Program-made: the position numbers and the translations under genes
DNA from: a virus
Virus record (IMG/VR): IMGVR_UViG_3300031553_000001
Span: 1-64,000 of that record
DNA: 64,000 nucleotides
Reading direction: 5' to 3' (one strand)
Notes under the pieces: model-generated
Told to the model about the DNA's origin: nothing
Databases searched by the model: none
What the model saw: the letters and a program-made list of their open reading frames with translations, nothing else
Shown here: one piece after another, positions 1-64,000 of the stretch
How positions within the stretch are numbered: position 1 is the first letter of the stretch
How the letters are laid out: every line of letters begins with the position of its first letter

Positions 1-736
1 CCGCTTCATATGTACCTGCAACTCGTGCACCAGCTTTTATCACGGCATTTGCCATAATTTGTTGCTTCATGGCATACGTCATGCTCTTAGCAGCTGTTCC
101 ATTAGCTGCCGCATATGCCTCATACTCTTGTGTGGCATCAACTATGATGCCCATATTGCGCAGGACAAGTGGATTAAGTGTAGTGATGCCATGTATCATA
201 CGCCCAAATGCAACACTAGAGTTAGTGCCTGCAATAACGGCAGCATCCTGTGCTACCCTGGACAAGTCAGTTGCCATTGCCAGATCGAGATTAGCTTGGG
301 CCATTTTCATCAGGGACTCGCGCACTTTGATGGTTGTTATGCCATTGGCTTTCATAGCCTGTTCAAATTCAGCCAACTGCTCATCCGTATAGCCAGCGTT
401 CTTTCCAACAACTTGCAAGGATATAGCTAATGTTTGTGCGCGTGCTGCCAGTTGAGTGGCTCCCACAACCATCTGTTTAAACTGCTGCAATGCCTGAATA
501 CCCATCGTGGCCAAACGCATAGTGATGCCAGCTATAGCACCAGATAGTATGCCCATCGTGGTGGCGGATTTCTTACTACCCACTTGCAAATCCACGAATG
601 CCTCGCTGTTGCGACGCATCAAAGCGCTCATGTTTTTGTCGAAGTTGCGGAAGAAGTTGATGGTTTCATCTTTGATGGCTGCCACCCACAATAGATCGCC
701 TTGTCCGCCGCCTGTTGCTGCTTGTGTTTGAGTCAT
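1..736 (-). CDS. Tape measure protein, N-terminal part (runs off the window)
   Basis: Open frame from ATG at 736 (MTQTQAATGGG...AMKANGITTIKVRESLMKMAQANLDLAMATDLSRVAQDAAVIAG...). Ala-rich and helical, directly after the tail chaperone pair. Not in the ORF track because it has no stop in the window. Confidence 0.85.
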   Translation of the reverse strand, partial: MTQTQAATGGGQGDLLWVAAIKDETINFFRNFDKNMSALMRRNSEAFVDLQVGSKKSATTMGILSGAIAGITMRLATMGIQALQQFKQMVVGATQLAARAQTLAISLQVVGKNAGYTDEQLAEFEQAMKANGITTIKVRESLMKMAQANLDLAMATDLSRVAQDAAVIAGTNSSVAFGRMIHGITTLNPLVLRNMGIIVDATQEYEAYAAANGTAAKSMTYAMKQQIMANAVIKAGARVAGTYEA

Positions 737-999
737 TTCTTGGCCTTTGCGTGCATATTAGCTGCTTGTTGGGTTGCATACAGTGCTGATGTCAATACTG
801 GCACTAACATTCCTGCCACCTTCCAAGCACGTTCCTGCACAGATACGTTGTACCACTCTGATAGACCTATTCCATTGTGATTGCTACACTGTACCTCTAA
901 CGCCCGCATATTATACTCAGCTCCCGTGGTAGGCATACTATCCATAACTACTGACAATGGCCTACCGTGCCATGATGCGCCAAAATGAGTCGAAGGCAC
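733..999 (-). CDS. Tail assembly chaperone, downstream (frameshift-extension) ORF
   Basis: Overlaps the end of 962..1639 in the +1 frame and sits between chaperone and tape measure, the lambda G/GT position. Confidence 0.55.
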   Translation of the reverse strand: MPSTHFGASWHGRPLSVVMDSMPTTGAEYNMRALEVQCSNHNGIGLSEWYNVSVQERAWKVAGMLVPVLTSALYATQQAANMHAKAKK

Positions 1000-1639
1000 G
1001 TTTCAGGCCATCGACATTTACCTCCTTCACTTGTATGAAGAATCTGATGATGTCTGCTGTAGTAATAGATCTGATGACCTCTGTTTTCAGGAATAATAGC
1101 ATACGCTGGGAGCGAGTCAGATTTGCAGTGTCAATACCTAGACATTCCAACCACTCATTGTCATCCACATCTACTGATCCATCTTGCACTTTGATTCCTG
1201 TCAATAATGCCAGGTCATTGCGCTCATTGTCACGCTGCTTGATGATATTGGTGCGTTGCAGTTGGTGCATTTGCCATTGCTGGTAGTACATCCATGCACG
1301 TTCGTGTTGTTCCCTATCTGGCTCCTCAGGCTTGCCATCATCGTCAGTGGGTGGCCTGTACAGGATTTCCTCTTCCACACCAGGTGGTTGCAGCTTCTCT
1401 AGCAATCTCACCTTGATGGTGAATGGCCCTGGATCTTTCAAATCTTCTCTGGAATCCAAGTGGTCGAATGTATATGGCCCAACACGTCGGATTGTCAACG
1501 TGTAGCCGGATGGAATCGTCAACACTGTGTGCCCTGGCTGATGCTCCAATACTTCAAATCCAGGAACATCCATTACGTCCTTGATATCCATAACTCCTCC
1601 TGTGTGGGACTGGGCTTTTACACCCAGTCCCCGAAACAA
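962..1639 (-). CDS. Tail assembly chaperone (putative)
   Basis: Position between major tail protein and tape measure; acidic ~200 aa. Confidence 0.55.
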   Translation of the reverse strand: MFRGLGVKAQSHTGGVMDIKDVMDVPGFEVLEHQPGHTVLTIPSGYTLTIRRVGPYTFDHLDSREDLKDPGPFTIKVRLLEKLQPPGVEEEILYRPPTDDDGKPEEPDREQHERAWMYYQQWQMHQLQRTNIIKQRDNERNDLALLTGIKVQDGSVDVDDNEWLECLGIDTANLTRSQRMLLFLKTEVIRSITTADIIRFFIQVKEVNVDGLKRAFDSFWRIMAR

Positions 1640-1641
1640 CG

Positions 1642-3171
1642 TCAGATCAATTTGTCAATGTTGGTCTCAGTTCTGGTGAAGAAAGCTGTACCACCAGCAG
1701 GATAGGGATTGCCACCGACAAGAACACGATTGGGATCCACCACAGCCAAAGCATTCAGGCCATAGTTAGGCGTGATATTCTGCGCCAACTGCCACAGTCT
1801 CCACGTTGCTCCACCATCAGTAGACCTCACCACACGACTGTTGTGCGTAGCCGGTGCCGTGGGTGCCATATTGGCTATTGCCCACAACCAGTGCGTTCCG
1901 CTTCCACGTATACGCACAACGCTGGTAGCTACGATGCCCTGCATTGGATGTTGTGACCAGGTTACAGCCTCATCAGCCGTGCCATGCACCATCCCTGCGC
2001 TATCTCCCAACAACAACTTCCTGTCTATACTGAGATAACACGTATTCAGATTGAGCAAACCGTCATTGGGACCATCCACAACAGTCCACGATTCACCATA
2101 GTCAGCAGTGTATACTAGCAAGTCCACATCACCAACTACCCAACCATAACCACGTGAGATGACCGATATGTCATTCAAACCCACCGCCGCAGTGTGCTGG
2201 TAACTGACCGCCCAAGTTGCCCCACCATCCTCAGACCGGTAGATGTAGCCGTCATTGGTAATGGCAAACAGCTTGTTGTACACAGGCCACGACATGTAGG
2301 TGATATACTGACCATTCACAGTACCTACATCAACGTTGACCCACGCGGTCTGACCGATGCTTGTACAATCCGCATATGCGATCTCTGCCGGATTGCCGGC
2401 ATCCGCTTCTCCACGGCTTACTATGACTCGATGGTTAGTCACTGTGCCGGTCTTCACCACACAACTTATGTCTTCACCAGCTGCGAACGGATTTGCAGAT
2501 ACAAGTGCCCAATTATCGGCATAGTCTTCCGTGTACCACACATTGGCGGCATCCACGATGGATGCAGGCTGCGCTTCAGCTACACAGTAACCGTACTGGC
2601 CATTACCAGCGTGGAACAAACAATTTTGCAAACACTCTTCAGCAAACATAGAAATGTCTGTAATTGCCCCAGTCTCTGCAAGTGTCCGTTGAGACATAAA
2701 TCCGACCTTGAAGTCGATCAGATAGGGACCATACACCGCATTGAATGGATTGGCAATGTTAACAGCCACATTGTCACCCTCGATGAGGGCCATTGGATCA
2801 CCAGACAGATCACCAGGTGGGCATCTAACCCATCCCAAACCTAGCTTGTAGCCATAGTAATCGTTTGGATCACCACAGTCCTTGATTAGCACTTGGACAT
2901 TGGTATCGCAGTTGAGTGAGAACAGGAAGTTCTGCAGCTCTCTCAACCGTGATGTGATTGTGAACGCAGACATATCCTTGCTGGCACGCTGGTAACCCAT
3001 CACATCTTCCTCACCAATCGTTGTAAACGACTGGCACCGGATGGGTGTTACAGCACCACGTGGCTTATTCCAATCTGACAGACCTGAACATTGCACTATG
3101 TCGTATGACTCCAACTCATTCAGCTGAAACCATACCCTACCTTCTCTTACTTGAACCAAATCGTCACTCAT
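1642..3171 (-). CDS. Major tail (tube) protein with C-terminal BNR/Asp-box beta-propeller
   Basis: Synteny. C-terminal ~330 aa has Asp-box motifs (YTEDYADNW, RSEDGGATW, YTADYGESW, RSTDGGATW). Confidence 0.6.
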   Translation of the reverse strand: MSDDLVQVREGRVWFQLNELESYDIVQCSGLSDWNKPRGAVTPIRCQSFTTIGEEDVMGYQRASKDMSAFTITSRLRELQNFLFSLNCDTNVQVLIKDCGDPNDYYGYKLGLGWVRCPPGDLSGDPMALIEGDNVAVNIANPFNAVYGPYLIDFKVGFMSQRTLAETGAITDISMFAEECLQNCLFHAGNGQYGYCVAEAQPASIVDAANVWYTEDYADNWALVSANPFAAGEDISCVVKTGTVTNHRVIVSRGEADAGNPAEIAYADCTSIGQTAWVNVDVGTVNGQYITYMSWPVYNKLFAITNDGYIYRSEDGGATWAVSYQHTAAVGLNDISVISRGYGWVVGDVDLLVYTADYGESWTVVDGPNDGLLNLNTCYLSIDRKLLLGDSAGMVHGTADEAVTWSQHPMQGIVATSVVRIRGSGTHWLWAIANMAPTAPATHNSRVVRSTDGGATWRLWQLAQNITPNYGLNALAVVDPNRVLVGGNPYPAGGTAFFTRTETNIDKLI

Positions 3172-3254
3172 GGTATTTACTCCTTGAGATTATTATCCAC
3201 ACGATACAGGCTATAGTCTATTCTGACTGACGAGCTCTCACCCACACATCTAGA

Positions 3255-3830
3255 TTAGATTTGACCTGCCTTCTTTGCTTTCCTGAAACCCCTGCGGTAG
3301 GCATTTTCAGTAACTCTATAGAATCCCTTGGTGTTGCGCCTGTCCTTCATAACTTTCAGCACTGCCTGCGAAAAGTGCCTTGGCACAATCCCAGGATGAT
3401 TCACATGCATAGTATGAACAGTTTGTGGTTCTCCACCTGGATTATATGACAAGCTTCCAGATGCAGGTATAGTTTGTGGCTGATAAGGCACCATAAATTG
3501 CAAAAAGTCCGCAGTCACTGGCTCAATGGGATAAGTAGTAGCTGGATTGCCTTCATCCATCGTGCCTTGGTCAACCCACCAGAAAATCTTGCCTGCCTTG
3601 GTGCGTCTATCTACCCGCACCTCTACCAAATATGTACGTCCGCTGATGTGCACTTTGGTGTATATCTTGGGCAAATGTCCTCTCCAACCACGATTACGCA
3701 ATTCCTTGTTCATAGCCGTTTGTAGTGATGGACGCATTTTGTTGTATGACGTCAGCAGCTCTTGTTTTATGATTTCTGTAGTTTGCCTGGTACGTGGCCT
3801 GCGAACTAGTTGAAATAATCCTGCCATCAC
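3255..3830 (-). CDS. Tail completion/neck protein (HK97 gp10-like)
   Basis: Basic protein with WVDQGT and VNHPGIVPRHF motifs typical of this family; synteny. Confidence 0.5.
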   Translation of the reverse strand: MMAGLFQLVRRPRTRQTTEIIKQELLTSYNKMRPSLQTAMNKELRNRGWRGHLPKIYTKVHISGRTYLVEVRVDRRTKAGKIFWWVDQGTMDEGNPATTYPIEPVTADFLQFMVPYQPQTIPASGSLSYNPGGEPQTVHTMHVNHPGIVPRHFSQAVLKVMKDRRNTKGFYRVTENAYRRGFRKAKKAGQI

Positions 3831-4948
3831 ACGTGCATCCCTGGGAACATTCCCCCGTGGCCCACTTTCCTGTCTCTGTCAGACATCCAAGTTTCCATAG
3901 CGCCTCGCATGGATCCATACGATGTATACGTGCGCGGTAGAATCTCACGGTCATCTATCCACTGTTGTTTTACCATATCGCCGCTACAAGGTGGCCGTGG
4001 CATCAATGTGTGTGCCAAACGTGCCGTATATAGCTCATCCGAGAAGTCTACTCTACCAGACTGATAGCTGAACCGTACACTGGTTGGTTTGGTAGAATAG
4101 CTCCAACATCCAGTAGTCCACGTTCCAGAGCTATACGATGCTGGATACGCATGGACTATGGACAGAGTATATGCATCGTGACCGGATATGATCGGACACG
4201 CAGTCTGGCAACCAGGTACACAGTTAGATGTACCTGGTGGACATGTCCATACAAAATCAGCACCCAACGATACGTCGGCATATTGCCGACGTATATCCAC
4301 CGTCATTAGATATGGATCTGCATCATAGTAGCCAATATGATCATCTCTGTCATCATTGTAGTCAGGATGCACCAATCTACACCTGGGAATACTGATGGTA
4401 ACCGTGCCATCTCCATTATCAACTATAGATGATGGGGTGATACATACATTCTCGCCAGGATACATCACCAGGATTTCATAGATTGACACAGTAGTGGCAA
4501 CAGTGATCGTGATTGGGTCAGTGGGTGGGTTGGCGGCATTAAATGGAGGCACTCCATAGTTTACCGCTTCCCCAATACTTATATTAGCAAGTGTGGGATA
4601 GCCAACGGAGCGCAAGTATTTCATATTCAGCATATAGGGATTATCAACCCCACAGTCGTGATGTTCGTGGATGATCCATTTGTAGCCGATGTGGTATCCC
4701 AGGAATTCCTCACGCTTGACTTCTGCCTGGTACAAGTACATGGCCAAAGTGTTGCGCTGAGATTGTGTTACGATTCCCATACCAGCAACATCATAAGCTG
4801 GTGTTGGAATGTCGATGCCATTAAACATGCACCTGGTAATACGATCCATACCAACCATCAGGTCACAATACCTATCCAACGTCAAACCCACCTGTGCGAT
4901 TCCCACAACGGGATCGACTGGTATGATACCCACTGATGTTCTAGCCAT
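3827..4948 (-). CDS. Head-tail adaptor / virion structural protein
   Basis: Synteny upstream of neck and tail genes; VRFSYQSG motif resembles adaptor proteins. Confidence 0.45.
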   Translation of the reverse strand: MARTSVGIIPVDPVVGIAQVGLTLDRYCDLMVGMDRITRCMFNGIDIPTPAYDVAGMGIVTQSQRNTLAMYLYQAEVKREEFLGYHIGYKWIIHEHHDCGVDNPYMLNMKYLRSVGYPTLANISIGEAVNYGVPPFNAANPPTDPITITVATTVSIYEILVMYPGENVCITPSSIVDNGDGTVTISIPRCRLVHPDYNDDRDDHIGYYDADPYLMTVDIRRQYADVSLGADFVWTCPPGTSNCVPGCQTACPIISGHDAYTLSIVHAYPASYSSGTWTTGCWSYSTKPTSVRFSYQSGRVDFSDELYTARLAHTLMPRPPCSGDMVKQQWIDDREILPRTYTSYGSMRGAMETWMSDRDRKVGHGGMFPGMHV

Positions 4949-4957
4949 AGTATTCTC

Positions 4958-6256
4958 CTATCTGGAAGTTGCCCTGCGGATCATATTCTCTAGCAACTTA
5001 ACAGCGCCTATGCGTGGCCGTTCGTTGGCCTGTTCCGCATCCAAAAGCGCTTGGAGATCATCCGCATCCATTCCCACCGCGTAATTCCTAAGTTCCCTGA
5101 TGCTCATGGAATGAGCGTCCTTTATTACTGCTCCACTGGCTCCACCAGACACTTTTGCCGGCACGCGCGTTATCTGCTTCACGGGTGCCCGCGTCACGAT
5201 GGGTACAGGCTTGGGAACTGGCTTTGGAGCTGGTGGCGGTGATTTGGGTACGCCTGTCATTATTATGAATCCACAATTTCTAGAAGAACGCTGGAATTCA
5301 TCACGCGTAACCGCGTCCTCACGTCTGACTTGATAGATTCCACCATACATTACACGCGTGTACTTTTTGCGTGATGTCATCCCACGTCGGTCATGCTTCA
5401 TCATTCCACGACCACCCACATATCTGGCATGGACATATCCAGGATTAGGTTGCCCATACTGCTCCAAATCAGCCACCTGCGTATCCAGATCCACATTGGC
5501 AGGACTATAAACAGCCGGTATTCGTGTCGGCAATGTTGGTGGTGGAGCACTATTGCCACGTCTTCCACTAGCTGATCTACGCTTTCCACAACAACCCATC
5601 GTTGATTTCCTCCATTCTGCTAATTGAGCCATCACATATTCGATGGCTTTTCCTTTATCCTCTTTGGATACACTTTCAGTGCTCTGCCGCATATGTTGCC
5701 TATAATACACCAGCGGCATCTCAACCTTATGCCCACAAAACATCCAAAATAGCTTGGAATTGTATAACCAATCCTCATACATCTGTAAGCGGTCAGCCCA
5801 ACCTCCCACCGCTCTCCACTGGTCCACGGATTGTAACACATTCACAGATGATAGGGAATGCCGCTGTGATGCCTCACAATCGAATGAGATCAATTTGTGA
5901 ATCTGATGGGCAGCACCAAATACTTTCACCACATCACTGTATAGCGGAACTCCATCCCATCGTTCATACAGAATTTCCAACGCCCGTGGATGTAACCAAT
6001 CATCAGCATCTACCGGATAGAATAGCTCATACTCAGCATTGGCCACGGCGTGGTTACGCGCATATGATTTTCCACGATGGGAATCATGTAATACTCTTGC
6101 ACCTGGAAAATCCTCTATTGCCACCTCTGAACCATCATCCCACACAACCACGTCATCGGTCTGAATTACACAACTTCCCAGGCACACTTTCAACCATTCT
6201 GTATCCTGGTCAGTAGTAGCATACACCGGTATCACAATACTGACAGGTATGGTCAC
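4958..6256 (-). CDS. GT2 glycosyltransferase fused in frame to a basic/Pro-rich putative virion protein
   Basis: N-term VSIVIPVY, WDDGS, SYARN, VDADD, YEDW (GT-A fold). Internal GGAGG (5609-5613) precedes ATG 5599 (MGCCGKRR...). Confidence 0.8.
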   Translation of the reverse strand: MTIPVSIVIPVYATTDQDTEWLKVCLGSCVIQTDDVVVWDDGSEVAIEDFPGARVLHDSHRGKSYARNHAVANAEYELFYPVDADDWLHPRALEILYERWDGVPLYSDVVKVFGAAHQIHKLISFDCEASQRHSLSSVNVLQSVDQWRAVGGWADRLQMYEDWLYNSKLFWMFCGHKVEMPLVYYRQHMRQSTESVSKEDKGKAIEYVMAQLAEWRKSTMGCCGKRRSASGRRGNSAPPPTLPTRIPAVYSPANVDLDTQVADLEQYGQPNPGYVHARYVGGRGMMKHDRRGMTSRKKYTRVMYGGIYQVRREDAVTRDEFQRSSRNCGFIIMTGVPKSPPPAPKPVPKPVPIVTRAPVKQITRVPAKVSGGASGAVIKDAHSMSIRELRNYAVGMDADDLQALLDAEQANERPRIGAVKLLENMIRRATSR

Positions 6257-7989
6257 GACATGACTTCCAACAGTTCTTGTACACGATTATCAAATGAATG
6301 GTTCTTGAGTATGAACTCCGTTCCAGTATCCGCTATTCGTTTGCGCTCATCCTCGTGTACCAGATAATAGCTTATCTTGCGCTGCAAATCTGCCAAATCA
6401 TTCCACACTACATAGTGCTTACGATCTTCCAAGCCCAGAAGCTTGTCAAGGTCTGGGACATGCTGGTGCATCAACATAGCTCCACCGGCTGCCATAGCTT
6501 GGAATGGGCGATTGGACACAAATCCAATAGCCCTGTTGCCCCATTGGTTATCACCTACGGACAACTTTGCAGCACGGTATAGCTGCCGCCCAGCATCAAA
6601 ATCGTACAGATTGTACCCATCTGCATGTATTCCACCACCCCACACACCATATATGCCCGTCCTGTATGGCAACTGGCGCAGCATTCTACCCAACATCAGT
6701 CTGGCTCTGGAATAGCCATTGCCCAAGAATAGCACATCGTAATGAGGAGTATTCCCATTTGGCTCAGCCGTGGATGACTCATACCCTATCTGCCAGTACA
6801 TCCAAGATACGCCATTCCTAGCATATATGTCTCGCACAGCGGTGGTAACCACACACTGCATATCAAATTGTAGACTCATGGCAATTCCACCAGGAGACAG
6901 TAATGACTCTGGATGGTAATCTCCATTCCAATTGATCCATGCAACCTTTGGAAATTCAGACCTGATACGATGGACAGATGATACATTGAAATTCTGAGCA
7001 TCTGGGCCATGAATCTGGGACAGCAGCATATCCGGTTGCCAGGCATCCATTATATCCATCAGATAGTCAACCATATACTGCCCACCGTGCGCGTCGGAAA
7101 CTTGCAACCAGTCATATTCATATACTAACCCAACATTAGCCAATGCCTCACGCAAGCCACGCTTTTGTTGCTTCTGTACAGCATAACCCTGCTCATAGAT
7201 TGGCAAATACAGGAATCGGATGTTACGTTTCAGTGGATTAGATTTGACTGGCTCATGCCTGATTATAGCTCCACAAGTGCCATCCATATGTGACCAATGC
7301 TTTCCCCAAGCCACAGAATCTGGATGGTATGGTTTGTTGTGCTTCTCCTTGACACGCCGCTCATTATTGATTTTGCGCAGCTCATCATCCACCTTCATAT
7401 CGTGGATACATGCACACTCTATCCCTGTCACCTTGTAACCACGCTCCAGGATGGTACTGGACAAATTGTTATCGCCACCATATGTATGTAAATTTGCATA
7501 GTTGCCCCACCAACCCACCTCTTCACCCAACCATTTAGGAACAATGCACACTTGTCCATACACGTGGCTTATAGATTCGCCATCTAGGATAGCTGGCATA
7601 TACTCCAAATTGTATGTGCCAGGATGGTCACGGTCTTGATAGAAGCAGCCCACTCCAACATCCAGATGATCTTCCATAAAGGCCAGCGCCTTTATCAATG
7701 CCTCATCTTCATACAGCACATCATCGTTACCCACTACGCAATATCTACCGTGTGCAGCGTGTAGGCCAGCATTGAATGCTTTGATGGCTCCCAACAATTC
7801 GCCTTGCTCTATGAGCATTATATCCGGTTGTGATTTACACCAATCAATAGTGCCGTCAGTAGAACCGCCATCTACCAACACAATCTCATACGGGATACCC
7901 GTACCGATAGATTGGCGTACAGACTCTACCATCCTTTGCATGTGCGGCAACCGGTTATATGTACCTGATACTATGGATAACTCAATCAT
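6253..7989 (-). CDS. Bifunctional glycosyltransferase (GT2 + CgeB-like GT-B domain)
   Basis: N-term SIVSGTYNR, VDGGSTDGT, GNDD, YGGD. C-term DVLFLGN, SNRPFQAMAAG, ERKRIA..G...HSFDNR. Confidence 0.85.
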   Translation of the reverse strand: MIELSIVSGTYNRLPHMQRMVESVRQSIGTGIPYEIVLVDGGSTDGTIDWCKSQPDIMLIEQGELLGAIKAFNAGLHAAHGRYCVVGNDDVLYEDEALIKALAFMEDHLDVGVGCFYQDRDHPGTYNLEYMPAILDGESISHVYGQVCIVPKWLGEEVGWWGNYANLHTYGGDNNLSSTILERGYKVTGIECACIHDMKVDDELRKINNERRVKEKHNKPYHPDSVAWGKHWSHMDGTCGAIIRHEPVKSNPLKRNIRFLYLPIYEQGYAVQKQQKRGLREALANVGLVYEYDWLQVSDAHGGQYMVDYLMDIMDAWQPDMLLSQIHGPDAQNFNVSSVHRIRSEFPKVAWINWNGDYHPESLLSPGGIAMSLQFDMQCVVTTAVRDIYARNGVSWMYWQIGYESSTAEPNGNTPHYDVLFLGNGYSRARLMLGRMLRQLPYRTGIYGVWGGGIHADGYNLYDFDAGRQLYRAAKLSVGDNQWGNRAIGFVSNRPFQAMAAGGAMLMHQHVPDLDKLLGLEDRKHYVVWNDLADLQRKISYYLVHEDERKRIADTGTEFILKNHSFDNRVQELLEVMS

Positions 7990-8178
7990 TCAATCATCCA
8001 TCCAATGATATGTCTTGATCTGCAAATACTGCCCAACCTCGGCATAGACATCGTGCGTCATGACCATGTAGTCCATATTACGTCCACGGATACAATTTAT
8101 GTAGTATACCATACCTGGCATGTACAACTTTCTAATGTCCTTTGGACAACAATAGGTAGCAAGCGTTACATCACTCAT
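7990..8178 (-). CDS. Short ORF, probable truncated paralog of the 12022..12765 glycosyltransferase
   Basis: DVTLATYCCPKDIRKLYMPG resembles GVDFITFCYYGDVEKLHAPG. Confidence 0.35.
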   Translation of the reverse strand: MSDVTLATYCCPKDIRKLYMPGMVYYINCIRGRNMDYMVMTHDVYAEVGQYLQIKTYHWMDD

Positions 8179-8867
8179 GTCAACAGCACTCCAATCGTAT
8201 TCCCCTTGTGCAAGACATCTGGATACAAACTCTTGAGTCCAGGCAGCTCATCCCAATAGCCTACCATAGATTTCTCATCTATGCCCTCTTCATAGAACGC
8301 TTCCGTTATATCGTCACACACCCAAACCGCGTGCTCGGCCAACAATTGACGATACAATCTCCATTCCTGCACAGACTCTGCATAGTGATGGGATGAATCC
8401 TGGAATACTAGACCAATGCGGTAATCATCATCACACATTGTATACAGACGCTCAAGGATGACTGGATCAGTAGACTTACCTACCCAATAGTCATAATTGG
8501 GATATTTGGCAGGCACATCTTCTCCTGGCCCACCATGCCAGTTACAATCTATCCCAATTACTTGGCCACCATAGAATGATGCAGCTGCTGCCATATACGC
8601 AGACGCAACACCAAACTCCACACCCAGCTCCACCGCAATAGATGGCTTTAACAACTCCACCAGGTGGTACAGGAATCTGTAGTAGTTTATCCGCGTACTC
8701 ACATTTGGCTCATATGTTGTGTAGTACGCATCCAACCAGGTATCACCTATAGGTTGTGTGGATAGTTTTACCAGGTCTTCTATTTGCCAAGGTGTTACCT
8801 CATCCATTTTCCAAACCCCATTGGAATTGGATAGTGCATATCCCCATCCACTAATTTCTCTTGGCAA
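8175..8867 (-). CDS. Class I SAM-dependent methyltransferase (Methyltransf_24-like)
   Basis: VELGVEFG motif I; FQDSSHHY and VCDD motifs. Confidence 0.8.
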   Translation of the reverse strand: MPREISGWGYALSNSNGVWKMDEVTPWQIEDLVKLSTQPIGDTWLDAYYTTYEPNVSTRINYYRFLYHLVELLKPSIAVELGVEFGVASAYMAAAASFYGGQVIGIDCNWHGGPGEDVPAKYPNYDYWVGKSTDPVILERLYTMCDDDYRIGLVFQDSSHHYAESVQEWRLYRQLLAEHAVWVCDDITEAFYEEGIDEKSMVGYWDELPGLKSLYPDVLHKGNTIGVLLT

Positions 8868-9415
8868 GGTAATTCATCCCAAAATCGTATCATATCCTCT
8901 GTTGCGCCTGGTGAATTCATAACATCATCACAAATCACCAGTGCCTCATCGGCCAACAGATTACTGTATAAATCCCATTCCATATTAGCATATTTGTATT
9001 CGTGCCAGGCATCTATGTATAGAATGTCTATTGGTGGATACTGTCCCACCTCAGCAACCACAGCACCATCCCACGTCCAGCCGTTTATGTATCTCAAATT
9101 GGGTATGTGGGCATCCACATCTCTAGCAATAGCTTGGGATACCTTGTCCTCACGATGTATGTTAATGGTCAATACCTGGTTAGCACCTCCCACCGCAAAG
9201 TGGGCAGCCGCTATGGCACGCCAACTTCCCAGCTCCACTACTAGATGTGGATGAAATTCCCGTGCTATCAAATAGAACAGTCGGTAGTATGGTGTAGTAT
9301 GTCCAATAATAGGCACCACAGAATTATACAGCGCATCCACGTAAGCATTGCCGGTAGACGGCTCAGAATTGGCTTGGATTATCAAATCCGCAACACGATC
9401 CATGTCAACTTTCAT
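8795..9415 (-). CDS. Class I SAM-dependent methyltransferase (Methyltransf_24-like), paralog
   Basis: VELGSWRA, YIDAWHEY, ICDD, FWDELP shared with the neighbour. Confidence 0.8.
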   Translation of the reverse strand: MKVDMDRVADLIIQANSEPSTGNAYVDALYNSVVPIIGHTTPYYRLFYLIAREFHPHLVVELGSWRAIAAAHFAVGGANQVLTINIHREDKVSQAIARDVDAHIPNLRYINGWTWDGAVVAEVGQYPPIDILYIDAWHEYKYANMEWDLYSNLLADEALVICDDVMNSPGATEDMIRFWDELPCQEKLVDGDMHYPIPMGFGKWMR

Positions 9416-10290
9416 AGTCCCAACATCCTCCTTGTATCATTGACCTTCAACGCATCCAACAATTCATCACGTAGTTCATAGGTAGGTCTGGACACGTGCC
9501 ACTCCATTATATGTGGAATGTTGAACGGGGATTTGCCCACGTTCCACTCTGGATTTGCCTTTTCTTGCCTATACCATTCCCCTACTGGAGTGCCATCTAC
9601 ATTAGGCTCCTCGTGCCACATCGGTGCGTGTAGCGTGCGCTTTCCTATTATATTATCAAGGAAGCCACCAATAGCACTCACATCAAGTATCATCTCCTGG
9701 GTAGGTAATCTCACATAATCGTGGTCAAATTCGCTGCCCCACCGCGTGAACCATCCCATTCCATACTCTGAACACATTATCGCATCCCAAGTTCGATTAG
9801 TGTTCATACCATCACCAACAAAGTTGAATCCGGCAAATTTGTTGGCTTTGGATCTGGTTCCAACCCTGTGAACCGGATGCGGTGACCACTTCATCCTTTG
9901 GAAGTTGTTTTTCAACTGATACCGCCAGAATGTGAGGTCAAAGTGGCCCTCGTCCATCTCCTCTTCCATCCGGAGCAACAGATCCTCGTGCCATATCTCA
10001 TCCGCTTGCCAGAAAATACCTTGGTCATATGTCCAAGCCGCCACACAGTCATTGGCTATATCAGCGAATGCTCCAGCATCTATGTGGGAGAAATTGGTGC
10101 AAATCACCTTGACTCTTGGATTAGCAGCCGCTATCTCATACAACTTCTCCAACGTACCATCGGTGCTGCCAGTGTCCAGGATTATCATCTCATCCACGAA
10201 TGGTAGCAGACTTGCCATACTCTCGAACAGACAGAATGCGCCTGTAAATGTGTTGCGTATGAATGTGCTGGAGGATATTTTATGGCTCAT
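9412..10290 (-). CDS. GT2-like glycosyltransferase
   Basis: DEMIILDTGSTDGT and QADE (DxD-like). Confidence 0.8.
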   Translation of the reverse strand: MSHKISSSTFIRNTFTGAFCLFESMASLLPFVDEMIILDTGSTDGTLEKLYEIAAANPRVKVICTNFSHIDAGAFADIANDCVAAWTYDQGIFWQADEIWHEDLLLRMEEEMDEGHFDLTFWRYQLKNNFQRMKWSPHPVHRVGTRSKANKFAGFNFVGDGMNTNRTWDAIMCSEYGMGWFTRWGSEFDHDYVRLPTQEMILDVSAIGGFLDNIIGKRTLHAPMWHEEPNVDGTPVGEWYRQEKANPEWNVGKSPFNIPHIMEWHVSRPTYELRDELLDALKVNDTRRMLGL

Positions 10291-10330
10291 TTGGTGTCTT
10301 CTTGAATGTCACATTGAGTTTCAGCTTCAT

Positions 10331-10438
10331 TTACTCAGCCTTCTTGGATACTATACGTAAGGTTTTGCGCTTGCGTTGGATCTTCACATCACCCTTTTTC
10401 CATACAAAATAGTATATCCTTGAATCTTTCTTATTCAT
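10331..10438 (-). CDS. 35-aa basic ORF coupled to the ART gene (candidate partner)
   Basis: MNKKDSRIYYFVWKKGDVKIQRKRKTLRIVSKKAE; ATGA overlap with the ART stop codon. Confidence 0.45.
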   Translation of the reverse strand: MNKKDSRIYYFVWKKGDVKIQRKRKTLRIVSKKAE

Positions 10439-11151
10439 ATCACCAACTCCGCCACCATCTCTCTGGTGTATTTACTTGGATCTCTAACATCACTAATAAC
10501 CTTGAATTTGGAACCTTTATTCAACAACAATTCGCTCTCTGTATCCCATCCAGTCACTCTCCATTTATCCATCCATATTGCCTTAGCTCCTTTTGGCAAC
10601 ATTATTTCCATCATCACACCCAATGAATGAGCTTCCGCAATATCCCTCACCATACTAGTCGAGACAAAAGCATCATCAGTAATAATAGCATTTGTTAAAT
10701 CCTCATCATCCTCAAATGTATGCCAACTAAAGCCACGATATACTATCACTGGTTCTGGCAATGCAGCTTCCACAAATACGGAATCCATAACATCTTCCAT
10801 ATATACATCAGGATCAGAATTTAACCTCATCTCTGAATAGCCACCCATCCTCAACTCATCATTCAATGTGGCATAATCATCAGTCTTGTATTGCTGCATT
10901 GCCTCATTTTGCTCATCTGTCAAATCTGTTGGATTTAGTGATGCCTGAGATGAAGCCCAATCATCCGCATTCTTTTCATTAGAAAACTTCAATACATCTT
11001 CACCCTTTCCAGCAAGTTCTTTCTCAGGCTTACCACCTTTAGTAGCTTTACCACTACCTATAGCCCTATGTTTCTCTCCAGTGTGAGTTCCTTCTGGAGG
11101 ACTATACCATCCGCTACTAGAAGATCCTTTGAGTGTGAGTTTCATCCTCAT
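10435..11151 (-). CDS. ADP-ribosyltransferase (VIP2/C3/Alt-like R-S-E clade) with KGSSSSGWY leader
   Basis: YATLNDELR, VYRG, FVSTS, ESELLL catalytic motifs. Confidence 0.85.
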   Translation of the reverse strand: MRMKLTLKGSSSSGWYSPPEGTHTGEKHRAIGSGKATKGGKPEKELAGKGEDVLKFSNEKNADDWASSQASLNPTDLTDEQNEAMQQYKTDDYATLNDELRMGGYSEMRLNSDPDVYMEDVMDSVFVEAALPEPVIVYRGFSWHTFEDDEDLTNAIITDDAFVSTSMVRDIAEAHSLGVMMEIMLPKGAKAIWMDKWRVTGWDTESELLLNKGSKFKVISDVRDPSKYTREMVAELVI

Positions 11152-11156
11152 ATCAC

Positions 11157-12050
11157 CTACTCAGCCTTCATCATCTGCAATCCGTATGTGTCCAATCTAG
11201 GCATCAATCCCAAAGATTTCATCTTGCCCAAATCGTATGTGGTGTTTTTTGGACGCTTAGCCAAACCTGGAAAGTCCTTCAACTGTGCTGGTTGTATTAG
11301 CGAGCCATCTAGCTCCCATACTCTGGCCACCTCCTTCGCAAAACCATACAAAGAGCATATAGTAGCGCCAGCCAAATTGCACGTCCCACACCATTTCAGC
11401 TGCACCATTTTCCAAATCGCATCGGCAGCATCGGCTGCGTACAATGGCTGGGTGATTACATCCTCCACAACACGCATTTGCTTTTCAGCAGTCAAGGCAT
11501 TGACTACATTAGTAACCCAATTCCCCCTTGCTCCAGATGGCGGCCAACCATACATCATAATGGGCCTGACTATTGTCAAATGTGCACTGTCTATGTGATG
11601 TTTGGCTTCGCGCTCCATCATAACCTTGCACCAACCATATGTATTGACTGGTGACAGCAAAGCATCCTCTTTATAAGGTGGAGAATCACCGTGATACACT
11701 GCATTACTAGATGCCAATACTAGCCTAGCTCCATACAGGTTGGTCAGCATTATTATCAAATGTGTACCCAATAGATTGATCTGACAACAAGATGTAAAAT
11801 CATTCTCACAAGCATCCACAGAGTTCTGTCCAGCCAAGTGGATAACCACATCCGGTCTGACCTTCTGAAACATCTGGACCATAGAATCTATGCTTCCCAA
11901 ATCCATATAGTACCCATCAGGGATGGGATGTCTGTGATATGTAGGATATACCTTGTATTTCTTAGGCACACTAGCCAACAGATATTTTCCAAGTAAGCCA
12001 CTGCCGCCCGTTATAAGTACATTAGTCGAGCTCGCCACGATATTCTCCAT
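11157..12050 (-). CDS. rmlD: NDP-sugar reductase, dTDP-4-dehydrorhamnose reductase (RmlD)-like
   Basis: ITGGSGLLG, VIHLAG, YGWCK, RPKNTTYD. Start placed at MENIV (12050). Confidence 0.8.
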   Translation of the reverse strand: MENIVASSTNVLITGGSGLLGKYLLASVPKKYKVYPTYHRHPIPDGYYMDLGSIDSMVQMFQKVRPDVVIHLAGQNSVDACENDFTSCCQINLLGTHLIIMLTNLYGARLVLASSNAVYHGDSPPYKEDALLSPVNTYGWCKVMMEREAKHHIDSAHLTIVRPIMMYGWPPSGARGNWVTNVVNALTAEKQMRVVEDVITQPLYAADAADAIWKMVQLKWCGTCNLAGATICSLYGFAKEVARVWELDGSLIQPAQLKDFPGLAKRPKNTTYDLGKMKSLGLMPRLDTYGLQMMKAE

Positions 12051-12765
12051 GCCAATAACGCCAAGTCTCAGGCAAGATTGCCCTGTACAAATGATGATGG
12101 TGCATATATCTCCAGATGCGTCCCTCCAACATGTAGTAGTATTCCTGAAATGGCTCCCATGGGGCCAAAAATTCCCAATCCCACGGCACGTGAAAATCAA
12201 TGTTGGCCAATCGTTCACGCTCACATAGGAATATCTGTTGGCTATTGTTCTGAGTCAACCTAACTCCGCCAGGTCGAAATCCACCATCAGCTATTTGTCC
12301 GCCTTCTGATGGGGACACTACTAAAATCTCTTTGTAGTGCGTCAATAGGTCAATTCCCATATCTATCCACGATGGATGGCCTGTGCGAATTATGCGACAA
12401 TCATTGTCGCTAAATGCCACGTAATCGGCATTGGACACCTTCAGCCCTATCAGATGATTGATGACGTGCCATTTCCAATAATGCGGTGCTGTTGGACCAT
12501 GTGTCCACTCATCGGCCAATAAATCCTCCTCTGGGATACCAAACTCCGTGAGGATGTTGGGATGATCCTCACTATCCACTATCTGTACAGCAGATGGAAG
12601 ATTGAATGGCGGCAATGGGTCAATTCTACCATGACAACGTTGGCGCACCACTATGACATTATCAAACTCGTATTGATTAGATTCCACCAGACCACGTAAA
12701 TAGCCTGGCGCATGCAGCTTTTCAACATCGCCATAGTAACAGAAGGTGATAAAATCTACACCCAT
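12022..12765 (-). CDS. GT-A fold glycosyltransferase (putative)
   Basis: ADYVAFSDNDC DxD motif; cluster context. Confidence 0.6.
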   Translation of the reverse strand: MGVDFITFCYYGDVEKLHAPGYLRGLVESNQYEFDNVIVVRQRCHGRIDPLPPFNLPSAVQIVDSEDHPNILTEFGIPEEDLLADEWTHGPTAPHYWKWHVINHLIGLKVSNADYVAFSDNDCRIIRTGHPSWIDMGIDLLTHYKEILVVSPSEGGQIADGGFRPGGVRLTQNNSQQIFLCERERLANIDFHVPWDWEFLAPWEPFQEYYYMLEGRIWRYMHHHHLYRAILPETWRYWHGEYRGELD

Positions 12766-13553
12766 CCATAACTCTCCAAATGTGTCTTGTAGCTTGTAAC
12801 TCCAACCAATTCCAACAGGTTATCAGGTAAATAAAGTGGACTATGCTTCCACTCCCAATGATCAGCTTGTAGATGTTCTATGGCCTGCTCCCTAGTCAAA
12901 TATAATGGACGTGTACAATGTAGTGGCACCATCAAATATCTCTCTTCACCGCCCCACAAATTTGCTTGGTTGCGAACTCTAGCAAGCCAATCATCTTTGA
13001 AACAATTAGTCACATCCCACAGAAAGCCACTTGATGGGCTGATAGATGTCAAATGTGAAGCCCAATCATTCGCCAAATGCACATCTGTGGTATGACCTCT
13101 TTTGATAACAGAACCCCTAGGAAACACCCGATGCACCAGCTCTGGATACCAACGAATGCGTTGGAAATTCTGCTCTACCTGTAAGCGGTATACCAAGATA
13201 TTATCATCATGCTTCTTGTGGATATAATGTATTTCATCCCAAACATGATATGCAAGTCCAGGGCTGTATACTTCATCCGCTTCAAAATGCCAAATCACAT
13301 CACCTTTGCATTGTTTATGCAGTAGATGTGCCTGCTCAAGACACGCCCCACCAATTCCAGGGATCCACTTGCCTTGCAGAACTCTAACTCCCAAATTGGA
13401 CAGTACTTTAGCTGTCTCATCGGTAGACTCCATATCCACCACTACCATCTCATCTACATAATATCGTATGGCATCTATGGCCTCCACAAATGGATAACCG
13501 CCTTCCACGCCGTTATGTATGAATGTAAATCCTGACACCAATATTGGACTCAT
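12756..13553 (-). CDS. GT2-like glycosyltransferase
   Basis: GYPFVEAI, DEMVVVDMESTDET, EADE; paralog of 9412..10290. Confidence 0.8.
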   Translation of the reverse strand: MSPILVSGFTFIHNGVEGGYPFVEAIDAIRYYVDEMVVVDMESTDETAKVLSNLGVRVLQGKWIPGIGGACLEQAHLLHKQCKGDVIWHFEADEVYSPGLAYHVWDEIHYIHKKHDDNILVYRLQVEQNFQRIRWYPELVHRVFPRGSVIKRGHTTDVHLANDWASHLTSISPSSGFLWDVTNCFKDDWLARVRNQANLWGGEERYLMVPLHCTRPLYLTREQAIEHLQADHWEWKHSPLYLPDNLLELVGVTSYKTHLESYGWV

Positions 13554-14125
13554 TATGCATCCCCTAATTTAACAACTATATTCACACCCTTCTCTATTAA
13601 CCATTCCAATGAAGCATCAGGACTGAAACCACTAGCTATCAATGCTTTAGCAGCAGCACTTACTCTACGTTCTGCCGCACGAACACCTTGTGTAGTCCCC
13701 GCACGTGCATACGATGCCCCTAATTCATACTCCAGCACCCACAACCTTGTCCAATTATCATAGTCACTAGCTGGTATACCTGCTGCATCAGTTAATATGT
13801 AATGAGCTTCTATACCAACATCCGTTGCATATATACCTGCACCAGGCTTATAAATTATTGAACCATAAGCCATATCTATTACGGATTTTGGAAGTTGCTC
13901 ACCAGCCTTGGCGTGATAATATGTAAGTTCGCCACTATGATATTTCTTGGCCTTCTTGCCCACCAAACGTGCTGTGATAGGCTTCTTCTCAACTGGCTTC
14001 TTGGTAACAGGTTTTCCCTTACCAGCCTTACCACTACCAATAACTCTATGTTTCTCTCCAGTGTGAGTACCTTCTGGAGGACTATACCATCCACTACTAG
14101 AAGAACCTTTAAGTGTGAGCTTCAT
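13553..14125 (-). CDS. KGSSSSGWY-leader protein with unknown cargo domain
   Basis: Starts MKLTLKGSSSSGWYSPPEGTHTGEKHR (ATG 14125 overlaps the upstream TGA), then a Lys-rich linker and ~130-aa domain. Confidence 0.75.
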   Translation of the reverse strand: MKLTLKGSSSSGWYSPPEGTHTGEKHRVIGSGKAGKGKPVTKKPVEKKPITARLVGKKAKKYHSGELTYYHAKAGEQLPKSVIDMAYGSIIYKPGAGIYATDVGIEAHYILTDAAGIPASDYDNWTRLWVLEYELGASYARAGTTQGVRAAERRVSAAAKALIASGFSPDASLEWLIEKGVNIVVKLGDA

Positions 14126-14988
14126 CCCACGCACTCCTTCACAGCCTTGAGTACCATCTTTCTGAAGCCGTATTTGTTGCATATCATATCCCTGGCCCGC
14201 ATACCCATATCATACCACCGCTGGTAATCATCTGCCAACATTTGACGCAACTTACTAGCCATCCCATCATATGGATTGGATATGCATACCTCATCACCCC
14301 AAGGCCACATATCGTACACCTCTTCTGTCAGCATTGGTATTCCATACGCTGCAAACAGTGCCCAACGCAATGGCTCTTGGAATGGATATTGATCTTGATG
14401 TATGTTGAGTGCAAATTTGGAATGCTTTAACACCTCATCACGGTTTGGCGCTTTATCCCAGGGCCAACAATTTGGCCCAATGTATCTGCGGTCGAATTGA
14501 TTATATAACCTAGCCCTACGATCAGACACATATGACATATGGACAAAGTCATAGTGCCGGTAGCTTATTTCCGATGGATGCCCAAGATCTGGATGCGAGC
14601 CAAGCACCACAAATCGCAACATGGATTCAGTTGCCAGTCGCTTATCACTCACCCACACATCGTCTAGCGTGCGCTCATAGATTTTATCTCGATTGACCTT
14701 GGCAAAGTTTCCTACACCATCCAGGCCAGATGTACGCTCCATAACCCAATAGCCGGATGGGCGTTCCAAACACCAATGCACTAGATATGCACTGTGTGGT
14801 TTATCAATTTGGTTGTTGATGTGTGGCTCCCATTCACCATTTATAGGTGTAACGATGTACACCAGTGGCTTACGAACATCCACTTCATCCACATAGCACG
14901 TCTCAAACTGGGATAGCTCTACCAGCTTCCAAAAATCGACATATGAATCATAGTTGTATCTAGTCTTAACGAAAACTATATCCATCAT
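14122..14988 (-). CDS. GT-B-like glycosyltransferase (putative)
   Basis: RDEVLKHSKFALNIH..EPLRW resembles CgeB-type C-terminal domains. Confidence 0.55.
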   Translation of the reverse strand: MMDIVFVKTRYNYDSYVDFWKLVELSQFETCYVDEVDVRKPLVYIVTPINGEWEPHINNQIDKPHSAYLVHWCLERPSGYWVMERTSGLDGVGNFAKVNRDKIYERTLDDVWVSDKRLATESMLRFVVLGSHPDLGHPSEISYRHYDFVHMSYVSDRRARLYNQFDRRYIGPNCWPWDKAPNRDEVLKHSKFALNIHQDQYPFQEPLRWALFAAYGIPMLTEEVYDMWPWGDEVCISNPYDGMASKLRQMLADDYQRWYDMGMRARDMICNKYGFRKMVLKAVKECVG

Positions 14989-15116
14989 TAATCCCTATAT
15001 CTGACAGATATGCCAGCCTTCCCAGATCCAACAGCTCTGTGTTTCTCTCCAGTATGAGTACCTCTACTTGGAGCATATCATCCACTACTAGAAGAACCTT
15101 TAAGTATAATTTTCAT
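14988..15116 (-). pseudogene. Leader-only cassette (MKIILKGSSSSG*YAPSRGTHTGEKHRAVGSGK...) with TGA at the Trp codon
   Basis: Near-identical to the leaders at 25.7 and 26.8 kb. TGA at 15078-15080; no cargo domain. Confidence 0.75.
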
Positions 15117-15166
15117 TCACACAACCCACCTTGTAACCCATCCTGGGTATACTGGAATCCAAACCG

Positions 15167-15934
15167 TCATATCCGGCCATCCTCGAAGTATGGATGGTCA
15201 CCAATCAGATGCTCTACATCAAACCGGTTGAATGGCTCTGGACGCCAAAATGGTTTACCCGTCTTATCATCACAGCCGTTAGTAGGATGTACACCACATT
15301 TGTGCTTCTTGCCAAACTTCCAGTCACGATATATTGGATACCAATTGCGTCTGAATTCTGCACGATGGCCATGGATCTTGGATTTGTATAGAACCAAAAT
15401 TGTGCTCTGTGCATAACCAAAGTGATAGAACCCCATTCCTGGTATATACCCATCACCCTTACCACTGGGCTTTATGATTCGCACTGGCATACATGCATCC
15501 CTACACACCCAATTCACCCCACACCAGAAATGAAGGGCATGCGTTCTGTAATCCCTAGCATCGTTCTCCCAAGCAAAATCTAGTGCCTCTGATAGCACAT
15601 CCAAATCCCAAACCTCATCAGAATCGTTCCACACGATTAAGTCAGCACCTTGTTGTGTCAAATAATTTACACAATAATCCCTATGAGTACCTTCTTGCCA
15701 AAATTGATCCACGTCGTGCCACACAACTATATCAAAGCCATCTGCTATGGCTTTCAACTCATCTCTGGACTCCCCATCAGGCAGTTTCGTATTGGTTATA
15801 CTGCCATGGCTAGGATGTGGTGTGTAGAATATGTGATATTCATCCACCAATGGCTCCACTGAGCGAATAGCCCATTTAAGCCACTCTCTACCATAGTGCA
15901 AACCACAATAAGCCACTATTTTCATACTACACAC
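15167..15934 (-). CDS. GT2-like glycosyltransferase
   Basis: WAIRSVEPLVD, WNDSDEVW, YHFGYA. Confidence 0.7.
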   Translation of the reverse strand: MCSMKIVAYCGLHYGREWLKWAIRSVEPLVDEYHIFYTPHPSHGSITNTKLPDGESRDELKAIADGFDIVVWHDVDQFWQEGTHRDYCVNYLTQQGADLIVWNDSDEVWDLDVLSEALDFAWENDARDYRTHALHFWCGVNWVCRDACMPVRIIKPSGKGDGYIPGMGFYHFGYAQSTILVLYKSKIHGHRAEFRRNWYPIYRDWKFGKKHKCGVHPTNGCDDKTGKPFWRPEPFNRFDVEHLIGDHPYFEDGRI

Positions 15935-15946
15935 TCTCCAAGGTAA

Positions 15947-15972
15947 GGGGATGGGCTTTTACACCCATCCCC
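15947..15972 (-). terminator. Hairpin after the capsid gene (terminator or mRNA stabiliser)
   Basis: GGGGATGGG-N8-CCCATCCCC, perfect 9-bp stem with only a weak U tract. Confidence 0.55.
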
Positions 15973-15987
15973 AAACTTAACAACTTG

Positions 15988-17496
15988 CTATGGCGTTGGA
16001 AGCCACAGTGATCCAGTAGCAGGCGTATCCGTGCACGCCATACCCCAACTTCCAGGCATATAGCTGGGCGCTCCACCAGGCATATAGTCTGGCTGATGCG
16101 TATCCGCTACGATTGGCTGCAGCTTACGCGAGCAGCATACATCCGCGATTCGTGCGCATGCCCAAGGCGCACTCAAGTAGATTTCAGGAGATGTGCCTAC
16201 AAGTGCCTTTCCGCACCACACATCCTCCAGGCCTTTGAACGCAAACCGGCCAGCGTTCTCCACCCTGATTCCAGTTGCGGCATTAAATTTCTTCATCAGG
16301 TTGGCAAAGTCAGACAAATCCAGGTACTCACCATACATGGTATCGCGATTGCCGATGCGTCTGGTCAACAGATAGATGTCGGCGCAGTAGTTTGCATTCG
16401 GCTTGGTAATGGTCAGGGAATCATCGATGATGATTGGAATGCTACGACCAGACTTGAGCGAGATGGTACCAACTACCTTGCGACCATCCCACATAGGGCC
16501 ACCGTTCAAGGATTTTCTGTAGTTCAAGATCTGCGAGCGCAAGGCTTGGTCAGTGACGTCATTGGCTGTAGTGACTCCACACACGCTATAGCAGGCAAAT
16601 GCATCCAGTAGACAGGTCGCCAGGAACCGTGTGGTAAACAGAACCATATCTGTATTTGAGATAGTGCCAATGGTTTGGGCACGATACTCAATGTCACCAG
16701 TTAGTTCTGCCAAGAAGTCAAAGAAATTTCCCCATCCATTGATCGCCCCATCCAGATCGTCATTGTTCCATGGAATCATGTAGGAATCTGCATATGGACA
16801 CGGTTGACCATTGTTATCCGTATAACCTGTCCTGATTATGGATTCCAATCCATTCATCTCATACGCGTTCTGGTGGCTGCCATGCACTGCGTCGTGTGCA
16901 ATGTCCTGGGATAGGACATTCATTATGCCATTCAGCTGCCATTCAAACTCGTCAGTGATGGGAGTGCCATTCACGCGCATTATTCGATCTGTTTCACATC
17001 GCTGTTGTGTGTTGTGTGGGCCAAGTGGGTCAGACTGACGATGATACCACGATGTGTGGCATATATCAAATTGACACTCGCCCCACTCCCATCCTAGTGG
17101 GAGCTCACATGGTGATCCAGCGCCTGTAGTGCAATCTTCAGCACCTTCTCCACGCCACCACGGTATGATCTGCACAACCCTTTTCCAAATCTGGTTGCGT
17201 CGCCATCCAAGCCAGTTGAGGATACCCCCAGTCTCAATTTGCAAACCAAAGATGTCCCCAGCAAAGCATGGATCAAAGATGCTGTTACGACCATAAATGG
17301 TCGGATTGGCCAGATTGGCATACGTGGTGGTCCAGTTTCCCTTCATCTGCGGCGTCATCTGTGACATGATGGGAACGCCACCATTATCACGTCTCATAGC
17401 AGTAGCAGTCTGCATAGTTGCTACTGCTTGAGCAAACCTGGGATCATTGAACATGGTCAACAGGTCTTCTGCCGACAGGTTATCAAACTTGTTCAT
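15988..17496 (-). CDS. Major capsid protein
   Basis: 502 aa following protease and scaffold; EMNGLESII and CADIYLLT motifs resemble HK97-fold capsids; hairpin downstream. Confidence 0.75.
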   Translation of the reverse strand: MNKFDNLSAEDLLTMFNDPRFAQAVATMQTATAMRRDNGGVPIMSQMTPQMKGNWTTTYANLANPTIYGRNSIFDPCFAGDIFGLQIETGGILNWLGWRRNQIWKRVVQIIPWWRGEGAEDCTTGAGSPCELPLGWEWGECQFDICHTSWYHRQSDPLGPHNTQQRCETDRIMRVNGTPITDEFEWQLNGIMNVLSQDIAHDAVHGSHQNAYEMNGLESIIRTGYTDNNGQPCPYADSYMIPWNNDDLDGAINGWGNFFDFLAELTGDIEYRAQTIGTISNTDMVLFTTRFLATCLLDAFACYSVCGVTTANDVTDQALRSQILNYRKSLNGGPMWDGRKVVGTISLKSGRSIPIIIDDSLTITKPNANYCADIYLLTRRIGNRDTMYGEYLDLSDFANLMKKFNAATGIRVENAGRFAFKGLEDVWCGKALVGTSPEIYLSAPWACARIADVCCSRKLQPIVADTHQPDYMPGGAPSYMPGSWGMACTDTPATGSLWLPTP

Positions 17497-17524
17497 TATA
17501 AAATCTCCTTGTTAGCATCTAATT

Positions 17525-18229
17525 CTACTCATCGCCGACTGGATTTCCCACAGCCATGTCCGTCAGGGATGCATATGCACGCCCATCAGAATCATAGATG
17601 GCAAATCCTTCCGGTGTGGTTGGCGCTACCACTTGGTTAACACCTGGCTCCGCCTTGAATGCTGTAGGCATCGTTGTTGCCTGTGCCTGTGACTGGGCAG
17701 CACTCCTAAATTGTGCCGCATTCGCAGCCGTTTCCAATTCAGAAGTTCCATCCATCACAGCACGTAGACGGATACGCTGCGCCGGTGACATATCGCCTAT
17801 CACTTGCTTGATTCTAGTGGTATCATCAACGGCCACCTGGTTGAATGTTGCTGCAAACTCTTTGAACATAGTACTCATTGAGTCCACAGTTTCTTTCAGT
17901 TCAGCAACATCAGCCACGATTTTAGCCAACTCTGGCACCTCTATCTCTACATCTTTTAGCATGCCCTGGACTTTGCCAGCCACCGCTTCAGACAGTAACT
18001 CTATAGATTGTGCCATCTCAGGTACAGTAACTTTCGAATCCGCTTCAGGCACATCCAAGGCCTGACGCATAGACGTCATAAATTCCTCGGAGGACATATC
18101 CTTCATCCTCACCAGGTCTTTATCCTCTACACCAGCCAAGAATGCATCTACGACCTCTTCAGGAAGCTCAGCGTCGATCAAACGACTACGCCACTTGCTC
18201 CTGATTTCCTTCATACTAATTTCACTCAT
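17525..18229 (-). CDS. Capsid scaffolding protein (putative)
   Basis: Acidic coiled-coil protein between protease and capsid. Confidence 0.55.
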   Translation of the reverse strand: MSEISMKEIRSKWRSRLIDAELPEEVVDAFLAGVEDKDLVRMKDMSSEEFMTSMRQALDVPEADSKVTVPEMAQSIELLSEAVAGKVQGMLKDVEIEVPELAKIVADVAELKETVDSMSTMFKEFAATFNQVAVDDTTRIKQVIGDMSPAQRIRLRAVMDGTSELETAANAAQFRSAAQSQAQATTMPTAFKAEPGVNQVVAPTTPEGFAIYDSDGRAYASLTDMAVGNPVGDE

Positions 18230-18253
18230 GGTTTATAGCTCCTCACTTGATGT

Positions 18254-19243
18254 TCATTCATTGACAGTGTAGGCTGTAATTGCAGTCTGTCTCACCGCAG
18301 GTTTGTCCGTGACGCTAATATCAAACGTCATTGATTTGAGCACCTGCAATCCAGCCAACATATTAGGTTTGGCGTAATACGTCTTGCACGTTGGACACAC
18401 CGCACCCAACATATAGTTTACCAGTCGAACAGTCAAACCGCTTCCACATTCTGGACAATGGCCTGCTGCCTCAACTGTATAAAAACCTCTTGATACTTTC
18501 CACCTACCAGTATTCCTGGCAACGTTGTCTTTCATAGATTGGGCAAATGCTGTATCATTCCAGATTCCTTTGTCTACCGCCCAATTGCCAATCCTAGCCA
18601 TACTGGTACACTTGCCCAGTTTGAAACCACGTATATGGAATAGCCTCAGTTCTGGATATTCTTTGGTACGCTCTGCACGAGCAATATCCCAATCCATCGC
18701 CTTGGTAGTGAACAGCTCTTGCTGCAAATCCCACGCAGCCGCTGTGGACACTGCCAGCCAGCCATCCTTTCCATCAGCAGTCTTGTATGTAGATAAGGCA
18801 CTACCGTCAGCAGTAATCTGCTTCAACAATGCTTGCAAAGCAAACTCTGCGGATGGGATGTTGCGTAGTGCATCCGTGAGCTCTTTGGTGACTTCCTCTA
18901 CTGACTCTGGTTCACTACTGGATGACTTTGGTTGCATAGCTGCACCGCACTTGGGACACTTAATCTCCATACAAGGCGTTCCGCGTTCGTGCGTTGCAGT
19001 TGCCCCACACTCTGGACACACGCACATATCCACACCGCCATCACCTTGCTTTGGACCACCAACACCTTGGCCCTCCCCCCTATCCTTCTGCTGCACATCC
19101 TCCACGTGTACATACAATGCGCGCAGATGAGCCAATGCATCAGCATGAGTAGGATGGCATTTCACGATTTCTTTTGGATCATCTTTAGTTCCCTTGACCA
19201 CACAAGTCTCATCTTCCCGTTTACGTAAGAAATACGGCATCAC
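18254..19243 (-). CDS. Prohead protease with zinc-ribbon insertions (putative)
   Basis: DLQQELF..LRLFH..KVSRGF..DISVTDKPA pattern like HK97-family proteases; several CxxC pairs; synteny. Confidence 0.55.
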   Translation of the reverse strand: MMPYFLRKREDETCVVKGTKDDPKEIVKCHPTHADALAHLRALYVHVEDVQQKDRGEGQGVGGPKQGDGGVDMCVCPECGATATHERGTPCMEIKCPKCGAAMQPKSSSSEPESVEEVTKELTDALRNIPSAEFALQALLKQITADGSALSTYKTADGKDGWLAVSTAAAWDLQQELFTTKAMDWDIARAERTKEYPELRLFHIRGFKLGKCTSMARIGNWAVDKGIWNDTAFAQSMKDNVARNTGRWKVSRGFYTVEAAGHCPECGSGLTVRLVNYMLGAVCPTCKTYYAKPNMLAGLQVLKSMTFDISVTDKPAVRQTAITAYTVNE

Positions 19244-19899
19244 ACACCTCCCAACCCTATGAATGGCGGAACCTCTACACCTATAGGCACTTCAACAACT
19301 TCCACATGTCCATCTCTGGACAGACAAACTTCACAACTCTCCTTGGCCGGATTAACCACCCAAGTTGCCTGAACTGTCTTGATGCCCTGGTCTGGATCTT
19401 CTCCAAGCACCTCCATGTCCCATATACATCCACACCTATGCCAACACGGTGCAGACTCATCACCTGGGATGTATGGCAATATGATGTTGGGAGTGCGTCT
19501 AACGTTGGGTGCAAAGTACCCCGCTTGTGCCTCATTAGCTAGAGTATTTCCAGCATCACCATACAAATGTGCCCTAGCCTGTATAGCCTTCAATGAAATG
19601 GTATCACGATTATCATAAATGGCCTGAGAAAAGCCATGCACCCATCTGTACTGCTTCTTCAGTTGAGCACCCACCTTGCCCCAATCAGAGGAAGTCATAG
19701 CATCCCAATCACCCTTGCCAATGGCAGCCGAACCAGTCAAATACAAGCGCAATCTGGTACGCATATCCTCTTCCCACATCCCAAGTGTAATACGTCCATC
19801 GTACAGATTCTTAGCCAATGCATCCATCGATCCATTGAAGGCAGTTTTGCGTGCCAATAAGGCTGCTGCCTTAGCTGCATCCGCAATAGGGCCAGCCAC
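19240..19899 (-). CDS. Head morphogenesis (MuF/gp7-like) protein
   Basis: Follows the portal; PGDESAPCWHRCGC and ESCEVC Cys motifs. Confidence 0.5.
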   Translation of the reverse strand: MAGPIADAAKAAALLARKTAFNGSMDALAKNLYDGRITLGMWEEDMRTRLRLYLTGSAAIGKGDWDAMTSSDWGKVGAQLKKQYRWVHGFSQAIYDNRDTISLKAIQARAHLYGDAGNTLANEAQAGYFAPNVRRTPNIILPYIPGDESAPCWHRCGCIWDMEVLGEDPDQGIKTVQATWVVNPAKESCEVCLSRDGHVEVVEVPIGVEVPPFIGLGGV

Positions 19900-21969
19900 T
19901 TAGACACTCTCCACATACGGAGCCAATTCTGGAATAGTTCTCCAAACAGCCATCTCAGCATTGATGGCCTTGCGCGTCACCCGTGCTCCACGATCCACTT
20001 CATCATCGGGGATAGGATGGCCTGATATATTGGGTTCTAGCTCATCCTCTTTCATAACCACATCCAATGCAGGATCAACCACGCCAGCAACCCATTTCTC
20101 CAACGCTGCGTGTCCGTACCCTGAAACGCTTGTATCTTCTGTAGATATGTCACCACGCCTTATGAATTTGGAAACATCTCGTAACACTATAATTCTATGT
20201 GCACTGGCAAACATAGTACCAGGAATATCATGAATCTGTACATCATCTGGATGCACAAATCCTGTAACGACGCCACCACCAGCTTCTGCGTACACTTTGG
20301 CATTGCCTGGAGTATCATAGAAATACACGCCAGGACCAAATTGTCCCTCGGTGCTTGGCCTAATGACTTTCAAACCACCAGGCCCTGTACCTCTAAATAC
20401 GGGAACATATCCCAAACCTTCCAACTGGCTACGTGACATACTACCCAATGCGCCAACTTTCTCTCCAACTCCAATATGCGTACCTTTGGGTGGCCCATAC
20501 CAACCACTAGAGGATGAACCTTTCATAGTGATAAGCTTGGCTCCACTCAACCGGCCAGCACGCCATATAAAGCGTATCACATCTTCTAGATATTCCTTGT
20601 GGATCTCGCCGGATGTGATGGCTATGCGTTCATCTCCAACCACCCACTCTGGAAGCACTTGCTTATCGGCCAGCAGCCGTTTGAACGTCTTTATGTCTAT
20701 GGCAGCTTCACCTGCTTTTGGGAAAGCCAATGGCAAATATGCCTCAATCCACGCCTTGGCGATATTTGCCGCCACCATATCCTCTTCAATATCTTGGGTG
20801 TCGAATTCAAACACGACATCCTCTGGCAACTCAGCATTCAGGCTACGCTCCACCATAGTGATGAATTCTCCACCACCCTTACCTCTGGCCTTGAGATGCT
20901 GCACCTCTGCTTCTGATGCTGTTCCCAGTGCGCCGGTGGAGATAGCCCAAAACTCACGCGTGTCCACACCAAAGTCCAGCGCTAAGGTGTTAACATATTG
21001 TGCCACAACCGTTTGACGGTCAAATGACTCTGGAATGGCTGAGAACGACTGAATAGATATTTCCACCTTGGCTCCAGGGTTGTTTCCCACTAGCCATAAC
21101 ACCTGTGGAAACGTCAAACTGTTGTTCTTCTTACGCTCTGCCTGCCACATCGCAATGGCTTGACGAAATTCTTTGTCAGACATTCCAGTCACGGACGCTA
21201 TACCCTCCGGTGGCAAGTTGGACAATTTCTCAGCATCGTAGTCGTGCAGGGCCATCAATAATTTGGCTGCCCGTGCCGCCCTGGACGTGGCACAGTAGCC
21301 CATCCCATGAGCAACTTCATTGGGGAGGGGCATTGATGCGAAATGGATGAACATTCCAGGCTTATACCAGATCTCCTGATTGGTAGCTGCTGAGTAGTAG
21401 TACATCGGACGCTTGGGATTGCCTGTCATCTTGCAACATCTAGTATCAATGGTAGCCAAATCCGACATCTTGCCCCATTGTCCACCACGCCGCGTCACGT
21501 CCCACCATACACCATTGTCTTGCGTATAGAAATCTATGGCGCTGGTACCAATGAATCCACCCCACTCATTCCCAGACAAATATCTGGTTCTGGACAACAT
21601 CTGGGATACCTGGTTGGCGTTGTTGCGGCCACCTTCCACCTTCCAAGTCATGGCCTGCATCTTGGCCACCATAGAATACACAGCACCAGCCAGGATCGGT
21701 TCTTCCTTCCATATAGCGTCCAACCACCGGCTATAGGCCACAGTGCCACGTTTGGGAATACCATCACTTTTGCCTAATGCCTGGATGCTCATAAACATGC
21801 CAAGCACGCCTGCATCCTCAGATTTGGTGTGCACATCCAGACGGGTGTCAGCTTCACGAGCAGCTTTGAATTGCGCTTCTGGTTCTGGAACAGTCCTCAG
21901 TTGGCGAAATGCTTGCCAGGATTCGCCCAGGTCTGTAAAGAACTCGGCAGCGTTATTCAGCAAGGACAT
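19900..21969 (-). CDS. Portal protein with inserted KGSSSSGWY leader + ART-like domain
   Basis: First long ORF after TerL; GALGTASEAEVQH portal-like region. Insert ~20050-20530 with VFRG..GQFGPGVYFYD..AKVYA. Confidence 0.75.
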   Translation of the reverse strand: MSLLNNAAEFFTDLGESWQAFRQLRTVPEPEAQFKAAREADTRLDVHTKSEDAGVLGMFMSIQALGKSDGIPKRGTVAYSRWLDAIWKEEPILAGAVYSMVAKMQAMTWKVEGGRNNANQVSQMLSRTRYLSGNEWGGFIGTSAIDFYTQDNGVWWDVTRRGGQWGKMSDLATIDTRCCKMTGNPKRPMYYYSAATNQEIWYKPGMFIHFASMPLPNEVAHGMGYCATSRAARAAKLLMALHDYDAEKLSNLPPEGIASVTGMSDKEFRQAIAMWQAERKKNNSLTFPQVLWLVGNNPGAKVEISIQSFSAIPESFDRQTVVAQYVNTLALDFGVDTREFWAISTGALGTASEAEVQHLKARGKGGGEFITMVERSLNAELPEDVVFEFDTQDIEEDMVAANIAKAWIEAYLPLAFPKAGEAAIDIKTFKRLLADKQVLPEWVVGDERIAITSGEIHKEYLEDVIRFIWRAGRLSGAKLITMKGSSSSGWYGPPKGTHIGVGEKVGALGSMSRSQLEGLGYVPVFRGTGPGGLKVIRPSTEGQFGPGVYFYDTPGNAKVYAEAGGGVVTGFVHPDDVQIHDIPGTMFASAHRIIVLRDVSKFIRRGDISTEDTSVSGYGHAALEKWVAGVVDPALDVVMKEDELEPNISGHPIPDDEVDRGARVTRKAINAEMAVWRTIPELAPYVESV

Positions 21970-22312
21970 TTTGGGATACCTCGTCCATCAATCTGGTCAA
22001 CAAATCCATACTCTGCTGTATAGTTTCTGTATCAATATTCCTGATTGTGTCCATATCTATAGCATCTGGTGATACATAATATGGCGATTCTACATCCGGC
22101 TTATAGCCATCACAACTGAACACGTGGCACCCAGAAAGTGTCATGATAGTATTGTCGTGCATGACCTGAATTAATGGACAGTTACCAACATTCAAGCAGG
22201 AAGCGCACCGCTCATCCTTCCAAACGATGTGCTCTTTCAGTCCATTGTTATGTTCTGGATTTATAAGGTCTGGCATATCACTCTCTCTTGGTAAATGCTG
22301 TCTTACTTCCAA
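21953..22312 (-). CDS. Hypothetical Cys-containing protein
   Basis: ORF in the operon; CASC..CP..C motif. Confidence 0.4.
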   Translation of the reverse strand: MEVRQHLPRESDMPDLINPEHNNGLKEHIVWKDERCASCLNVGNCPLIQVMHDNTIMTLSGCHVFSCDGYKPDVESPYYVSPDAIDMDTIRNIDTETIQQSMDLLTRLMDEVSQNVLAE

Positions 22313-22484
22313 ACCAAAAACCTAGTATTAGCATGGCCGCTGCCCATAACTCCTGCGGCACTGGACGTTCCATCAAATACATCACACAAATGGTTGTCAC
22401 CATTCCCAATGTAACCAAACTCTGCACAATTATACTCTCTCGAAACAGCTCCCAAAATGGTTTCCAAGTACTTTTAGTGAACAT
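22278..22484 (-). CDS. Small two-TM membrane protein, holin-like
   Basis: Two hydrophobic helices ending ILGFWFGSK; GGAG RBS. Confidence 0.5.
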   Translation of the reverse strand: MFTKSTWKPFWELFRESIIVQSLVTLGMVTTICVMYLMERPVPQELWAAAMLILGFWFGSKTAFTKRE

Positions 22485-22499
22485 GTAACTCCTCCGCTG

Positions 22500-24083
22500 C
22501 TAAAATACTACTCCACTTCCACCCGATGTCTCTTCCCAAAATGCCAATACACAAGCATCTCCATAGTCAGTAGATCGCCCATGTCGTGTCTTCTTACGCA
22601 AGATGTCCTTAGACTCCACACAGATAGTCAAATATCCATGAATGTATCTAGTCTCATATCTGGGAGCAGCCAAATCCCCTAGCAGGTAGTCATTTGGACA
22701 CAACGCTACATCAGCACCACTATCAGGATCTAACATCTCTCGCATATTCCACCATGCAGCATCTCTCACACATCTAAATCTAAACGTTCCAGTCTTATCT
22801 GTACGGGTTGTCCCACCACCCATATAGATCTGAGCCAAGTTCATAGACGGGTTGGCCCAATCTATCTCCTGGGCCAATATATCGTATATGGAAGCACCTA
22901 AACCTGAATCCATCTCAATGTTAGTCAAATGAGCATGCATGGCAAAGGGCTTCAATTTTCCTGCCGACACCGGAACAGACTGTTTGGCATATACATACAA
23001 ATTCTCTAACCTATCCCCTACCCTATCTGCAAATACAGTCTTATCCTCACCCATACGCGCGGAGTCAACTCCAATCACACGCTTGCTCAACCCTGCACCT
23101 GGACTGCCAGCTTTCTCCCACTGCCTATACCGTTCAAATGCAGCTTCAACCCACTCCAATGGAATGACACCTTCACTGGAATCTTGAGCAAATTCTCCAA
23201 GAACGCGATTCTTGTATACTGCTGAATGAACTCCCCACTGGCTCTGGCGTTCCTCTGCCCATTGAGGAGATATGCGATTAGCAGCTATGGCCTCATCCAA
23301 AGTCACATGTCTAACTATCCAATCATCATAACCTGCTTTCTTGGAATGAATGTCATAGAATCTGCCTTGGGGTGGGCCTGGTGTAGATATGGCCAACCAA
23401 AAGCATTCACCACTACCGCCGCCTATGGTCGATGTGCCTTCTGTGGCAAATGCGCCCTCAGCAGCATCCCACATGGATGGCCCAACACTCTTGCTTTCAT
23501 CAAATATATAGAACAACCTACTGGCGTGCGCTCCCTCAATGGATGCGGCATCTCCAGACGAAACAGCAAATGACTCATTCCAACCCATCCCAGACCTGAT
23601 GCGAAGCGAATGGACCATCATCTCATCGTGGGTGTATGGATCACGGCCAATGGTGTTCCAATCCAACAACTTGGCAACTTTGTGAATTTCCGGCCACAGA
23701 AACTTTTCCAACTGCCGCCACACACTAGCTAATGTGGGTGCTGTAGCATCATCCTCAGTGGTAAGGATAACATGATGGACACAAATTGCTGCTATCAATG
23801 TTTTGCCCAGACCATGTGGGCCACGCATAGCTACTCTACGGTGCCCCATATCAAACCAAGCCAAGGCTTCCTCTTGGTAAGGTGCAAATGTTGGTGCTAT
23901 CTTTGGCATACAATCATACACAAACGCCACTCTGTCATCACGGTAGGTGCGTTGGAATTTGGCAAATTTTGTACTATGCCCAACATTTATATAGACACCT
24001 CTGGCAAGGTCAAGCAACCCTTTTTGCTTGCCACCCGTGCCAAGACCTCTTTGGTGCAATGCTACATCTGGAAATACTGTCAA
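22500..24083 (-). CDS. terL: Terminase large subunit
   Basis: Walker A GPHGLGKT, Walker B FYIFDE, ISTP, nuclease IGVDSARMGED and STDYGDA. Confidence 0.92.
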   Translation of the reverse strand: MTVFPDVALHQRGLGTGGKQKGLLDLARGVYINVGHSTKFAKFQRTYRDDRVAFVYDCMPKIAPTFAPYQEEALAWFDMGHRRVAMRGPHGLGKTLIAAICVHHVILTTEDDATAPTLASVWRQLEKFLWPEIHKVAKLLDWNTIGRDPYTHDEMMVHSLRIRSGMGWNESFAVSSGDAASIEGAHASRLFYIFDESKSVGPSMWDAAEGAFATEGTSTIGGGSGECFWLAISTPGPPQGRFYDIHSKKAGYDDWIVRHVTLDEAIAANRISPQWAEERQSQWGVHSAVYKNRVLGEFAQDSSEGVIPLEWVEAAFERYRQWEKAGSPGAGLSKRVIGVDSARMGEDKTVFADRVGDRLENLYVYAKQSVPVSAGKLKPFAMHAHLTNIEMDSGLGASIYDILAQEIDWANPSMNLAQIYMGGGTTRTDKTGTFRFRCVRDAAWWNMREMLDPDSGADVALCPNDYLLGDLAAPRYETRYIHGYLTICVESKDILRKKTRHGRSTDYGDACVLAFWEETSGGSGVVF

Positions 24084-24084
24084 C

Positions 24085-24423
24085 TCAGCTACCTATCCTG
24101 TGCCCATGCACGTTCAGCTCACCCACGATCACGCCACCAGCAGCTGCCAGAGTGATGGTTATGGCCGATGAGGCATCACTCTCTTCCTCATACAGTGGAA
24201 GGAAGCCTGGCCCACCACTCGTTATGTCCCAAGCATAGTCAAATCCACCACCGCCCATAGTCATCCGGCCACCTGTGGGCGCAGCTGAATATGACCAACT
24301 AAGACCTGAGAAGACGTGTCGTCCAGCCCTGAATGTGATAGACACTGCTGTATTGGGTACAGATCGCGCGTGTAATGATGGCCAAACTGTAGTTGGCTTT
24401 ATGGAAACTTCACCATATGGCAT
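24085..24423 (-). CDS. Hypothetical beta-rich protein
   Basis: Likely start MPYGEV at 24423 after an AGGAG RBS. Confidence 0.45.
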   Translation of the reverse strand: MPYGEVSIKPTTVWPSLHARSVPNTAVSITFRAGRHVFSGLSWSYSAAPTGGRMTMGGGGFDYAWDITSGGPGFLPLYEEESDASSAITITLAAAGGVIVGELNVHGHRIGS

Positions 24424-24498
24424 CCTTATTCTCCTAAATTCCCTAGAAATATAAGAAAAACAACCAATATAACGGCATATTCGCACAAAAACTTTGAA

Positions 24499-24897
24499 TT
24501 ATTCGCGTCTACCCATCTTCTTGCGCAACATATTAGCTCCACTTAGTGGACTAGCCTGAGCCATCTGCCGGATGTTGGGCATCCCAGTAGATGATTGTAT
24601 CGGCGCAATATTGAATGCTGGTGGTTCTACTGTCTGAGTAAACGCTGTCTGGCCTAGATGCTCCAACAAGGAATTTAGCTCTGCTATGGATGCATCCAAT
24701 GGAGCCAGCTCAGCCTTTACCCGCTGCTCCAACTCCACTATTCGTGCCTTGCGAATTTCCAACAACTCAGTCAATCGGTTGCGAATAACGGCAACAGGAT
24801 CAGGCCTGGCAGGCGGTGGAGATTCTACCGCCACAGGTTCTATGTGGGACACAGGCATCCCAGATGGATCACCAGAACCATGGTCAGCTTTTTTCAT
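24499..24897 (-). CDS. Hypothetical coiled-coil protein
   Basis: ATGA overlap with the upstream gene. Confidence 0.5.
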   Translation of the reverse strand: MKKADHGSGDPSGMPVSHIEPVAVESPPPARPDPVAVIRNRLTELLEIRKARIVELEQRVKAELAPLDASIAELNSLLEHLGQTAFTQTVEPPAFNIAPIQSSTGMPNIRQMAQASPLSGANMLRKKMGRRE

Positions 24898-25730
24898 TTG
24901 ACATATCTCGTGCTAATTCCAGCAGCCTCCAGAGCTGATCTGGCAACGGAATATTCCGGTTGTGTCCCATGCATTACTACGTGATCTATGTCAGACAATT
25001 TGATTCCACCATGGATCTGAGCTTCTACGTAATTCACAACTTGGAAGGCATCATCATGTACATACATGGAACTCAAATCCCAAGATAGCTTACCAGGATT
25101 ATTGACAGGAGTAGCCCCAACTTCACCATCAGCAAAGCCACCAAAAGAATCTCCCACCGTGAAGGTAGTGCGGTTTCGTATAGAAGACTTCAATACAAAC
25201 TCTACAGCTCCATATTGCGTAACCCCACGATCTGTATACCCAGGATTGCCCATATATCCATATATGGGATAGTTTGCTGGATCCTCCCCTGGTTTAACGT
25301 TGAATGCCTTGGACTCAACCTTCTGTCTGAGCTTTGGATTGTATGCACCCTTAGATTTGCCAGTCTCATATTGATTCTTGAATCTGCCAGATTCTAGTAT
25401 AGATTCCACTGCCATAACTGGAGCACGTATAGATACAGCAGACTCACTCAAGAACTTTTCCATATTCTTTTGGCATGTAGCTTCATATTCCTTTATACCA
25501 ATATCTCTCAAATAAGCACGTGACTTAGTGCTATTATCGACAGCATCCACTAATTTCTGAGATGGAGCACGTATTGCACGTTCTGCCAAGGATTTACTTA
25601 CAGCTGGCTTCTTGCCGCGTGCTTTACCACTCTTCCCAGATCCAATAGCTCTATGTTTTTCACCTGTGTGAGTACCTCTACCTGGAGCATACCAACCAGA
25701 ACTAGAAGAACCCTTGAGCGTAATCCTCAC
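24894..25730 (-). CDS. KGSSSSGWY leader + DUF3626-like domain
   Basis: GRFKNQYETG, YPIYGY, YGAVEFVLK, RTTFTVGDS, YVEAQIHGG. Confidence 0.7.
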   Translation of the reverse strand: MRITLKGSSSSGWYAPGRGTHTGEKHRAIGSGKSGKARGKKPAVSKSLAERAIRAPSQKLVDAVDNSTKSRAYLRDIGIKEYEATCQKNMEKFLSESAVSIRAPVMAVESILESGRFKNQYETGKSKGAYNPKLRQKVESKAFNVKPGEDPANYPIYGYMGNPGYTDRGVTQYGAVEFVLKSSIRNRTTFTVGDSFGGFADGEVGATPVNNPGKLSWDLSSMYVHDDAFQVVNYVEAQIHGGIKLSDIDHVVMHGTQPEYSVARSALEAAGISTRYVK

Positions 25731-25966
25731 GTGGAAGCCGCCTTCAGTTTGAGCTTGGCTTTGGGAACGGGCTTCTCGGTAGTAACTTCAGACTCTGGTG
25801 GATCCTCCCAATAGCCCCACTTTAGCGCCTGCTGAATACGCATCGGCTTGGATTTGGTATTGGTGATAGTGTTGTGCAGGACGCACATGGCATCAAAGTC
25901 CTTGACGTCTACATCATCATCCACTATCATATCAATTTCACCACGTTGGGACAGAATTTTGGACAT
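25727..25966 (-). CDS. Small protein between the two DUF3626-like genes (candidate partner/immunity)
   Basis: 79 aa; QQALKWGYWE motif. Confidence 0.55.
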   Translation of the reverse strand: MSKILSQRGEIDMIVDDDVDVKDFDAMCVLHNTITNTKSKPMRIQQALKWGYWEDPPESEVTTEKPVPKAKLKLKAAST

Positions 25967-25971
25967 ATTTC

Positions 25972-26802
25972 CTACCTCTCATCACGCGTCACAGATATAC
26001 CAGCTGCTTCCAAAGCAGCCGTCGCACGATAATAATATGATATAGCAGCACTTCTAGTATGCATTACCACGTGATCTACATCAGCCAAACTAATTCCACC
26101 GTGAATTTGTGCTTCCACGTAGCCTACTCTATTGAACTGATTTTCATACACATACCTGGCATTTCTGTCCCAAGACATCTTGCCTGGTTTGTTGACAGGA
26201 GTAGCTCCAACATTGTCATAGGCAAAATTACTCAGTGAATCCCCTACCGTAAAAGTGGTACGATCTCTGACAGATGACTTCAATACAAATTCTACATCTC
26301 CATACATTCGCGCTGTCTTTGGATTACTGGGATGACTCATATATCCATAGATGGGATAACTTCCTGGTTCCTCTCTTACCTCTATGTTGAAGGCTTTGGA
26401 TTCCGCTTCTTGCCTATATGTTGGGTCATAAGTACCTCTGGATGTAGTAGTTTCGTGTTGATTCTTTAATCTACCGGATTTTAGGATAAATTCTACTACT
26501 TCGGTAGGCGTTCGTACAGATACCTCTGATTCACTGAGAAATTTCTCCATATTTCTCTGACATTTAGCTTCATACTTCTTTGTACCCATCCCCGATGTCT
26601 TGCCACCCATGACGATCTGCCTATCAACAGTCATCCATAACTCTCCAGATGGAGTATGTACCATACGTTCTGCCAAGGATTTCTCGGTAGGCTTCTTACC
26701 AGCCTTACCAGATCCAACAGCCCTATGTTTCTCACCAGTGTGAGTACCTCTACCTGGAGCATACCATCCGCTACTAGAAGAACCTTTGAGTGTGAGCTTC
26801 AT
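25972..26802 (-). CDS. KGSSSSGWY leader + DUF3626-like domain, paralog
   Basis: Same motifs as 24894..25730. Confidence 0.7.
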   Translation of the reverse strand: MKLTLKGSSSSGWYAPGRGTHTGEKHRAVGSGKAGKKPTEKSLAERMVHTPSGELWMTVDRQIVMGGKTSGMGTKKYEAKCQRNMEKFLSESEVSVRTPTEVVEFILKSGRLKNQHETTTSRGTYDPTYRQEAESKAFNIEVREEPGSYPIYGYMSHPSNPKTARMYGDVEFVLKSSVRDRTTFTVGDSLSNFAYDNVGATPVNKPGKMSWDRNARYVYENQFNRVGYVEAQIHGGISLADVDHVVMHTRSAAISYYYRATAALEAAGISVTRDER

Positions 26803-26947
26803 AGTCTAAAACCCAACTCTCTGAACAAGGCATCCATCTCACGCTCATATTTCAACAGCTCTTGTTGCTTCTTTAGGACAAGTCTCAATGCTTTCTCACG
26901 CTGCTTGCGAAGCTTGTCATTCTCCTGTATCAATTCGCGTTTGGTCT

Positions 26948-27730
26948 TTACGGCCATCTTACAGGTTCCCTGTCAGCCACAACAGTTTCCACAACATTCT
27001 GGATTTCCAACAGGCTTGGGAATTCTCCTGGGATAGCTGTTGGAATTGGAATAGTGTGGGAATATTCTTGAATAGACACATCATCCCAGTACCAGTCATT
27101 GTGCTTGACTGGCCACTCATTACAGCCACGCAGGAACACAACAATGTGGTCACTCCACGCCTGGGCCACTACAGACACTTTGACCCAGCTATCGTACTGC
27201 TCCAAGGACTCCTGGCCCCACACAGTTGTACGGTGCAGTGGCCACTCAGAACCCCAAGGATTTATGCCAACCAGCGAAGAACCTTTCCCAGGCTTATTGG
27301 ACTCATCTGGGTAATCCAAAGAACTGGACCAATTCCATACGTAAGCTGAAAACTCATACCACTGCCCTGGCATGGTGGAAATTCTCTGGTACATGCCACC
27401 ATCGTGGACACCAAATGTAACGAACGATTTCTGGGCATAGAACCCACTATGGACACGTCCAGATCCAACATCCAAGGATTCCGGCTTGAATTCTGGTCGC
27501 CTACCTGTCCACCAGGGATTCCATTGGTCAGCCACTACTAGCTCACCAATTCCATCATGTGTATGGAAGCCATCTTCGAAGCCAGGGTTGTCCAAGGAGA
27601 TAGTGGAAGCCATAGAATCCAATGACTGATGTAAAACTATGGCCAATACAAATGCAGCTACCAACAATATGGGCCAAAGCCATATTACCCAAGACTTTCC
27701 AGATTTATACACGCAACCCTCCTGCATCAT
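26948..27730 (-). CDS. Membrane-anchored carbohydrate-binding-type protein (Anaerolineae-like)
   Basis: N-terminal TM helix; NPGFEDGF, RPEFKP, GGMYQRI, VGINPWG, YWDDVSI jelly-roll motifs. Confidence 0.6.
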   Translation of the reverse strand: MMQEGCVYKSGKSWVIWLWPILLVAAFVLAIVLHQSLDSMASTISLDNPGFEDGFHTHDGIGELVVADQWNPWWTGRRPEFKPESLDVGSGRVHSGFYAQKSFVTFGVHDGGMYQRISTMPGQWYEFSAYVWNWSSSLDYPDESNKPGKGSSLVGINPWGSEWPLHRTTVWGQESLEQYDSWVKVSVVAQAWSDHIVVFLRGCNEWPVKHNDWYWDDVSIQEYSHTIPIPTAIPGEFPSLLEIQNVVETVVADREPVRWP

Positions 27731-27732
27731 AG

Positions 27733-27969
27733 AATTCTACGAGGGGCAGTACTTTCAGTGATTCCAAGGAGTGCCCATATCATCCCACTATGAATACATA
27801 CCACATATGGAATTAGATTTTAGACTCCTGGGCCAATGACTTACCAACCCGTAGAGTACTCTCAGTTTACAAAGGTTTTAAGTGTTGTCCACTTTGTAAA
27901 CTGAGTACCCTTGTAAAATTCCCAAGGACCATGATGACGATGAAATTCTACGAGGGGCAGTACTCTCAG
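27733..27969. repeat. Intergenic direct and inverted repeats
   Basis: AATTCTACGAGGGGCAGTACTYTCAG at 27733-27758 and 27944-27969, flanking the perfect inverted repeat CTCAGTTTACAAAG (27861-27874) / CTTTGTAAACTGAG (27892-27905). Confidence 0.8.
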
Positions 27970-28001
27970 CGCATTCAGACGTTTACAAGGAATTCTCAGT
28001 A

Positions 28002-28451
28002 CTACCCACTCCATACCATCACTTGGTGAACCAAGTCTGCCAATGAGTACACGATCTTAATATATGGCCTAACCAATCGTGTCTGTATCTCAACATCTGG
28101 TTTGCGCTTATAGTCTGGATGTACCCCAACAAAGATTGGCTTGATATGTCTCATACTCCAGGCACCCAACTCATACAACACAATTGGGCAGAGTGTCTCA
28201 CGTGGGAACCAGAACAGAATGGCATCTGCTTGTCTTAAATGTTGAAATTCCCACGTTATCTGATCCAGAGCTGCACCAGGATCATCTATGGGGAAGTTCT
28301 TGCGTCTTGGATTCAATAGAGTCAGATTTGTGCTCTCTAATATCACAGCCACTTCTCGTTGCCAATTAGGACAGCCTGTGATACCACCAGCTAGAAATAT
28401 ACTTACATCATCTGCTGGCTCATAAATCTCTGGTGACTCAATGTACTTCAT
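28002..28451 (-). CDS. Nucleoside 2-deoxyribosyltransferase-like protein
   Basis: IFLAGGITGCPNWQ, LNPRR, QITWE, CPIVLYELG. Confidence 0.85.
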   Translation of the reverse strand: MKYIESPEIYEPADDVSIFLAGGITGCPNWQREVAVILESTNLTLLNPRRKNFPIDDPGAALDQITWEFQHLRQADAILFWFPRETLCPIVLYELGAWSMRHIKPIFVGVHPDYKRKPDVEIQTRLVRPYIKIVYSLADLVHQVMVWSG

Positions 28452-28471
28452 ATTTCTCCCATTCTAGTACA

Positions 28472-28696
28472 TCACTCAGGAAAGAAAGATGCAAATAGAT
28501 ATATATCCAGAAACATACTAAACAGCAGCAGTGGCCAGGCAACAATTGCCACCAAAAATGGTAAACCGCTGCTATTACCAAACAAAATACGTGACAGAAC
28601 AGGTGAACCAACAACCAAACTCACAACGATAATCGATGACAGAATTACCACAGACAACAGTTTCAATTCACGAGTCATTTTATACCTCCATCCCAA
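28472..28696 (-). CDS. Small membrane protein
   Basis: Two hydrophobic segments. Confidence 0.5.
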   Translation of the reverse strand: MGWRYKMTRELKLLSVVILSSIIVVSLVVGSPVLSRILFGNSSGLPFLVAIVAWPLLLFSMFLDIYLFASFFPE

Positions 28697-28886
28697 GGAA
28701 TCCCACTATTTCTATATGCCATTGTAGAATTCACAAATGAACATTTCTATACATCTAAGCACTGAGAAGTACTTACCAGTTTTACAAATGAACAATTATC
28801 TCATAGTGGGATGGCATTAACCCATATCCGCCACCACGACGGTTGAATTTCATCCAACCACCCGCCGGTTTTCCACCACCCGCCGT

Positions 28887-29723
28887 CTACACGCCTATCA
28901 GCATTGTCTGCCTGGCCGATGGTGCCAGCCTACTCATAAGGAACTTGGCAGCCTCATCCCGTACTCTGGGATCTGGGATGTACGTGTTGATTAGCTGGAC
29001 CATAGTGGATTGTACATACGCTATCTGGCCTGCTGTTAGTGCATACCTCTGCTCTATCCTGGTAAGCCTATCCGCCATCTCTGTTATGGCAGTGAGCTGC
29101 TTTTGGATTGATGGAATGTTACTGGCCAGTGCCGCTGGATCACCAGCCTCCAGTATCATCTCCAGAGTGATCTCAGCTAGTGCTCTGCTCTTGGCCAGTT
29201 CTTGGGTAATATTGGATGGGTCTGGGTCAGCCATGTACTTTTGGATCTTGTCCTGGACGGCTTGGGACAGGTATTTGGATGTCATACCATGTTTGAGTCT
29301 GCCCACTGCCTTGTTTTCCACTTCCCCACCATGCTGTTTACATCTGCCATACCCTAGATGGGCTGTCCCATAGCCTGCTGTTCTGTCACATCTATCCCCA
29401 AGGATACCCACTAGATGTTGAGTGTCCCCATCGTATACTTTGACTCCAAGCCATCCATACTTGTCCAAGCAATCTGTGTCATCTATGGTGATGGCTCCAA
29501 CAGCTATGGCTTGGGCCACACCCTCATCTGTGATGTCTTGGTAGTGCCCTGAGCGTCCACCGGTGAGCGCTTTCACTGCCCTAACGTGAGACCTCATATA
29601 CGCGAAGCATTTTGGATTTAGTGGCCCGCCCTTGGGTGAAGGTGTGTAAAAAGTGGTACCTCCTGGCGTGCCAACCTCCTCCTCGATTTCCCATTTAACA
29701 TATTCGACAAAATGTATAGGCAT
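28887..29723 (-). CDS. Terminase small subunit (putative)
   Basis: GRCKQHGG and KHGMTSKY motifs followed by a helical region, typical of HGG-type TerS. Confidence 0.65.
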   Translation of the reverse strand: MPIHFVEYVKWEIEEEVGTPGGTTFYTPSPKGGPLNPKCFAYMRSHVRAVKALTGGRSGHYQDITDEGVAQAIAVGAITIDDTDCLDKYGWLGVKVYDGDTQHLVGILGDRCDRTAGYGTAHLGYGRCKQHGGEVENKAVGRLKHGMTSKYLSQAVQDKIQKYMADPDPSNITQELAKSRALAEITLEMILEAGDPAALASNIPSIQKQLTAITEMADRLTRIEQRYALTAGQIAYVQSTMVQLINTYIPDPRVRDEAAKFLMSRLAPSARQTMLIGV

Positions 29724-30589
29724 CTAATCTCTTTCCATTCTCCAACAAAATATTATAAGATTTCCAGCGTTATCTTTATATTTTCTGGTAAACTTCCATC
29801 TACAGATAAGTCCGTTAGTAGCCACTTCTGGACATATAGCATCCCTATCATTGGCCCTTTGTCACCTCTCTCTATCTCTTTGTATCGCCTGGTGTTTTTC
29901 GTGTCTTTGTCTTTTGTGAAGTCTATGGTCTCTGGCATTATGTATAATCTCCTCTATTGTGGATGATACCATCTCCACGTATGTGTCCTGGGTAGTGGCT
30001 ACCTCTCTTGAGATGCTTGGAGTATGACCAATGTATGCCGTCTCTGGAGTATTCTTGTACTCTACCAGATGCAGTATGTACTATCTTGGTGTGGTAGCTT
30101 TTTGGCTTGTAATTTATCGCTAGTGCATACCACAATATGAGGATGGTTATGATAGCTAGTATTATCAATATTAGTTTATCCATTGGAGTGTTGCCTCTTT
30201 ATCTCTTCTCTCTCTTGTAGCCACTTGACTAGTGTCTTGTCCGCTTGCTGGTATGAGTAGCCCTGGTCTTTGAGCGTATTGAATGCTTTGGTGTTGCTTA
30301 CCCTGTGGTGGAGGAACTGCTGATGCGTGTTCTCTACCTTGGTTTTCCATCCCATATGAGTTAATCCTTTCCAAACAGGCCTTGCTTTTATTATTCCTCT
30401 ACTGCTACTGCCTCGTAGGTCCGCTCGAAGTCGGTTGGCCAATGCTGGTGTGCTAATAAGTGGCTGCTTCAAATATTCTGTGATAGTGGTTACCACTAGC
30501 GCCAGGAACAGTGCCGCTTTGATTGATCGAAATCCATATTGTCAATCTCCATATCATAAGCTTTACAGAATGCCAGGAATTATACCTTA

Positions 30590-30676
30590 ACCGGTCTGGA
30601 CTGGCTGGGCCCAGACCGGCTTTCACGAAAGGAGGAAAGAGATGAACAGGCTCACCGGTCGTCACGCGGCAACCCG
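30590..30676 (-). ncRNA. Candidate sRNA with anti-Shine-Dalgarno tract
   Basis: Begins just after the promoter motif, contains TCTTTCCTCCTTTC, ends in a 9-bp hairpin (30591-30619). Confidence 0.45.
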
Positions 30677-30693
30677 CTACTATAGTAAACTTG
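30677..30693 (-). promoter_or_regulatory. Phage promoter motif CAAGTTTACTATAGTAG
   Basis: One of five near-identical copies, all at gene boundaries. Confidence 0.7.
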
Positions 30694-30882
30694 AATACTA
30701 TCAACTTTTGTCAATGAATATTGGAATCCGCTCATCTGGTTCCAGTACCGGCTCACGGAATAGTTGCGGATAGTCCAGCATAATCTCACGCCGCCTACTA
30801 GGCCATTCCTCTGTTGTACTCATAACATACAATTCACCGTGTGGCACGCGCTTGGATTTTAGGAAGTATGTATACACAGATT

Positions 30883-31353
30883 TTACCATGCCAATTCACC
30901 ATCCAGCCTGTCAAGCTCAGCCTTCATGTCTTCGAGATTATGATCCAACAATGCTATCCTCATACGATCTGATATAGTAGAAAACTCTCCATACATCCAG
31001 ATATACCATCTTGCCATGTGTGTAAACGCATTCAACGGCATCACTGCCACCTCTAGCTTGTCCTGGCCTTTTTTCTGTGTGCGCTTGAGAATAGCCACTG
31101 GGATTGTGTATCCCTCACTGAGCGTGATTTCATTGATGGCCGATATACTGGGTGTGGATCCCCAGCACTTGCACTGGATGGCAAATGGCTCCGTATTGTC
31201 AATGTCTCTGCCATAGCCTGCTTCATCCTCTTGGAATTCCAGGTGACGTTTGGCATCCTTCCAACCTGCTTCACGCATCACCTTGGCTATGTGTCGCTCA
31301 TACGCGGCACCCTTGGTCCTACTAGTCTTACTCAACCGGATACCTCCTATCAC
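30883..31353 (-). CDS. Holliday junction resolvase, PD-(D/E)xK type
   Basis: SRTKGAAYER..GRDID..AIQCK. Confidence 0.75.
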   Translation of the reverse strand: MIGGIRLSKTSRTKGAAYERHIAKVMREAGWKDAKRHLEFQEDEAGYGRDIDNTEPFAIQCKCWGSTPSISAINEITLSEGYTIPVAILKRTQKKGQDKLEVAVMPLNAFTHMARWYIWMYGEFSTISDRMRIALLDHNLEDMKAELDRLDGELAW

Positions 31354-32425
31354 ACGTTACTGGCTGTCTAATCACCCTAACTGTAAGTCCTAGCACTTTG
31401 GCAAAAGAATTGGCACATTTCAAAGCCAATCCTCTGATTTTAGATATTTCAGCTGCCGATACCGTCCAGTCAGTCAATGATGCCATATTCTTTGTAATAG
31501 CAAGTGCATCTTTCCGTGTTCTAGTATGAGTGCCAGGCGGTGATATGAGAAGCCCGCTGTGCATATGGATGACTTGCCAACCTTGACCTGCCTCCAAAAT
31601 AGGTGCTTGTTCATCAGAAGACCAACTCACCACATTTGGTGTTTTAACGACGGCCAACCCAGGAACGATGGAGTATCCTCTCCAGTCAACCAATACCTCA
31701 CGATTTGGACTGTACATTCTACTACGCAGCAATAGTTTCACATCGATCTGTTTCATTGTATAGCTGGATACCTCTTATCGCACGTTACTGGATGTCTAAA
31801 CAAAACGTGTTCCCAAGTAGACCTTGGTGGATTGACTGTACTTCGGGTGCGCACCTTGCGCCCCATCTTTTTCACGCCAATCAGCTCTATAGCCTCCTTG
31901 ATGGCCTCACATCTATCCCCAGATGATTCTATCAACACGTATTCCTCATCACACGCGCCTTTGGGATTATACCATACGCCTGGTAATAGCTTATCACCCA
32001 GATTGTCAATAACCATCAACATTAGTGGGGATGTATTTATGCTAGGCATAATCCCTATCTCACTCAGATCACAGAGATTAACCCACAAGTACCTATCCAC
32101 TAGTGTTCTCCAAGACATCCATATTGTCAATGATGCCTTCCCAAAGCGATTTACTTATTGCCTCAAACATATCCTGAAATATGATCTCCAGCTTTTCATA
32201 ATTTGGAAGGCCATTAGGCACAGCACCATACACATCTACATCCGCCAATAGCCTGCGCCGTTCTTTTATGAAATGATCTCCATGTATGTGTAGCGTAACG
32301 CTAGATTCGACCTCGATTTCCATAATATCATCCTGTCTATGTGTGCATCCACCACCAAGCGATAAGTTCACCAGTAGCTTTGTTACAGATACGAACCAGC
32401 CGCCGCTTGAACAATGGTACTGCAA
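31328..32425 (-). other. Three overlapping hypothetical ORFs (31328..31756, 31753..32130, 32093..32425)
   Basis: Overlapping ORFs in the operon; two share a PVTCD.RYP C-terminus. Confidence 0.5.
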
Positions 32426-32451
32426 TTATATTTATCAACTGGCAAAACAAC

Positions 32452-33699
32452 TTATAGTTTAACAACTGGATGCCTCACTGTATTGTCAAACTCAGGACGC
32501 TCTAGCCTGGAAAATGATCCAGTATACTCCGCCCCTTGCTCTAGTAAACTTGAGAAGCCATTAGCCAACAGGATACGTCTTATCCCATCGTAATCCGCTT
32601 CATTCCACTGGGCATCTAGTATACTGTAATGCGCACCGCATCTATCTATTGATAAGTCCATACAATTATATGCGTCACAATATCTCTCTGATCCAAAGCT
32701 CAACAGGCTTTCCAGCTGACGTTTATTCAATATTCCAAAATTATCAATATCCAAGCATAGTTCGTCATAGTCATAGGATGGACTGACATTGATCCAAAAG
32801 TTGACCAGTTTGATAGCCGTCTTCTTGCCTATCCAACGCACGCCAGGGATGCCATCCGACGAATCTCCAAACAGCACTTTGTATGGCAAATATGCCCCCC
32901 AATTTAAGCCCGTAAACCTCCTGAACGTATCTGCAGAGAATACCTTACCAGTACTGGGGTTGATTACACACACGCGCAGGTCTACTGCTTGTAACAAATC
33001 CGCATCCGTGGTAACGATATATGGCCTGTCTTGAACCATCTTGGCAGCGTGATACATCAAATCATCTGCCTCACAGTACTTGCGCCTTATTGTCAATATA
33101 CCATGGATGGGTAGAATCATATCACACAGCTCATCCATTTGCCCGTATACGGTGCCCCAATCTACGGATTCGTCTTTAGTGCGGTGTGCTTTGTACGTTG
33201 GCACTAGCCGCTTGCGATATGGTGGAGTGCCCCCATCAAAACATACTATCACAGACCTGGGATGCCACTTCTTTATCATTGTGTAGATCATTCTCATCAC
33301 GCCAAAGAGTATGGATGTGTCTTTGCCGTGATGGGATAGCTGAACCGTATGTAGTGCTCTGTACGCTGTGTTGTTACCGTCTATTATCAATACCACCGCC
33401 CACCTCATCATCCCTGAATGTAACTCACGTATAAACTCACTATTGTTAATACACACACCAACAGAGTCAAAGGAAAACCTGACGATGATGTTACTATACA
33501 GTGTTTTGGAAATGTCTATGGCAACCTTTTCCGGATAGCTACCTAGCCCAACACCAATTTCTCTGGCCAATCTCAGATTTTGACGTTTACGTGCTGCCTT
33601 GGCTCCTGGAAAGTAGAATTCATGCGCATATTGGTTTGCATTTATTGCATCTTTGATGTTTTTGACGTACTCAGCTGCCGATACATTATTCAGATCCAT
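32452..33699 (-). CDS. 5'-3' exonuclease / flap endonuclease (Pol I N-terminal-like)
   Basis: IIDGNN, CFDGG, YKAHR, EADD, TDADLLQ, GDSSDGIPGV..IGKKTA. Confidence 0.9.
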   Translation of the reverse strand: MDLNNVSAAEYVKNIKDAINANQYAHEFYFPGAKAARKRQNLRLAREIGVGLGSYPEKVAIDISKTLYSNIIVRFSFDSVGVCINNSEFIRELHSGMMRWAVVLIIDGNNTAYRALHTVQLSHHGKDTSILFGVMRMIYTMIKKWHPRSVIVCFDGGTPPYRKRLVPTYKAHRTKDESVDWGTVYGQMDELCDMILPIHGILTIRRKYCEADDLMYHAAKMVQDRPYIVTTDADLLQAVDLRVCVINPSTGKVFSADTFRRFTGLNWGAYLPYKVLFGDSSDGIPGVRWIGKKTAIKLVNFWINVSPSYDYDELCLDIDNFGILNKRQLESLLSFGSERYCDAYNCMDLSIDRCGAHYSILDAQWNEADYDGIRRILLANGFSSLLEQGAEYTGSFSRLERPEFDNTVRHPVVKL

Positions 33700-35790
33700 A
33701 TATTTTGTCTCTTAACATACGTTCATATTGCCGTTCCAAGTCATCCTCTACATTGCCACGAAAGTTGGCATACAAAACCATCACCAACACGATGCTGCCA
33801 AGGATTAGAGGCACGGCGCACACTACTGCCAGAGATGATGGGCCATCGCCACCAGCTGATTTGGCACTCAGATCTTGGGTGACCTGCGAACCAACTCCAG
33901 CAATCAAGCCGACAACGATGGCCGCCAAGAAGAAAGCTATCAACAACAGTTTCAATTCAGAAGTCATCTCAAAACTCCTTTCTGCACCCTATTTACCCTG
34001 CTTGTCCATCAATTTTGGTTTTGGCGTCAACCAAACTTCGGCCGTTGCCGTCATCCCCGCTTTCCGAGTGACTACCATCACCGCTGTCCAACGTGCCTGT
34101 CGTGTTTGCGCTTCCACCTGTCGTGTCCTCTTGACCGCTCGACTTGTTGCATTTCTGCGTACCGCATTTACCGTCGAGGCACTCGCATCTAACTCCGTAC
34201 GCACCTCCTGCCAGATGACACTACCCACTCGAAGTAGCCAAAAGAGAACCACCGCAAGTAGTACACAACCCGCAAAAGTCACCCAACGTTTGATGCTTTT
34301 CAGGTCTCGATCTCGATCTTCAGTCACGTCAAACCTCCTCTACACTAACGTCTAGTAACCCAGCTCCAAACACTTCTTAGTTGCCACCTCTCGATACACG
34401 CCATCAACCATGTCAGCGCACTCTTCATACGTACCTATGTCCTGTTCAACGCAAACATAGATGGCCGCTGCCGCGTCTGGCCCCTGGTAGAGAACCTCCA
34501 TGGCCGCTCGCACACAAGCATCCATGTTCTTGTCCGTTGCCGAACCAGAACCAACGCCAAAATCCAAATCGGGTGTAGGCCCACTAGTTGGCAAGACCCA
34601 AGGAGTAGCGGTGCGGTTGACTTTATGGACTGATGTCAGGAGTACCCTCTTCGTCGCTGTCTTTTCAGCATAACTGTCTCCACCATCCCGCCCAACTGAC
34701 GCACAGCACACTAATAGAAGAAACAATGCTAATGAAACTGCCCCGATCAGAACCTTCATCTTGCTACTCACAACAAACCTCCTAGGTAGTTGAGCCCACT
34801 AAGCACACTGCAACCGCCCAGCAGCACGAAAAGGATGAGTGAGATAAGCATCACGGTGCCCATGAACGACACCCACCCACGAATACAATGCACCTGTTTG
34901 TACAGGTCCTTCAGTTGCTCCAACTGCCCGTGTATACTCGCAACCTCGTCCAGCAGAAGCTGTTCCGTTGTCAATAGTGGCTTCTCTTCATCTGCCTCGG
35001 CCGCCTTCATTACATACTCTGCCATCTTGTTACTCATTGCCATACCTCCTATAGAAACGAACAACACACTAATAGAAGAAACAATGCTAATGAAACTGCC
35101 CCGATCAGAACCTTCGTCTTGCTTTTCACCTCAAAACCCTCCGTCCCCATAGCTCCAGAATTCCAAAGGGAATAGCTGCCAACAAACCTACCACTATCCC
35201 TAGCCAAGGAAAATCATCAAACCCGCTGATTAGCCCACCAAGTAGGGCAAGCACTATACTGATTATCAAAGCCAAACTGACTGCCCCACTACTCATTACA
35301 TCCCTTCCCGCACGTCTGACCGTGCCTTGATAATGCAAACCACGCCCACGCCGATGATTATCAATATCACTACTGGCAGAAAGATAACCTCAAACATCTC
35401 AACCTCCAAAATTCGTGGATGCGTAAATCCAAATCCAAATAGCCGCTGCGATTATCAAGGCCAAAATACCTAGAAATGAGTTATCCCGTCGTGGCTCAAG
35501 TGGCGGCAAAAACGGATACATATCACCCAAATCGCGCCTTCCCATATTGTCAACCTCCAATTACGCTCAACAGCCTTGGATTATCAATACAAGCATCAAC
35601 ACTAATCCTATTCCAAACAGTACAGGCAATCCTATCTCACAAAAGGCTCTTTTCATAATCAACCTCCATATACACCTAGACATAAGAACACCAGTATGAA
35701 AACCGCTACCGCACAACCTACCGCCAAAGCCAAACCGCCAGAACTATCCACATCCAACCCACGCAGATTGTCAATCCAGTTCATATTCAA
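33686..35790 (-). other. Cluster of small membrane/secreted proteins
   Basis: 33686..33967, 33989..34327, 34352..34771, 34768..35067 and 35126..35338, plus shorter hydrophobic ORFs with GGAGG RBS; each has TM or signal segments. Confidence 0.6.
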
Positions 35791-36007
35791 TTCCACCCAC
35801 CCACATGGCTTACGTCAGTGAACGCATCAGCCAAGCGCTTCTTCTGCCCAACATCACGCTGCAAAAATTTGCGGTTGTTGGCTTCACATTCTGCACACAA
35901 TCGTATCCAAACCGTCTTGATTTTCTCATGTCCAGAATCCATATCAATTACATTGACCTGGATTGATAGTGCATATTGCGCTTCTTCTCCACACACATCA
36001 CATTTCA
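35787..36007 (-). CDS. Small zinc-finger protein
   Basis: MKCDVC...LCAEC. Confidence 0.55.
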
Positions 36008-36011
36008 TTGT

Positions 36012-36259
36012 TGACCTCACAAAGCCGTGCCCTGCCGTGCCATTACTCTACGTCATCAGGCTACGCTATTACTGTGCACATCCCCACGTTGCTCCACCAT
36101 TGCATTACCTGTCGCAACCGTATGCCGCTTTGCCATCACATAACCCTATACCACTGTGCCATTGCTCTGCGTCGCAAATCGTGACCCTGCCATCGTTGTG
36201 CGTCACGCTGTCCAACTATACTTCACCACTGCTATACATCACCTGGCGTGACAAAGCCA
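36012..36259 (-). repeat. Non-coding array of eight TGGY-(NN-NGY)n-NN units; candidate guide-RNA array
   Basis: Unit lengths 31,36,31,26,36,31,26,31 nt; 32 of 40 triplet slots are NGY; starts at the RAMP stop codon. Confidence 0.8.
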
Positions 36260-36883
36260 TCACTCTTCTTTTGTCATCTCATATATGATCCTCCCAAAAC
36301 CGCTGCCTCGATTCTGGAGCAGCCCTTGGTAATATCCATAATCAAATAGATTTCTCAAAACCTCCTCCGTGATTGGCCCAGGATATACACTGATTCCACA
36401 TTCAAACCAGGAGTTTTCTGGAATTGACTCACTTCTAGCCAACACCATACGTTGACCAAACGCTGTTTGCGCAGGAAGTGGACGTTCATATATGTCAATT
36501 GTCCCACCGTCGGGTAAATGTAGCGGAATCCACCTTGGTGACACAAAGACCAACTTGGATACCTTGCTTCTCAAAGCCCGTAGTGGCTTGCCAGTTGGCA
36601 TTTTCAATTGTCCATTCAATACCACACCAGCAGCCTTGAGGAAGCCCTTGACGTGATAGTCAAACAGACCTATTTCAAACTCTCCACCATCTGATAGGTA
36701 ATGACGATGGAACACCGTGGTGGCCTGCTCCAGAGCATCGGGGAGACTCTCTATCTCATCCTCTGGAATGGCAAAGTTGTGCTTCTTGGCTATGTATTGG
36801 GTAGCCACATCTCTGGTTGACTGTGATCCCAAGCATGGCGTTATGAACGTCACCTTTGCCTTATAGGTAGCTATGTGTACCAT
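36260..36883 (-). CDS. Solo RAMP / Cas7-like RNA-binding protein
   Basis: N-terminal strand VTFITPCLGS, helix motif HVKGFLKAA, C-terminal Gly-rich loop GLLQNRGSGFGR. Confidence 0.7.
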   Translation of the reverse strand: MVHIATYKAKVTFITPCLGSQSTRDVATQYIAKKHNFAIPEDEIESLPDALEQATTVFHRHYLSDGGEFEIGLFDYHVKGFLKAAGVVLNGQLKMPTGKPLRALRSKVSKLVFVSPRWIPLHLPDGGTIDIYERPLPAQTAFGQRMVLARSESIPENSWFECGISVYPGPITEEVLRNLFDYGYYQGLLQNRGSGFGRIIYEMTKEE

Positions 36884-36911
36884 CTATATCCTCCATTAGA
36901 TTGTCAATCCG

Positions 36912-36928
36912 CTACTATAGTAAACTTG
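36912..36928 (-). promoter_or_regulatory. Phage promoter motif upstream of the RAMP gene
   Basis: CAAGTTTACTATAGTAG, then ATTGACAAT, then GGAGG RBS. Confidence 0.7.
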
Positions 36929-37451
36929 CTGCCAAAGCAATATGGCCACGCCACTCTTTTTCCAGGTTTGGCCTACGCAAGACATAGGCTGGATGCCAAG
37001 TGGCCGCGTATATTGTCCCATCAAACTCATATTCCCACAGCGTTCCAGCCCACTTAGCTTCATTTCCCAAAACTGCCACAAAAGCCGTCTTACCCAACAG
37101 CAATACCATTTCTGGATCCAATCGCTCGATGTCCCTGCGCAGGAATGTGGCACATAGCCTAGCCGCTTTGGCAGGCAACTTATTGTCAATTGGATGACAC
37201 CTCACCACATTGATGTAGGCCGCCATCTCATCTATTCCCAAATCACCTAACGCACTGACTAGCAGTTCGCCAGATCTGCCTATCGGCTTGAAGGTTGGAC
37301 CAACCTTCTCCACATCTCTTCAAGGTGCTTCTTGGACCACTAGGATGCGCGGATTGGGATTGCCTATCACGCCCTGGAATGGATGCGCTTTGTCCCGAAA
37401 CAGGCCACACTCTTGACATATTGGATTGTCAATGCCTGGTTGATCGGCCAC
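36915..37451 (-). pseudogene. Family-4 uracil-DNA glycosylase-like gene with in-frame TGA
   Basis: GTG 37451: ...CQECGL...ILVVQEAP*RDVE...PIGRSG...NVVRCHP...TWHPAYVLR; TGA at 37320-37322. Confidence 0.75.
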
Positions 37452-37452
37452 T

Positions 37453-38340
37453 TTATGCTCCAATATTCCAAAATACCACTGGCTGCTCAAGATGCTCTAT
37501 ATTGTCAATCAACCACAGCCACGCCTTGGCATCATAATACTCATTACATGGAAACGGAATATCCGCATTGTCTACTCCGTCTTTGTAGGCATAATTTTCA
37601 TCTATGAATCGCAAATTGTCGCCTGGAATCACACCAGCCATCTGAGTGATATATTTTCTGGCTGCATCTTTGCTTCTGCTATAACCCATATGAGCTAGGA
37701 TAACCGCTGATTGTTCCCAAGCATTATACAAGCCGCGCACTACACCAGCGCATATAGTACCTGAGCTAATAGACACTACCCAAGTACCCTTAGCGTATAT
37801 ATCATCCGGTGTATACGTTCGTGCTTCCATTGCAGTAGCTACTACTGTCTCTTGCAAACATAACCCATTAGGCATCATCACCCCACGGTCATCAGTCATT
37901 TGAGCCAAGACCTTTTTGGCTTGATGATACAAGACACAACTACGTCCTGCCTGCAATGGAACGATTTGAGCACCTAGATTAGCTGCAACCTGCTGATGCA
38001 TGCGTATTTTATGGTCAGGAAACCAACCATCGCTAGGCGTGCCTGGCTCCAAATACTCATCCTTGTATACCGGATAGAATACGATGCACTTCAGACCTAG
38101 ATGATGACACAGATATGCTACTCCTCTGCCAGCTTTGGAGTGATACGTATCCAATACACCCATAGTTGTATCATGATTGAATTTTGTCAAATATGATACA
38201 ACTCCACGAATCTTGGAGAAGTGTGGGCCACTTGGATCAGGACAACACAAATCCTCGCGCTTAACCCAAACAGGCCAAGTGTCGTCAATATCATACTGTT
38301 CCCAAGGCGTATTGTCAATCAACAGACTGTTAGTGTCCAT
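37453..38340 (-). CDS. PLP-dependent enzyme (fold type II), DNA hypermodification decarboxylase-like
   Basis: VWVKREDL..FSKIRG (PLP lysine), SISSGTI, PFPCNEYYDAKAW, FWNIG. Confidence 0.75.
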   Translation of the reverse strand: MDTNSLLIDNTPWEQYDIDDTWPVWVKREDLCCPDPSGPHFSKIRGVVSYLTKFNHDTTMGVLDTYHSKAGRGVAYLCHHLGLKCIVFYPVYKDEYLEPGTPSDGWFPDHKIRMHQQVAANLGAQIVPLQAGRSCVLYHQAKKVLAQMTDDRGVMMPNGLCLQETVVATAMEARTYTPDDIYAKGTWVVSISSGTICAGVVRGLYNAWEQSAVILAHMGYSRSKDAARKYITQMAGVIPGDNLRFIDENYAYKDGVDNADIPFPCNEYYDAKAWLWLIDNIEHLEQPVVFWNIGA

Positions 38341-38512
38341 TCATCTCCCTGCGTAACTGCTCTTGAGCCAGGATGGCAGCCATCCTGGTTTCTAATGCCC
38401 GTTCCTTGAGATATTCGGCACGCCTATTCAGGGCATCAATTTCAGCACGCTTTATTCGCTTCCATGTAGCCAAATCAACTTGAGTTATAGTCATGACACC
38501 TCTCCTTGTTGT

Positions 38513-38685
38513 GATGGGATGGCACATCCTTTACAGGTATGAATTAAGACGTTACTACCTTACGGCACGTCACCAACTTAGACTCAACGTCACTGATATG
38601 CCAATACTCTCTACCATCCCTGTCGGGACTGGACGGGTATTGGATTACAGTCCTTGGCCTGTCACAGTCTCAGCGCCTTCCCATC
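38513..38685 (-). ncRNA. Candidate ~173-nt structured ncRNA
   Basis: 5' GATGGGAAGGCGC pairs with 3' GTGCCATCCCATC; internal stems; promoter motif directly upstream. Confidence 0.55.
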
Positions 38686-38701
38686 TACTATAGTAAATTT
38701 G
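38685..38701 (-). promoter_or_regulatory. Phage promoter motif (CAAATTTACTATAGTAG)
   Basis: One mismatch to the other copies. Confidence 0.65.
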
Positions 38702-38709
38702 TTCACGAA

Positions 38710-38783
38710 TGGACTCAGCTGGAATCGAACCAACAACCTGCCGCTTATAAGACGGCTACTCTATACCATTGAGCTATGAGTCC
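38710..38783 (-). tRNA. trnI: tRNA-Ile (anticodon UAU), CCA not encoded
   Basis: GGACTCA-TA-GCTC AATGGTATA GAGT-A-GCCGT CT TAT AA GCGGC-AGGTT-GTTGG TTCGATT CCAGC-TGAGTCC-A. Confidence 0.93.
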
Positions 38784-38991
38784 TAACCACATCCACCATC
38801 CATAGAATTCCTCGCCAGTACGTTTATCACTAGTATACCAAGATATACCCCAACACCCATTGCAACGACAACGATGGTTCCCATACATACATAACTCAAG
38901 GTAATATCTGGAAGCATATTGTCAATCTCCCTCAAATTGTCGTAGTAAGGCTTTATACCACTTCAATTGTACACCACAATCCACACAATGA

Positions 38992-41499
38992 TTACTCATA
39001 CAATAAATCCTCCAAAGTGGGCCATCTATAATGCTCTGCAAACGTTGCATCACTAGGATACCAATAATATTGATCCTTCATCTTATGCGGCGGAAGATTT
39101 GACCCTTCCAATTCCCAGTCTTCATCACATCCACTCAATTCAATAGTTCTCAAATCTTTGTACTGTAGTGCTGATGCTTCCAACAACTTATCATTCTTGC
39201 AAGCATGAGTACCATACTCAGCACAGTACAGACATCCAGATTCAAAACAACCAGGCAAAGATTCAAATGGGGCACCCTTCTCTGGCCTATAGAACATGGG
39301 AACAGTCTGACCATGACAGCCACCTTTGGATGTGGTATACCACGGCGCAAGGCTGGAACCGCCCCCACCATCAGCATAGTATTCATAGCACAACGACATT
39401 GTCAATCCAACATCACGTGTCCTGTCCAACAAGGCATTAAGCCATTCGATGCGCACATCTTGTTGGATCGTATACACGCCGCCTATGACATGATTGAACA
39501 GATTGTCAAAGGTGGCCACATGTGGCAGCTTTCTGGAATGCATCCGATCTACGATTATTTGTCGGTTGTTAGCTACTTGCTCCACAAATTTGAATATGAT
39601 ATGATGCCCACCATATTCAGACACCAAATCACATAGCAATAGCAAATCATCTAGTGTGGTTATACCAGCTATTATGGGATTGCATTGGACGCTAATATAA
39701 ATACCGCTATCAACCATCTCAGCCATATTGTCAAACATGGCTTGTAGTGGTGGCGCACCTGGGCTGAACCTACTATAGTGGTCTGGGTTTGATGTGTTGA
39801 TCGACCACTGCATATAGCTGTAAGGATTTTTCAGAAGCGCATCCTGTGCCCACTCTGGGGCCAACTGTCTGGACAGGTAGAAGAATGGCAAACCAGCATC
39901 CAAGAATACTTGAGTGATCTGTTGCGTGATGTGATATGTACTCTCTAATGGATGGAATGGCTCGCTGAAAGATGTAATGTATCCAGCTCCAGAAACCATC
40001 AGATTGTCAATGCGCTTGCGAAAAGCGGCAGGATAGTCAGGATTGACCGTAGGTAGGCCAGTAGCTCTATAGCCCCGCGTGCCATTATTGATATAGCAAT
40101 TATGAACCAGTAAGCCATTAGCATAGAAATTCTCAACAGTGGTTTGGATGTCCCATACATCTAATGGCTCATCCACACGCTCCATACTCGTCAATTCAGT
40201 ATACCTAGCGCTTGCAGCTTCTGCATGTTCCATAACTCCAATATGATCCCATCCACGGCAAAGGATGTCTGGAATCTCTGGAACCGCGCCTGATCCTCTT
40301 CTGGAAAATACCCCTTCACTTCGACAATTTTCAACAGACTGCCTTGTGAATCGTACAGATGGAAATCTGGAAGATATACTTCCTTTGAATCCTCCAGAGA
40401 ATACACCGCCTCCTCGAATATCCAAATGATGTTGTTCGCATCTAGCCATTGCGCAGTTAGCCACTCCCATTCTGAGCGAAAAGTTATCTTGCAGCCAGAT
40501 TTCATTGTGTATGGCTTGCGCTTGCTGGTTTTGTAGCCCATCCCGCCGCTGGCTATTCTCAAGGCCATATCCTCCCGCCATTTCAATGACCTGGTACATC
40601 CTAGAGAATTCTTGTTGCTCCTCAATGTTAATCCTCTTTTGCGCCTTAACTCCTTGGATTGTGGCTTGCCCTTCAATGGGGATGGTCTGCCTTTGCTTTT
40701 GCGTCCCTGCTCCGCACGATGTAGCTGTAGACATGCATCGCATAGCTTCCGATTGCGTTGGCCTGTAGGTTTGCCACATCGTTCGCACATCTTGGCTGCG
40801 TTCATCACATCCGTTTGTGCGCGCCTGGTCTTGTTGGATTTGGCTACGCTTCTCACCTTGCGGATATAACGGCACTTGGCACAGTACTTTTTCCATTGCG
40901 TTGGATTCTCTATGTTGGCACCGCAATCCAAGCAGTGTTTGTACATGATCTCCCTCCCTCAATTGATCCACCCTAGCCCATCCAGCATTATCTGTCAGAA
41001 TTGGGTGATCTCCAGTCACTTTCAAGACATGCCCATCCGCAGTATTCAGTATGTAGTAGCTCTCCACCTGACGCTTGGATACCGCCAGCACCTCTGAGTC
41101 ACATAATCCAACCTCAACACGACCATACACCACATCACCCACTAGCAGATTATCAATGCGTACATCACCATCAGGCGTGGCCACTAGGGCGTCCCCACTA
41201 ACACAGTGCGCACAATTTATGGGGCAAAACCCACCGTATGGGGTGGTGAGGGTTGCCTCTGTGGAACAAGGTCTTGGCCTTTTTCTCTTTGGCTCGTGTT
41301 TGGATTTATACCATCCTCGTGGATTTGGAGCAGATTTATTGATGATATGCTTCATTGGATCGGTATAGACATTGAATGGTTTCGTCTTGCCACCTCTGAC
41401 CATTGCCAATGGGATTGTCAAATAATGGCCGCGTTCGTCTGTTCCCTGCCCCGTTGGTTCATGCAACTTATGAAATTCCTGCCGATCTTCGTCTACCAT
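38992..41499 (-). CDS. Radical SAM enzyme (intein-containing), likely DNA hypermodification isomerase
   Basis: After splicing reads CPINCAH|CY (CxxxCxxC); SFSEPF, NPIIAG; context with AADT and PLP genes. Confidence 0.8.
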   Translation of the reverse strand: MVDEDRQEFHKLHEPTGQGTDERGHYLTIPLAMVRGGKTKPFNVYTDPMKHIINKSAPNPRGWYKSKHEPKRKRPRPCSTEATLTTPYGGFCPINCAHCVSGDALVATPDGDVRIDNLLVGDVVYGRVEVGLCDSEVLAVSKRQVESYYILNTADGHVLKVTGDHPILTDNAGWARVDQLREGDHVQTLLGLRCQHRESNAMEKVLCQVPLYPQGEKRSQIQQDQARTNGCDERSQDVRTMWQTYRPTQSEAMRCMSTATSCGAGTQKQRQTIPIEGQATIQGVKAQKRINIEEQQEFSRMYQVIEMAGGYGLENSQRRDGLQNQQAQAIHNEIWLQDNFSLRMGVANCAMARCEQHHLDIRGGGVFSGGFKGSISSRFPSVRFTRQSVENCRSEGVFSRRGSGAVPEIPDILCRGWDHIGVMEHAEAASARYTELTSMERVDEPLDVWDIQTTVENFYANGLLVHNCYINNGTRGYRATGLPTVNPDYPAAFRKRIDNLMVSGAGYITSFSEPFHPLESTYHITQQITQVFLDAGLPFFYLSRQLAPEWAQDALLKNPYSYMQWSINTSNPDHYSRFSPGAPPLQAMFDNMAEMVDSGIYISVQCNPIIAGITTLDDLLLLCDLVSEYGGHHIIFKFVEQVANNRQIIVDRMHSRKLPHVATFDNLFNHVIGGVYTIQQDVRIEWLNALLDRTRDVGLTMSLCYEYYADGGGGSSLAPWYTTSKGGCHGQTVPMFYRPEKGAPFESLPGCFESGCLYCAEYGTHACKNDKLLEASALQYKDLRTIELSGCDEDWELEGSNLPPHKMKDQYYWYPSDATFAEHYRWPTLEDLLYE
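40099..41205 (-). mobile_element. Intein (369 aa)
   Basis: Block A CVSGDALVATPDG, block B LKVTGDHPI, blocks F/G VWDIQT..NFYANGLLVHN, followed by Cys+1. Confidence 0.92.
40191..40946 (-). CDS. Putative homing endonuclease (Zn ribbons + NUMOD3-like + PD-(D/E)xK), nested out of frame in the intein
   Basis: Own RBS GGAGGGAGATC-ATG; CxxC pairs; KGKPQSKELRRK; FRSEWE..YLPDF..VEVKG. Confidence 0.8.
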   Translation of the reverse strand: MYKHCLDCGANIENPTQWKKYCAKCRYIRKVRSVAKSNKTRRAQTDVMNAAKMCERCGKPTGQRNRKLCDACLQLHRAEQGRKSKGRPSPLKGKPQSKELRRKRGLTLRSNKNSLGCTRSLKWREDMALRIASGGMGYKTSKRKPYTMKSGCKITFRSEWEWLTAQWLDANNIIWIFEEAVYSLEDSKEVYLPDFHLYDSQGSLLKIVEVKGYFPEEDQARFQRFQTSFAVDGIILELWNMQKLQALGILN

Positions 41500-41836
41500 C
41501 TTGCGTCTCCTATCAGTTCCGAATCCGGTGACCGATTCTAAAACTCACTTCAAAACCAAGGGTTCCTTGGGGCCATTTCCAAGGCATTTCTTGGGCGCTT
41601 CCCGTTTGTGACCCTATATACGCCAATCCGCAAAAACAAGGAGTTTTTTGGCAAAACTGGGATGAAACCGCCCTATTTGGCCTTAGAGCTTTCTCCCTGT
41701 AAATTTCAATATTTTGTATGGATATGAGTCTCTAGCTATATGGGGAACTTCATCATCGTTATACAGGTGACTAGCCTTCTCTTTATCTGTCAGAGCATAA
41801 CGTGGCCCCGCTATAATTCTAATCAAGACCTTGCAT

Positions 41837-42634
41837 TCACTCATCAGGATACACCGGCATGAACTTTATCAATTCCTCAGCCAAGTCACCCCAGCCACTC
41901 AGACCTTTGGTAACGTGAATGGTGTCGTTGCCCATCGGGTAAAATCCGTAACAATGGGCTTTATATTTACACAAAATCGTTTCCACTTCTTGGATGTTCA
42001 CTGGTCTGTCATCCCAGGGAGGAGCAAGTTTATTGTCAAACTCACCCACCATCCTGTCACAAGTGACATGTAACTGATCCATCGTTATGGGATAATGCTT
42101 GTCGCCATAATCGATCCAGGCTGCGCCTTGGACAGGATCTTTATAGATTCCTATCTCACTGTCCGTAAAATCCACTGGATAGCTGAGAACCCGCTCCGCC
42201 ATATCAGCTATCTTCCACCCCATCCAAGGCCCAAAACCTTTGTATTTCACCACATTGTCAAAAACCTCCTTAAATCTGTAATGAGCGCACATATCATCTA
42301 CTATCCGCTCTGGCTCACCAGCATCTTCCAATCCATTTACCAAATCAAGCGCAGATTTGCCATAGAAATACCTGCGTTCCATTCCTCTGGGCCATTTCTC
42401 CGCTAAACCCAATCGCATAGATTTATAGAAATGCGATGATTCAGCTATGCGCGCAGCCACACCACAAGAATAATAACACCAATAAGCCAACAAAAATCTT
42501 TCAAACATTTTTCCATGTAACACGCCAGCCATCTCAGCATCCACCAGCATTACGTATACTGGATCCAGATCGCCTGTGTCAAGAAGATCATTACCAAAAT
42601 CCTGATAGGACATATCTATTTTTGGCTGTCTCAT
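41837..42634 (-). CDS. Amino acid:DNA transferase (aGPT-PPlase clade 2-like)
   Basis: GDLDPVY, LAYWCYY, WPRGMERRYF, GFGPWMGWKIAD, ETILCKYK. Confidence 0.8.
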   Translation of the reverse strand: MRQPKIDMSYQDFGNDLLDTGDLDPVYVMLVDAEMAGVLHGKMFERFLLAYWCYYSCGVAARIAESSHFYKSMRLGLAEKWPRGMERRYFYGKSALDLVNGLEDAGEPERIVDDMCAHYRFKEVFDNVVKYKGFGPWMGWKIADMAERVLSYPVDFTDSEIGIYKDPVQGAAWIDYGDKHYPITMDQLHVTCDRMVGEFDNKLAPPWDDRPVNIQEVETILCKYKAHCYGFYPMGNDTIHVTKGLSGWGDLAEELIKFMPVYPDE

Positions 42635-43794
42635 GATTCCTCACAAGCATGTATGATTCTAGCATCAGCAATTTCAAAATACTCTTCTTCAATCTCAATA
42701 CCAATGAAATCTCGATCAGTATGAATACAAGCTATACCTGTTGTGCCACTACCCATAAATGGATCGAGAACGGTGCCGCCGGTGGGCGTCTTGGTTAGCT
42801 TGCAAAGGTATTCCATCAAGGCAATAGGTTTGACTGTCGGATGATAGTTCTGATGGGCACTTGGATGATACTCACTCCATCCTACCTTCCCTGTATCAGG
42901 ATCAGCTCTGCGGATTAATTTACTCGTATTCTTCTCAAATCCTTGTCTCTTTTCCATCCCATCCAGCCCCTCGTTGCGTTCATTTTCGTTGGCCTTGGGA
43001 CAGTAGAAGTATCGAGCCTTGGCATCGCCAACCTGCTCATCCAATAGCGCGCCAGCCTCCTCATCGAGGATCAGGTTGGCGGGCCAGCGCCCCAATCCGG
43101 CATCCACAAATTCAATATGTTTTCCCACCTCATTTGCCCCACCACTACCGGAGAAACTAAATGAACCGTGTAGCTTCTGCAGCTTGTCTTTCGTTGGTAT
43201 CCTCCCTCCGTCGATCCACAGCCCAGCCACGCCCCACTTGAGCGCATTATGTGCAAACGTGCCGTCACGCGGCTTCATTGCCAGGATTATAGGCTCCCAG
43301 GCAGGCTTTAGGCCAGTGCCCCAGCCATCCCAGAGTTTGGCGGCTTCGGTGGTGGGATGATACTTGTAACCATAATCAGAACGAAACTTCTTCTCCCTAG
43401 GCTCATAATCCCCACCTGCATAATTTGCGCCTTGCGATTGTATGCCCAATTTCCCCGCCGCCTTGTCGATGGCCTTGCTGATATTATGAGATTTCGGAAA
43501 GCCCGAACCATACAACCACATCAGACAATCACGGATCACCCAGCCCGCATCTTCTATCGCACACATTAGTCGATGGTGGGTGCGCGTGCCCCCAAATGCT
43601 AGCAGCATCGCCCCTGGCTTGGCTACTCTCAATGCAGCTTTCCAAAATACTACTCCAGGCACGCCGTGATCCCACTCCCTGCCCATAAATTTGAGGCCAT
43701 ACGGTGGATCCGTGATGACCGTGTCCGCACTATTCTCATCCAACATAGCCATCACGTCCAAACAATCACCACAATACAGCGTTGCTTGAGTCAT
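42631..43794 (-). CDS. DNA N4-C/N6-A methyltransferase (beta class)
   Basis: TDPPY, HPTVKP, DPFMGSGTTG. Confidence 0.92.
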   Translation of the reverse strand: MTQATLYCGDCLDVMAMLDENSADTVITDPPYGLKFMGREWDHGVPGVVFWKAALRVAKPGAMLLAFGGTRTHHRLMCAIEDAGWVIRDCLMWLYGSGFPKSHNISKAIDKAAGKLGIQSQGANYAGGDYEPREKKFRSDYGYKYHPTTEAAKLWDGWGTGLKPAWEPIILAMKPRDGTFAHNALKWGVAGLWIDGGRIPTKDKLQKLHGSFSFSGSGGANEVGKHIEFVDAGLGRWPANLILDEEAGALLDEQVGDAKARYFYCPKANENERNEGLDGMEKRQGFEKNTSKLIRRADPDTGKVGWSEYHPSAHQNYHPTVKPIALMEYLCKLTKTPTGGTVLDPFMGSGTTGIACIHTDRDFIGIEIEEEYFEIADARIIHACEES

Positions 43795-44642
43795 ACATCC
43801 TCACAAGCGTGTATGATTCTGGCATCTGCGATCTCATAATACTCTTTATCAATCTCTATGCCAATGAAATTGCAGTCATTTTGCAATGCCGCCAAACCCA
43901 TAGTCCCAGATCCACTGAATGGATCGAGAACTGTACCGCCTGGTGGACAAATGTACCGTGTCCACCAATCAGCGAGCTTGAGTGGCGTACCAGCACCATG
44001 ACCGTGTGCACCTGCACTAGATCGGCTATTAGAATTTGCAAATGGAAGCAGATTGTAAGGAGTCACTCCACCACGCCTCTGAGCAGCAGCCATCATACTA
44101 GACCGTTTTACACTGTGACCGGATGGGCTAGTAATATGTGTTGCCATTTCACCAGACACCCTAGCCCTGGCATAATGTAATTTGCTTGCTTCTGCCTCAG
44201 TCCATAATACGGCATCTTGGTTCCTACAACATTTGGAATTCCCTGCCCACACACACGCCTTGAGGCTCGGCCGCATGAGACCATGAGATGGTGCGCCTCC
44301 CAATGGCAACGTGGTAATATTCCACCACCATACATCCTGTACCATATTCCACTCACGACAAACCCAGGCCATAAACTCCCACAACCAGCCACGTAGTTGT
44401 CCTACATGTTTAGAATTTGGCTGCAAGATAAATACTGCACTACCAGTCGGCTTGAGTATACGCCGTATCTCAGGTATTACACCCTCAACAATAAGCGCCC
44501 ACCACTGATCCGCAGTCCAGTAGCCATAAGACCGTTTGATGTAGGGATAAGGCGGATCAGTGATCACCACATCCACGCTCTCTGCATCTAATAATGGCAA
44601 AATGTCTAGACAGTCACCACAATACAGCGTTGCTTGAGTCAC
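43791..44642 (-). CDS. DNA N4-C/N6-A methyltransferase (beta class)
   Basis: TDPPY, DPFSGSGT. Confidence 0.9.
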   Translation of the reverse strand: MTQATLYCGDCLDILPLLDAESVDVVITDPPYPYIKRSYGYWTADQWWALIVEGVIPEIRRILKPTGSAVFILQPNSKHVGQLRGWLWEFMAWVCREWNMVQDVWWWNITTLPLGGAPSHGLMRPSLKACVWAGNSKCCRNQDAVLWTEAEASKLHYARARVSGEMATHITSPSGHSVKRSSMMAAAQRRGGVTPYNLLPFANSNSRSSAGAHGHGAGTPLKLADWWTRYICPPGGTVLDPFSGSGTMGLAALQNDCNFIGIEIDKEYYEIADARIIHACEDV

Positions 44643-45628
44643 AGCAGGTCTTCCCCTTCCATCAGATCGTCAATCAAATTGCATATCTCATCATACTCAT
44701 CATCGAAGATGGCAGGCCAACCATTCTTACGGAACCGCTGCCCAGCAAACTCATACCAACCACCAGAGATTGTCAATGCCTTGGCTAATCTCAAATACTC
44801 TAACGCAGCCTCAGCTTCATCCACACCATGACCAAAATAAATTGGTAGGGACACGGTACGGAATGGTGGCGCAATTTTGTTCTTGGTGATAGTGGCCTTG
44901 GCATAGATACCTATCACACGCTTGTCACCGCGTTTTATCTTCTGGCCCACTTTTAACATAACTCTAATACTACTGTGAAACCCTACCGCCTTACCGCCAA
45001 ACGTGGTGACCTTGCTTCCAAACATCACGCCTATGTTCTCCTTGGCCTGGTTGATTAACAACACTGCTACATTTTCCTTGGATATAAGCCGTGTCAGCCG
45101 TCTCAACCCCTGACTGATAACCCTGGCGTGTGTCAAATATCCCACCTCGCCAGTCTCTTTGTCCATCTCAGCAGTACTGGACGTGGCCGCCACGCTATCC
45201 CACACAATTAGCAAGTCATAATCCGCTTTGGACTTTATGGCCACCTCCATAGTCTTGAAAACCTGCTCTACTGTATCTGGAGCAGTATACACCAGATTGT
45301 CAATATCCACCCCAACAGCTTCCATGATAGGCAGTGACACGGCTGTCTCTGTATCAATATACAACGCCACACCACCCTCATCCTGGATAGTGGCGCAGGC
45401 TTGGGCTGCTATGAGCGATTTTCCAGTAGATGTATCACCATAGATTTCCACCACTCTGCCCAATGGCAAACCACCACCCATGGCCGCATCCAGAAGGTAA
45501 CATCCCGTAGACAAGAATCCAGTCACCACGCACGGTGATGAGTCATCTGACAGCCGTGATACCGATGTCGATGCTTGCTTGGCTATATTGTCAATCAGCG
45601 TCTGTATAGTCCCTTTGTCGTTTGGCAT
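44639..45628 (-). CDS. recA: RecA/UvsX-like recombinase
   Basis: GGLPLGRVVEIYGDTSTGKS, WDSVAA, INQ, GGKAVGFHSSIR, KNKIAPPF. Confidence 0.92.
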   Translation of the reverse strand: MPNDKGTIQTLIDNIAKQASTSVSRLSDDSSPCVVTGFLSTGCYLLDAAMGGGLPLGRVVEIYGDTSTGKSLIAAQACATIQDEGGVALYIDTETAVSLPIMEAVGVDIDNLVYTAPDTVEQVFKTMEVAIKSKADYDLLIVWDSVAATSSTAEMDKETGEVGYLTHARVISQGLRRLTRLISKENVAVLLINQAKENIGVMFGSKVTTFGGKAVGFHSSIRVMLKVGQKIKRGDKRVIGIYAKATITKNKIAPPFRTVSLPIYFGHGVDEAEAALEYLRLAKALTISGGWYEFAGQRFRKNGWPAIFDDEYDEICNLIDDLMEGEDLL

Positions 45629-45777
45629 ACTCTATTTTGGCCTTCCAACTAGCATACTTTGGATACAACGGGCACGCCGGACTATTGGGATTACAACCAC
45701 CAACCACCGGACAGTTTAGACACTCCAAATCTATGTTATATTTATGGGCAGCTATCTTTGATCGTTGTCTAGTCATA

Positions 45778-46941
45778 TCAGATATGGCGAGCAACAGGAC
45801 ACAACGGATCTGGCGCATCCACATACAAATCCTTGATAGTAGACGTTGGCCGCATTCCTGACAGCTTCAAAGCATGCATACGCTGCGCTGGACAACCGGA
45901 TTTGCAAGATGCCTGATATTTACATGATGCGCACGCACCTTGTATATCGCGCCATCCGCCCTCGTGGTATTTTCTCAATGCCAAAAACACTTCGCCATTT
46001 TCCCAAATCTCCTGGAGCGATTTGTCCCGCACATTGTCGGTCTCTGGCAACGTCTTCCACGCTGCGCATGGGTGAACGTCCCCGTGCGGCCTCACCAGAA
46101 TAAGGTCTGTTCCAGCGTGACACGGATGCATCTTTTCAGGATACTTGGGAAATACCGTATGACGAAAGTCAATTGGGCAACCAGCACGCAGCTCCACACG
46201 TGGATTATTTATAGTGATGAGATTGTCAATAGTGTATTGCAGCTCTGTAAATTCAGCCGCGTTGAGCGCCAACTGTCGATTGTTAGCATATCCTCTAGTC
46301 TGAGGAACAAACCGCAGCAGGCTCAATTTGGACACACCCATAGCCGAACACATGCCATACATATTTGCCACATGATGCCAATTAGGTAACATCGGAACCA
46401 TATGTACTTCCACCTTGAATCCAGCTCTGATGGTGTTGCCAATACCCCACACGATGGCGTCATATGCTCCAGGAGTGCCCATCAAATAGTCATTTACAGT
46501 ACGCAGGTGGCTCTCCAATGAGTATATGAACGTCAATTTGTCCATCGCACCAGGAATGTGCTTGAATACATTGAGATAGCCATCATACATCCCATTACAT
46601 CCAACATCAATATTAGACCAATGCCCAGCAAACATATCCTGCCAGGAAATAGGCTTAAACTGTGCATGAATACCAGTGGTATAGAACAACACCCTCTCAA
46701 ATCCATATCTGATAGCATAATCCACTACGTCATAGACATTTTTCACAAGGATGGGATCACCACCAGACAGACTGAGAACTGTCGCGCCCAAATCTCTGGC
46801 CTCCCGGATCAGCCTAAATATCTCATCCATGGTCAACTCATCTGGAAGGAACGTCTTGTTGGAACCAGATGAGCAATGCAAGCATTTCAACAGACATCTA
46901 TTAGATAACTCGATGGACAGTTCCTCTAGCTGGTATTTCAT
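45778..46941 (-). CDS. Radical SAM protein with SPASM domain
   Basis: CLLKCLHC, SGGDP, CHAG..GDVHPC, CASC..C.SGCPA. Confidence 0.9.
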   Translation of the reverse strand: MKYQLEELSIELSNRCLLKCLHCSSGSNKTFLPDELTMDEIFRLIREARDLGATVLSLSGGDPILVKNVYDVVDYAIRYGFERVLFYTTGIHAQFKPISWQDMFAGHWSNIDVGCNGMYDGYLNVFKHIPGAMDKLTFIYSLESHLRTVNDYLMGTPGAYDAIVWGIGNTIRAGFKVEVHMVPMLPNWHHVANMYGMCSAMGVSKLSLLRFVPQTRGYANNRQLALNAAEFTELQYTIDNLITINNPRVELRAGCPIDFRHTVFPKYPEKMHPCHAGTDLILVRPHGDVHPCAAWKTLPETDNVRDKSLQEIWENGEVFLALRKYHEGGWRDIQGACASCKYQASCKSGCPAQRMHALKLSGMRPTSTIKDLYVDAPDPLCPVARHI

Positions 46942-47789
46942 GACTGGCTACGCCTTGACCGCCTGCTGCCGCGCTTCTTGCGAATTACATCACGGATGTC
47001 ACCCTCATCGTCTGGGAATGGGACATCCTTTTCATCACTGCCAGAAGTATCAAGCTGTGCAAACTCCTGATTCAGCCGGTCATATGGCAGTACAGTAACT
47101 ACCACATCTGCACCGGCATCCACATCTTCAGATGGGTCATCGCTCAGCTCCATCGGGGTCAAATCAACTGCCGCTTCCAACCACTTATCCAGCAGATCCT
47201 CATCAGGCTCACCCGTTTCACGCCCACGATTATCAACTATACAGGCCAACGGTGTACGCTTGGGTCTGGCGTTGACGTCATATCTGGTTTCCAGGCCAGT
47301 CCCAGTGCGAGTTACAATGATGTCCATTCCATCATACTCGTCGTATATGTCGCCATAATCTGGATCACCCACCAAGCCTGCCACTGCCTTGAACACCATC
47401 GCACCCGGAGTGTAAATCTGTGGCCCAGCTTCCTCATTGGAACGGTCGATGATGTTCATCCAATAACTCTTGCGACGAAGCAGCTGCGACGCCAACTCCT
47501 TGCTGTCGGCATCACCGGCATTGTACAAATCATTGACCAGCTCACAGATGGGACAAGGCTCGCCAATAGTGAACTGCCTACACGTAAATGGCCTATTCCT
47601 GGATTTCACATAGTGCGCACCAACATCCTGCCAGAAAAAGTCACCCATCTCACCAACACCTGGCAGGATGCGAATTACATTTCTACCTGCCTTGGCTTTC
47701 CAATAGTTTCCACCTCCGCCAAAGGACTCTGCTGCCAGCTTCTTGCGTATCACGTCCAACAGCTCTTGTCGATCTTTCCTGTCTGCCAT
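46938..47789 (-). CDS. Single-stranded DNA-binding protein (T4 gp32-like)
   Basis: NVIRILP, CPICE, GTGLETRY, acidic tail. Confidence 0.75.
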   Translation of the reverse strand: MADRKDRQELLDVIRKKLAAESFGGGGNYWKAKAGRNVIRILPGVGEMGDFFWQDVGAHYVKSRNRPFTCRQFTIGEPCPICELVNDLYNAGDADSKELASQLLRRKSYWMNIIDRSNEEAGPQIYTPGAMVFKAVAGLVGDPDYGDIYDEYDGMDIIVTRTGTGLETRYDVNARPKRTPLACIVDNRGRETGEPDEDLLDKWLEAAVDLTPMELSDDPSEDVDAGADVVVTVLPYDRLNQEFAQLDTSGSDEKDVPFPDDEGDIRDVIRKKRGSRRSRRSQS

Positions 47790-47822
47790 TGTGCATATCC
47801 TCCCTATCAGATTATCAATCCA

Positions 47823-47839
47823 CTACTATAGTAAACTTG
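47823..47839 (-). promoter_or_regulatory. Phage promoter motif upstream of the SSB-rSAM-RecA operon
   Basis: CAAGTTTACTATAGTAG, then ATTGATAAT, then GGAGG. Confidence 0.7.
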
Positions 47840-47842
47840 CTG

Positions 47843-48304
47843 CTAACCACGTCTTCCACTTTCCATATCAGTCATATCATACTCGTGGCGCAGCTGTGCA
47901 CCCATAGATTGTAGCATACTGGCACGCTGTTCAAATGCTCTGGATAAATCTCGAAGCGTGTGAAACTTGTGCAATGCTACATCCTCTTCCTCACGCGCAA
48001 CGCTCACCTCCTCATCTATATCCACTAGCTTGGCAGCAGTCCCATCACTCACAGATCGGCTGCCATCAGGGATGGATTCTTTGTCATTCTTGTAGAACAT
48101 ATAGGCACTGGCCTCAGACTCTTTACGTTGCCGTACACAATCCAACCAGGCCAACTCCGCTGACGATGTCATGGTGGCAAAGTATGCGTACCTAGCCGCC
48201 TGCGCTGCGAACTCATTAGGTAGATCAGCCTGATCCACCTCCAACAATTCCTTAACTGACAGATCCTTGTCAGCTACTTTCACATTTACATCAAGATTTA
48301 ACAT
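47843..48304 (-). CDS. UvsY-like recombination mediator (putative)
   Basis: Helical ~150 aa with AFEQRASML..GAQLR motif, next to gp32 and RecA. Confidence 0.5.
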   Translation of the reverse strand: MLNLDVNVKVADKDLSVKELLEVDQADLPNEFAAQAARYAYFATMTSSAELAWLDCVRQRKESEASAYMFYKNDKESIPDGSRSVSDGTAAKLVDIDEEVSVAREEEDVALHKFHTLRDLSRAFEQRASMLQSMGAQLRHEYDMTDMESGRRG

Positions 48305-48658
48305 TTTATGGCCATCCTTTCTCTAGTCTTTCCAATTCACGATCCTGCTCTTCAACAGGGTATACTTTCACAGCTCTCCCAAAACGTATATACAAATTTC
48401 CCAATTCAAACACTTCCGCTTCATTAGCACCAATCATATTCAAATAGTATCTAATTTCTTTGACAGCATTTATTACTCTTGTTGTCAAAGGTGGCTTTGC
48501 GTTTACAACATCATCCTTGTATGAGCGTAACGATGCACGCAATTTCTCACTTTCCTCCTCCCGGATAGCTTTACGCAACATATCTATCTTCTGTTGTCCC
48601 TCCTCCTCTGTTAATTCCTCTTTATCTGGAAATGTGTAATCCATTGTCATTCTCCTTT

Positions 48659-51259
48659 TCAGAATGGTATATGTACTTCACCAGCCAAATTTAGCTTTTC
48701 CATAGCTCCATAATGGCTGCCAACGTCTACATCCGCGTTCAACGGACAGATTAGCCAACTCATGTCGATGTTTGGCATCCACTCAGCACCATACTTCACC
48801 ACATTCTCCATTACATCCACGCACAGCCCAGCTACATCTAGCAATTCACCAGGATACACATCAAACACTATAGAGTCATGCACAGTGTTCACTATCTTAG
48901 TATGCCAACCCCGCTCCAGCATCAGATTGTCAATGATTACCAGGGCCATCACCGTAATCAAACCGGCTGCGCCCTGCACAGGCGTGTTGGCTGCCTCACG
49001 CTCAGCATGCTTGCGCCTGGATTGCTCTGGTGCATCTATATCCGATAATGGCCGCCTGTTTCCAAATGGCGTTTCAATGTAGCCATTCTTACGCGCAAAG
49101 CGCACACATTCCTTCTGGAATTCCAGCACCTCTGGGAATGCTGTGTAGTACTGTTCTTTTATGAGCTTTCCCTCCTTCAATGGAATGTCATATAGCCGCT
49201 CTAGCGTATACTCTGAACCACCATAGAGCATAGTCCAATTGGTCCATTTATATCTATACCTCTCTGGTTTTGTGATCTGGTCATAGGGCTTACCGCTCAC
49301 CATAGCCCCAACCATTGTATGGAAATCCCTGCCACTACGATGGATTTCCAACATAGCCTCACATCTGGCTAGACTAGCAAACACCCGCAGTTCCATACCG
49401 CTGTAATCCACAGACATCACATAGCCGTCATTCACATCCAACTCCAGATTGTCAAACCACCTCCAGTCTGTTGGGATACCTGGAACATACTCGTATTCCT
49501 CACCATTTTTGTTAGACCACGTATGGGTAAACATATTCTTGATCGGCAAACATTCCATCATCGTGCCTGGCTCCTTCTCTGGCACTGGAATGTTCTGTAG
49601 ATTGGGATTACTAGATGACAGCCTGCCCGTCACCACAGTATGTTGACCAAACGATGACCTTATACGTCCATCTGAAGAGGATGCGTATACACCAGTGGCT
49701 GTAGGTGTTATGTATGTACCCAACATCTTTTGGTACATTCCATACATTATCAAATCCGCCACCAGTGGGCACTTATCCTTGTAGATTTCCAAGAATTCGC
49801 GTTTGGTGGACGGATTTCCAGAATCCGAAAAACCTTGCGGTTTGAGATTATACGAGTACTGAAGTGCATCCTTGCGCCACTCAGCAGATTTGGCCCACTT
49901 GCAATATTTACCACCGTATAGCACCCAAGCTTTCTGCTGCCAGCTTCCAGGATTGAATTTGAATTTCTTGGAAGCTTTATGTCGGCATTCCACATAGCCT
50001 TTGACCATTGGATTATTGTCAATAGCCTCCACAGTGTCCATCATCTCAGCAGTATACACGCGCCTGTACCGCTCTGCCATATAGTAATCCACTGCCAAGC
50101 CATTGCACTGCATCCGCGCAATAGTGTTTGATGCAGGCACAAATAGCTCATCATACAAGACTTGCTGCTTGGAAGTCAGTTTACTATACAACAATTTCTC
50201 TAGCTGAAATGTGGCTGCCGCGTCCTTGGCAGCGTATGGCAACAGGACATCTAGTGGAACCTGAGAATAGTTGATCTTGTCACTCTTGGCTACGTAACTC
50301 TTGAGCTCTTTGTCGTACTCGAACATCCCCAGATAGTACCCTGCCAGCCGTTTCAAACCATGTAAGCCAGTCTTGGATTCATATAGAAATGACGCCAACA
50401 TCGAATCGCCTTGGGCATCAAACTCAACGTCCAACAAGGCTTTGCATTGCATCTGGTCGAATTTGATGTTGTGACCAATGATGTGAGGATGAGATTCTAG
50501 AACATTACACATCATATCCAAGGCACCGTCGGATAAAGGTGCCAAATCACCTGGATGATCCACAGGCACTGCCCAGGCTGTATCTGCTGTGGCAAATGAC
50601 ATAACCAACAAGCGCTGATTATTGTCAAAAGCATCCAATGAATTCACTTCTGTATCAAACGCTATGACAGGGGATGCCATCAAGGCCACACACATATGAT
50701 ATATTCCTGGCTTGGAATATACGAATTCGTAGTCATATTCTTGGTCTGCTGATGGAGCAACTCCACTACTCCAAGCGTTCCAAGCTTCCTCTATTCCTTG
50801 CAACCACGTATTTGTGGCTGATTGGTTGCGCAGAATGTAAGCCGGATGGAACAGTGGCACGTATATTACCCCGTCACGCTCCACTACCACCCCATTCCAG
50901 GAAGTGATGCCAGATTCTCCAAGTACCGCCTTCAATGGCGTGTTGCCAAACAGAAGTACCATCTTCGTATTGGATTTGATGGGCAACGACTGGTAGCAGC
51001 ATTTAATGTATTTAGGCTTTATCTTGTTGCCTGGGGGATGACACCTGACTATGTTGGTATATGTAATAGGTGGAAAGCCAAACGACTCTAACGCAGTGCG
51101 CAGTAGCTTACCAGACCTACCCACAAATGGCTTGCCCTGTTTATCCTCTTCGTCACCTGGCGCCTCCCCAACTGCCAGGATTGTATAGTCACCGCCATCG
51201 TCCGGCACTGGACCATTGGACAGCTCCAACAGACCGCACTTCTTGCAATCTGGTTCCAT
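48659..51259 (-). CDS. polA: Family A DNA polymerase with N-terminal UDG-like and 3'-5' exonuclease domains (SPO1-type)
   Basis: GEAPG..HPAYILR; AFDTE, GHNIKFD, YAAKDA; TGRLSSSNPNLQN, DYSGMELR, TVHDS. Confidence 0.95.
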   Translation of the reverse strand: MEPDCKKCGLLELSNGPVPDDGGDYTILAVGEAPGDEEDKQGKPFVGRSGKLLRTALESFGFPPITYTNIVRCHPPGNKIKPKYIKCCYQSLPIKSNTKMVLLFGNTPLKAVLGESGITSWNGVVVERDGVIYVPLFHPAYILRNQSATNTWLQGIEEAWNAWSSGVAPSADQEYDYEFVYSKPGIYHMCVALMASPVIAFDTEVNSLDAFDNNQRLLVMSFATADTAWAVPVDHPGDLAPLSDGALDMMCNVLESHPHIIGHNIKFDQMQCKALLDVEFDAQGDSMLASFLYESKTGLHGLKRLAGYYLGMFEYDKELKSYVAKSDKINYSQVPLDVLLPYAAKDAAATFQLEKLLYSKLTSKQQVLYDELFVPASNTIARMQCNGLAVDYYMAERYRRVYTAEMMDTVEAIDNNPMVKGYVECRHKASKKFKFNPGSWQQKAWVLYGGKYCKWAKSAEWRKDALQYSYNLKPQGFSDSGNPSTKREFLEIYKDKCPLVADLIMYGMYQKMLGTYITPTATGVYASSSDGRIRSSFGQHTVVTGRLSSSNPNLQNIPVPEKEPGTMMECLPIKNMFTHTWSNKNGEEYEYVPGIPTDWRWFDNLELDVNDGYVMSVDYSGMELRVFASLARCEAMLEIHRSGRDFHTMVGAMVSGKPYDQITKPERYRYKWTNWTMLYGGSEYTLERLYDIPLKEGKLIKEQYYTAFPEVLEFQKECVRFARKNGYIETPFGNRRPLSDIDAPEQSRRKHAEREAANTPVQGAAGLITVMALVIIDNLMLERGWHTKIVNTVHDSIVFDVYPGELLDVAGLCVDVMENVVKYGAEWMPNIDMSWLICPLNADVDVGSHYGAMEKLNLAGEVHIPF

Positions 51260-51695
51260 CTACAACCTCCACATCCACTACAGCAGACCACACATCTAGC
51301 GGCCAACAATGTTCTGCAAAGTCCACCAAGATAGGTAAGTCGGGCCAGTCTTGGATATGATACTTTCCAAATGGCCCAGCATCCAAGGCCAACACCTCTA
51401 AGGTAGTATTATTGTCAAACGTCACACGCAGAGTGTCTCCACACTTTACCTTACCTGACTGGTATGCCTCCACGTCCACCGCCACCCAGTTGTATTTACC
51501 AATAGACCTAGTATCATATACCATATCCACCGGATAGCCTGCCTGACCAGCACAATATAGTGGCCCGCCACCGTAATCATCAAAGGTGTAATAGGTGGCA
51601 ACTCCATGACCCAACAACGACGGTATCAACAACAATGGCCATAGTGCGTTCATATTGTCAATCACCAACGCTTCTCTGGCCATAGCTGGTAGCAA
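51189..51695 (-). CDS. RlpA-like double-psi barrel protein (putative lytic transglycosylase)
   Basis: GVATYY, VAVD, CGDTLRV, LDAGP. Confidence 0.55.
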   Translation of the reverse strand: MLPAMAREALVIDNMNALWPLLLIPSLLGHGVATYYTFDDYGGGPLYCAGQAGYPVDMVYDTRSIGKYNWVAVDVEAYQSGKVKCGDTLRVTFDNNTTLEVLALDAGPFGKYHIQDWPDLPILVDFAEHCWPLDVWSAVVDVEVVDGTRLQEVRSVGAVQWSSAGRWR

Positions 51696-52255
51696 TCCCT
51701 TGTTGGTACATCGAATACAAAAACCATACGATATGTAAATTGCGGTTGCAAGCCATCATAAATCCCTACAAGACCATACTCATCACTCGCCGCATATTGC
51801 GTGCGATAGCCTGCCATGTCGAAATGTGGCCCACCGCTACAACGACCAACATCGAAAGTATATGTGCTTATAGTATCACTGTGCATACCACAATTGATGA
51901 CGTCCATAAACACAAGTAGGAATACGCCCGTTGCGTGGTGTGTATGCCCCATGTTATCCACCAAGGCAGCTCTCCATGTGGTTCCTGTCCGAAGCCCCTT
52001 CATTCTGGTCGTGTATGGGTAATTCAAAAAGCGTATCCATTGTGGTGCTGGTGTGGCAGTTGGCTTAGGTGTTGCCGTTGGCCTCACCGTTGGAATCGGT
52101 GTTACAGTCGGAATCGGTGTGGGGGTAGGTGTCTTGTAGCTCTGCACCACCGGCAGATATACCAAATAGTCGTCATCCTCCTGCGCCAGGCTTACCGCGC
52201 AACCCACGCACAGTACACAGATTATCAAAGCCAAACTAACCAATCTCGATTTCAT
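51662..52255 (-). CDS. Secreted protein with YLPVV motif and Pro/Thr linker
   Basis: Signal peptide, YLVYLPVVQ, PTPTPIPT repeats. Confidence 0.7.
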   Translation of the reverse strand: MKSRLVSLALIICVLCVGCAVSLAQEDDDYLVYLPVVQSYKTPTPTPIPTVTPIPTVRPTATPKPTATPAPQWIRFLNYPYTTRMKGLRTGTTWRAALVDNMGHTHHATGVFLLVFMDVINCGMHSDTISTYTFDVGRCSGGPHFDMAGYRTQYAASDEYGLVGIYDGLQPQFTYRMVFVFDVPTRDCYQLWPEKRW

Positions 52256-52441
52256 TTCAAATCTCCTTTATCGGCCTTTTCAAGGTTAATGTGCTCTATT
52301 CCTATGCTTCTTCTTTCGGAAATAAGTGCCTGAAACAACAAGCCGGTTTGATCCATCAACTCCACTGCCTGTTGTTTCAGACTCTTCGCCTCCACCAGCA
52401 ATGCAGTTAGCTCGGCATACAAAGTCTGTTGCTTTGTCATT

Positions 52442-53575
52442 TTACGTCTCCTTTTCCACAGAATCCACCAGCTCCTCAGCAGCAAAGTACAGCTCATCCA
52501 CCCTGGCCTCATCGTTGGGATGCTGCTCTTGGAACCATATATCCAACAATTCCAGTGGATCCAGATTGTCAATACCTGCCACCCTCGGTGATCGTGCCAC
52601 CACTGGCTCCAATACGTCTATCCTGTCCAACAGATAGTAATTGCGGTTGATGGTCTCCCGTACAGTCTCAGCCACCGTGGCCCTGGGAATTATACCATCC
52701 GTGTGGACGCATACACGCACTATGGCATCCTCTACATCATACTCATCCAGCGCATATATCTCATCCCACTCTATTTGGATGTCCACCATATCTCTGACGG
52801 GCACATCCACAAATTCCCAAGACGTATTGTCTATATTCACGTCCGCCAATACAAAGCCCTTTGACCCACCACGCTCACCCCAGTCTATGCGCTCCAAGGA
52901 GCCACAATAGACGGCAGGTGGATTATCAACTACACATTGGCGCCCATGAATATGACCCAAAGCTGAGTAATCAAATACATTGAACAAGTCTGATGGCACG
53001 CAAAGGTCATTTCCTGGTTCCTCTCTATATACATACCCATCATTCAAGCGTAATCCAGGAACACCCACGTGTGCTGCCAATATGCAAGGTGTATTGTCAT
53101 CCGGTGAATCACCCAGCACTTTGTTGATGGCATCATACACATCGGTCAAGTCTTTGTCATAAAACCAAGGCAGCGTCACCACATATGCCTCACCAATCAA
53201 GTGACCAGCTATTTCAGATTCCACTATTATGTCGTGCTTGGCACCCAGATGAGACATCACATCTATGGAATGCGCCCGCCCCTTGCCAGATTTCAACCGA
53301 TCATGGTTCCCCACAACCATTACCATCGGTGCCACGTCAGCTAGTTGTATCATCCGCTCCGCAAATGGAGTCACCAACGTTGGCACAGGAGATCTTGTTC
53401 TGAACGCATCCCCAGCAAAGATTATCAAATCTGGCTGGTATTTTTGGGCAGCTTCAACCACACAGTCCAGAGCATCCAAATAGTCCAGTATCCTGGAATG
53501 CAACCCTGTAGCCGTGTCCAAATGCCCAAAGTTCGTCTGGCCCAGATGGACATCTGCAAAGTGGAGTAGCATCAC
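52442..53575 (-). CDS. sbcD: SbcD/Mre11-like nuclease
   Basis: ADVHLG, AGDAF, GNHD, ALGHIH, YCGSLERIDWGE. Confidence 0.9.
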   Translation of the reverse strand: MMLLHFADVHLGQTNFGHLDTATGLHSRILDYLDALDCVVEAAQKYQPDLIIFAGDAFRTRSPVPTLVTPFAERMIQLADVAPMVMVVGNHDRLKSGKGRAHSIDVMSHLGAKHDIIVESEIAGHLIGEAYVVTLPWFYDKDLTDVYDAINKVLGDSPDDNTPCILAAHVGVPGLRLNDGYVYREEPGNDLCVPSDLFNVFDYSALGHIHGRQCVVDNPPAVYCGSLERIDWGERGGSKGFVLADVNIDNTSWEFVDVPVRDMVDIQIEWDEIYALDEYDVEDAIVRVCVHTDGIIPRATVAETVRETINRNYYLLDRIDVLEPVVARSPRVAGIDNLDPLELLDIWFQEQHPNDEARVDELYFAAEELVDSVEKET

Positions 53576-54048
53576 CGCAAGAACTCCATTATCTCAGCCA
53601 CATCTATGCCTGTAACATTGGACCATACCTCTTCCACCCATCTCTCCACATCCTCCGGTCTCTCAGCAGCTATCCAATCCAGCCACATCAGACAATACAA
53701 CGATATGTCTACCAACAGATCCACAAACGCCAAATGTATCTCATCAGTAGCCAACCTGTGACCAGACATTACCACTTTGGCAATGCCATCAAGCTTCTCA
53801 AGTCTATCAGCCAACTGGCCATACCGGTCAGACTTCCTCATTACATTGTGATATACTCCAGCCTCACCACGCTTGGCCCAGCTACGTCCATACTGAGAAT
53901 CCTTATGCATGTGATATACCAACAGCAACGAAGCCAGTTTCACCATCGGAATAGGGTATGGATCGTCACTTGCATCCGCACACATAGTCATGGCAAACTG
54001 CGGCATGTCATCAGACACTTGCGCAATCATTTCCTCAAGGTTAATCAA
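53572..54048 (-). CDS. Nucleotide-modification-associated domain protein (DUF1599/Nmad1-like)
   Basis: KDSQYGRSWAKRG..RKSDR..DISLY. Confidence 0.65.
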   Translation of the reverse strand: MINLEEMIAQVSDDMPQFAMTMCADASDDPYPIPMVKLASLLLVYHMHKDSQYGRSWAKRGEAGVYHNVMRKSDRYGQLADRLEKLDGIAKVVMSGHRLATDEIHLAFVDLLVDISLYCLMWLDWIAAERPEDVERWVEEVWSNVTGIDVAEIMEFLR

Positions 54049-55600
54049 TTTTCACTCCATTATCCACGTATACATACTGATTGCATCCTTTATGTGGCCC
54101 AGTTGGCACCTTGGTCATGCCAAGCTTGTATTTGGGCAAATCTGGCACCTCCCACATTGGAACATAACTTAAATCAGCCTTGGTTGTTGCATTCATCACA
54201 TCCCACACAAGCGCACTATATTTATCCATCAAGACGCCAGCATACCGTATCATATATCGTGGTATGTCATTTATGCCACGATGATAGTAAAACCAAGGCA
54301 ACCACTCGCCATATAGAATAGAATTCAACATATCACAGTCCACCCCAACCGCTTCCATCGAATAGATGCGTTGTTTTGGATACCTGCAAGGCAGACCTTT
54401 TATTACATCACATCCACCTGTGCGATGCACGCACACGGGACAGTTGCCAAGCCCTATCACATATCTATTATCAAAGTGTTTCAGTAAACGCATTACGTAC
54501 CAGCTGGTAATAGAATCTGTGCAAGACCCACGCATATATGTGTTGCGGTTACCGGAATACTCAATCGCCCAAGCCATATCCACGGACACAGTAATGATTG
54601 CCAGCGTATCCAAGGATGGCCTAATGGCATCAAACCTAGGTGCGCACCCTGGGCAACCGCCGTTCATACCCTTGCACGTACCACACGCCGTGGCCTGTTC
54701 CCACTCCGTCAACAACGGTACATCGCCACGTTTCAGAACGTGCATATGAACCAGCAGACTTAGAATATTTCCAGTACTAGTCTTGTAGCCCACATTCCAA
54801 TCATACACTCTGCAATTGGTTATATCAGATCCAACTTTGTCGCTAACGTCTGCCCATGGCCCCCACTCGGATGGTTCCAATATCTCAGATCTGGATGTAA
54901 TCTCTATATCAGGCACTAAGGCTGCCAATTCATTCCTGGCTCGTACATTGTTCTCATACTCTATTCCCACCACAGCCGCCCACACTTTGACTTCTCTGTT
55001 GGACAACCGTACCACATCCATATATGACTCAAGATTGCCAACAGCTGATAGGAATTCATACAACATATCATCCCTGGTGACACTATCCACATCAATCCAG
55101 CGCACATACGTTTGGTTATAGCTCTCGGCATGTCGAACTATGCTTTCACATTTATGTGTGATATTGTCAACATTAATTCCACGTGGCTTGGATGACTTCC
55201 TATTCCTTATCCGTCTTAGACACCCGTCCACCGATGCCTTCAATATCACAAACATCGGTTTGATACGATGTGATACCTCCAACTCCAATAGGAAATTATA
55301 GAATGTGGATTTGATGGTGGAGATCATCATACCTTCAAACAGCACATCACAATCTGGATGATTATCAATAGCATCCATGATAGCTAACTTGACATTGGCC
55401 ACATTACTACCACCAGGCAACTTATCACAACCATTACTGGTTCGCGTGCTCAAATCATAGTGCCCCACCAACACCCACCCAAAATCGTGCAGCACCGTAT
55501 TCCACTGCTCCACTTCTATATCACAACTAGCCGCTACCATCTGCAGGGGAATAGTAGACTTTCCAGATCCATTGCTGCCTTTGATTTGAACCACTTTCAT
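54041..55600 (-). CDS. P-loop kinase (5-hmU DNA kinase-like) fused to a DUF2284-like Cys-rich domain
   Basis: IKGSNGSGKST, GHY..GCD, VLFEG; C-term CPGCAP, CPVC..C..PCRYP..YSMEAVGVD. Confidence 0.7.
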   Translation of the reverse strand: MKVVQIKGSNGSGKSTIPLQMVAASCDIEVEQWNTVLHDFGWVLVGHYDLSTRTSNGCDKLPGGSNVANVKLAIMDAIDNHPDCDVLFEGMMISTIKSTFYNFLLELEVSHRIKPMFVILKASVDGCLRRIRNRKSSKPRGINVDNITHKCESIVRHAESYNQTYVRWIDVDSVTRDDMLYEFLSAVGNLESYMDVVRLSNREVKVWAAVVGIEYENNVRARNELAALVPDIEITSRSEILEPSEWGPWADVSDKVGSDITNCRVYDWNVGYKTSTGNILSLLVHMHVLKRGDVPLLTEWEQATACGTCKGMNGGCPGCAPRFDAIRPSLDTLAIITVSVDMAWAIEYSGNRNTYMRGSCTDSITSWYVMRLLKHFDNRYVIGLGNCPVCVHRTGGCDVIKGLPCRYPKQRIYSMEAVGVDCDMLNSILYGEWLPWFYYHRGINDIPRYMIRYAGVLMDKYSALVWDVMNATTKADLSYVPMWEVPDLPKYKLGMTKVPTGPHKGCNQYVYVDNGVKID

Positions 55601-55622
55601 TTTGAATTTCCCACTAAAACCT

Positions 55623-56192
55623 CTAAGTACACGCTGTTGGATACCACAATGATATATCCTCTACAAACATGTGGATTATCAAATCTGCCTGTGATCTCCA
55701 TCCAAAGTCATCAAAGGGTAGTTCAATCCAATCCTTCGGATCCAAATGCATAGCGGCAGCACGTATTAAGCGTGTGGACGATTCATACTCCAACTTATGT
55801 GGAGTCCAATACTTTTCAGCATATATACGATGACTCAAAACAGCACGCTTACGTAATGCCTGCTCCATATATTCGGCTGTGGTAGTGATTATTATCATAA
55901 ACAACCCACCACCCATTTCCAATGGAACGTGCTTGATATGATGAAATATGCTTCCCCAGAATCTCATACCTTCCGCTATCCAAAGCGTTTCTCTGTCACA
56001 TACCATATATCGTATTAGTTCTTGTTTACCAGGCAATGTCCTGTATACATCATATAAAGCAGGAAATTCTGGAATATTGTCATAGTTTGGTGTCAACATA
56101 TCACCAAACACTTTACGAATGCCAGGAATATCCAATGATTCCAAATAGGTGGTCTTACCCGTACAATGAGTGCCATAGATGCCAATCAACAT
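55623..56192 (-). CDS. Second P-loop nucleotide kinase
   Basis: IGIYGTHCTGKTT, IAEG. Confidence 0.65.
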   Translation of the reverse strand: MLIGIYGTHCTGKTTYLESLDIPGIRKVFGDMLTPNYDNIPEFPALYDVYRTLPGKQELIRYMVCDRETLWIAEGMRFWGSIFHHIKHVPLEMGGGLFMIIITTTAEYMEQALRKRAVLSHRIYAEKYWTPHKLEYESSTRLIRAAAMHLDPKDWIELPFDDFGWRSQADLIIHMFVEDISLWYPTACT

Positions 56193-56310
56193 AGAATAAC
56201 CCCAATAGAAATGAAAAATGATGGGGTAAAGATGGTGCCTGGGATGGTGGATTGTCATTTCATCCGGTGGCAACTCATCTTTACCCCATACATATTCAGC
56301 TCATACAGCA

Positions 56311-57039
56311 CTACTCCGTTGGCCCGTGGATCAGCGCGTCGCGTGCTGCCTTAGACTTGTACTCTGGCTTCCACTTCGTGATTCCCTTGCTCTTCTGATA
56401 TGCCAGGGTCAAGCGCATGTTGTTTACCAATTCATTGTCATGTTCCTCCCAAGTCACCTTGGCATCCTTGGCCTCCGCCACCTTCTCCTCGAAGGTCAGT
56501 GTCGGCCAGTACTCATGAAATTCTATATATTCCTTGGTCTGAGCTACAGCCTCCATCTCTGCAGTACTCATCAAACGTTGCGGCTTTGCTGGAACCACTA
56601 CAACTTCTTCTGACACGCTATCCGCATCAGCATAGGCCACCACATATGCGTGACCTTTCTTGCGGATTGTCAATGCCCGACCTGCTAGAAGCGCCTGGTC
56701 AACCAGCCCAAACAAGTCCGTGAACTCCAAGACTGAAGGCAACTCCACCGCACCAGGTTTTTCCTCAGTGACTTCCTCAGTCATAGCAGGCTTCCTTGTT
56801 CGAACACGTTTGACAGGCAACGCATCTGGAGCCACTTTCTTGCGCCGCTGCCGTCTGACAGGCTTTTCCTCAACAACTTCTGGTTCCTCAACAACTTCTG
56901 GTTCCTCAACAACTTCTGGTTCCTCAATATCAATGCTTTCCTGCTCAACCTCAGGAACCGTGGTGGGCTTACGCCGCGTCACTTTACGCACTCTTCGCTT
57001 CGTCATTTGATTCTCCTTGTTTTGTTGTGGCATCCTCAC
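56311..57039 (-). CDS. Hypothetical charged protein with EEPEVV repeats
   Basis: 18-nt tandem repeat x3.5 at 56866-56928. Confidence 0.6.
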   Translation of the reverse strand: MRMPQQNKENQMTKRRVRKVTRRKPTTVPEVEQESIDIEEPEVVEEPEVVEEPEVVEEKPVRRQRRKKVAPDALPVKRVRTRKPAMTEEVTEEKPGAVELPSVLEFTDLFGLVDQALLAGRALTIRKKGHAYVVAYADADSVSEEVVVVPAKPQRLMSTAEMEAVAQTKEYIEFHEYWPTLTFEEKVAEAKDAKVTWEEHDNELVNNMRLTLAYQKSKGITKWKPEYKSKAARDALIHGPTE

Positions 57040-57553
57040 ATTTCATCCAATGGATGCACATTTTACAGTCGTTGTCGTTAGCGTCATACAACAAACCGAA
57101 ACACGATGGCCTGTTTGCATCCCGCACTGCTACACATTGCTTACGCAATGCGCAGCGCTTACAGGCTGGATCTGCATCATCGGCCAACCCATAACACTTT
57201 GGTAACTTCTCATCTACTTCATCACTTTCCTCCTGCTCATCTTGAGGATTATCAACGCCACTTAGCAGTTCATTCCCATCCTCATCTATAAAATCAGCTG
57301 CCACCATCAAATCCCATAGCTCTTCGCTGACCTCATCCTCTGGCAAACCGCCACGCAGATTGTCCAACAGCATATCACACAGATCGTACACGTGCGTGTC
57401 CAGTTTGGCGGATATCCCCAGCTCTTCAGCTATGTCCAGTAGAACGCGCTTCCCAAAACGTTTGCCGATTTCACGGTTTGTCATAATTCCTCCATTTCCT
57501 CTTAACGCTACTCCACGCCTGTCGTGCTTCGGCATACTGAATGTGGAGCGCAT
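56984..57553 (-). CDS. Hypothetical protein with two 4-Cys repeats
   Basis: PKCYG..CKRC..C and PSCFG..CKMC..C. Confidence 0.6.
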   Translation of the reverse strand: MRSTFSMPKHDRRGVALRGNGGIMTNREIGKRFGKRVLLDIAEELGISAKLDTHVYDLCDMLLDNLRGGLPEDEVSEELWDLMVAADFIDEDGNELLSGVDNPQDEQEESDEVDEKLPKCYGLADDADPACKRCALRKQCVAVRDANRPSCFGLLYDANDNDCKMCIHWMKCEDATTKQGESNDEAKSA

Positions 57554-58064
57554 CCGCTACTAATTTCCAGTCAATTGTTATGCTTGGCACATCATACACA
57601 TACGAACGCCTAAATGTTCGCAAACGCACCTGATCACACATCCTCTTGTCTGGCCAAAGAATCGCGTCTACTATAGTCCGTTCACCACATTCCAACGTAT
57701 CCAAAAAGCCAGAGAATCTGAGCATGTGCTCTACAATATGTTCTGGATCTGGTGGACCATCACACTCCAAATCATCCAGATCCATCATTTCCTTCTCTGC
57801 ACTACGATGAGTCAAGTAAAACCTGTACTTCAACTCACTAATCCGGTTGTTTAGCATCTGCTTTATAACCGCTAGAAGCTCCCCAACAGTTAGGCCACGA
57901 TCACGGTAGTACATCCACCCATATACCAATTGTTCATATAGCTCGCCTTCCAACTCCTCACGCTCCATCAGAACGTGATCTGTAGCTTTCTTGGCAGCGA
58001 GCCAGTGGATGTATTTGTTGAGTTTATCATACAACTCTTCAACAGACATTGCTGGTTCAGCCAT
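57471..58064 (-). CDS. Sigma-factor-like transcription protein
   Basis: Region-2-like EREELEGE helix; region-4-like LDTLECGERTIV..VADALHI HTH. Confidence 0.55.
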   Translation of the reverse strand: MAEPAMSVEELYDKLNKYIHWLAAKKATDHVLMEREELEGELYEQLVYGWMYYRDRGLTVGELLAVIKQMLNNRISELKYRFYLTHRSAEKEMMDLDDLECDGPPDPEHIVEHMLRFSGFLDTLECGERTIVDAILWPDKRMCDQVRLRTFRRSYVYDVPSITIDWKLVADALHIQYAEARQAWSSVKRKWRNYDKP

Positions 58065-58077
58065 TCTTTCCTCCGTC

Positions 58078-58094
58078 TCTATATAGTAAACTTG
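58078..58094 (-). promoter_or_regulatory. Phage promoter motif upstream of the sigma-like gene
   Basis: CAAGTTTACTATATAGA, then GGAGG RBS. Confidence 0.6.
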
Positions 58095-59112
58095 TTACTA
58101 GATGGCTTTTCTTGTGCCCGCAACCAATACGGGATGACGTTTGATCACCGGTGTACGGGTAATGATGTTGGCATCAGTCAAGCAAACTGTCTGACCTGCC
58201 TTGAACTGCACACAGGATTTGTCAAACGTTATCACAACCCAGCCACGCATCTTGCGCTTAATAGTCACTGGCATACCACGCCACAGTCCATCCATCATTT
58301 CTTGCTCGCATTGGCTTTGATTATCTCAGATGTTGAAAATGTATATCCATCTTCATCATTCCATAGATCAATACCTGGAACATCATCGAAGCCTTCTTGG
58401 TAACCAATCCAATGAAACTGTTTCACTTTGCCATCCGCTGGTGAGATAGCCACAAACGAATGTGTTTTATCCATCTTTATCATATCTCCTCTGCACTTAT
58501 GACTGTAATCGTGGATGACGGCTTGCGTGCGGCATTCTCTAGTGCTACATAATGCTTCCAACATCGCACTATAGACACCACCACATCACCCTCCCCAAGT
58601 TGCACCGCTATGCGTACCCTGGCTGCCAGACGGCAGCGTGACCCAGCGTCCGCAGTAGGCATATACTGACAGTTGACCTGTCCAGGTGGCCTGCCAACCC
58701 CTGTGTAGTTCTTTGTCATCATACTCTCTTTCTAGCCGGCATTCGGCTTGTGCCTGGCTGCCCGGCTGGCCTGGTGAATGCTAATCGAAGTCAGTAACCT
58801 CCTTTGTTGTCGTGATCTAACCTAGCCCCACCGTTCTTCGATTGCGCGCGCCAGTATCGCGGCGTTGACTTCGTAGCCTATCAGGGTGAACCTGATGTTA
58901 CCAGCCTCGCGCATGCCTTCGAGATCGTCGCGCGCATCCCGTTCATCGCGATAGCCTTCCAAGATTGCGTCAATAGCAAGTTCTTTTGATTCATCCTTGG
59001 TGACATGCTCACTACGCGCCCAGGCCCTCTCGTGCTCATCCATCACAAAGTCATCAAAAGTCACGTTATATCTCCTCTAGCAGGAATTATAGGCTCCTGG
59101 CTGGCCTGATTT

Positions 59113-59178
59113 TGGCTTGTCACTTCAGTGAGTAGGTTGCCATCCTACCCAGACGGCTGGTTGACCAGCCGTTTCGAC
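59113..59178 (-). ncRNA. Hammerhead ribozyme, type II, core variant CUGAAGU
   Basis: GTC GAAA CGGCTGG-TCAA-CCAGCCG TC TGGGTAGG-ATGGCAA-CCTACTCA CTGAAGT GAC AAGCCA. Confidence 0.8.
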
Positions 59179-59877
59179 TCATTGTAACTCAGCCCACGAT
59201 CTTACACCTTGATACATATGCATCCAAAATATCATCTGCCGCTCAAGTTCCTCAATAAATCTGGCCCTGGCCAAATGTTCCTGCAAAGCTATGAAGTTGT
59301 GCATCATAGACGTGCTAGACATCTGGGGCTCATAGGCACGCATATGCGTCTCAACCAGATCCCAATAGTATTCCTCAACGACATACATCCAAACATCGAC
59401 AAACTCCAAATCTGTGGCCTCATCCACTTTACCAATCACTACATCATAGATTTTTGCAGAGTGTTCAGCGCGCCATTCGGATTTGACGATTGCATCTGCA
59501 CGCCATCCCAGTTCATATGCCCAGGAACCACCTTTGGCCAGATGCTCTTTGAATTCAATTGTGCACTGCTCATACGCCCGCTGATGTCCATCTATCCATC
59601 TCTGAATTTCATCCACTAGCCTAGCTGGATCCAACGGTGCAGGTGGAGCATCTTTCAGCCTAATATTCATTTCCCCCACCCGCTTTGACTTTGTGATCAT
59701 CATATGAGTGTATTTGCCACGCTCCGCACCCTTCACCTTCAGGTCAGCACGGTCATCGGCCAGATTCTCCAACTGCCCTCGAAGATTGGCCATCTCCACA
59801 CGGATGTCCTCAGCATCCTCCACAGTCATCGAGTACATTTCATTACGCCTTTTGTCAACGAACCCACGCTCCAACAT
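59179..59877 (-). CDS. Hypothetical early protein
   Basis: AAGGAGG RBS; flanked by two hammerheads. Confidence 0.7.
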   Translation of the reverse strand: MLERGFVDKRRNEMYSMTVEDAEDIRVEMANLRGQLENLADDRADLKVKGAERGKYTHMMITKSKRVGEMNIRLKDAPPAPLDPARLVDEIQRWIDGHQRAYEQCTIEFKEHLAKGGSWAYELGWRADAIVKSEWRAEHSAKIYDVVIGKVDEATDLEFVDVWMYVVEEYYWDLVETHMRAYEPQMSSTSMMHNFIALQEHLARARFIEELERQMIFWMHMYQGVRSWAELQ

Positions 59878-59897
59878 TACAAACCTCCTTTGAATTT

Positions 59898-59963
59898 TGG
59901 CTTATCTCATCAGTAACCAAGTAGCCATCTTGGCTAGACGGCTGGTTGACCAGCCGTTTCGAC
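59898..59963 (-). ncRNA. Hammerhead ribozyme, type II
   Basis: GTC GAAA CGGCTGG-TCAA-CCAGCCG TC TAGCCAAG-ATGGCTA-CTTGGTTA CTGATGA GAT AAGCCA. Confidence 0.92.
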
Positions 59964-61517
59964 TCATTGTAACTCAGCCAACAACGCTTGCAGTTTCTCA
60001 ATCTTGGCAGCATCCATCTGTGCCACAGCCAACCAGTTTAACAGAAACCAGTCAGTGAATCCCCTGGTAAAATCCGTCTCACCAGTATTGTAGTGGCCCA
60101 GCTCGTGAAGCATCACTTTCAGGACAGCCAGACCTCCGCGCTTGAACACACTACGAAGGATGTACACCCGATTGTCTTTGTAGAATCCGCACACTGTCTT
60201 ATTTCCCATCACCTTGCCAACTATATGCACTACTGTAGTTGGCACATCCAGCTCTGCACAGATTTCTCCACAGGTGCGAATAATTTTCCGTTCCCTGGAA
60301 GTAGCCTCAACGATTGTGAAATCCTCATCGCCAAATCCAGAAGCTTGCCGGTCAGTCTTGATGCCCAACCGCTCAGCAAATGCCTTGCTAACGGAATTCA
60401 GATTGACCACTTCCCAACCAGAAGCTGTGGCATCAGTTGCTGCATAGCTATTGGTGTGTATACATGCCTGTTCACCATATACACGGTAGAACGCACGTTT
60501 CCATTTGGTGGCGACAATATTGTCAGACACCATAATGCGCGCATTGTATTCCATAGACAACGACAACTCGCTGTCCACTGCGTATTTCCAGTAGTATTCC
60601 ATCATCATGCGCGTCATATCAGAAGACATCAATGCCGCACCAACATTCTCACGCAGCTGGTAGGAATCAACCATATCCCTATCGCGATTGATGTCCACAT
60701 CCTCCAAGTTATACGAGAACAGTGCAGGCATTCCACTCTCAGCCGTCAGATCCCTCACCCAGATGCCACGTAAATACAGCCTACACGGTTTTCCAGGTCT
60801 GGGCAAGAACACCGTCTTGGATGAGGAAGTGGACTTGCGTTTACGCTCTGTATTCTTGGCACGATCAGCTTTACGCTCTTGTTGACGCATAGTCTCATCA
60901 CGCCTGCGGTCTGCTGCCTGACGTTGGCGCTTGGCAGACTTACGAATATCTGGAAAATAGTCCGCCAGATTGTTCATATAATAATCCAAGGTGGATGTGC
61001 GGCCAATTCTCCACACCGTACCACCCTGCAGCCGTTTTGGATTATCTGGATCCTTCTGGCGATATACATCCAAAACCAGTACATCATTGGTGCCGCCATT
61101 GTACTTACCAAACCGCGCACGCACCATCCAGTCTTGACTCATCATCTCTATAGAGATTTCCAGTTTGGCAAATACCAGGAAGGCCATCAACTGGCCTTCA
61201 CCTTTTTCGCCACGGTAGCCAAGACCACGCTTACCACTCTTGCCAAGGAGCAAGATATTCTCAAAGTCACAGCCACGCCCTTGGTCCCGTATGACTATGT
61301 GCTTGGTGCGCTTGTCTACCTTGACGTAATCAGTTGGGTCACCACCGTGCGTCTGGGCCATATAATCAGCCTCATCCATGGCGTTTTGCAGGCATTCTCT
61401 CAAGCCTGCCCACTCGTTCCAGACCTTCTCACCGTCCAGATAGTCTCTGGATATATTGGTTTGTATGGATTGGTATAGCCTATACCAACCATATCCTGTC
61501 AGAACCTTGTCAGTCAT
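59964..61517 (-). CDS. GHKL ATPase fused to a zincin-like HExxH domain
   Basis: RECLQNAMD, RDQGRG, GEKGEG; C-term MLHELGH. Confidence 0.8.
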   Translation of the reverse strand: MTDKVLTGYGWYRLYQSIQTNISRDYLDGEKVWNEWAGLRECLQNAMDEADYMAQTHGGDPTDYVKVDKRTKHIVIRDQGRGCDFENILLLGKSGKRGLGYRGEKGEGQLMAFLVFAKLEISIEMMSQDWMVRARFGKYNGGTNDVLVLDVYRQKDPDNPKRLQGGTVWRIGRTSTLDYYMNNLADYFPDIRKSAKRQRQAADRRRDETMRQQERKADRAKNTERKRKSTSSSKTVFLPRPGKPCRLYLRGIWVRDLTAESGMPALFSYNLEDVDINRDRDMVDSYQLRENVGAALMSSDMTRMMMEYYWKYAVDSELSLSMEYNARIMVSDNIVATKWKRAFYRVYGEQACIHTNSYAATDATASGWEVVNLNSVSKAFAERLGIKTDRQASGFGDEDFTIVEATSRERKIIRTCGEICAELDVPTTVVHIVGKVMGNKTVCGFYKDNRVYILRSVFKRGGLAVLKVMLHELGHYNTGETDFTRGFTDWFLLNWLAVAQMDAAKIEKLQALLAELQ

Positions 61518-61547
61518 CTCATTTCTCCTTTGTGTGCAGCGTTTACA

Positions 61548-63018
61548 TTATCCCGTACACGACCACAGACTCGCTTGTGCTGAATCTATCAAGAAATACC
61601 GCCCCAAAGCGCGGCCAAATTCGTCTTCTCCCGCGATTTCCTCATCAAACGTGAAATCGCGATCATGGCAATAATGTCTGATGTTATCACTCTGTCCAGC
61701 AATAGTTACAATGTCGCTGCCAGACCGCAAAACGTCCACAATCATATGCACAGTTTCCATCACATCGTATTGCGGTATCATATCTAACCGCTCTGCTAGT
61801 GCATAGACTGTGCGCTCAGAGTAATGATAACCACGATGCCCAGTTTTGAACCAAACAAGAAAACCTGTATCATCACGAACTATCGCGCCAGTTGGATACA
61901 ATTTCTTCCACTCTCGATCCAGCGTTGCGAGTCTCATTTCATTTCTCCTTTGTGTGCTACTCTAAGTTTATCCACTACTGGATGCTTGCAGGGGAGTCGA
62001 ACCCCTCACACTGCCCGGCGCAGGAACTATCCTGATACCTCACAAGCATCCAGCAGAGGACAAACCCTATCCTCTGCCTATCACACTACTTTGGATGACG
62101 CTCAGAAAAAGTCTTCATCCACTTGGCCAAAAGCGTACGTGCTTCCTTCTCAGACACGTTGAATTCCCCCTGGACGTATGAACCCGCACCAAACATATTG
62201 GTGACTCCTGACTCCCGCAAATCGTCCAAATATTCAAAGACCTCATCCTCTGCATATCCAATGATCTCATCCGCGTACTCAACATCATCATCTGCTGGAA
62301 ACTCTATCACATTCATCACTTGCCTCCATATCTAGCCCAAAACTGGCCCGCACTCATCGTGCGTACATTGGGATGGTCCTGGATGTACTTAGCCATCTCG
62401 TGCCAATGCGGCTTCTCCACTATAGACTTGAGGATGTTCTCCATCACAAAGTTGTCTGCCCAGCTGGAGAATGTTACACGAATCCACCTGCCATTAGGTA
62501 GCACCCTCAATAACCAATCGTCACGTTTGGTCCCACCTTGGCCCATCTCACAACGATTACCCTTCAATCTGGGCATCCGTATCCTCCTCAGAACTTGCGC
62601 ACAACTCAATGACCTGCTGTTGCGTCAACAACCCGCGCACATACCGTCTCAACACGTCATCCGATGGCGATATTGCCAACTCATCAACAAACTCTTTTCT
62701 GCAAATCTCCATATCCGCAAGAATCTTTGCTTCTGATCTCCTAGCCATCACGAACCTCCTAATCTAGCTGCCTCCTCTGTCAATATTCTAATATCCGTAC
62801 TGAGACATTTCAAACGCGTTCGTTTTCTTGAACTTCTCAAAGAACTTGGCTTTGTCAACCACCTCAACACGAATTTCACATTGCTCATAGCTATACTGAC
62901 ACATCTTCGACCCAACCACTTTGCCCCCAGCCGACCTCACGTCCTGTGCGTAGTTGTGTATGTCTCCTTCGTGCTCACACTCACTAAACACCAGAGTAAT
63001 CACTTTGCTCCTAACCAT
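61548..63018 (-). other. Run of small early hypothetical genes
   Basis: 61548..61937, 62086..62319 (YLDDLRESGVTNMFGA, a recurrent phage motif), 62316..62609, 62557..62751, 62788..63018; several preceded by AGGAG-type RBS. Confidence 0.6.
61979..62048 (-). ncRNA. tRNA-like element (70 nt)
   Basis: Acceptor TGCTTGT/GCAAGCA + TCCA; T arm AGGGG-TTCGACT-CCCCT; only 35 nt between acceptor and T arm; no canonical D or anticodon arm. Confidence 0.6.
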
Positions 63019-63036
63019 CACAAACCTCCTTGAATT

Positions 63037-63099
63037 ATGGCTTATCTCATCAGTAGCCAAGTAGCCATCTCAGCTAGACAGCCTTGCGGCTGTTTCGAT
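63037..63099 (-). ncRNA. Hammerhead ribozyme, type II
   Basis: ATC GAAA CAGCC-GCAA-GGCTG TC TAGCTGAG-ATGGCTA-CTTGGCTA CTGATGA GAT AAGCCAT. Confidence 0.92.
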
Positions 63100-63424
63100 T
63101 GTTTTTGTCTCATTGACTAGCGTGAGTTTCGGTTTCCTCTGGGCCATACAGCCAAGTCCTGGTATCCCAACTCATCCCTGGCTAACTCTCCTGTCAGCCA
63201 TTCCTGCCCTGCGTTACGCATATAGCCCGCATCTGGGCTGTTACCACATTGGGAGGATTTTACGCTAAGGCCTGTTTTGTCAGACCGTTTTATGGATTAG
63301 ATTTAGCTTGGCTCCCGCCATTCTCGGTTTACTTGCGGCTTCTAGGATTATTCCCACTTGGGGCGAGTCATCGGGTGGCTTTGCCTTAGCTATTCGTTTT
63401 TTAATCTACTCTACTTTCATATAT

Positions 63425-63453
63425 AGTATAAGCGATTTTCAATGAAAAGTCAA
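63425..63453 (-). promoter_or_regulatory. Sigma70-type early promoter
   Basis: TTGACT-17 nt-TATACT in an AT-rich intergenic region. Confidence 0.75.
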
Positions 63454-63624
63454 GCGTTTTACCTTAAGAATTCCAACATATTCCAATTTCCAACCTTAAA
63501 ACTTTTGGCCAATTACAAGACTTTTCTGTATACAATACCGTGTACTTAGAGATTTCCTGGGATAAATATTTGATTTCCATCCTGCTACATAGAATTCCAA
63601 TTCTGCAGAATGAGAAAGGCTTTT

Positions 63625-63820
63625 AGCAGACGCGTTCTTTGCGTCTGCTGTAGCAGCGTTCTTTGCTGCTACACCCCGTGCTTTTTCCAGTGTGGCCTTT
63701 AGGGTTCTCTTTTATTTATGGTTCTCTTTTATTTATGGTTCTCTTTTATGGTTCTCTTTAGGGGTGCTTTTTCCAGTGTGGTACCCCGCGTATTTTCGGG
63801 GGTAGTACCCCGTGCTTTTT
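63625..63820. repeat. Iteron-like repeats and twin hairpins, candidate replication origin
   Basis: GGTTCTCTTT x4 (63703-63760); GTGCTTTTTCCAGTGTGG at 63678 and 63764; two hairpins with loop GTTCTTT. Confidence 0.65.
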
Positions 63821-64000
63821 CTTACCTGGTGTGGAATTGCCATAAGTGGCCCAGTTTAGCATGTGGTATATGTTAACCTCACCAATCTTGCGATCAACTT
63901 CCAGGACGCCATCCTCTTCCAACTTACTGATGGCCCTTTCCACAGTAGTTCTATTCAAGCCAGTATCCTTACTGATTGTTGGAATACCTGGCCAACATTC
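63758..64000 (-). CDS. HTH replication-initiator-like protein (5' end outside the window)
   Basis: TGLNRTTVERAISKLEEDGVL winged-helix motif, then N.Y and low-complexity repeats. Confidence 0.55.
   Translation of the reverse strand, partial: ECWPGIPTISKDTGLNRTTVERAISKLEEDGVLEVDRKIGEVNIYHMLNWATYGNSTPGKKKHGVLPPKIRGVPHWKKHP

Follow-up and report, generated by a model that had tools for sequence, protein, structure and literature searches.

Why do unrelated genes in the head module of one phage begin with the same short peptide? The DNA analysed here, a stretch of 64,000 nucleotides (hereafter the window), belongs to an uncultured phage with a complete genome of 77,754 bp, reported also as 78 kb or 77.7 kb. 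An earlier note had described six leader copies on varied cargo and proposed a capsid-loading or ejection tag with interchangeable effectors. A screen with a degenerate DNA pattern for KGSSSSGWY confirmed the copies and their gene coordinates: exactly six sites were found, all on the minus strand (11105-11130, 14085-14110, 15076-15101, 20498-20523, 25690-25715 and 26762-26787), against 0.07 expected in shuffled sequence, and the rest of the complete genome has no further site by this pattern. The consensus of the six copies of this glycine-rich peptide of about 35 residues reads hxhxhK-G-S-S-S-S-G-W-Y-x-P-x-x-G-T-H. The leader heads a predicted ADP-ribosyltransferase (ART), two DUF3626 (SopF-type) proteins and one protein of an unnamed family; the other two copies lie in a relic and in the portal. 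The tagged genes are encoded among portal, MuF and head genes:

10435-11151, minus strand: whole ART gene
11026..11151, minus strand: its leader, copy 1, M(RM)KLTLKGSSSSGWYSPPEGTHTGEKHRAIGSGK...
10435..11025, minus strand: basic linker and predicted R-S-E ADP-ribosyltransferase cargo (Pfam ADPrib_exo_Tox; phrog_3895)
13553-14125, minus strand: whole gene of the unnamed family
14000..14125, minus strand: its leader, copy 2, whose start codon shares bases with the upstream TGA (ATGA)
13553..13999, minus strand: its K-rich linker and cargo
14989..15116, minus strand: leader-only relic lacking cargo (TGG>TGA at 15078-15080)
15988..17496, minus strand: putative major capsid protein, assigned from gene order
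18254..19243, minus strand: probable prohead protease, with an N-terminal domain, zinc ribbons and invariant His203 and Ser251, 48 residues apart
19240..19899, minus strand: MuF-like head protein, 219 aa, free-standing and untagged (phrog_24776)
19900..21969, minus strand: portal, 689 aa, with a core (residues 28-470), a variable linker and a conserved C-terminal tail of about 45 aa
20050..20523, minus strand: in-frame portal insertion of 158 aa (residues 483-640), leader followed by an ART-PolyVal-like domain
22500..24083, minus strand: large terminase (phrog_2, E 2.3e-29)
24894-25730, minus strand: whole DUF3626 gene a
25605..25730, minus strand: its leader; the GTG start overlaps the upstream TGA
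24894..25604, minus strand: its linker and DUF3626 (SopF-type) cargo (PF12294; phrog_8314)
25972-26802, minus strand: whole DUF3626 gene b
26677..26802, minus strand: its leader, with an ATGA overlap with the upstream ORF
25972..26676, minus strand: its linker and DUF3626 cargo (PF12294)

The four intact genes of the window, which encode unrelated head-module proteins, carry the leader at the extreme N-terminus (residues 1-45). The full leader is composed of a short hydrophobic strand, the motif K-G-[GS]-x-x-S-G-W-[YFH]-x-P-P-x-G-T-H, the stretch (S/T)GEKHRxVGSGK and a basic flexible linker; the latter holds 6-12 K/R per 34 residues, which bears out the Lys-rich linker noted earlier for the free-standing genes. 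The leader is rich in Gly, His, Arg and aromatic residues and probably disordered. In every leader the G is preceded by a hydrophobic-Lys boundary. Such a boundary is also seen on either side of the portal insert and, in relatives, coincides in alignment with the point where the variable N-terminus of the capsid protein stops; it is a weak argument, since such dipeptides are common.

The ART cargo matches ADPrib_exo_Tox (PF03496) with 86.2 bits (E 2.4e-24; curated cut-off 23.4) and its translation contains VYRG, VSTSM and ESELL (YRG, STS, ESE), by which it is predicted to belong to the R-S-E class of ADP-ribosyltransferases. SopF is likewise an ADP-ribosyltransferase. The two DUF3626 cargos, 59% identical to each other, match PF12294 with 47.4 bits (a; E 1.7e-12) and 41.2 bits (b; E 1.3e-10) at a curated cut-off of 27, both matches being confined to ~16-115 of the 301 profile positions; what is known as DUF3626 is the domain of SopF (PMC6682159). 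The cargo of the unnamed family has no Pfam or PHROG match; by BLAST it is 31-48% identical to other leader-tagged proteins, with homologues in P0025, P0029, P0033, P0035 and the N-terminal part of P0006. By Pfam, each cargo gene of the window encodes one cargo and none has a multi-effector architecture; no HExxH cargo was found in the window. The relic is the empty, pseudogenised cassette that had been described: TGA replaces the Trp codon, only 7 codons follow GSGKAG, and the TAA abuts the ATG of the next gene. At 8.2-15.9 kb the cargo genes are interspersed with genes for GT2, GT1-like and RmlD-like proteins and a methyltransferase.

The copies had been called near-identical in DNA, which is overstated. 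The closest pair of leaders, ART versus unnamed cargo, is identical at 94 of 105 nt, and here 8 codons differ synonymously and 2 non-synonymously, while the other pairs show 54-87% nucleotide identity; ART and DUF3626 a differ by 16 synonymous versus 8 non-synonymous changes. The longest exact DNA matches between copies measure 8-29 nt. Since synonymous changes dominate and exact tracts do not exceed 29 nt, selection acts on the peptide: it is the peptide, rather than the DNA, that is conserved, under purifying selection. For the same reasons the proposal that the conserved DNA is a recombination anchor is weak.

A leader profile was then searched against 1.84 billion proteins and the fused domains were catalogued. 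This returned 45 cluster representatives, nearly all with the leader N-terminal (residues 1-45), and at least eight cargo types behind this leader, hereafter type A: PI3/PI4-kinase-like, ART, DRAT-like, PARP/ART-PolyVal-like, GNAT, HExxH, DUF3626 and unnamed families. The leader thus does not always carry the same cargo, and the claim of interchangeable effectors behind one tag is strongly supported, also because the ART occurs both fused and free. In L020/L021 the motif stands between Phage_portal and ADPrib_exo_Tox, adjoined by a ddrB-ParB gene; the free-standing ART of the window and the portal-fused one of L021 share 44% identity over 233 aa, at the C-terminus of the fusion. The motif is found at the C-terminus of a MuF homologue, where the ORF ends (L034), and N-terminally on SNF2 helicases (L007, L035/L042). 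A polyvalent protein of 1615 aa has it after InPase and again after LPD1 (L040), and the fusion seen there is split in L041/L042, where a methylase with LPD1 ends one gene and the next, a helicase, begins with the motif. Every module of P0005 (three copies), P0006, L024, L040 and L051 has the motif ahead of it; P0005 and L051 are multi-module.

The copy-bearing portal is PF04860-like. It has no direct Pfam match; against PF04860 clusters the Atlas features score was 0.97 and TM 0.62-0.78 over residues 28-470, and 208 homologues were found. The copy had been described as internal to the portal, and so it is, yet it is not a loose motif: it starts the 158-aa insertion, which alignment with close portal homologues places in the variable linker. 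Among the matches listed, one of 120 portal homologues has the leader motif and the other 119 lack the insertion. By phmmer (3.4e-14) the insert shares homology with module 2 of the L051 polyprotein, and its homologue in a relative sits behind the type-B leader described below; its match to ART-PolyVal is weak (E 0.14). No second motif was seen at its C-terminal edge.

As to the neighbouring head proteins, the name MuF rests on a Cys motif read by eye. MuF-like homologues occur in L044-L056, those of L048, L049 and L056 with leader-cargo extensions at the N-terminus. The MuF homologue of the window carries no cargo, unlike the layout of N-terminal MuF and C-terminal toxin. The probable prohead protease has no Pfam or PDB match and is named from gene order and a few invariant residues. 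It lacks the leader motif; distant homologues (P0040, L032) have it after the N-terminal domain. The putative major capsid protein has no family or PDB match; relatives are 50-59% identical, with a variable N-terminus of about 50 aa that ends at the hydrophobic-Lys boundary. Its detectable relatives were too few for a usable model.

Relatives with portals 45-63% and capsid proteins 50-59% identical carry a sister motif, type B, KGGxGSG[NH][FH]GHxGRPGxxGGS, on the same cargo families. These leaders start MKLTLRF. Type B occurs in at least 115 IMG/VR stretches and on many head-module genes of relatives, including leader-cargo-MuF fusions; its cargo includes Zeta_toxin, ART-PolyVal, ADPrib_exo_Tox and 2H, and the same cargo domains are found behind both types. 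Across the wider family, conservation does not extend to the Lys ahead of GG, and the copies, 1-9 per locus, mostly lie within large multi-module proteins of 500-1900 aa. The cassette site differs by relative, being the interval between terminase and pre-portal gene in L009 and between terminase and portal in L046. Tagged genes of relatives stand head to tail or short gaps apart; L056 has four between MuF and protease, with a largest gap of about 570 nt.

By analogy with phage T4, we tentatively favour the reading that the leader is a loading tag for effectors inside the head, and probably a site of processing as well, without giving it even chances. It would be a portable module-start tag for effector enzymes travelling inside the phage head, holding every cargo to a component of the procapsid while this assembles and marking the point at which the maturation protease cuts; tag, linker and cargo would move as one cassette among head-module sites. 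Loading plus cleavage would account for the N-terminal position on free genes as well as the junction position in fusions of portal, MuF, protease and cargo; the dual role is assumed because both kinds of copy need covering. As related phages use the sister motif likewise, the leader looks like a portable label for head-carried enzymes. Packaging, cleavage, ejection and a binding partner are what we infer, for a clade with no cultured member. Position in the head module, fusion to DarB-like proteins, portal and MuF, and the polyvalent hallmarks are in keeping with the proposed loading or ejection tag, but processing at the motif or a function on the host side would agree with them about equally well. 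Against the tag, proteins in which the motif is joined to portal, MuF or protease would need no targeting, and cleavage at N-terminal copies would make little sense, removing only 5-9 residues.

The capsid-targeting sequence (CTS) of T4 is found on internal proteins IPI-III and Alt (reviewed in PMC9026906, PMC9958956). Like the leader it is a short, portable N-terminal peptide on unrelated proteins, there head-internal and injected and one of them an ADP-ribosyltransferase; packaging and injection here would hold by analogy, and the coupling of targeting to cleavage by the prohead protease is a T4 feature that is proposed here. The CTS has about 10 residues ending in L/I-x-E, whereas the leader has 16-35 conserved Gly-rich residues plus linker; leader sequences show no L/I-x-E site of a gp21-type protease and no similarity to the CTS. 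The motif here also occurs at internal domain junctions and in the portal, and the phage lineage is not T4-like. In P1 DarB the N-terminal 30 residues are a proven capsid-targeting signal that carries the giant methylase-helicase and a reporter into the capsid (PMC9024508), and the SNF2 helicases that start with the motif (L007, L035/L042) resemble its helicase half. No N-terminal consensus was found for the Dar proteins by those authors (PMC9024508), whereas here one consensus spans many cargoes and phages.

The polyvalent proteins of Iyer et al. 2017 (PMC5512222), of which InPase and ddrB-ParB are phage-type hallmarks, share the repertoire (ART, ART-PolyVal, InPase, LPD1, ddrB-ParB, methylase-helicase, zincin-like, kinases) and resemble the present system in lying among head genes and in being fused to portal and MuF; the motif is found inside true polyvalents (L040, L041/L042). 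This phage differs in having separate small effector genes, each with its own leader; neither a linker nor a glycine-rich junction came up in a text search of PMC5512222. In temperate phages, polymorphic toxins of the MuF kind have variable toxin domains attached to MuF, a head-internal carrier, in the head module (PMC5576092). Here MuF is free and untagged, the cargo of relatives is N-terminal rather than C-terminal to it, and no immunity genes were identified. A further comparison is with the pre-toxin junction motifs of polymorphic toxin systems (PMC3482391). Examples are VENN in CdiA and DPxGL in Rhs. There too a short conserved motif bounds a toxin module that can be exchanged, and processing and/or recombination take place at it, but it ends the large delivery domain of secreted bacterial toxins, whereas here it also begins free genes for head-module proteins. 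A Prp-cleaved N-terminal leader of the K-L-x-L-x-F type is present on ribosomal protein L27 and on capsid and scaffold proteins of Staphylococcus phage 80alpha. By eye, a conserved N-terminal leader on several head proteins is shared, given the MKLTLRF start of type B; type-A leaders are mostly without Phe, however, and only loosely similar to a K-L-N-L-Q-F-F-type site. The Prp gene (PF04327) is absent from the window and five relatives, and a host Prp is possible. The hxhxhKG part resembles, by eye, an encapsulin-type cargo-loading peptide, which binds the inner face of an HK97-fold shell.

Alternatively, the leader might serve solely for processing: as in viral polyproteins, or at the junctions of pre-toxins, it would mark the points at which separate effectors are released from polyvalent head proteins and from fusions of cargo to portal, MuF or protease. 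The leaders at the start of free genes would then be inherited from excised modules. The mostly internal type-B copies, the motif before each module in P0005, P0006, L024, L040 and L051, and split-form gene boundaries just upstream of it (L041/L042 versus fused L040) agree with this, as does the proposal of Iyer et al. that polyvalent proteins are processed into units (PMC5512222). We nevertheless consider it unlikely: purifying selection maintains the full motif in the free-standing genes (at least 45 divergent proteins), where nothing precedes it to be cut away, its roughly 16-30 conserved residues are far longer than usual protease sites, and no protease co-varies with it, the Prp gene not being found and the window having no HExxH cargo.

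Also improbable, to a like degree, is that each module needs the motif after assembly, for threading through portal and tail channel, for riding the DNA at ejection, or for localising or activating the enzyme in the infected cell. Such a per-module need is the only single function that would explain conservation at both N-terminal and internal positions, and the composition, the probable disorder and the basic linker suit it. We take the type-B GRPG core, by eye, to recall AT-hook-like DNA binding and the N-terminal half of the leader to recall, faintly, the N-terminus of L27; type A has no GRP, however, and no Pfam family, L27 included, matches the leader even at E 0.1.

Recognition by a modifying enzyme, either glycosyltransferases acting on the Ser run KGSSSSG or a radical-SAM enzyme, would suit the sugar and methyltransferase genes between the cargo genes and the B12/radical-SAM gene that in L032 lies immediately upstream of the protease homologue with the motif, but is very improbable given that most leaders have GGxGSG instead of the Ser run, that the glycosylation block is specific to this genome and that tagged genes of relatives are contiguous or separated by short gaps (at most about 570 nt in L056, gap sequence unannotated). 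That the repeat acts only as DNA, a recombination anchor or recent product of gene conversion around a functionless peptide, could call on exact tracts of 21-29 nt in some pairs and on evident cassette turnover (relic, portal insertion, variable insertion sites), but is scarcely credible, being already largely refuted by the excess of synonymous differences and by a peptide kept both in homologues with unrelated DNA and throughout type-A proteins of many metagenomes.

A phage first acts against host defences through the proteins that it packages in its head and injects; to our knowledge, these cannot be predicted from sequence outside T4 and P1. More tentatively still than the loading tag itself, it is possible that the Gly-rich leader family (type A, KGGxxSGW[YFH]xPPxGTH; the widespread type B, GGxGSG[NH][FH]GHxGRPGxxGGS) labels all the effector modules that are carried in virions and injected, in many uncultured phages and in prophage polyvalent proteins. 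The family would then give a sequence-level handle on the effectors of a large uncultured clade of phages of about 75-80 kb from sediment metagenomes, and of polyvalent proteins: ARTs, SopF-like ARTs, lipid-kinase-like and Zeta kinases, GNATs, zincin-like proteins, 2H enzymes and DarB-like helicases. The family also connects giant fused polyvalent proteins with arrays of small tagged genes, architectures so far discussed apart. Should the leader prove to act in loading, it would offer a candidate means of bringing foreign proteins into phage heads, and if the family marks injected effectors, the injected proteome of these phages would become readable from sequence.

A degenerate DNA pattern for K-G-S-S-S-S-G-W-Y, the core of a Gly-rich leader peptide of ~35 residues (hereafter type A), matches six sites in the window where 0.07 would be expected, every one of them on the minus strand. 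The window covers the opening 64 kb of a complete genome record of 77,754 bp with direct terminal repeats; elsewhere in that genome the pattern has no match. The copies are located as follows:

10435-11151, minus strand: intact gene opened by a leader, ADP-ribosyltransferase (ART); Pfam ADPrib_exo_Tox, E 2.4e-24, with YRG, STS and ExE motifs
13553-14125, minus strand: intact gene opened by a leader; cargo assigned to no family
24894-25730 and 25972-26802, minus strand: two intact genes opened by a leader, DUF3626
14989-15116, minus strand: relic with the fifth leader copy, TGA at a Trp codon
Inside the 689-aa portal, minus strand: sixth leader copy

Three of the four intact genes have a start codon that shares bases with the stop codon just upstream (ATGA or GTGA). 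The relic has only seven codons past the leader, followed by a TAA that abuts the next gene; reading its TGA as Trp was ruled out since the other five copies have TGG at that position. A small ORF upstream of DUF3626 gene a (25727-25966) shows the GTGA overlap with the leader's start codon, and in a related sequence, P0016, the homologue of this ORF reads uninterrupted into a leader. Downstream of the capsid gene, three leader cassettes alternate with glycosylation-type genes (8175-15934: two GT2, a GT1-like gene, an RmlD-like reductase and a CmcI-like methyltransferase); in relatives the tagged genes lie head to tail or with short gaps between them and no glycosylation block is apparent.

The earlier note described the copies as near-identical in DNA and proposed that this DNA is a recombination anchor. 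The closest pair, the leaders of the ART and of the 13553-14125 gene, differs at 11 of 105 nt over 35 codons, with eight synonymous and two non-synonymous codon changes; the remaining pairs are 54-87% identical in DNA, also with many synonymous changes, and the longest exact matches between copies are 8-29 nt. Near-identity is therefore an overstatement, and recombination anchoring can be at most a minor part. To judge from these substitutions selection acts on the leader peptide rather than on the DNA, and a role residing in the DNA only is scarcely tenable.

The portal copy starts an insertion. Residues 28-470 have the PF04860 portal fold (Atlas features score 0.97, TM 0.62-0.78). Homologues of the core number 208, with identities reaching 71%, and many of them lie on contigs of 75-82 kb. 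In the closest of these the aligned core ends in a conserved ...VRFIW.AGRLS, followed by a short variable linker and a conserved C-terminal tail of ~45 residues (I.G.PI.D.EV.RG..VT.K...E...W.TIPELA.Y). The window's linker holds 158 extra residues in frame (483-640, nt 20050-20523) of which the first are KGSSSSGWY, while the KLITM directly ahead is native portal sequence. Among the 120 homologues listed only the window's portal has the type-A motif, the other 119 being without it. Four portal homologues that carry cargo in this linker (P0131, P0104, P0132 and P0111) have another leader motif, type B, where the cargo joins; the cargo is a kinase-like domain in P0131 and a HExxH domain in P0104. 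P0080 has a 2H/LigT insert at the same place with no motif whatever. A 764-aa multi-module protein of locus L051 contains a homologue of the window's insert as its module 2 (phmmer 3.4e-14); the insert's similarity to ART-PolyVal is faint (E 0.14). Structure prediction without alignments gave models too poor to use (pLDDT 34 for the insert and 38 for the 13553-14125 cargo), and Atlas gave no usable match for that cargo. A complex prediction that paired the leader alignment with residues 1-478 of the portal, its core, in a 61-row alignment gave a score of 0.00, a value that counts as no verdict.

A leader profile was built from the five intact copies and searched against 1.84 billion cluster representatives. 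It matched 45 proteins at E <= 1e-3, 22 of them at E <= 1e-10, and in nearly all the leader lies within residues 1-45. Its consensus reads hxhxhK-G-[GS]-x-x-S-G-W-[YFH]-[AGS]-P-P-[KR]-G-T-H-[ST]-G-E-K-H-R-x-V-G-S-G-K, after which comes a basic or Pro/Ala-rich linker. The cargo comprises PI3/PI4-kinase-like domains (38.6 bits), R-S-E ARTs, DRAT-like and PARP/ART-PolyVal-like domains (weak matches), GNAT, HExxH proteins with no Pfam match, DUF3626, the unnamed family of the window and further unnamed families; most cargo families had no match in PHROGs. Up to three leader-cargo units occur in a single chain (three in P0005, two in P0006). Type-A matches in IMG/VR are confined to two contigs. With the leader alone as query, word-indexed searches hardly reached beyond the query's own cluster, an IMG/VR scan for the window-specific leader gave no match, and neither sequence nor profile searches of PDB gave a meaningful result. 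Literature string searches for both motifs, of incomplete coverage, returned no relevant paper, and we provisionally consider the motif family undescribed. Type-A polyvalent proteins were found in proteobacterial MAGs, and one portal homologue derives from an Izemoplasmatales MAG; tblastn against 50,697 phage records found no cultured relative for the capsid protein, portal core or type-B leader.

IMG/VR relatives found via the portal share with the window the module terminase, small ORF, portal, MuF, protease(-scaffold) and capsid protein, their capsid proteins being 50-59% identical to that of the window. None has type A; many of their genes open with type B, M-K-L-T-L-R-F-K-G-G-x-G-S-G-[NH]-[FH]-G-H-x-G-R-P-G-x-x-G-G-S. 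Locus L056 carries nine motif copies on seven tagged ORFs and L046 has four such ORFs; L048, L049 and L056 encode leader-cargo-(leader)-MuF fusions of 675-701 aa. Type-B cargo includes Zeta_toxin, ART-PolyVal, ADPrib_exo_Tox and 2H. In L051 both the window's portal-insert domain and DUF3626 stand behind type-B leaders, and therefore the two types hold the same position and the same cargo families. They share the N-terminal half, made up of a strand, K-G-G-x-G-S-G and an aromatic residue. Since profile-profile comparison aligned only 13 columns (P 0.005), it is position, this N-terminal half and the cargo in common, rather than statistics, that the proposed homology rests on. At least 115 IMG/VR stretches matched a strict type-B DNA pattern; among the matches listed each locus has 1-9 copies, never on both strands and mostly internal to proteins of 500-1900 aa, and the Lys ahead of the motif is not conserved in this wider set. 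Loci L057-L059, with portals 28-29% identical to the window's, show a third flavour on several adjacent genes, A-W-F-x-G-W-x-V-T followed by K-G-[GS]-x-x-S-G-N-W-x-H-K-G-R-x-G-K-x-G-G-S. Type-B leaders (e.g. L054:1257-1376 and L056:13809-13928) start with MKLTLRF or MLRL, then KGGxGS...GR. By eye we take this start to resemble ribosomal protein L27 of Firmicutes in its N-terminus and in the pre-sequence that Prp cleaves off. With no Prp gene (PF04327) found in the window or five relatives, a leader peptidase of this type encoded by the phage was rejected.

The cassettes occupy varying sites. In L009 tagged genes separate the terminase gene from the small ORF preceding the portal, an interval with no tagged gene in the window; in L046 they lie between terminase and portal genes. 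Further sites across relatives are the portal linker, N-terminal to MuF, the MuF-protease interval and upstream of terminase; the window also has cassettes downstream of the capsid gene, among the glycosylation genes. That cassettes can also be lost is shown by the leader-only relic.

The motif also marks junctions. Loci L020 and L021 encode Phage_portal, acidic linker, motif and ADPrib_exo_Tox in one protein, adjoined by a ddrB-ParB gene. Over 233 aa that take in the leader, the C-terminal part of this fusion protein and the free-standing ART of the window are 44% identical. An N-terminal domain precedes the motif in L024, where an ART follows, and in L030, where the domain that follows matches a minor-head-protein PHROG; in L034 the motif ends a MuF homologue. 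SNF2 helicases resembling the helicase half of DarB begin with the motif in L007 and in a Steroidobacter MAG prophage, where the preceding gene is a methylase with LPD1 at its end. This DarB-like methylase-helicase (L041/L042) is split into two genes exactly at the boundary of LPD1 and motif. A 1615-aa protein of a Burkholderiales MAG reads InPase, motif, ..., LPD1, motif; LPD1 and motif are here (L040) fused in one polyvalent protein.

The window's putative protease had no family or PDB match; it is so assigned from two invariant residues, His203 and Ser251, which stand 48 residues apart, and this matches the spacing of the catalytic His and Ser in the HK97 protease. Distant homologues (P0040 and L032) have the motif after the N-terminal domain. 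In L032 a B12-binding radical-SAM gene (5058-6776) separates a MuF-like gene from the protease-scaffold gene that bears the motif. For the capsid protein, neither sequence nor profile searches of PDB gave a meaningful match. The window encodes putative protease (329 aa) and scaffold (234 aa) in two genes (17525-19243), and one gene of 465-515 aa spans both in relatives L047-L056; the N-terminal domain and zinc ribbons of the window's putative protease are unlike the relatives' consensus N-terminus. As a mere lead, a hydrophobic-Lys boundary before G is found in all leaders and at both edges of the portal insert (ITMK/G and VVMK/E), and in relatives the border of the variable N-terminus of the capsid protein aligns with it.

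We tentatively favour a dual role of the leader, like that of the T4 capsid-targeting sequence (CTS), since pure targeting or pure processing alone leaves facts unexplained. For pure targeting the internal copies would be redundant. A junction serving processing only is unlikely: N-terminal copies would be pointless as cleavage sites, yet are under selection. That each module needs the leader for ejection or inside the host is likewise doubtful, and use as a modification site is highly improbable.

That these are effector modules carried in the phage head is the most economical reading because of the head genes, the portal and MuF fusions, the DarB-like helicases, InPase, LPD1 and ddrB-ParB. 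It has been argued that polyvalent-type effector domains are packaged and processed (Iyer et al., PMC5512222). The N-terminal 30-residue signal of P1 DarB is a precedent for the leader as targeting signal (PMC9024508) and the T4 CTS a second; in the dual role that we favour, the leader would serve both targeting and processing.

Follow-up and report, generated by a model that had tools for sequence, protein, structure and literature searches.

The portal gene and the head module around it

The complete genome of this uncultured phage, 77,754 bp long with direct terminal repeats at its ends, has a single portal gene, which lies in the window (the whole 64,000-nucleotide stretch of DNA analysed, to which all coordinates refer). 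The gene and its most conserved part are:

19900-21969, minus strand: portal protein gene, 689 aa (AF2 and Foldseek fold, position, genome-wide tblastn)
19903-20049, minus strand: conserved portal C-terminal tail, aa 641-689, NIxGxPIPxxEV...W...L (homologue alignments)

The search of the complete genome returned this ORF as its only portal match. The AF2 model of its product resembles the portals of phage 812, GTA, HK97 and G20c (Foldseek, E down to 3e-10, probability 1.00), and among the 98 PDB matches at E<=0.001 all those listed are portal or neck entries. On the basis of this predicted fold we identify the product as the portal protein. The fold was demonstrated via structure, since a profile of 120 portals searched against PDB sequences gave nothing useful. 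Neither the portal nor the capsid protein has a match in Pfam or PHROGs, which for the portal indicates a divergent family, and a tblastn search with the portal gave no match among 50,697 GenBank phages. Within the C-terminal tail, columns I648, G650, P652, I653, R660, G661, W676 and L682 are invariant or nearly so, and the tail is modelled with pLDDT values of 74-92 in the full-length AF2 model.

The portal gene lies directly downstream of the large terminase gene (TerL, 22500-24083; phrog_2, E 2e-29). Further downstream, in the same head module, are the following genes:

19240-19899, minus strand: conserved head-module gene, possibly MuF-like (phrog_24776, function unknown)
18254-19243, minus strand: probable prohead protease with a Peptidase_S78-like C-terminal half and zinc ribbons (Atlas features and structure rows)
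17525-18229, minus strand: probable scaffold protein, rich in hydrophobic-K-[GEQDAS] motifs (role suggested by position and composition)
15988-17496, minus strand: major capsid protein (Atlas features 0.96-0.98, to clusters that carry SU10_MCP; structure rows name MCP clusters)

The first of these is kept beside the portal in all related loci, and a Cys-rich C-terminal motif, recognised by eye, together with gene position points to a possibly MuF-like protein. The next gene is kept between the portal and capsid genes in related loci. Its product has Atlas feature matches to S78 clusters at 0.86-0.87, which are lead-level, structure rows that also name S78 clusters (TM by row up to 0.62 over aa 127-319), and zinc-ribbon Pfam matches, while Pfam S78 gave no match at E<=0.1 and PHROGs gave none. 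We consider it a probable S78-type prohead protease, an assignment at the level of a lead. The capsid protein had no phmmer match among PDB sequences.

A cargo-like insert in the C-terminal linker of the portal

The first-pass annotation of this DNA had proposed that the portal carries an ART-like cassette bounded by MK sites, and the strings that it quoted from the portal, the capsid protein (PQMK^GNW) and the free leaders (TLK^G) are all present in the sequence (a caret marks a proposed cleavage position). In the portal ORF they start at aa 480 (ITMK^GSSSSGWY), 524 (VFRGTG), 542 (GQFGPGVYFYD), 557 (AKVYA) and 637 (VVMK^EDELEP), and the segment between the two MK sites covers aa 484-640 (20050-20520, minus strand). 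Alignment with related portals had been set beforehand as a check on whether this segment is an insert. In alignments of 20 and 120 homologues it is present in the window portal alone. A short variable linker takes its place in 118 of the 120 homologues; in the closest relatives (60-69% identical, 530-580 aa) this variable linker is 20-40 aa long, and the homologue P0033 has a 2H phosphoesterase at the same position instead. Likewise, when an insert-less homologue is searched against the phage genome by tblastn, the alignment splits at 20059-20538. These alignments indicate that, as the annotation had held, aa 484-640 are a true insert in the portal rather than core structure, and the annotation's naming of the host protein as a portal agrees with the fold matches described above.

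The insert resembles cargo genes of the same phage in codon composition and differs from the portal body, with a GC3 of 0.33 as compared with 0.28-0.35 for the cargo genes and 0.55 for the body. The whole portal contains just two MK dipeptides, one at each insert border, a count that is by itself weak evidence because the motif was picked after the fact. In P0062 and P0034 the portal linkers contain leader-like motifs without cargo.

The insert is predicted to adopt an ADP-ribosyltransferase fold

20128-20409, minus strand: ART-like domain core, aa 521-614 (AF2, Foldseek, VIA-align, BFVD, family profile)

The AF2 model of the insert has a mean pLDDT of 83, rising above 90 over the domain core. 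All of its top Foldseek PDB matches are PARP, ExoA, tankyrase or DT entries (probability up to 0.99, E 0.018-0.2), and its top BFVD matches are PARP domains and PolyVal ARTs (best E 4e-4). Structural alignment with tankyrase 2 by VIA-align gave a Z of 7.2 and an rmsd of 3.8 over 105 aligned residues, with DT, ExoA, PARP1 and Tpt1 within one Z unit of this match. A Z near 7 would be middling on its own, and the assignment is based on the uniformity of the structural matches together with the sequence signal. From the model we assign the insert to the ART fold, on its PARP/diphtheria-toxin-like side. The annotation had read an ART fold and a PARP-type GxGxYF...A..Y signature from the letters, and both readings are borne out; it had also likened the domain to DarT, which we reject, as there is no DarT entry among the structural or sequence matches listed.

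The sequence signal comes from a family of 29 members, whose profile GvyGpGvYFYtnpldArsyA aligns to the tankyrase-1 NAD-pocket signature GMFGAGIYF...SKSNQY (best E 0.16). G542, G545, G547, Y549 and G565 are invariant in the family and all kept in the window insert, which also keeps R526 and the nearly invariant Y551 and A557 (each in 28 of the 29 members). By this comparison the insert family possesses the NAD-pocket signature GxGxYF...A/S..Y, formed by strand 2 and the following helix.

Similarity to the Pfam family PF18760 (ART-PolyVal) is more distant. The window insert scores 13.6 bits (E 0.12), below the gathering cut-off of 31.2, and 12 of the 29 family members match (E<=1, best 8e-7), their matches covering the N-terminal half of the Pfam model (strands 1-2 and the following helix). 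At the strand-1 position, where PF18760 has His, every one of the 27 sequences covering the column has Arg (F/Y-R-G). No acidic residue is invariant in the family: D598 is Asp in 22 of 29 members, and E611 is Glu or Asp in 22 of 29. Comparison of the family with the bona fide ART-PolyVal domain of P0149 by hhalign produced no alignment, and the H-Y-D positions are therefore not mappable by sequence. We regard R526, Y549/Y551 and either D598 or E611 as candidate active-site residues. Catalytic activity is not assured, given the Pfam score under the cut-off, Arg in place of the strand-1 His and the lack of an invariant acid. Overall, the insert is best described as a divergent PARP/ART-PolyVal-like ADP-ribosyltransferase domain for which catalysis is predicted.

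This ART-like domain is a common cargo module, and the insert is 52-61% identical to free-standing and polyprotein copies of it. It occurs in typical multi-domain polyvalent proteins (P0130, P0145, P0149 and P0170). KGGKGSGFHGH leaders bracket it in P0145, while in P0123 and P0124 it lies between KHLPGxH.Q.(T/L)H motifs, and in P0170 its neighbours are a 2H domain and an HEMMH motif, which by eye is of the zincin type. It is also found internally in P0136, an unrelated PF04860 portal, where about 120 further residues follow. A locus search for relatives of P0121 in viral contigs returned none.

The insert begins with a leader common to free cargo genes

The N-terminal part of the insert is a leader that also occurs elsewhere in the genome:

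20455-20520, minus strand: leader part of the insert, GSSSSGWYGPPKGTHIGVGEK, aa 484-505 (leader comparison)
10435-11151, minus strand: leader and ADPrib_exo_Tox (R-S-ExE) ADP-ribosyltransferase (PF03496, E 2.4e-24; GC3 0.34)
13553-14125, minus strand: leader and cargo domain of unknown kind (no significant Pfam match; GC3 0.28)
14988-15116, minus strand: leader remnant without cargo, in which the Trp codon of GWY reads TGA
24894-25730, minus strand: leader and DUF3626 cargo (PF12294, E 1.7e-12)
25972-26802, minus strand: leader and DUF3626 cargo, paralogue of the preceding (PF12294, E 1.3e-10)

The consensus KGSSSSGWYxPxxGTH opens the insert and four free ORFs, which start with (MK)LTLK^GSSSSGWY or ITLK^GSSSSGWY, as well as the one broken remnant. 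Sequence alignment thus indicates that one leader is present on unrelated cargo proteins in or near the head module, in five intact copies and one remnant, and the insert starts with the leader of the free cargo ORFs, as first proposed. The DNA alignment of the five copies contains synonymous changes, including exchanges between TCN and AGY serine codons. In the insert the leader is predicted to be disordered; it is 68% identical to the leader of the ORF at 13553-14125. We considered whether these two proteins are paralogous beyond the leader and rejected this, as the leader alone aligns.

In other metagenomes this leader is found at the head of proteins that match PI3_PI4_kinase in Pfam. In 13 related viral loci the exact leader pattern of the window was not found; these loci use a KGGxGSGxxGHxGRPG leader instead, and in related phages leaders of the form MKLTxRFK^GGxGSGNFGHxGRPGxxGGS occur both at N-termini and between domains. 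Literature searches with the GRPG-type motif gave unrelated papers only, and we found no paper describing these leaders.

Lysine motifs border the insert and recur in the head module

20521-20532, minus strand: ITMK, aa 480-483, proposed left cleavage motif (aligns with LTLK/ITLK of the free leaders)
20050-20061, minus strand: VVMK, aa 637-640, proposed right cleavage motif, belonging to the portal linker itself (homologue comparison)

Both MK sites border predicted disorder: in the full-length model ITMK is at the edge of one stretch with pLDDT below 50 (aa 483-510), and VVMK is inside another (aa 628-649). Their origins appear to differ. The left ITMK is homologous to LTLK of the leaders and may for this reason belong to the cassette. 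The right VVMK^E, as homologue comparison indicates, is part of the portal and not of the cassette: P0003 has DVVLLKE at this position, and 71 of 107 homologues have a hydrophobic-K-[QEDG] motif 8-28 aa ahead of IxGxPI, as compared with 12% expected, for a motif that is short and was defined after the data had been seen. The proposal that MK sites bound the cassette thus stands as to their location at both borders, and needs amendment in that the right site is native to the portal linker. Around the 2H insert of P0033 a convincing motif is found on the right side only (VYK^EQ). In more distant portals the Lys motif occurs in an apparent amphipathic helix (..EYLKQKEDEIF..) and could therefore be structural. 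A further point against excision is that, with a cut at each site, the portal would also lose its tail of 49 aa, which is highly conserved.

Similar motifs are found in other head proteins. The probable scaffold contains seven hydrophobic-K-[GEQDAS] motifs where 1.66 are expected, and none of 2000 composition shuffles reached seven; the terminase has no such Lys motif. The capsid protein contains PQMK^GNW at aa 49-55 (PQMK^G, aa 49-53, at 17338-17352). Homology to the capsid proteins of relatives begins at aa 42-67, mostly at 60-67, and these relatives have [FLY]K[EA] aligned with QMK^G, just ahead of the conserved region. From these motifs, cleavage after Lys in the portal and the leaders is plausible. 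The central proposal of the annotation, that the prohead protease would cut after (M/L)K and release the effector, is compatible with the capsid and scaffold motifs, with the disorder predicted at the two sites and with the leader motifs that bracket the same domain in polyproteins, all of them indirect observations. Regarding Lys specificity, the T5 and CBASS-protease literature contained nothing.

A possible route from the portal into the host

Because its leader is common to four other head-cargo proteins, the insert probably travels inside the capsid, where a putative cleavage may set it free. The events that we envisage are as follows. A module of leader and cargo would have entered the only portal gene in frame, at its C-terminal linker, which is variable and flexible. 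The C-terminal part of portals faces the capsid interior, and so about 12 copies of the enzyme per virion would be placed at the inner mouth of the DNA channel. The S78-type protease encoded two genes downstream would then cut after hydrophobic-x-hydrophobic-Lys on both sides (ITMK^G and VVMK^E), and would also process the scaffold, the N-terminus of the capsid protein and the free leader-bearing cargo. Once released, the enzyme, about 17 kDa in size, would exit with the DNA and may ADP-ribosylate host targets early in infection. Taken as a whole, this reading of an ART module that is cut free in the head and injected seems to us evenly poised between being right and being wrong. One caution concerns the leader, which is conserved for about 30 residues past the proposed cut; it may therefore be a docking signal, and the true cut may lie elsewhere.

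A broader version of this reading, which we put forward tentatively and consider somewhat doubtful, is that this portal family has in its C-terminal linker a slot for cargo in general, with protease sites as its bounds. Every member would be cleaved at the conserved hydrophobic-K-[QE], and leader-tagged cassettes would recombine into the slot (an ART in the window portal, a 2H domain in P0033, leaders without cargo in P0062 and P0034), with exactly twelve effector copies located at the inner mouth of the channel and first to leave. If true, this would be a portal-templated, fixed-number delivery, distinct from T4-type scaffold-core targeting.

Phages inject enzymes together with their DNA, and to our knowledge the choice, counting and release of head cargo are understood only for T4 and a few giant phages. 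In the present genome an effector that forms part of the portal is linked to free, leader-tagged ones by a common leader and a common candidate protease motif. Should the cut be real, a cleavage rule would follow for a widespread, unannotated head module, and the portal would be a carrier releasing a fixed dose of ADP-ribosyltransferase. The prediction would also give a handle for loading foreign proteins into phage heads.

Several other explanations have to be weighed against excision. The ART domain may stay attached to the portal as a tolerated loop of the crown region, either acting in place, for instance by modifying packaged protein or DNA during packaging, or merely decorating the inner portal. 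The conserved tail follows the insert in frame and is modelled at the pLDDT given above, as if packed on the portal body, and the internal position of the domain in the unrelated portal P0136, with its further residues, is a parallel case. Moreover, hydrophobic-K-[QE] may be part of a structural helix in distant homologues, and the published fusions of effectors to portal or MuF are not known to need cleavage (PMC5512222). On the other hand, the insert retains the full leader that marks free cargo proteins, leader motifs bracket the same domain in polyproteins, and both flanks are predicted to be disordered and have the Lys motif of the capsid N-terminus and scaffold; an enzyme locked in the capsid would also have no access to host targets. 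We consider permanent attachment rather unlikely, if still a serious alternative. It would be more surprising, and in our view quite improbable, if the leader served chiefly for docking or capsid targeting, or as a handle for recombination, with processing elsewhere or by another protease (for example after the leader) and the MK flanks incidental. Conservation over about 30 aa beyond the K^G position would fit such a role, as would the leader-like motifs without cargo in the P0062 and P0034 portal linkers, and the targeting sequence of T4 is itself located on the upstream side of the cut (PMC5512222). Use as a recombination handle agrees with the similarity of the five or six leader copies, which are by eye about 75-85% identical in DNA over about 70 nt, enough for recombination, with a mean column identity of 70% over the wider aligned stretch. 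However, a pre-sequence of 6-8 residues (MKLTLK, MKLTIRFK) is conserved across phages and is just long enough for the residues upstream of a cut, internal polyprotein copies retain the hydrophobic-x-hydrophobic-K prefix, and the Lys motif is also present in the capsid N-terminus and scaffold, which have no leader.

The insert could also be an inactive or decaying passenger, left without function by accidental recombination. Arg in place of the strand-1 His, the absence of an invariant catalytic acid and the Pfam score under threshold would be expected of such a sequence, and the broken leader remnant at 14988-15116 illustrates the decay of a cassette in the same genome. Nevertheless, the reading frame is intact in the sole portal of a complete genome, and the insert has every residue that is invariant in the family, together with R526, Y551 and A557. 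The identity of 52-61% to free-standing and polyprotein copies, the confident model and the independent fusion of the same domain to a second portal family likewise argue against decay, and we regard this explanation as very improbable.

Comparison with known systems

Portals are known substrates of head maturation: in lambda, gpB is processed to gpB*. Fusions of ART domains, some of the polyvalent-protein type, and of 2H and PBECR domains to portal or MuF proteins in phages, and hence ART-portal fusions as such, are already published (Iyer, Burroughs, Anand, de Souza, Aravind 2017, PMC5512222; Iyer et al. 2022, PMC9503650). The system described here resembles them in that an enzymatic effector is joined to a head protein, to be packaged and delivered with the DNA. 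It differs in three respects, namely the internal insertion into the C-terminal linker of the portal with the conserved tail kept after it, the single domain with a leader common to free cargo genes of the same phage, and the flanking Lys motifs that resemble prohead-protease sites. The papers on these fusions propose zincin-like peptidases or no processing, and such leaders are not described in them (PMC5512222, PMC9503650). Polyvalent proteins have two or more effector domains per polypeptide, whereas the window portal has one and is not counted among them. With the PF18760 ART-PolyVal/Tox-ART-HYD2 clade, whose PF18760 members are found in phage and conjugative-element cargo, the insert shares the ART fold, but the H-Y-D triad (PMC5512222) corresponds to R-Y-(D?) in the insert, and the core is compact, at about 95 residues.

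T4 packages Alt in its head and injects it (PMC5512222). The capsid-targeting system of T4 (IPI-III and the ART Alt, processed by gp21) is similar to the one proposed here, in that unrelated cargo including an ADP-ribosyltransferase shares a short N-terminal leader; in the window phage, too, this leader would be tied to the cleavage motif of the prohead protease, and the cargo would be packaged and injected. The protease is probably of the S78 type here and of the gp21 type in T4, the motif would be cut after Lys here and after Glu in T4, the proposed cut precedes the conserved portion of the leader, and one of the modules is not free but forms part of the portal. The portal gp81 of SPN3US is cut by the prohead protease gp245 (PMC10052503), and like the portals of SPN3US and lambda the window portal is proposed to be a substrate of the head maturation protease; the known cuts remove N-terminal propeptides, whereas here the excised part would be an enzyme domain that is internal and close to the C-terminus.

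An insert in the portal protein

The segment that the first-pass annotation described as an ART-like cassette lies within a 689-aa ORF, whose gene is present as a single copy in the 77,754-bp record (bounded by direct terminal repeats and given a completeness of 100%; the window is its first 64 kb). This protein has no match in Pfam, PHROGs, GenBank phages or a PDB sequence-profile search. Its AlphaFold2 model, based on 120 homologues, gave 98 PDB matches at E<=0.001, with portal or neck entries throughout the matches listed, including those of phage 812, GTA, HK97, G20c and Mu (best E 3e-10, prob 1.00), and by this predicted structure the protein is a portal. The genes around it are consistent with a head module, and their order is conserved across related viral contigs.

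Portal gene, insert and neighboring head genes
Upstream of the portal: TerL (phrog_2)
19900-21969, minus strand: portal protein ORF, 689 aa
20050-20520, minus strand: segment bracketed by MK sites (the insert), aa 484-640 of the portal
Directly after the portal: conserved 219-aa gene
Next after the 219-aa gene: 329-aa zinc-ribbon protein; C-terminal half resembles Peptidase_S78 prohead protease (lead level only)
17525-18229, minus strand, after the zinc-ribbon protein: probable scaffold, 234 aa
Last of the head set: major capsid protein, 502 aa, SU10_MCP-like

All sequence strings quoted in the first-pass annotation were found in the portal ORF (proposed cut points are marked by arrows): ITMK↓GSSSSGWY begins at aa 480, VFRGTG at 524, GQFGPGVYFYD at 542, AKVYA at 557 and VVMK↓EDELEP at 637. 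A database search returned 139 portal homologues, the closest of which are 530-580 aa long, align over ~70% of the query and are 60-69% identical. Alignments of 20 and of 120 sequences show the insert residues in the window protein only, between two conserved elements, G(R/K)L...L and the NIxGxPIPxxEV tail; the portals of relatives carry 20-40 variable residues at this position. Since the related portals are devoid of the segment, it is not part of their core structure. In one homologue, P0033, the matching position is occupied by a 2H phosphoesterase (PF13563), and two others (P0062 and P0034) have leader-like strings in the linker without a domain (IVEKGGLGSGN.. and ETLKGGSSWES, respectively). 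Judging from these alignments, the portal linker seems to be a hot spot for insertions.

A leader shared with cargo genes

The first ~22 residues of the insert correspond to a leader that opens four other minus-strand ORFs, with the consensus MKLTLK-GSSSSGWY(S/A)P(P/G)xGTHTGEKHR..GSGK.

Other copies of the leader
10435-11151, minus strand: leader and ADPrib_exo_Tox (E 2.4e-24)
13553-14125, minus strand: leader and cargo for which no family was found
24894-25730, minus strand: leader and DUF3626
25972-26802, minus strand: leader and DUF3626
15116-14988, minus strand: sixth leader copy, no cargo, TGA for Trp codon

The two DUF3626 paralogues lie in tandem upstream of the terminase region. Glycosyltransferase-like and nucleotide-sugar-epimerase-like genes (phrog_13126, phrog_540, phrog_841) are found amid leader-tagged cargo genes at 6253-13553 (minus strand), downstream of the head module. 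The longest form of one cargo ORF (13553-14182) begins 19 codons upstream of its MKLTLKG leader; by analogy with the other leader copies, translation more likely starts at the leader Met at 14125. The sixth copy reads MKIILKGSSSSG-stop-YAPSRGTHTGEKHRAVGSGKAG.., with a further stop ~40 codons on, immediately ahead of the start of ORF 14122-14988; it represents a cassette that has decayed or else an unusual case of read-through.

Leader copies within the genome show synonymous differences, including swaps between the two serine codon families, which points to selection at the peptide level. Third-position GC content of the insert (0.33) matches that of the four cargo genes (0.28-0.35), as opposed to the portal body (0.55) and the capsid gene (0.53), and this independent signal therefore argues that the insert was derived from the cargo gene pool. 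On such sequence evidence, we consider the insert to be a cargo cassette. The exact leader is rare, occurring in 7 proteins out of 5.8 billion; four are from the present phage and the other three have PI3_PI4_kinase or DUF3626 Pfam matches. In two metagenome proteins (P0166 and P0168) the exact GSSSSGWY leader stands ahead of a PI3_PI4_kinase (PF00454) match, which would extend the cargo set by a kinase-like member.

Fold of the insert

A search of 1.8 billion cluster representatives with the insert alone found 42 relatives, comprising small free-standing proteins and modules within large proteins. A structural model built from 29 relatives (mean pLDDT 83, core >90) had PARP1/2, tankyrase, exotoxin A, cholix and diphtheria toxin as top PDB matches in Foldseek, at E values of only 0.02-0.2 with prob up to 0.99. 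VIA-align placed tankyrase 2 at Z 7.2 (rmsd 3.8 A, 105 aligned residues), with DT, ExoA, PARP and Tpt1 at most 1 Z unit behind, and a viral structure library returned PARP-domain proteins (E 4e-4) and entries named PolyVal ADP-ribosyltransferase. In the insert-family profile, the GvyGpGvYFY..A.syA block aligns with the NAD-pocket block of tankyrase. Given these structural and profile matches, the ART signature noticed earlier is real and PARP-like; the likeness to DarT, also proposed, finds no counterpart among the structural or sequence evidence for the insert.

ART-PolyVal has been described with an H-Y-D triad (PMC5512222). In the insert family Tyr is invariant (Y549), Arg is invariant at the position of the triad His (F/Y-R-G), and no acidic residue is invariant among the 29 members (D598 is D in 22/29, E611 is E/D in 22/29). 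The ART-PolyVal profile PF18760 is matched by 12 of these 29 proteins (best 8e-7) and weakly by the window insert (E 0.12, 13.6 bits against a cut-off of 31.2); with this score, an Arg for the triad His and no invariant acid, the insert was not assigned to PF18760 and was filed as a divergent ART-superfamily domain near ART-PolyVal. The predicted ART domain may be enzymatically active.

Candidate cleavage sites

The first-pass annotation further proposed that the cassette is bounded by MK sites and cut free there by the prohead protease. The evidence for such a cut is indirect. Both MK sites are present at the insert borders, each adjoining a stretch with pLDDT <50 in the AlphaFold2 model. Of the two, ITMK on the left corresponds in the alignment to LTLK in the free leaders, and VVMK↓E on the right belongs to the portal itself (homologue P0003 has DVVLLKEAADDKPDIRG at the window's DVVMKEDELEPNISG). 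A hydrophobic-K-[QEDG] triplet occurs 8-28 residues ahead of IxGxPI in 71 of 107 portal homologues versus ~12% expected from the remainder of these sequences, a contrast that is not a probability because the portal sequences are kin; in a distant portal clade the triplet may be part of a helix. Among homologues P0002-P0120 a hydrophobic-K-[QED] triplet is retained in 71 of 107 although the linker is otherwise variable, which suggests that the whole portal family may be processed in the linker, or may reflect a short structural motif. Eight related capsid proteins have [FLY]K[EA] aligned with the window's QMK↓G, ~12-17 residues ahead of the first conserved block, and capsid homology begins only past this site. 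The probable scaffold contains 7 hydrophobic-K-[GEQDAS] triplets versus 1.66 expected (0/2000 shuffles reached 7), and the terminase (527 aa) contains none.

The pre-sequence ahead of the leader K↓G is only 6-8 residues long, yet conserved among phages, as expected for a protease that needs to read residues on the N-terminal side of its cut. Several points speak against cleavage: the motif has few residues and was drawn up post hoc, the proposed cut falls ahead of the conserved leader, the protease assignment is at lead level, and cutting at both sites would also take off the conserved 49-aa portal tail. We judge the chances of cleavage at ITMK↓G and VVMK↓E to be roughly even; the earlier observation (strings, insert, ART fold) is confirmed, and its interpretation is supported in part.

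T4 Alt is a known ART that is packaged and injected (PMC5512222), and SPN3US gp81 is a portal that serves as protease substrate (PMC10052503). Fusions of ART, 2H and PBECR domains to portal or MuF proteins have also been described (PMC5512222, PMC9503650). New with respect to these cases are an effector internal to the portal with the portal tail retained, one leader common to the portal insert and this phage's free cargo genes, and a Lys motif conserved in the linker across the portal family.

Sister leaders and other settings of the domain

Related phages (portals 37-63% identical) carry a sister leader, MK(L/F)T(I/L)R(F/L)K-GGxGSG(N/H)(F/H)GHxGRPGxxGGS, at many ORF N-termini as well as at inter-domain junctions in large proteins adjoining the portal; such ORFs and junctions are tagged (MKLTIRF)K-GGxGSGNFGHxGRPGxxGGS in contigs L003, L005, L007-L009 and L011-L013. 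A literature search found no publication on GSSSSGWY-type or GGxGSGNFGHxGRPG-type leaders.

The ART-like domain is flanked by KGGKGSGFHGH leaders in P0145 and by KHLPGxH.Q.(T/L)H motifs in P0123 and P0124, the latter ending in an ADPrib_exo_Tox domain. In P0170 it lies between FITxxGxVIPIGG junctions, adjoining a 2H domain and an HEMMH motif (zincin-type, by eye), and in P0136 it is found within a PF04860-type portal unrelated to the window portal. In view of these contexts, the domain is a regular building block of the head-cargo and polyvalent proteins of phages, and it has become joined to two different portal families independently.

Follow-up and report, generated by a model that had tools for sequence, protein, structure and literature searches.

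The locus raises the question of what reads TTGAYAAT, an octamer of which about 70 copies are written on one strand of a phage genome. The source is an uncultured salt-marsh phage with a circular map of 77,754 bases (77.7 kb), and the window, the whole stretch of DNA that was analysed, comprised the first 64,000 of these. A first-pass annotation had listed ATTGTCAA at 34 positions in the middle of the window and at 1491 and 11572, and all 36 were exact matches on the + strand. The − strand of the window carried 0, as had been noticed, and the dinucleotide-shuffle expectation for both strands together was 4.0 ± 1.9 (maximum 9). Across the 77,754-base genome, the split between the coding strand and the other was 39:0 for the C-form, TTGACAAT, and 32:1 for the T-form, TTGATAAT. 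These were the two most frequent octamers of the genome, and all TTGAYAAT copies except one were on the coding strand, which bears out the polarity claimed earlier. The inverted orientation was mildly depleted over the whole genome (3 observed vs about 12.8 expected).

The dense array occupied a middle block at 30161..57255 on the − (coding) strand and contained 52 exact copies, about one per 530 bases. Its 34 C-form copies start, as ATTGTCAA on the + strand, at 30538, 31195, 32002, 32123, 32482, 33089, 35546, 35767, 36900, 37182, 37425, 37501, 38311, 38918, 39398, 39502, 39727, 40003, 41414, 42032, 42254, 44769, 45296, 45587, 46222, 48926, 49448, 50015, 50621, 51411, 51654, 52565, 55163 and 56666, and its 18 T-form copies start, as ATTATCAA, at 30161, 32740, 33383, 35262, 35357, 35451, 35580, 41149, 47229, 47811, 49746, 52221, 52922, 53421, 54467, 55361, 55675 and 57248. 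Sparse copies on the − strand were located in the late (virion) genes at 1491..12665 (C-form 1491 and 11572; T-form 4415, 4640, 6286, 9378, 9652, 11752 and 12658). The consensus around the copies was W-TTGAYAAT-M-t-g, with no conservation beyond ±2 bases and no flanking structure. Spacing was near random, with few pairs less than 50 bases apart and one 6.6-kb stretch free of the word, and no helical phasing or paired or inverted copies were observed among the positions. The copies lay at random places inside ORFs and had no tie to gene starts (10 within 60 nt vs 5.7 ± 2.3 expected) or to gene ends, which speaks against the earlier suggestion of a repressor spreading from promoters.

Selection of the word was examined with a synonymous-codon shuffle that preserved all proteins and the codon usage of each gene, the check that had been set beforehand. 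The enrichment survived it, with 33 copies of TTGACAAT in the middle block vs 4.83 ± 1.94 (maximum 11) in 1000 shuffles and 15 copies of TTGATAAT vs 8.9 ± 2.7. As the frames IDN/FDN and LTI/LTM had indicated, the C-form in the block was read as xTT-GAC-AAT in 25/34 copies and as TTG-ACA-ATn in 7/34; no copy can occupy the third frame, as this would introduce TGA. The tripeptide [FLIV]DN occurred 38 times vs 5.4 ± 2.2 expected, was spelt NTT-GAY-AAT in 33 of the 38 cases, and mostly used GAC for its Asp, though GAT is the commoner Asp codon. Because TTGAYAAT drives this 7-fold excess, the word is under nucleic-acid-level selection, as proposed earlier, and reshapes the phage proteins. The family-A DNA polymerase gene with exonuclease and UDG-like domains (48659..51259, − strand) contained five copies, four at alignment columns variable among orthologues and the fifth (LIM) in a conserved column, and residues unique to this phage created three of the four variable-column copies. 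Word positions were not conserved among orthologues; anecdotally, contigs from other samples retained the word at 31195 and 37182 despite dense substitutions. A tRNA-Ile with anticodon TAT inside the array (38710..38783, − strand) reads ATA, the Ile codon of the T-form in the frame TTG-ATA-ATn.

The claim that the word was enriched only in the middle region held for the C-form (34/39 genome copies) and failed for the core TGAYAAT, which in the codon shuffle also exceeded expectation in the tail-fibre genes (9 vs 3.4), the helicase-primase genes (5 vs 1.1) and, weakly, the late genes (18 vs 11.1 ± 2.6). The accessory early genes (57.6–64.2 kb) were at chance level (1 vs 1.2), newly acquired regions lacked the word, as did accessory genes within the same transcription units, and the density varied 3–6-fold from module to module. 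Near-random spacing, unconserved positions and word-free new regions together fit selection on how densely the word occurs and not on where each copy sits. The array surrounds genes for a 5-hmdU DNA kinase, an amino-acid:DNA transferase, radical SAM and PLP enzymes and two methyltransferases. The large terminase gene (22500..24083, − strand) lies about 6 kb beyond the downstream edge of the array, and the array's strand has its 3′ end towards the terminase side. The 127-base "terminal repeat" of the map is an assembly overlap, and a location of the array near a physical genome end is an assumption.

Comparison of 11 genomes, this phage and ten relatives, showed that the word extends to related phages, where the first-pass annotation had suggested looking for it. 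The relatives carried the sister words TGAYAAT, TGGAAAT and TGGTAAT, all of which fit W-TG-RN-AAT-M with the W...M flanks common to all, and TTGAYAAT thus belongs to a clade-wide word family; more distant relatives, with DNA polymerases 25–28% identical, had no sister words. The word was coding-strand polar in this sub-clade, and in the sister clade it was on both strands or antisense-biased: mostly antisense in G004, G005 and G008 and equal on both strands in G003, G006 and G009. The core TGAYAAT was split 85:13 in G001 and 61:8 in G002, in which the control word, the pattern read backwards, occurred 2–6 times per strand, and in both genomes the word covered nearly the whole genome instead of one module. 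The densest part in G001 started sharply at its upstream edge, not at its downstream edge. G001 also contained an 11-kb inverted gene block, in which the word was found 9 times on the genome + strand vs 1.94 expected (0/2000 shuffles reached 9) and once on the genes' own sense strand vs 1.6 expected. The inversion is genuine, as shown by a helicase match (E 1e-84) and by the bulk GC skew, which flips there. At four-fold sites read in their own sense, the inverted genes had a GC skew of −0.21 and an AT skew of +0.05, and the forward genes +0.07 and −0.17; the excess of G over C and of T over A thus keeps to one genome strand, which is leading-strand-like. The polarity of the word in this sub-clade therefore tracks the genome strand and not gene direction, and no polarity switch within a genome was seen in any of the 11. 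The block and the four-fold skews argue for a genome-polar DNA signal and speak against a signal in RNA, a promoter role, decoys of the −35 hexamer and targets of modification.

TTGAYAAT is probably a polar signal, acting at the level of DNA, for an enzyme that tracks along it, the class favoured here and the one still standing from the first-pass annotation, which had named a translocase or Chi-like signal among its options. Polar octamers on the strand of leading-strand composition are also known as KOPS/SRS ("architecture imparting sequences"), which are read by a DNA translocase and under-represented in the wrong orientation, as the word mildly is here. However, KOPS/SRS are chromosome-scale, point to dif and switch polarity at origin and terminus, and no FtsK-like gene was found among the ORFs scanned. 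Within this class we tentatively prefer a Chi-like array read by a helicase-nuclease, a possible though weak reading with primase start sites as a close rival. A strand-specific word kept by selection would be read by an enzyme moving one way along DNA. This processive helicase-nuclease, of the host RecBCD/AddAB type or phage-encoded, would enter at a free DNA end, for example a rolling-circle tail or the end that the terminase cut leaves on the upstream side of the packaging genes, and would approach the word from the 3′ direction along the 3′-ended strand. There it would halt degradation and pass the end to a recombinase, for which the phage has a RecA-like protein, so that the replicating DNA pool would be protected and recombination-dependent replication fed. 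Many copies would be needed because each is recognised only part of the time.

The likeness to the Chi-rich phages E. coli LLS and P1 and Pseudomonas MD8 (Zheng et al. 2025, PMC12315714) was counted in favour of the Chi-like array. In those phages the word tops the octamer counts, the octamers next in frequency overlap it, it recurs about once per 1–2 kb, its orientation is nearly single (MD8 32:0, LLS 20:3), the copies gather on the upstream side of the packaging start, and recombination genes of their own are lacking (PMC12315714). The present word is likewise the top octamer, with the next in rank overlapping it, occurs about once per 1–2 kb, far above chance, almost always in one orientation, and is clustered on the upstream side of the packaging genes, within coding sequence. 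On the other side, those phages depend on the established Chi of an identified host, whereas this phage carries its own recombination genes (RecA-like, Mre11-like, UvsW-like, FEN and RusA-like). Sister phages have sister words, some on both strands, and the non-polar or antisense words of the sister clade could be accommodated only by further assumptions, for instance permuted ends or additional entry points. A depleted inverted orientation is unpredicted by Chi, and the sharp edge of the densest part in G001 is the upstream one, not the downstream one. Known Chi words are G-rich; TTGAYAAT is A+T-rich.

Rather doubtful, by our estimate, is that the word marks the start sites of the phage DnaG-type primase on the lagging-strand template, in which case the primase and its DnaB-like helicase would need an unusually long word, hence seeding every 0.5–1.5 kb, and specificity would have drifted in the clade through TGAYAAT, TGGAAAT and TGGTAAT. 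The CHC2-zinc-finger primase and the DnaB-like helicase are core genes in 11/11 genomes, and the primase is, among the core proteins, the only one known to recognise short sequences in single-stranded DNA. As with known primase sites, one strand of ssDNA would be read by a zinc-finger primase moving with a helicase. The polarity of the word matches the strand of leading-strand composition, which is the expected lagging-strand template if forks run with transcription, the spacing suits Okazaki-fragment lengths, and the non-polar sister words would suit bidirectional or recombination-started forks. However, the known sites (5′-GTC-3′ for T7 gp4 with GGGTC/TGGTC/GTGTC, CTG for E. coli DnaG, GTT/GCT for T4) have only 3–5 bases, occur often enough without enrichment and leave protein sequences unchanged, and a literature search found no case of genome-wide enrichment of a 7–8-base primase site. 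The need for replication should be uniform, yet the density differs between modules and the 6.6-kb stretch has no word. On the opposite strand all variants fit ATT-N-Y-C-AA, which would give a purine start opposite Y beside an uncopied C, like T7's GTC, but this puts the site on the strand for which forks run head-on to transcription. As weak hints, this phage's primase is on a very long branch and the primase tree unites the three TGGAAAT genomes with support (0.91), which only 3/15 gene trees do; the gp32 and capsid trees group them equally well. A duplex binding site for a phage-encoded protein that serves DNA architecture or timing, for example by coating or silencing the DNA-metabolism genes, is unlikely; co-orientation would then be secondary, as in head-to-tail assembly or a one-way roadblock, which the depleted inverted orientation suits. 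The dense block coincides with one functional module and is bounded by promoter-like words at 58090 and 30689, the 8–9 bp word with its shared W...M flanks suits a single evolving DNA-binding domain, and the non-polar sister words need no special pleading. A plain duplex binder leaves the 92:3 polarity and its course through inverted genes unexplained, and the nearly genome-wide spread in G001 and G002, the word-free accessory genes of the same transcription units and the lack of paired, inverted or helically phased copies speak against it. The start of the array also encodes a conserved SAP-domain protein; two adjacent core genes there of 189 and 242 aa (56311..57553, − strand) are fused into one SAP DNA-binding-domain protein in G001 and G002. 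This protein is a candidate DNA-binding reader, but its structure models poorly and it has no link to the word.

The word could also be a signal in transcripts of the main strand for pausing, processivity or RNA binding, recognised by RNA polymerase or within the mRNA. All copies but one of this genome are on the coding strand, and two stand, as the first-pass annotation had rightly reported, between a promoter motif and a ribosome-binding site. The copy at 36900..36907 (− strand) lies 4 bases past the promoter-like CAAGTTTACTATAGTAGCGGA and ahead of the next gene's ribosome-binding site, and the T-form copy at 47811..47818 (− strand) has the same spacing past a second promoter-like copy, upstream of the gp32-like gene; both are identically spaced behind CAAGTTTACTATAGTAG, at about +8 of the predicted transcripts. 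The promoter-like word itself, CAAGTTTACTATATAGAG, is distinct from TTGAYAAT and borders the dense array on its upstream side (58084..58090, − strand), with further copies at 47823–47835, 36912–36924 and 30677–30689 and with the relatives' own versions CAAGTTTAGTA, GCGGTTTAGTATA and GCGGTTTTGTAT. The phage's own promoter type contains ACTATAG, as T7-group promoters do, and a one-way genome-reading polymerase could meet the words in the inverted block. A transcript signal is nevertheless very improbable, since the inverted genes of G001 carry the word antisense and not sense, the sister clade has it antisense or on both strands, and neither gene starts and ends nor flanking structure are linked to it; the earlier antitermination or RNA-binding reading is likewise not supported. 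The many co-oriented asymmetric stoperators of cluster A mycobacteriophages (L5 gp71), spread genome-wide in one lineage, follow transcription in both arms and are mostly intergenic in temperate phages with a repressor, unlike the present word, which ignores gene direction and sits inside genes. Still less probable is a target of phage DNA modification, by thymidine hypermodification or two adjacent N6/N4 methyltransferases, enriched to raise modified-site density. Hypermodification and methyltransferase genes lie within the array, TGAYAAT is the top word in all 4 genomes with hypermodification genes, and hypermodification is known to be sequence-context-dependent (PMC8989533). But genomes with no detectable hypermodification gene are equally dense in sister words (146 copies in G003), the methyltransferases occur in this genome only, and duplex modification does not predict one-strand enrichment. 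Scarcely credible are decoys for a host DNA-binding protein, by the −35 hexamer of sigma70 or by half-sites that titrate a Fur-family regulator; decoys require no polarity. TTGACA is the −35 consensus, but the relatives have ATGATAAT or TGGAAAT without TTGACA and nothing is conserved at the −10 place, so that the earlier decoy proposal is not supported. W-TGA-N-AAT equals the Fur-box half-site (TGATAAT-N-ATTATCA), and in G002 and G004 the extended word is AATGATAATC, which lies inside the E. coli Fur-box consensus. W-TGA-N-AAT likewise matches the half-site of Desulfovibrio Fur sites listed in PMC545781. Fur boxes, however, require an inverted second half or three hexamers, whereas inverted copies number only 3 genome-wide and nothing is conserved past ±2 bases. 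The co-oriented EcoP15I sites of T7 (Type III restriction evasion) resemble the array as a one-strand asymmetric word with a scarce inverted form, but they account for one orientation being avoided and leave a 7- to 30-fold excess of the other unexplained.

In this phage, the enrichment of the word TTGAYAAT on the coding (minus) strand exceeds coding bias. Each copy located in the first-pass annotation was an exact ATTGTCAA on the plus strand, and the reverse orientation, noted there as missing, was indeed absent (0 copies of ATTGTCAA on the other strand of the window); the dinucleotide-shuffle expectation for ATTGTCAA in the window was 4.0 ± 1.9. Over the whole genome, TTGACAAT and TTGATAAT occurred at 39:0 and 32:1 (coding strand : other strand) and were the two commonest octamers, the next commonest overlapping them. 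The consensus was W-TTGAYAAT-M-t-g (8-9 bases), and around the copies there was no outward conservation beyond ±2 bases, no hairpin and no partner element. One-base variants were scarce, the most frequent being ATGACAAT (9:0) and TTGACAAA (7:0).

The enrichment persisted under a within-gene shuffle of synonymous codons, which gave 4.83 ± 1.94 expected copies of TTGACAAT in the middle block against 33 observed, and this expectation was itself inflated, the proteins having been reshaped to accommodate the word. The tripeptide [FLIV]-D-N was found 38 times (5.4 ± 2.2 expected), and NTT-GAY-AAT spelled 33 of the 38, with GAC favoured though GAT is the usual Asp codon. Both frames free of in-frame TGA were occupied, in agreement with the earlier remark that the word lies in different frames. 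In the DNA polymerase, the copies fell at columns variable among 12 orthologues, and residues unique to this phage made the word, such as IDN in place of the IDK, IDQ or IDR of the others. The codon-shuffle excess, the tripeptide excess and the creation of the word at variable polymerase columns bear out the view, first put forward in the annotation, that selection acts on the nucleic acid. Contigs from other marsh samples that were densely divergent around 31195 and 37182 kept the word intact, although these two cases are anecdotal.

The source record has 77,754 bases, of which the window covers the first 64,000. Since the 127-base "terminal repeat" of this record is an overlap from assembly, the map is circular; the physical termini are not fixed by it. 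The DNA is carried by salt-marsh metagenomes, and every contig found was DNA-derived, with no RNA source among them. Nearly all genes are encoded by the minus strand. The virion genes include the large terminase at 22.5-24.1 kb. The DNA-metabolism block at 30-57.6 kb contains the genes of a 5-hmdU DNA kinase, an Mre11-like nuclease, a family-A polymerase with a UDG-like domain, a gp32-like protein, a radical SAM/SPASM protein, a RecA-like protein, two methyltransferases, an amino-acid:DNA transferase, a radical SAM enzyme with an intein, a PLP enzyme, a FEN and a RusA-like protein. Small accessory genes to which the relatives have no counterpart lie at 57.6-64.2 kb, and 64.3-69.1 kb encodes a UvsW-like helicase together with a DnaB-like helicase (65878-66870) and a CHC2 zinc-finger primase (64334-65257, minus strand). 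The region at 69.6-77.7 kb encodes large proteins without a family match, for which Pfam, PHROG and PDB gave no sequence match beyond a weak lectin-like C-terminus in one of them (E 0.006). An RNA polymerase and a helicase-nuclease were considered for these proteins and set aside for want of a match in the same databases; from the lectin-like match and the place after the tail genes, our guess is that they are tail fibres.

The claim that the word is enriched only in the middle region held for the C-form (GAC), which was nearly confined to 30.5-56.7 kb, but not for the core TGAYAAT, which was also above the shuffle in other modules. Against the codon shuffle, TGAYAAT was observed 54 times in the middle block (19.6 expected), 9 times in the large, putative tail-fibre genes (3.4), 5 times in the helicase-primase genes (1.1), 18 times in the late genes (11.1) and once in the accessory early genes (1.2). 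The density of the word varied 3-6-fold between modules, one stretch of 6.6 kb was free of it, and the inverted orientation was mildly depleted (3 in the whole genome versus about 12.8 expected). About 90% of the copies were internal to ORFs and spread evenly along them, without concentration within 60 nt of gene starts (10 copies versus 5.7 ± 2.3 expected). The spacing was near random, with pairs less than 50 bases apart being scarce; regular spacing was rejected, as the coefficient of variation of 0.85-0.9 versus 0.97 for random was not significant and only very short gaps were few. A small repeat behind the 94-95-base spacing at 35262-35546 was also discarded, these copies lying in short hydrophobic ORFs in which TTG-ATA-ATC encodes Leu-Ile-Ile.

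Megablast of 10 kb found nothing similar among known phages, the polymerase was at most 27% identical to that of any deposited phage, and an IMG/VR scan with a single protein yielded no relatives. Relatives were recovered by an alignment-based IMG/VR scan. The polymerase has hundreds of uncultured relatives, and the contigs of many of them measure 75-82 kb; the closest had polymerases 55-67% identical, with contigs up to 81 kb. Ten whole or near-whole relatives (G001-G010) were compared, the 55-67% polymerase relatives, as short metagenome pieces only, lying outside this set. Gene order was conserved across them, and the polymerase tree gave two groups, one of this phage with G001 and G002 and the other of G003-G010. 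The counts of TGAYAAT on the coding and the other strand were 92:3 in this phage, 85:13 in G001 and 61:8 in G002, and the control, the same pattern read backwards, occurred 2-6 times per strand. TGGAAAT occupied both strands in G003 (73:73), G006 (67:40) and G009 (34:37), and no paired inverted sites were found in G003. In G004, TGAYAAT was mainly antisense (within ORFs, 67 antisense versus 14.9 expected and 38 sense versus 22.7), and G005 and G008 showed a mixed strand pattern. The frame W-TG-RN-AAT-M was common to all the sister words, and no such words were present in distant relatives (25-28% polymerase identity). The word is real, strongly selected, clade-wide and genome-polar.

The terminase, portal, capsid and tail genes of this phage (1-24083) showed 44-57% identity to those of G003-G010, versus no match to 31% in G001. 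The virion genes are much nearer to G003-G010, yet in the polymerase tree the partners of this phage are G001 and G002, a conflict that suggests exchange of modules; such exchange may explain the word-poor late genes.

The polarity of the word could be separated from transcription in G001, where an 11-kb gene block lies on the opposite strand. The inverted genes are real, since one of them encodes a helicase (E 1e-84) and the bulk GC skew reverses there. In this block, the word was found 9 times on the main strand of the genome versus 1.94 expected (0 of 2000 shuffles reached 9), while on the sense strand of the genes themselves it was found once versus 1.6, as by chance. At four-fold degenerate sites read in their own sense, the inverted genes had a GC skew of -0.21 and an AT skew of +0.05, and the forward genes of +0.07 ± 0.06 and -0.17, respectively. 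The skews being opposite in the genes' own sense, G exceeds C and T exceeds A on the same genome strand whatever the gene direction. This pattern is the signature of a strand asymmetry of replication type, with the word located on the strand of leading-strand composition. The evidence comes from a single block of ten ORFs, in the relative G001 rather than in this genome.

The inverted block, together with the antisense and two-strand words of the sister clade, disfavours an RNA or antitermination signal, which the first-pass annotation had proposed, as well as stoperator-like sites that follow transcription. The stoperators of cluster A mycobacteriophages track the direction of transcription and are mainly intergenic, whereas this word keeps the genome orientation in the G001 block and is mostly intra-ORF. 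The suggestion of decoys of the sigma70 -35 hexamer also failed: the relatives use ATGATAAT or TGGAAAT, without TTGACA, and there was no -10 partner, the information content at +14 to +21, where a -10 element, some 17 bp downstream, is expected, being at most 0.23 bits. A promoter role of TTGAYAAT itself was rejected, as the word did not build up before gene starts and a separate promoter-like word exists. The latter, CAAGTTTACTATAG, lies on the minus strand directly before ribosome-binding sites at 58084-58090, 47823-47835, 36912-36924 and 30677-30689, with CAAGTTTACTATAGTAG at 58090, 47835, 36924 and 30689 and an incomplete copy, consisting of CAAGTTTACTA alone, at 32548. Two TTGAYAAT copies do follow it, as first reported, and with identical spacing. 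The relatives have clade-specific versions, namely CAAGTTTAGTA(T/A)ATAGAG in G003 and G004 (15-25 copies), GCGGTTTAGTATA in G001 and GCGGTTTTGTAT in G002. We take the ACTATAG in this word to resemble T7-group promoters; no RNA polymerase gene was recognised in the phage. A literature search on TTGAYAAT returned Fur-box tables only, and the Fur-family half-site has the same letters (PMC545781), but a Fur box needs either a 7-1-7 inverted repeat or three or more hexamers, and the word had only 3 inverted copies genome-wide and no conservation past ±2 bases. In tblastn searches with the proteins of this phage as queries (E <1e-5), hypermodification genes were detected in G000 (this phage), G001, G002 and G004 only, and methyltransferases in G000 only. 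G003, G006 and G009 are dense in sister words without detectable hypermodification genes, so the word family is not tied to DNA modification and a modification target was rejected. KOPS and SRS flip polarity at the origin and terminus and have an FtsK/SpoIIIE-type reader; for this word, no polarity switch was seen along any of the 11 genomes, and no FtsK-like match among the scanned subset of ORFs.

What is left is the class of signals at the DNA level whose reader moves along the DNA with replication polarity. The word is placed among the polar oligomer signals, a kind already known. Chi is defined by the recognition of host RecBCD/AddAB, which then halts DNA degradation, and is over-represented in the host chromosome, co-oriented with replication. 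A Chi-like mechanism is our tentative and somewhat doubtful proposal, the Chi arrays of certain phages being the closest parallel described. In the Chi-rich phages LLS, MD8 and P1, Chi is the commonest octamer, at about one per 1-2 kb and nearly all in one orientation, with the copies clustered in DNA upstream of the packaging start and no phage-encoded recombination module (PMC12315714). The word of this phage is likewise the commonest octamer, oriented 39:0 and clustered, in a genome that is mapped as a circle. About 6 kb separate the end of the array from the terminase gene downstream of it, and the 3' end of the word strand is on that side, so a RecBCD-type enzyme entering from the terminase side would meet the word in the recognised orientation. 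Against this reading, the phage, unlike the Chi-rich phages, has recombination-type genes of its own (RecA-like, Mre11-like, UvsW-like, FEN and RusA-like), the word is A+T-rich, its position relative to the genome ends rests on the circular map, and the words of the sister clade are non-polar. In a genome-contig scan for the host, the only matches were polymerases of 25% identity from unrelated MAGs.

Next after the Chi-like reading, and rather unlikely, is that the words are start sites of the phage's own primase. The primase is a core gene and reads single-stranded DNA, the strand would be correct if forks run with transcription, and, of 15 gene trees, that of the primase is one of three in which the TGGAAAT genomes group together. 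However, primase recognition sites have 3-5 bases and are roughly even on the lagging-strand template, and an 8-9-base word with a 6.6-kb gap and 3-6-fold density differences between modules is unlike any known primase site; a literature search for primase-site enrichment found nothing. Sites for a duplex-binding architectural or timing protein would fit the module boundaries in this genome but not the polarity, and are improbable. Turning from host to phage, it is conceivable, if doubtful, that the reader is phage-encoded, either a DnaG-type primase with a 7-8-base start word or an unrecognised helicase-nuclease that degrades the host chromosome but spares DNA bearing the "self" word of the phage; with either reader, it and the word would have co-diversified inside the clade (TGAYAAT, TGGAAAT, TGGTAAT).

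Short one-strand words strong enough to rewrite proteins form a level of organisation in phage genomes that gene annotation misses, and the signal would be lost if such genes were synonymously recoded or codon-optimised. This case adds a word family diversifying inside one phage clade, a polarity separable from transcription via a natural inversion, and the coincidence of the word with replication-type mutational skew. Should the word be Chi of the host, sequence alone would offer a lead to that host, in a sediment lineage not yet cultured, and to its recombination enzyme; if it has the phage's own reader, it would point to a primase or nuclease with a new type of specificity. A primase site would be by far the longest known, the genome being forced to be seeded with start sites.

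Two adjacent core genes (189 and 242 aa; 56311-57553, minus strand) correspond to one fused protein in G001 (L071:12913-13896) and G002 (L079:7574-8668), which bears a SAP DNA-binding domain (Pfam E 3e-10). This protein was rejected as the reader of the word, its Atlas model having a pLDDT of 0.47 and there being no link to the word. The 132-aa ORF at 36915-37313 (minus strand) is 33-47% identical to the N-terminal portion of DNA polymerases from the relatives and seems to be a polymerase domain present as a separate copy. The radical SAM (spore-photoproduct-lyase-like) hypermodification gene at 38992-41499 (minus strand) carries an intein (Pfam Intein_splicing, E 3e-12), and its G001 and G004 orthologues align over about 360 residues only, as if intein-less. 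G004 (L075-L078) has further strand-biased words unrelated to TGAYAAT, namely AGCCGTCT (26:6) and TAGCCTCT (21:4) on the record strand and CCAAGCC (37:13) on the polymerase coding strand. An Rfam scan of the window at the gathering threshold gave a single tRNA and nothing else; this tRNA-Ile at 38710-38783 (minus strand), within the array, has the anticodon TAT and reads ATA, the commonest Ile codon of the phage.

What the first reader, a model, noticed from the sequence alone, without database searches (positions are those of the whole stretch)
36012..36928. Solo Cas7/RAMP-like gene followed by an array with a 5-nt NN-NGY register: candidate minimal RNA-guided system
Seen: starting at the RAMP stop codon, the minus strand parses as TGGC-TT-TGT-CA-CGC-CA-GGT-GA-TGT-AT-AGC-AG / TGGT-GA-AGT-AT-AGT-TG-GAC-AG-CGT-GA-CGC-AC-AAC-GA / TGGC-AG-GGT-CA-CGA-TT-TGC-GA-CGC-AG-AGC-AA / TGGC-AC-AGT-GG-TAT-AG-GGT-TA-TGT-GA / TGGC-AA-AGC-GG-CAT-AC-GGT-TG-CGA-CA-GGT-AA-TGC-AA / TGGT-GG-AGC-AA-CGT-GG-GGA-TG-TGC-AC-AGT-AA / TAGC-GT-AGC-CT-GAT-GA-CGT-AG-AGT-AA / TGGC-AC-GGC-AG-GGC-AC-GGC-TT-TGT-GA-GGT-CA. 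Every unit is 5n+1 long. 32 of 40 triplets are NGY (about 1 in 8 expected by chance) and the other 8 differ by one base. The frame opened by the overlapping ATG stops after 14 codons, and a period of 5 is not codon-driven. The gene has its own promoter motif, and no other cas gene or repeat-spacer CRISPR is visible. Known: Cas7 RAMPs polymerise along guide RNA with a fixed nucleotide step. Inference: each subunit binds a constant GY while the interleaved variable bases form a discontinuous guide, and the TGGY boundaries separate individual guides. With no nuclease nearby, the likely output is silencing of host or rival-phage sequences. I recall similar viral RAMP + GGY/NN-repeat systems being called VIPR but cannot verify that here; this locus uses a relaxed NGY register.
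Basis: partly seen in the sequence, partly recalled or inferred. Interest (0 to 1): 0.95.

Follow-up and report, generated by a model that had tools for sequence, protein, structure and literature searches.

The report
Phage VIPR guide-RNA system, staggered array
A complete 77.7-kb phage genome carries a lone Cas7-like (Vipr) gene followed by eight short 5-nt-periodic guide units, so it is a real member of the VIPR RNA-guided silencing systems first described in 2026, not a new kind of system.

Summary

More than 570 viral contigs encode relatives. In nearly all examined, the strongest period-5 signal starts right after the gene. They share the relaxed NGY register, the +1 register breaks, and a conserved boundary, NGC-AA | N | GGY.

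Units behave as shuffled cassettes between related phages. The two SUSP1 residues that read the first G (H17, D177) are replaced across this clade (S/T, Q). A conserved small Zn-ribbon gene is a candidate accessory protein.

No natural target was found. VIPR, YNNNG-type repeats and "staggered" arrays are already published (bioRxiv 10.64898/2026.04.26.720920), so this is a new member of a known kind. The scan also noted this same stretch in an overlapping window.

The parts
36900..36923 (-). Upstream motif pair. Palindromic TTACTATAGTAG lies at 36923..36912, next to GATTGACAAT at 36909..36900 (contains TTGACA), 17 nt before the vipr ATG. This is a candidate promoter or operator.
   Evidence: 45 matches against 7.4 expected, and 4 exact copies against 0.17 expected. 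Function is inferred only.
36260..36883 (-). vipr gene, 207 aa: a single-RRM Cas7-like RAMP with a beta-hairpin thumb (about residues 130-154) and a G-loop (187-198).
36012..36259 (-). vrRNA array of eight units: 36259-36229, 36228-36193, 36192-36162, 36161-36136, 36135-36100, 36099-36069, 36068-36043, 36042-36012. Each unit is one extra T, then GGY-NN (AGC in unit 7), then 4-6 NGY-NN pentamers; the last NN is mostly RA. There is no spacer-like tail and no excess secondary structure.
   Evidence: RNA fold z-score is +0.40 against shuffles. There is no Rfam family. The same architecture occurs in relatives.
35787..36008 (-). 73-aa CxxC...CxxC zinc-ribbon protein with a basic C-terminal helix; candidate Vipr accessory protein (vap). 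Its GAGG ribosome-binding site (36018..36015) lies inside the last array unit.
   Evidence: Homologs lie directly after the array (L200, L203, L001, L003, L204, L205) or directly before vipr (L082, L006). AF2 pLDDT 87.9. No confident structural or family match.
35767..35776 (-). Next copy of GATTGACAAT, which bounds the vipr-array-Zn-ribbon block on the downstream side.
   Evidence: No terminator-like site lies between the vipr stop and the Zn-ribbon gene.

Best explanation
This is a phage-encoded VIPR (Viral Interference Programmable Repeat) system of the relaxed YNNNG / 'staggered array' kind.

Inferred steps:
- The block vipr - array - Zn-ribbon gene is probably transcribed as one unit from the motif at 36909.
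- Vipr protomers bind one pentamer each, holding the constant G2 and Y3 and exposing the variable bases.
- Each unit opens with a full GGY. It ends with NGC-AA plus one extra base, which breaks the 5-nt register.
- A filament therefore cannot run on into the next unit. This defines eight short guides of 5-7 protomers, about one turn of the six-subunit helix seen for SUSP1.
- By analogy with SUSP1, the guides then bind double-stranded DNA of a competing element through gapped pairing and block transcription. The Zn-ribbon protein acts as a DNA-binding helper.

Shown here: the fold, the homology to SUSP1 Vipr, the array statistics, family-wide conservation of the register and punctuation, cassette exchange, and purifying selection.

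Inferred only: transcription, processing, filament limits, DNA rather than RNA as the target, the pairing rule, and the target's identity.
For: - Array: exact parse and significance.
- Protein: Cas7 fold and full-length profile homology to SUSP1 Vipr, PDB 36pp.
- Relatives: 572 or more IMG/VR stretches encode relatives. In most of 80 loci the strongest period-5 GY signal begins at the gene's stop. There G2 is 0.9-1.0, G1 is 0.3-0.4, shifts are overwhelmingly +1, and the modal unit is 6 pentamers.
- Boundary logo over 828 boundaries: G .99, C .84, A .62, A .70 | N | G .89, G .99, Y .78.
- Positive control: the same parser recovers the four published SUSP1 vrRNAs.
- Cassettes: 18 related arrays are mosaics of 98 unit types, 35 of them shared, in different orders.
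- Second natural copy of the phage (L200): Vipr has 4 synonymous and 0 non-synonymous changes. The array has 11 changes, of which all four at Y3 are C<->T and only one hits G2.
- G1-contacting residues: H17 and D177 of SUSP1 are S/T (144 of 154) and Q (140 of 154) in this family, while W178 and R179 are kept (contacts from 10.64898/2026.04.26.720927).
- Context: a complete virus genome with terminal repeats and no Cas1. The nearest protein clusters are 88-98% viral.
- The VIPR papers report YNNNG repeats and staggered arrays.
Against: - No expression, processing or binding data exist for this locus.
- No natural target was found under any pairing rule.
- Units carry only 10-14 variable NN bases, too few to be unique in a bacterial genome.
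- This particular Vipr deviates at three nearly invariant G-loop positions (G189L, W191N, F199I). W191 aligns with the SUSP1 tryptophan that stacks on G2.
- Sequence similarity to SUSP1 Vipr is weak without profiles.
- I could not see the paper's supplementary figures or tables, so the type assignment and the exact meaning of 'staggered' are unverified.
Confidence: 0.85

Rival explanations
1. The array is one long guide RNA, not eight guides. The extra base about every six pentamers is a structural adjustment once per helical turn, and the whole 48-pentamer filament reads one long or clustered target.
For: Unit length clusters at 6 pentamers, equal to the six-subunit helical repeat reported for SUSP1. 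There are no tails or obvious processing structures between units. Single units are very short for a guide.
Against: Units are gained, lost and reordered as independent cassettes between related phages. The published staggered arrays are described as giving individual processed vrRNAs. I ran no scan built on adjacent units reading adjacent target sites.
Confidence: 0.12
2. The complex targets RNA (transcripts of a rival or the host), as type III and type VII Cas7 backbones do, rather than double-stranded DNA.
For: The closest solved folds in the library searched are RNA-targeting Cas7 proteins, Csm3 and type VII Cas7. DNA binding has been shown only for type II VIPR.
Against: Full-length homology to SUSP1 Vipr, which binds dsDNA and silences from either strand. 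No nuclease or Cas10-like partner is present in the locus.
Confidence: 0.08
3. The locus is a decaying or inactive VIPR: the G-loop substitutions (W191N, G189L) have disabled repeat recognition.
For: Three nearly invariant G-loop positions deviate in this protein. 8 of 40 interior pentamers are off consensus.
Against: Two natural variants differ by 4 synonymous and 0 non-synonymous changes in vipr. Array changes respect G2 and Y3. The reading frame is intact and the boundary motif is intact in 7 of 8 units.
Confidence: 0.07
4. The periodic stretch is protein-coding (for example the 156-aa plus-strand ORF 35818..36288) or a chance compositional feature.
For: A long antisense frame stays open across the array in both natural variants.
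Against: - Period 5 is incompatible with coding, and period-3 power is below the window mean.
- The ORF has no Pfam or PHROG hit.
- Its only real similarity to other loci covers the part antisense to the Zn-ribbon gene.
- Unit lengths of 26 and 31 nt, and unit gain or loss in relatives, would break any frame.
- The score is far above shuffles.
Confidence: 0.02

Closest known systems
VIPR type II of Escherichia phage SUSP1 (Vipr = PDB 36pp; bioRxiv 10.64898/2026.04.26.720920 and .720927)
   Same: - A lone single-RRM RAMP of about 200 aa in a phage.
- Homologous over its full length by profile comparison.
- A pentanucleotide tandem-repeat RNA gene next to it.
- The G2- and Y3-contacting G-loop residues (W, R) are conserved in the family.
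- A small accessory gene sits in the same block.
- No CRISPR array and no Cas1.
   Different: - SUSP1 has GGT repeats with G1 conserved, 13-15 repeats per RNA, a structured tail of about 45 nt after each tract, and no +1 breaks.
- Here G1 is free (37% G), tracts are 5-7 repeats, there are no tails, and units abut with one extra base.
- H17 and D177 are replaced by S/T and Q.
- The accessory protein here is a 73-aa Zn-ribbon; I could not match it to vap1-6.
VIPR variants with YNNNG / NNNNG repeats and 'staggered arrays' (same paper, methods and fig. S18), and non-canonical 5-mer VIPR arrays (bioRxiv 10.64898/2026.10.21.760802)
   Same: The relaxed first position of the fixed trinucleotide. [quoted passage not shown]
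   Different: I could read only the legends, not the figures or tables. Whether this clade, its NGC-AA|N|GGY punctuation, or its Zn-ribbon partner is among the seven published types is therefore unknown.
Class 1 CRISPR backbone subunits (Csm3 of type III-A, Cas7 of type VII)
   Different: The step is 5 nt instead of 6. There is no repeat-spacer array, no Cas1, Cas2, Cas5, Cas6 or Cas10, and the context is viral. The Pfam RAMP model does not recognise the protein.

Membership tests
VIPR system | Vipr protein: minimal single-RRM RAMP with G-loop and thumb, homologous to characterised Vipr | tested here: met
VIPR system | Tandem pentanucleotide repeats (fixed trinucleotide alternating with variable NN) in the intergenic DNA flanking vipr, on the same strand | tested here: met
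   48 pentamers directly after the stop codon, score 43.4 against at most 12.4 in shuffles. The same is seen in relatives.
VIPR system | Canonical GGY fixed motif | tested here: not met
   G1 is G in only 37% of pentamers, while G2 is 90% and Y3 is 92%. The paper accepts 'a related consensus', including YNNNG, so this excludes the canonical subtype and not the family.
VIPR system | Conserved structured 3' tail after the repeat tract (type II vrRNAs) | tested here: not met
   Units abut. The fold z-score is +0.40. SUSP1 tails are recovered by the same parser. The paper describes tail-less staggered arrays as a variant.
VIPR system | Minimal locus without CRISPR array or other cas genes, mostly viral | tested here: met
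   Complete virus record with terminal repeats, no Cas1 and no Pfam RAMP. No CRISPR-like tandem array. PADLOC negative. Phage replication genes lie around it.
VIPR system | Accessory vap gene in the operon | tested here: inconclusive
   The Zn-ribbon gene is adjacent in 9 loci, in two different positions. Equivalence to vap1-6 could not be checked, and no confident fold match was found.
VIPR system | vrRNAs expressed, processed and co-purifying with Vipr | not testable with these tools
   Needs small-RNA sequencing and a pull-down.
VIPR system | Gapped (1-nt skip) recognition of dsDNA targets in competing elements | tested here: inconclusive
   No self-target. No convergent or long-guide hits in IMG/VR. 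There is one single-guide match, to a conserved cysK motif in Chloroflexota, at chance frequency.
CRISPR-Cas (class 1) | Repeat-spacer array plus adaptation and effector cas genes | tested here: not met

The most novel reading that the evidence does not exclude
In this NGY clade the guide may be defined and read differently from SUSP1 in two ways.

(a) A one-base register break inside a conserved NGC-AA|N|GGY mark, rather than a structured tail, sets guide length at about one helical turn.

(b) The freed first position (N1), which varies as fast as the NN bases (0.125 against 0.121 and 0.132), may be read as a third guide base. Each protomer would then specify a full target triplet. That would raise a 6-protomer guide from 12 to about 17 specified bases.
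Probability: 0.15. Interest if true: 0.7.

Novelty: new member of a known kind. Interest (0 to 1): 0.42.

Why it matters
VIPR is a months-old class of programmable, PAM-free DNA-binding systems. This locus is a clean example from a complete genome of its least characterised architecture: tail-less, staggered, with a relaxed register. It comes from a phage whose nearest cellular relative lies in an Anaerolinea (Chloroflexota) genome.

The family-wide comparison gives three testable handles:
- a punctuation motif that may set guide length;
- two residue swaps that explain loss of G1 specificity;
- a conserved Zn-ribbon partner.

If very short guides (5-7 protomers) are functional, that bears on the minimal size of engineered VIPR tools.

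Tried and rejected
- **Self-targeting.** Skip rules 0-3 for NN, and 0-1 for NNN, gave no match in the 77.7-kb genome. The only hit was the array finding itself at skip 3.
- **All-against-all search.** I searched 250 units from relatives against 1.15 Mb of held loci. No rule was enriched over order-shuffled guides, apart from the rules that rediscover arrays.
- **IMG/VR scan with unit 2 under the 1-nt skip.** It gave more than 117 scattered hits, with no convergence of other units on those loci.
- **IMG/VR scans with long units.** A 10-repeat unit (L202) and an 11-repeat unit (L008) from relatives under the 1-nt skip gave 0 hits. Contiguous triplet readings of units 2 and 5 also gave 0 hits. 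Exact matching was required, so these negatives are weak.
- **401 Chloroflexota genomes with unit 2.** There were 8 hits (naive expectation about 10; reversed control 2). Five fall on the conserved E-I-W-R-D-T motif of cysteine synthase, with the skip bases at wobble positions. No other unit matches cysK above controls. I treat this as one chance event multiplied by orthology, kept as a lead only.
- **Second candidate vrRNA at 38635..38555 (-).** Its score of 10.2 is inside the shuffle range.
- **Direct sequence matches to SUSP1 Vipr.** These are insignificant (BLASTP E 0.35; PDB profile E 0.96). Only profile against profile is convincing.
- **Family and fold libraries.** Pfam, PHROGs, NCBIfam and PADLOC give nothing for Vipr or the Zn-ribbon protein. 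Foldseek for the Zn-ribbon model gives only weak ribosomal zinc-ribbon hits.

Full report
**1. The observation**

- It returns the same eight units. Every shift is +1, every extra base is T, and seven of eight units open with GGY.
- Of the 40 interior triplets, 32 are NGY and the other eight are one base off (recount).
- The region holds 16 windows with at least 4 of 5 GY at 5-nt spacing per 250 nt. The minus-strand mean is 0.33 (sd 1.06) and the next best region has 5. The plus strand shows nothing comparable.
- Its local tiling score is 43.4, while the best score anywhere in ten shuffles of the whole 77.7-kb genome is 8.5-12.4.
- The frame opened by the ATG that overlaps the stop codon ends after 14 codons. 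Period-3 power is below the window average.
- As RNA, the stretch folds no better than shuffles (z +0.40). No Rfam family matches.

**2. The protein**

ORF 36260..36883 (-) has no Pfam, PHROG, NCBIfam or PADLOC hit.
- With a 28-sequence alignment, AlphaFold2 gives a confident model (pLDDT 87.4, pTM 0.82). It shows an RRM core, a long beta-hairpin at about 130-154, and a glycine-rich loop before the last strand.
- Foldseek finds type VII Cas7 and type III Csm3 at E 1e-8 to 1e-5.

**3. What is already known**

- VIPR systems are described in bioRxiv 10.64898/2026.04.26.720920. They consist of a Vipr RAMP plus vrRNAs of alternating GGY/NN. They bind dsDNA by pairing only the NN bases, with one target base skipped.
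- The cryo-EM paper, 10.64898/2026.04.26.720927, shows one protomer per repeat. G1 is read by H17 and D177, G2 is held by R138 and W178, and Y3 by R179.
- A later preprint reports further non-canonical 5-mers.

**4. Membership**

I located the SUSP1 locus in KT454805. Its Vipr (L081 28474-29061, minus strand) matches PDB 36pp, 'SUSP1 Vipr protein'.
- Pairwise and profile-to-sequence comparisons with the window's protein are weak.
- A profile of 154 relatives of the window's protein against a profile of 119 relatives of SUSP1 Vipr aligns residues 5-206 with 2-192, at probability 95.3% and E 2e-8.
- The same tiler applied to SUSP1 recovers its four published vrRNAs. They have 13-15 GGT repeats with no register breaks, and each of the three downstream tracts is followed by a non-repeat tail. 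That serves as a positive control and shows how this locus differs.

**5. Relatives**

The family is large and viral.
- It has 1064 representatives at 50% clustering with E<=1e-3.
- At least 572 IMG/VR stretches encode relatives.
- The nearest Atlas clusters are unannotated and 88-98% viral.

In most of the 80 loci fetched, the strongest period-5 GY signal begins at the stop codon of the gene, on the same strand.
- Parsed arrays have G2 at 0.9-1.0, Y3 at 0.6-1.0, but G1 at only 0.3-0.4.
- Register shifts are overwhelmingly +1, and the commonest unit has 6 pentamers.
- Over 828 such boundaries in 59 non-redundant loci the logo is N-G(.99)-C(.84)-A(.62)-A(.70) | extra base | G(.89)-G(.99)-Y(.78)-A(.64). 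Interior pentamers have G1 at only 0.27.
- The tiler does not reward the A-rich end or the extra G, so this punctuation is real. The window's boundaries (NGY-RA, T, GGY) fit it, and the first boundary is formed with the vipr stop codon itself.

**6. Units are modules**

In 18 related gut-phage arrays there are 98 unit types, 35 of them shared. They appear in different numbers, orders and combinations. Units are therefore gained, lost and moved as whole cassettes. This supports the view that each is a separate guide.

Within 63 groups of related units, substitution rates are: N1 0.125, N4 0.121, N5 0.132, G2 0.059 and Y3 0.081. So there are three free positions per pentamer.

**7. Selection in this phage**

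A second metagenomic copy (L200) is 97.8% identical over 2.8 kb.
- It has an identical Vipr protein (4 synonymous and 0 non-synonymous changes in 624 nt).
- It has 11 changes in the 248-nt array: three at N1, three at N5, four at Y3 (all C<->T), and one at G2 in a pentamer that was already off consensus.
- The Zn-ribbon gene differs at 9.5% and the PLP-enzyme gene at 0%, so the region is mosaic.

**8. A structural rationale (inference from alignment)**

The two SUSP1 residues that read G1 are H17 (109 of 119 in its family) and D177 (103 of 119). They align with S/T (144 of 154) and Q (140 of 154) in the window's family. The G2- and Y3-contacting W178 and R179 align with W (138 of 154) and R (135 of 154). 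This fits a clade that has lost G1 specificity and kept G2-Y3.

The window's own protein is odd at three nearly invariant G-loop positions (G189L, W191N, F199I). The purifying selection seen in section 7 argues that it still works.

**9. Locus organisation**

- The genome is a complete virus record with terminal repeats. It has no Cas1 and no Pfam RAMP hit.
- The window has no CRISPR-like tandem array.
- vipr sits in a minus-strand replication and DNA-modification module.
- GATTGACAAT-like motifs are strongly over-represented on that strand. One lies 17 nt before the vipr ATG, and the next lies after the Zn-ribbon gene. No terminator-like site lies between the vipr stop and the Zn-ribbon gene.
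- The 73-aa Zn-ribbon gene starts at 36008, and its GAGG site is inside the last unit. Homologs lie directly after the array or directly before vipr in eight other loci, so it is a candidate accessory protein. Its model is confident but matches nothing informative.
- The one cellular relative found is in an uncultured Anaerolinea genome. This supports a Chloroflexota host range for the clade.

**10. Targets**

None could be established.
- There is no self-match under any rule.
- No rule is enriched among held loci.
- Unit 2 gives only scattered IMG/VR hits with no convergence.
- Long units from relatives, and contiguous-triplet readings of units 2 and 5, give no exact hits.
- In 401 Chloroflexota genomes unit 2 has 8 perfect hits, about the number expected by chance. 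Five of them lie on the conserved E-I-W-R-D-T motif of cysteine synthase, with skip bases at wobble positions. No other unit matches that gene above controls. I record this as a lead, not a finding.
- With 10-14 specified bases, single units cannot be mapped with confidence. That itself raises the question of how such short guides achieve specificity.

**11. Verdict**

However, the system belongs to a kind published in 2026, including its relaxed register and staggered layout. It is a new member of a known kind.

What this analysis adds are leads rather than discoveries:
- the boundary logo;
- the cassette mosaicism;
- the residue-level explanation for the free first position;
- the Zn-ribbon partner;
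- the unusual G-loop of this particular protein.

An overlapping window of the same genome was noted independently by the scan.

Noticed in passing
window 38512-38684 (-), just after tRNA-Ile(TAT) at 38710-38783: A non-coding stretch of about 170 nt that starts after a TTACTATAGTAG copy. It folds strongly (MFE -59 kcal/mol, with its ends paired) and contains a run of 8 NGT-NN pentamers (38594-38555). The period-5 tiling score is 10.2, inside the range of genome shuffles, so it is not supported as a second vrRNA on periodicity alone. No Rfam match.
   Followed up: partly
window 30538-56675, minus strand: GATTGACAAT-like motif: 45 matches within one mismatch against 7.4 expected. About 30 are on the minus strand across the replication and DNA-modification module. 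It is a likely phage promoter or regulator site.
   Followed up: partly
window 30677-30688, 36912-36923, 38685-38696, 47823-47834 (-): Four exact copies of TTACTATAGTAG, which contains the 10-nt palindrome TACTATAGTA (0.17 expected). Two of them lie directly upstream of a GATTGACAAT-like motif.
   Followed up: no
Chloroflexota genomes G001:C14:49859-49878, G058:C1:11448-11467, G221:C74:661-680, G261:C46:3516-3535, G245:C63:1153-1172: The unit-2 guide under the 1-nt skip rule matches the conserved E-I-W-R-D-T motif of cysteine synthase (CysK), with skip bases at codon wobble positions. The hit frequency is at chance level, and no other unit converges on the gene.
   Followed up: yes
window 36260-36883 (-), residues 189, 191, 199: This Vipr has L, N and I where 132, 138 and 141 of 154 relatives have G, W and F. 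Position 191 aligns with the SUSP1 tryptophan that stacks on G2.
   Followed up: partly
window 36915-37313 (-): A short (132 aa) family-4 uracil-DNA glycosylase-like gene immediately upstream of vipr. Its scores are well below the family cut-offs. It differs at 4.3% between the two natural copies of the phage, while the next gene (PLP enzyme, 37453-38340) is identical.
   Followed up: no
window 38992-41499 (-): An 835-aa gene with an intein (Pfam Intein_splicing and Hint) inside a PHROG 'DNA repair photolyase'-like enzyme.
   Followed up: no
window 56866-56927 and 63698-63749: Perfect or near-perfect tandem repeats: 18 nt x 3.4 copies at 100% identity, and 17 nt x 3.1 copies at 97%.
   Followed up: no
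loci L024, L032, L042, L049, L056, L062, L067, L069 and others (gut-phage relatives): A recurring stretch of about 14 pentamers with poor GY quality sits at variable positions inside otherwise regular arrays of 5-8-pentamer units. It may be a conserved non-guide element within those arrays.
   Followed up: no
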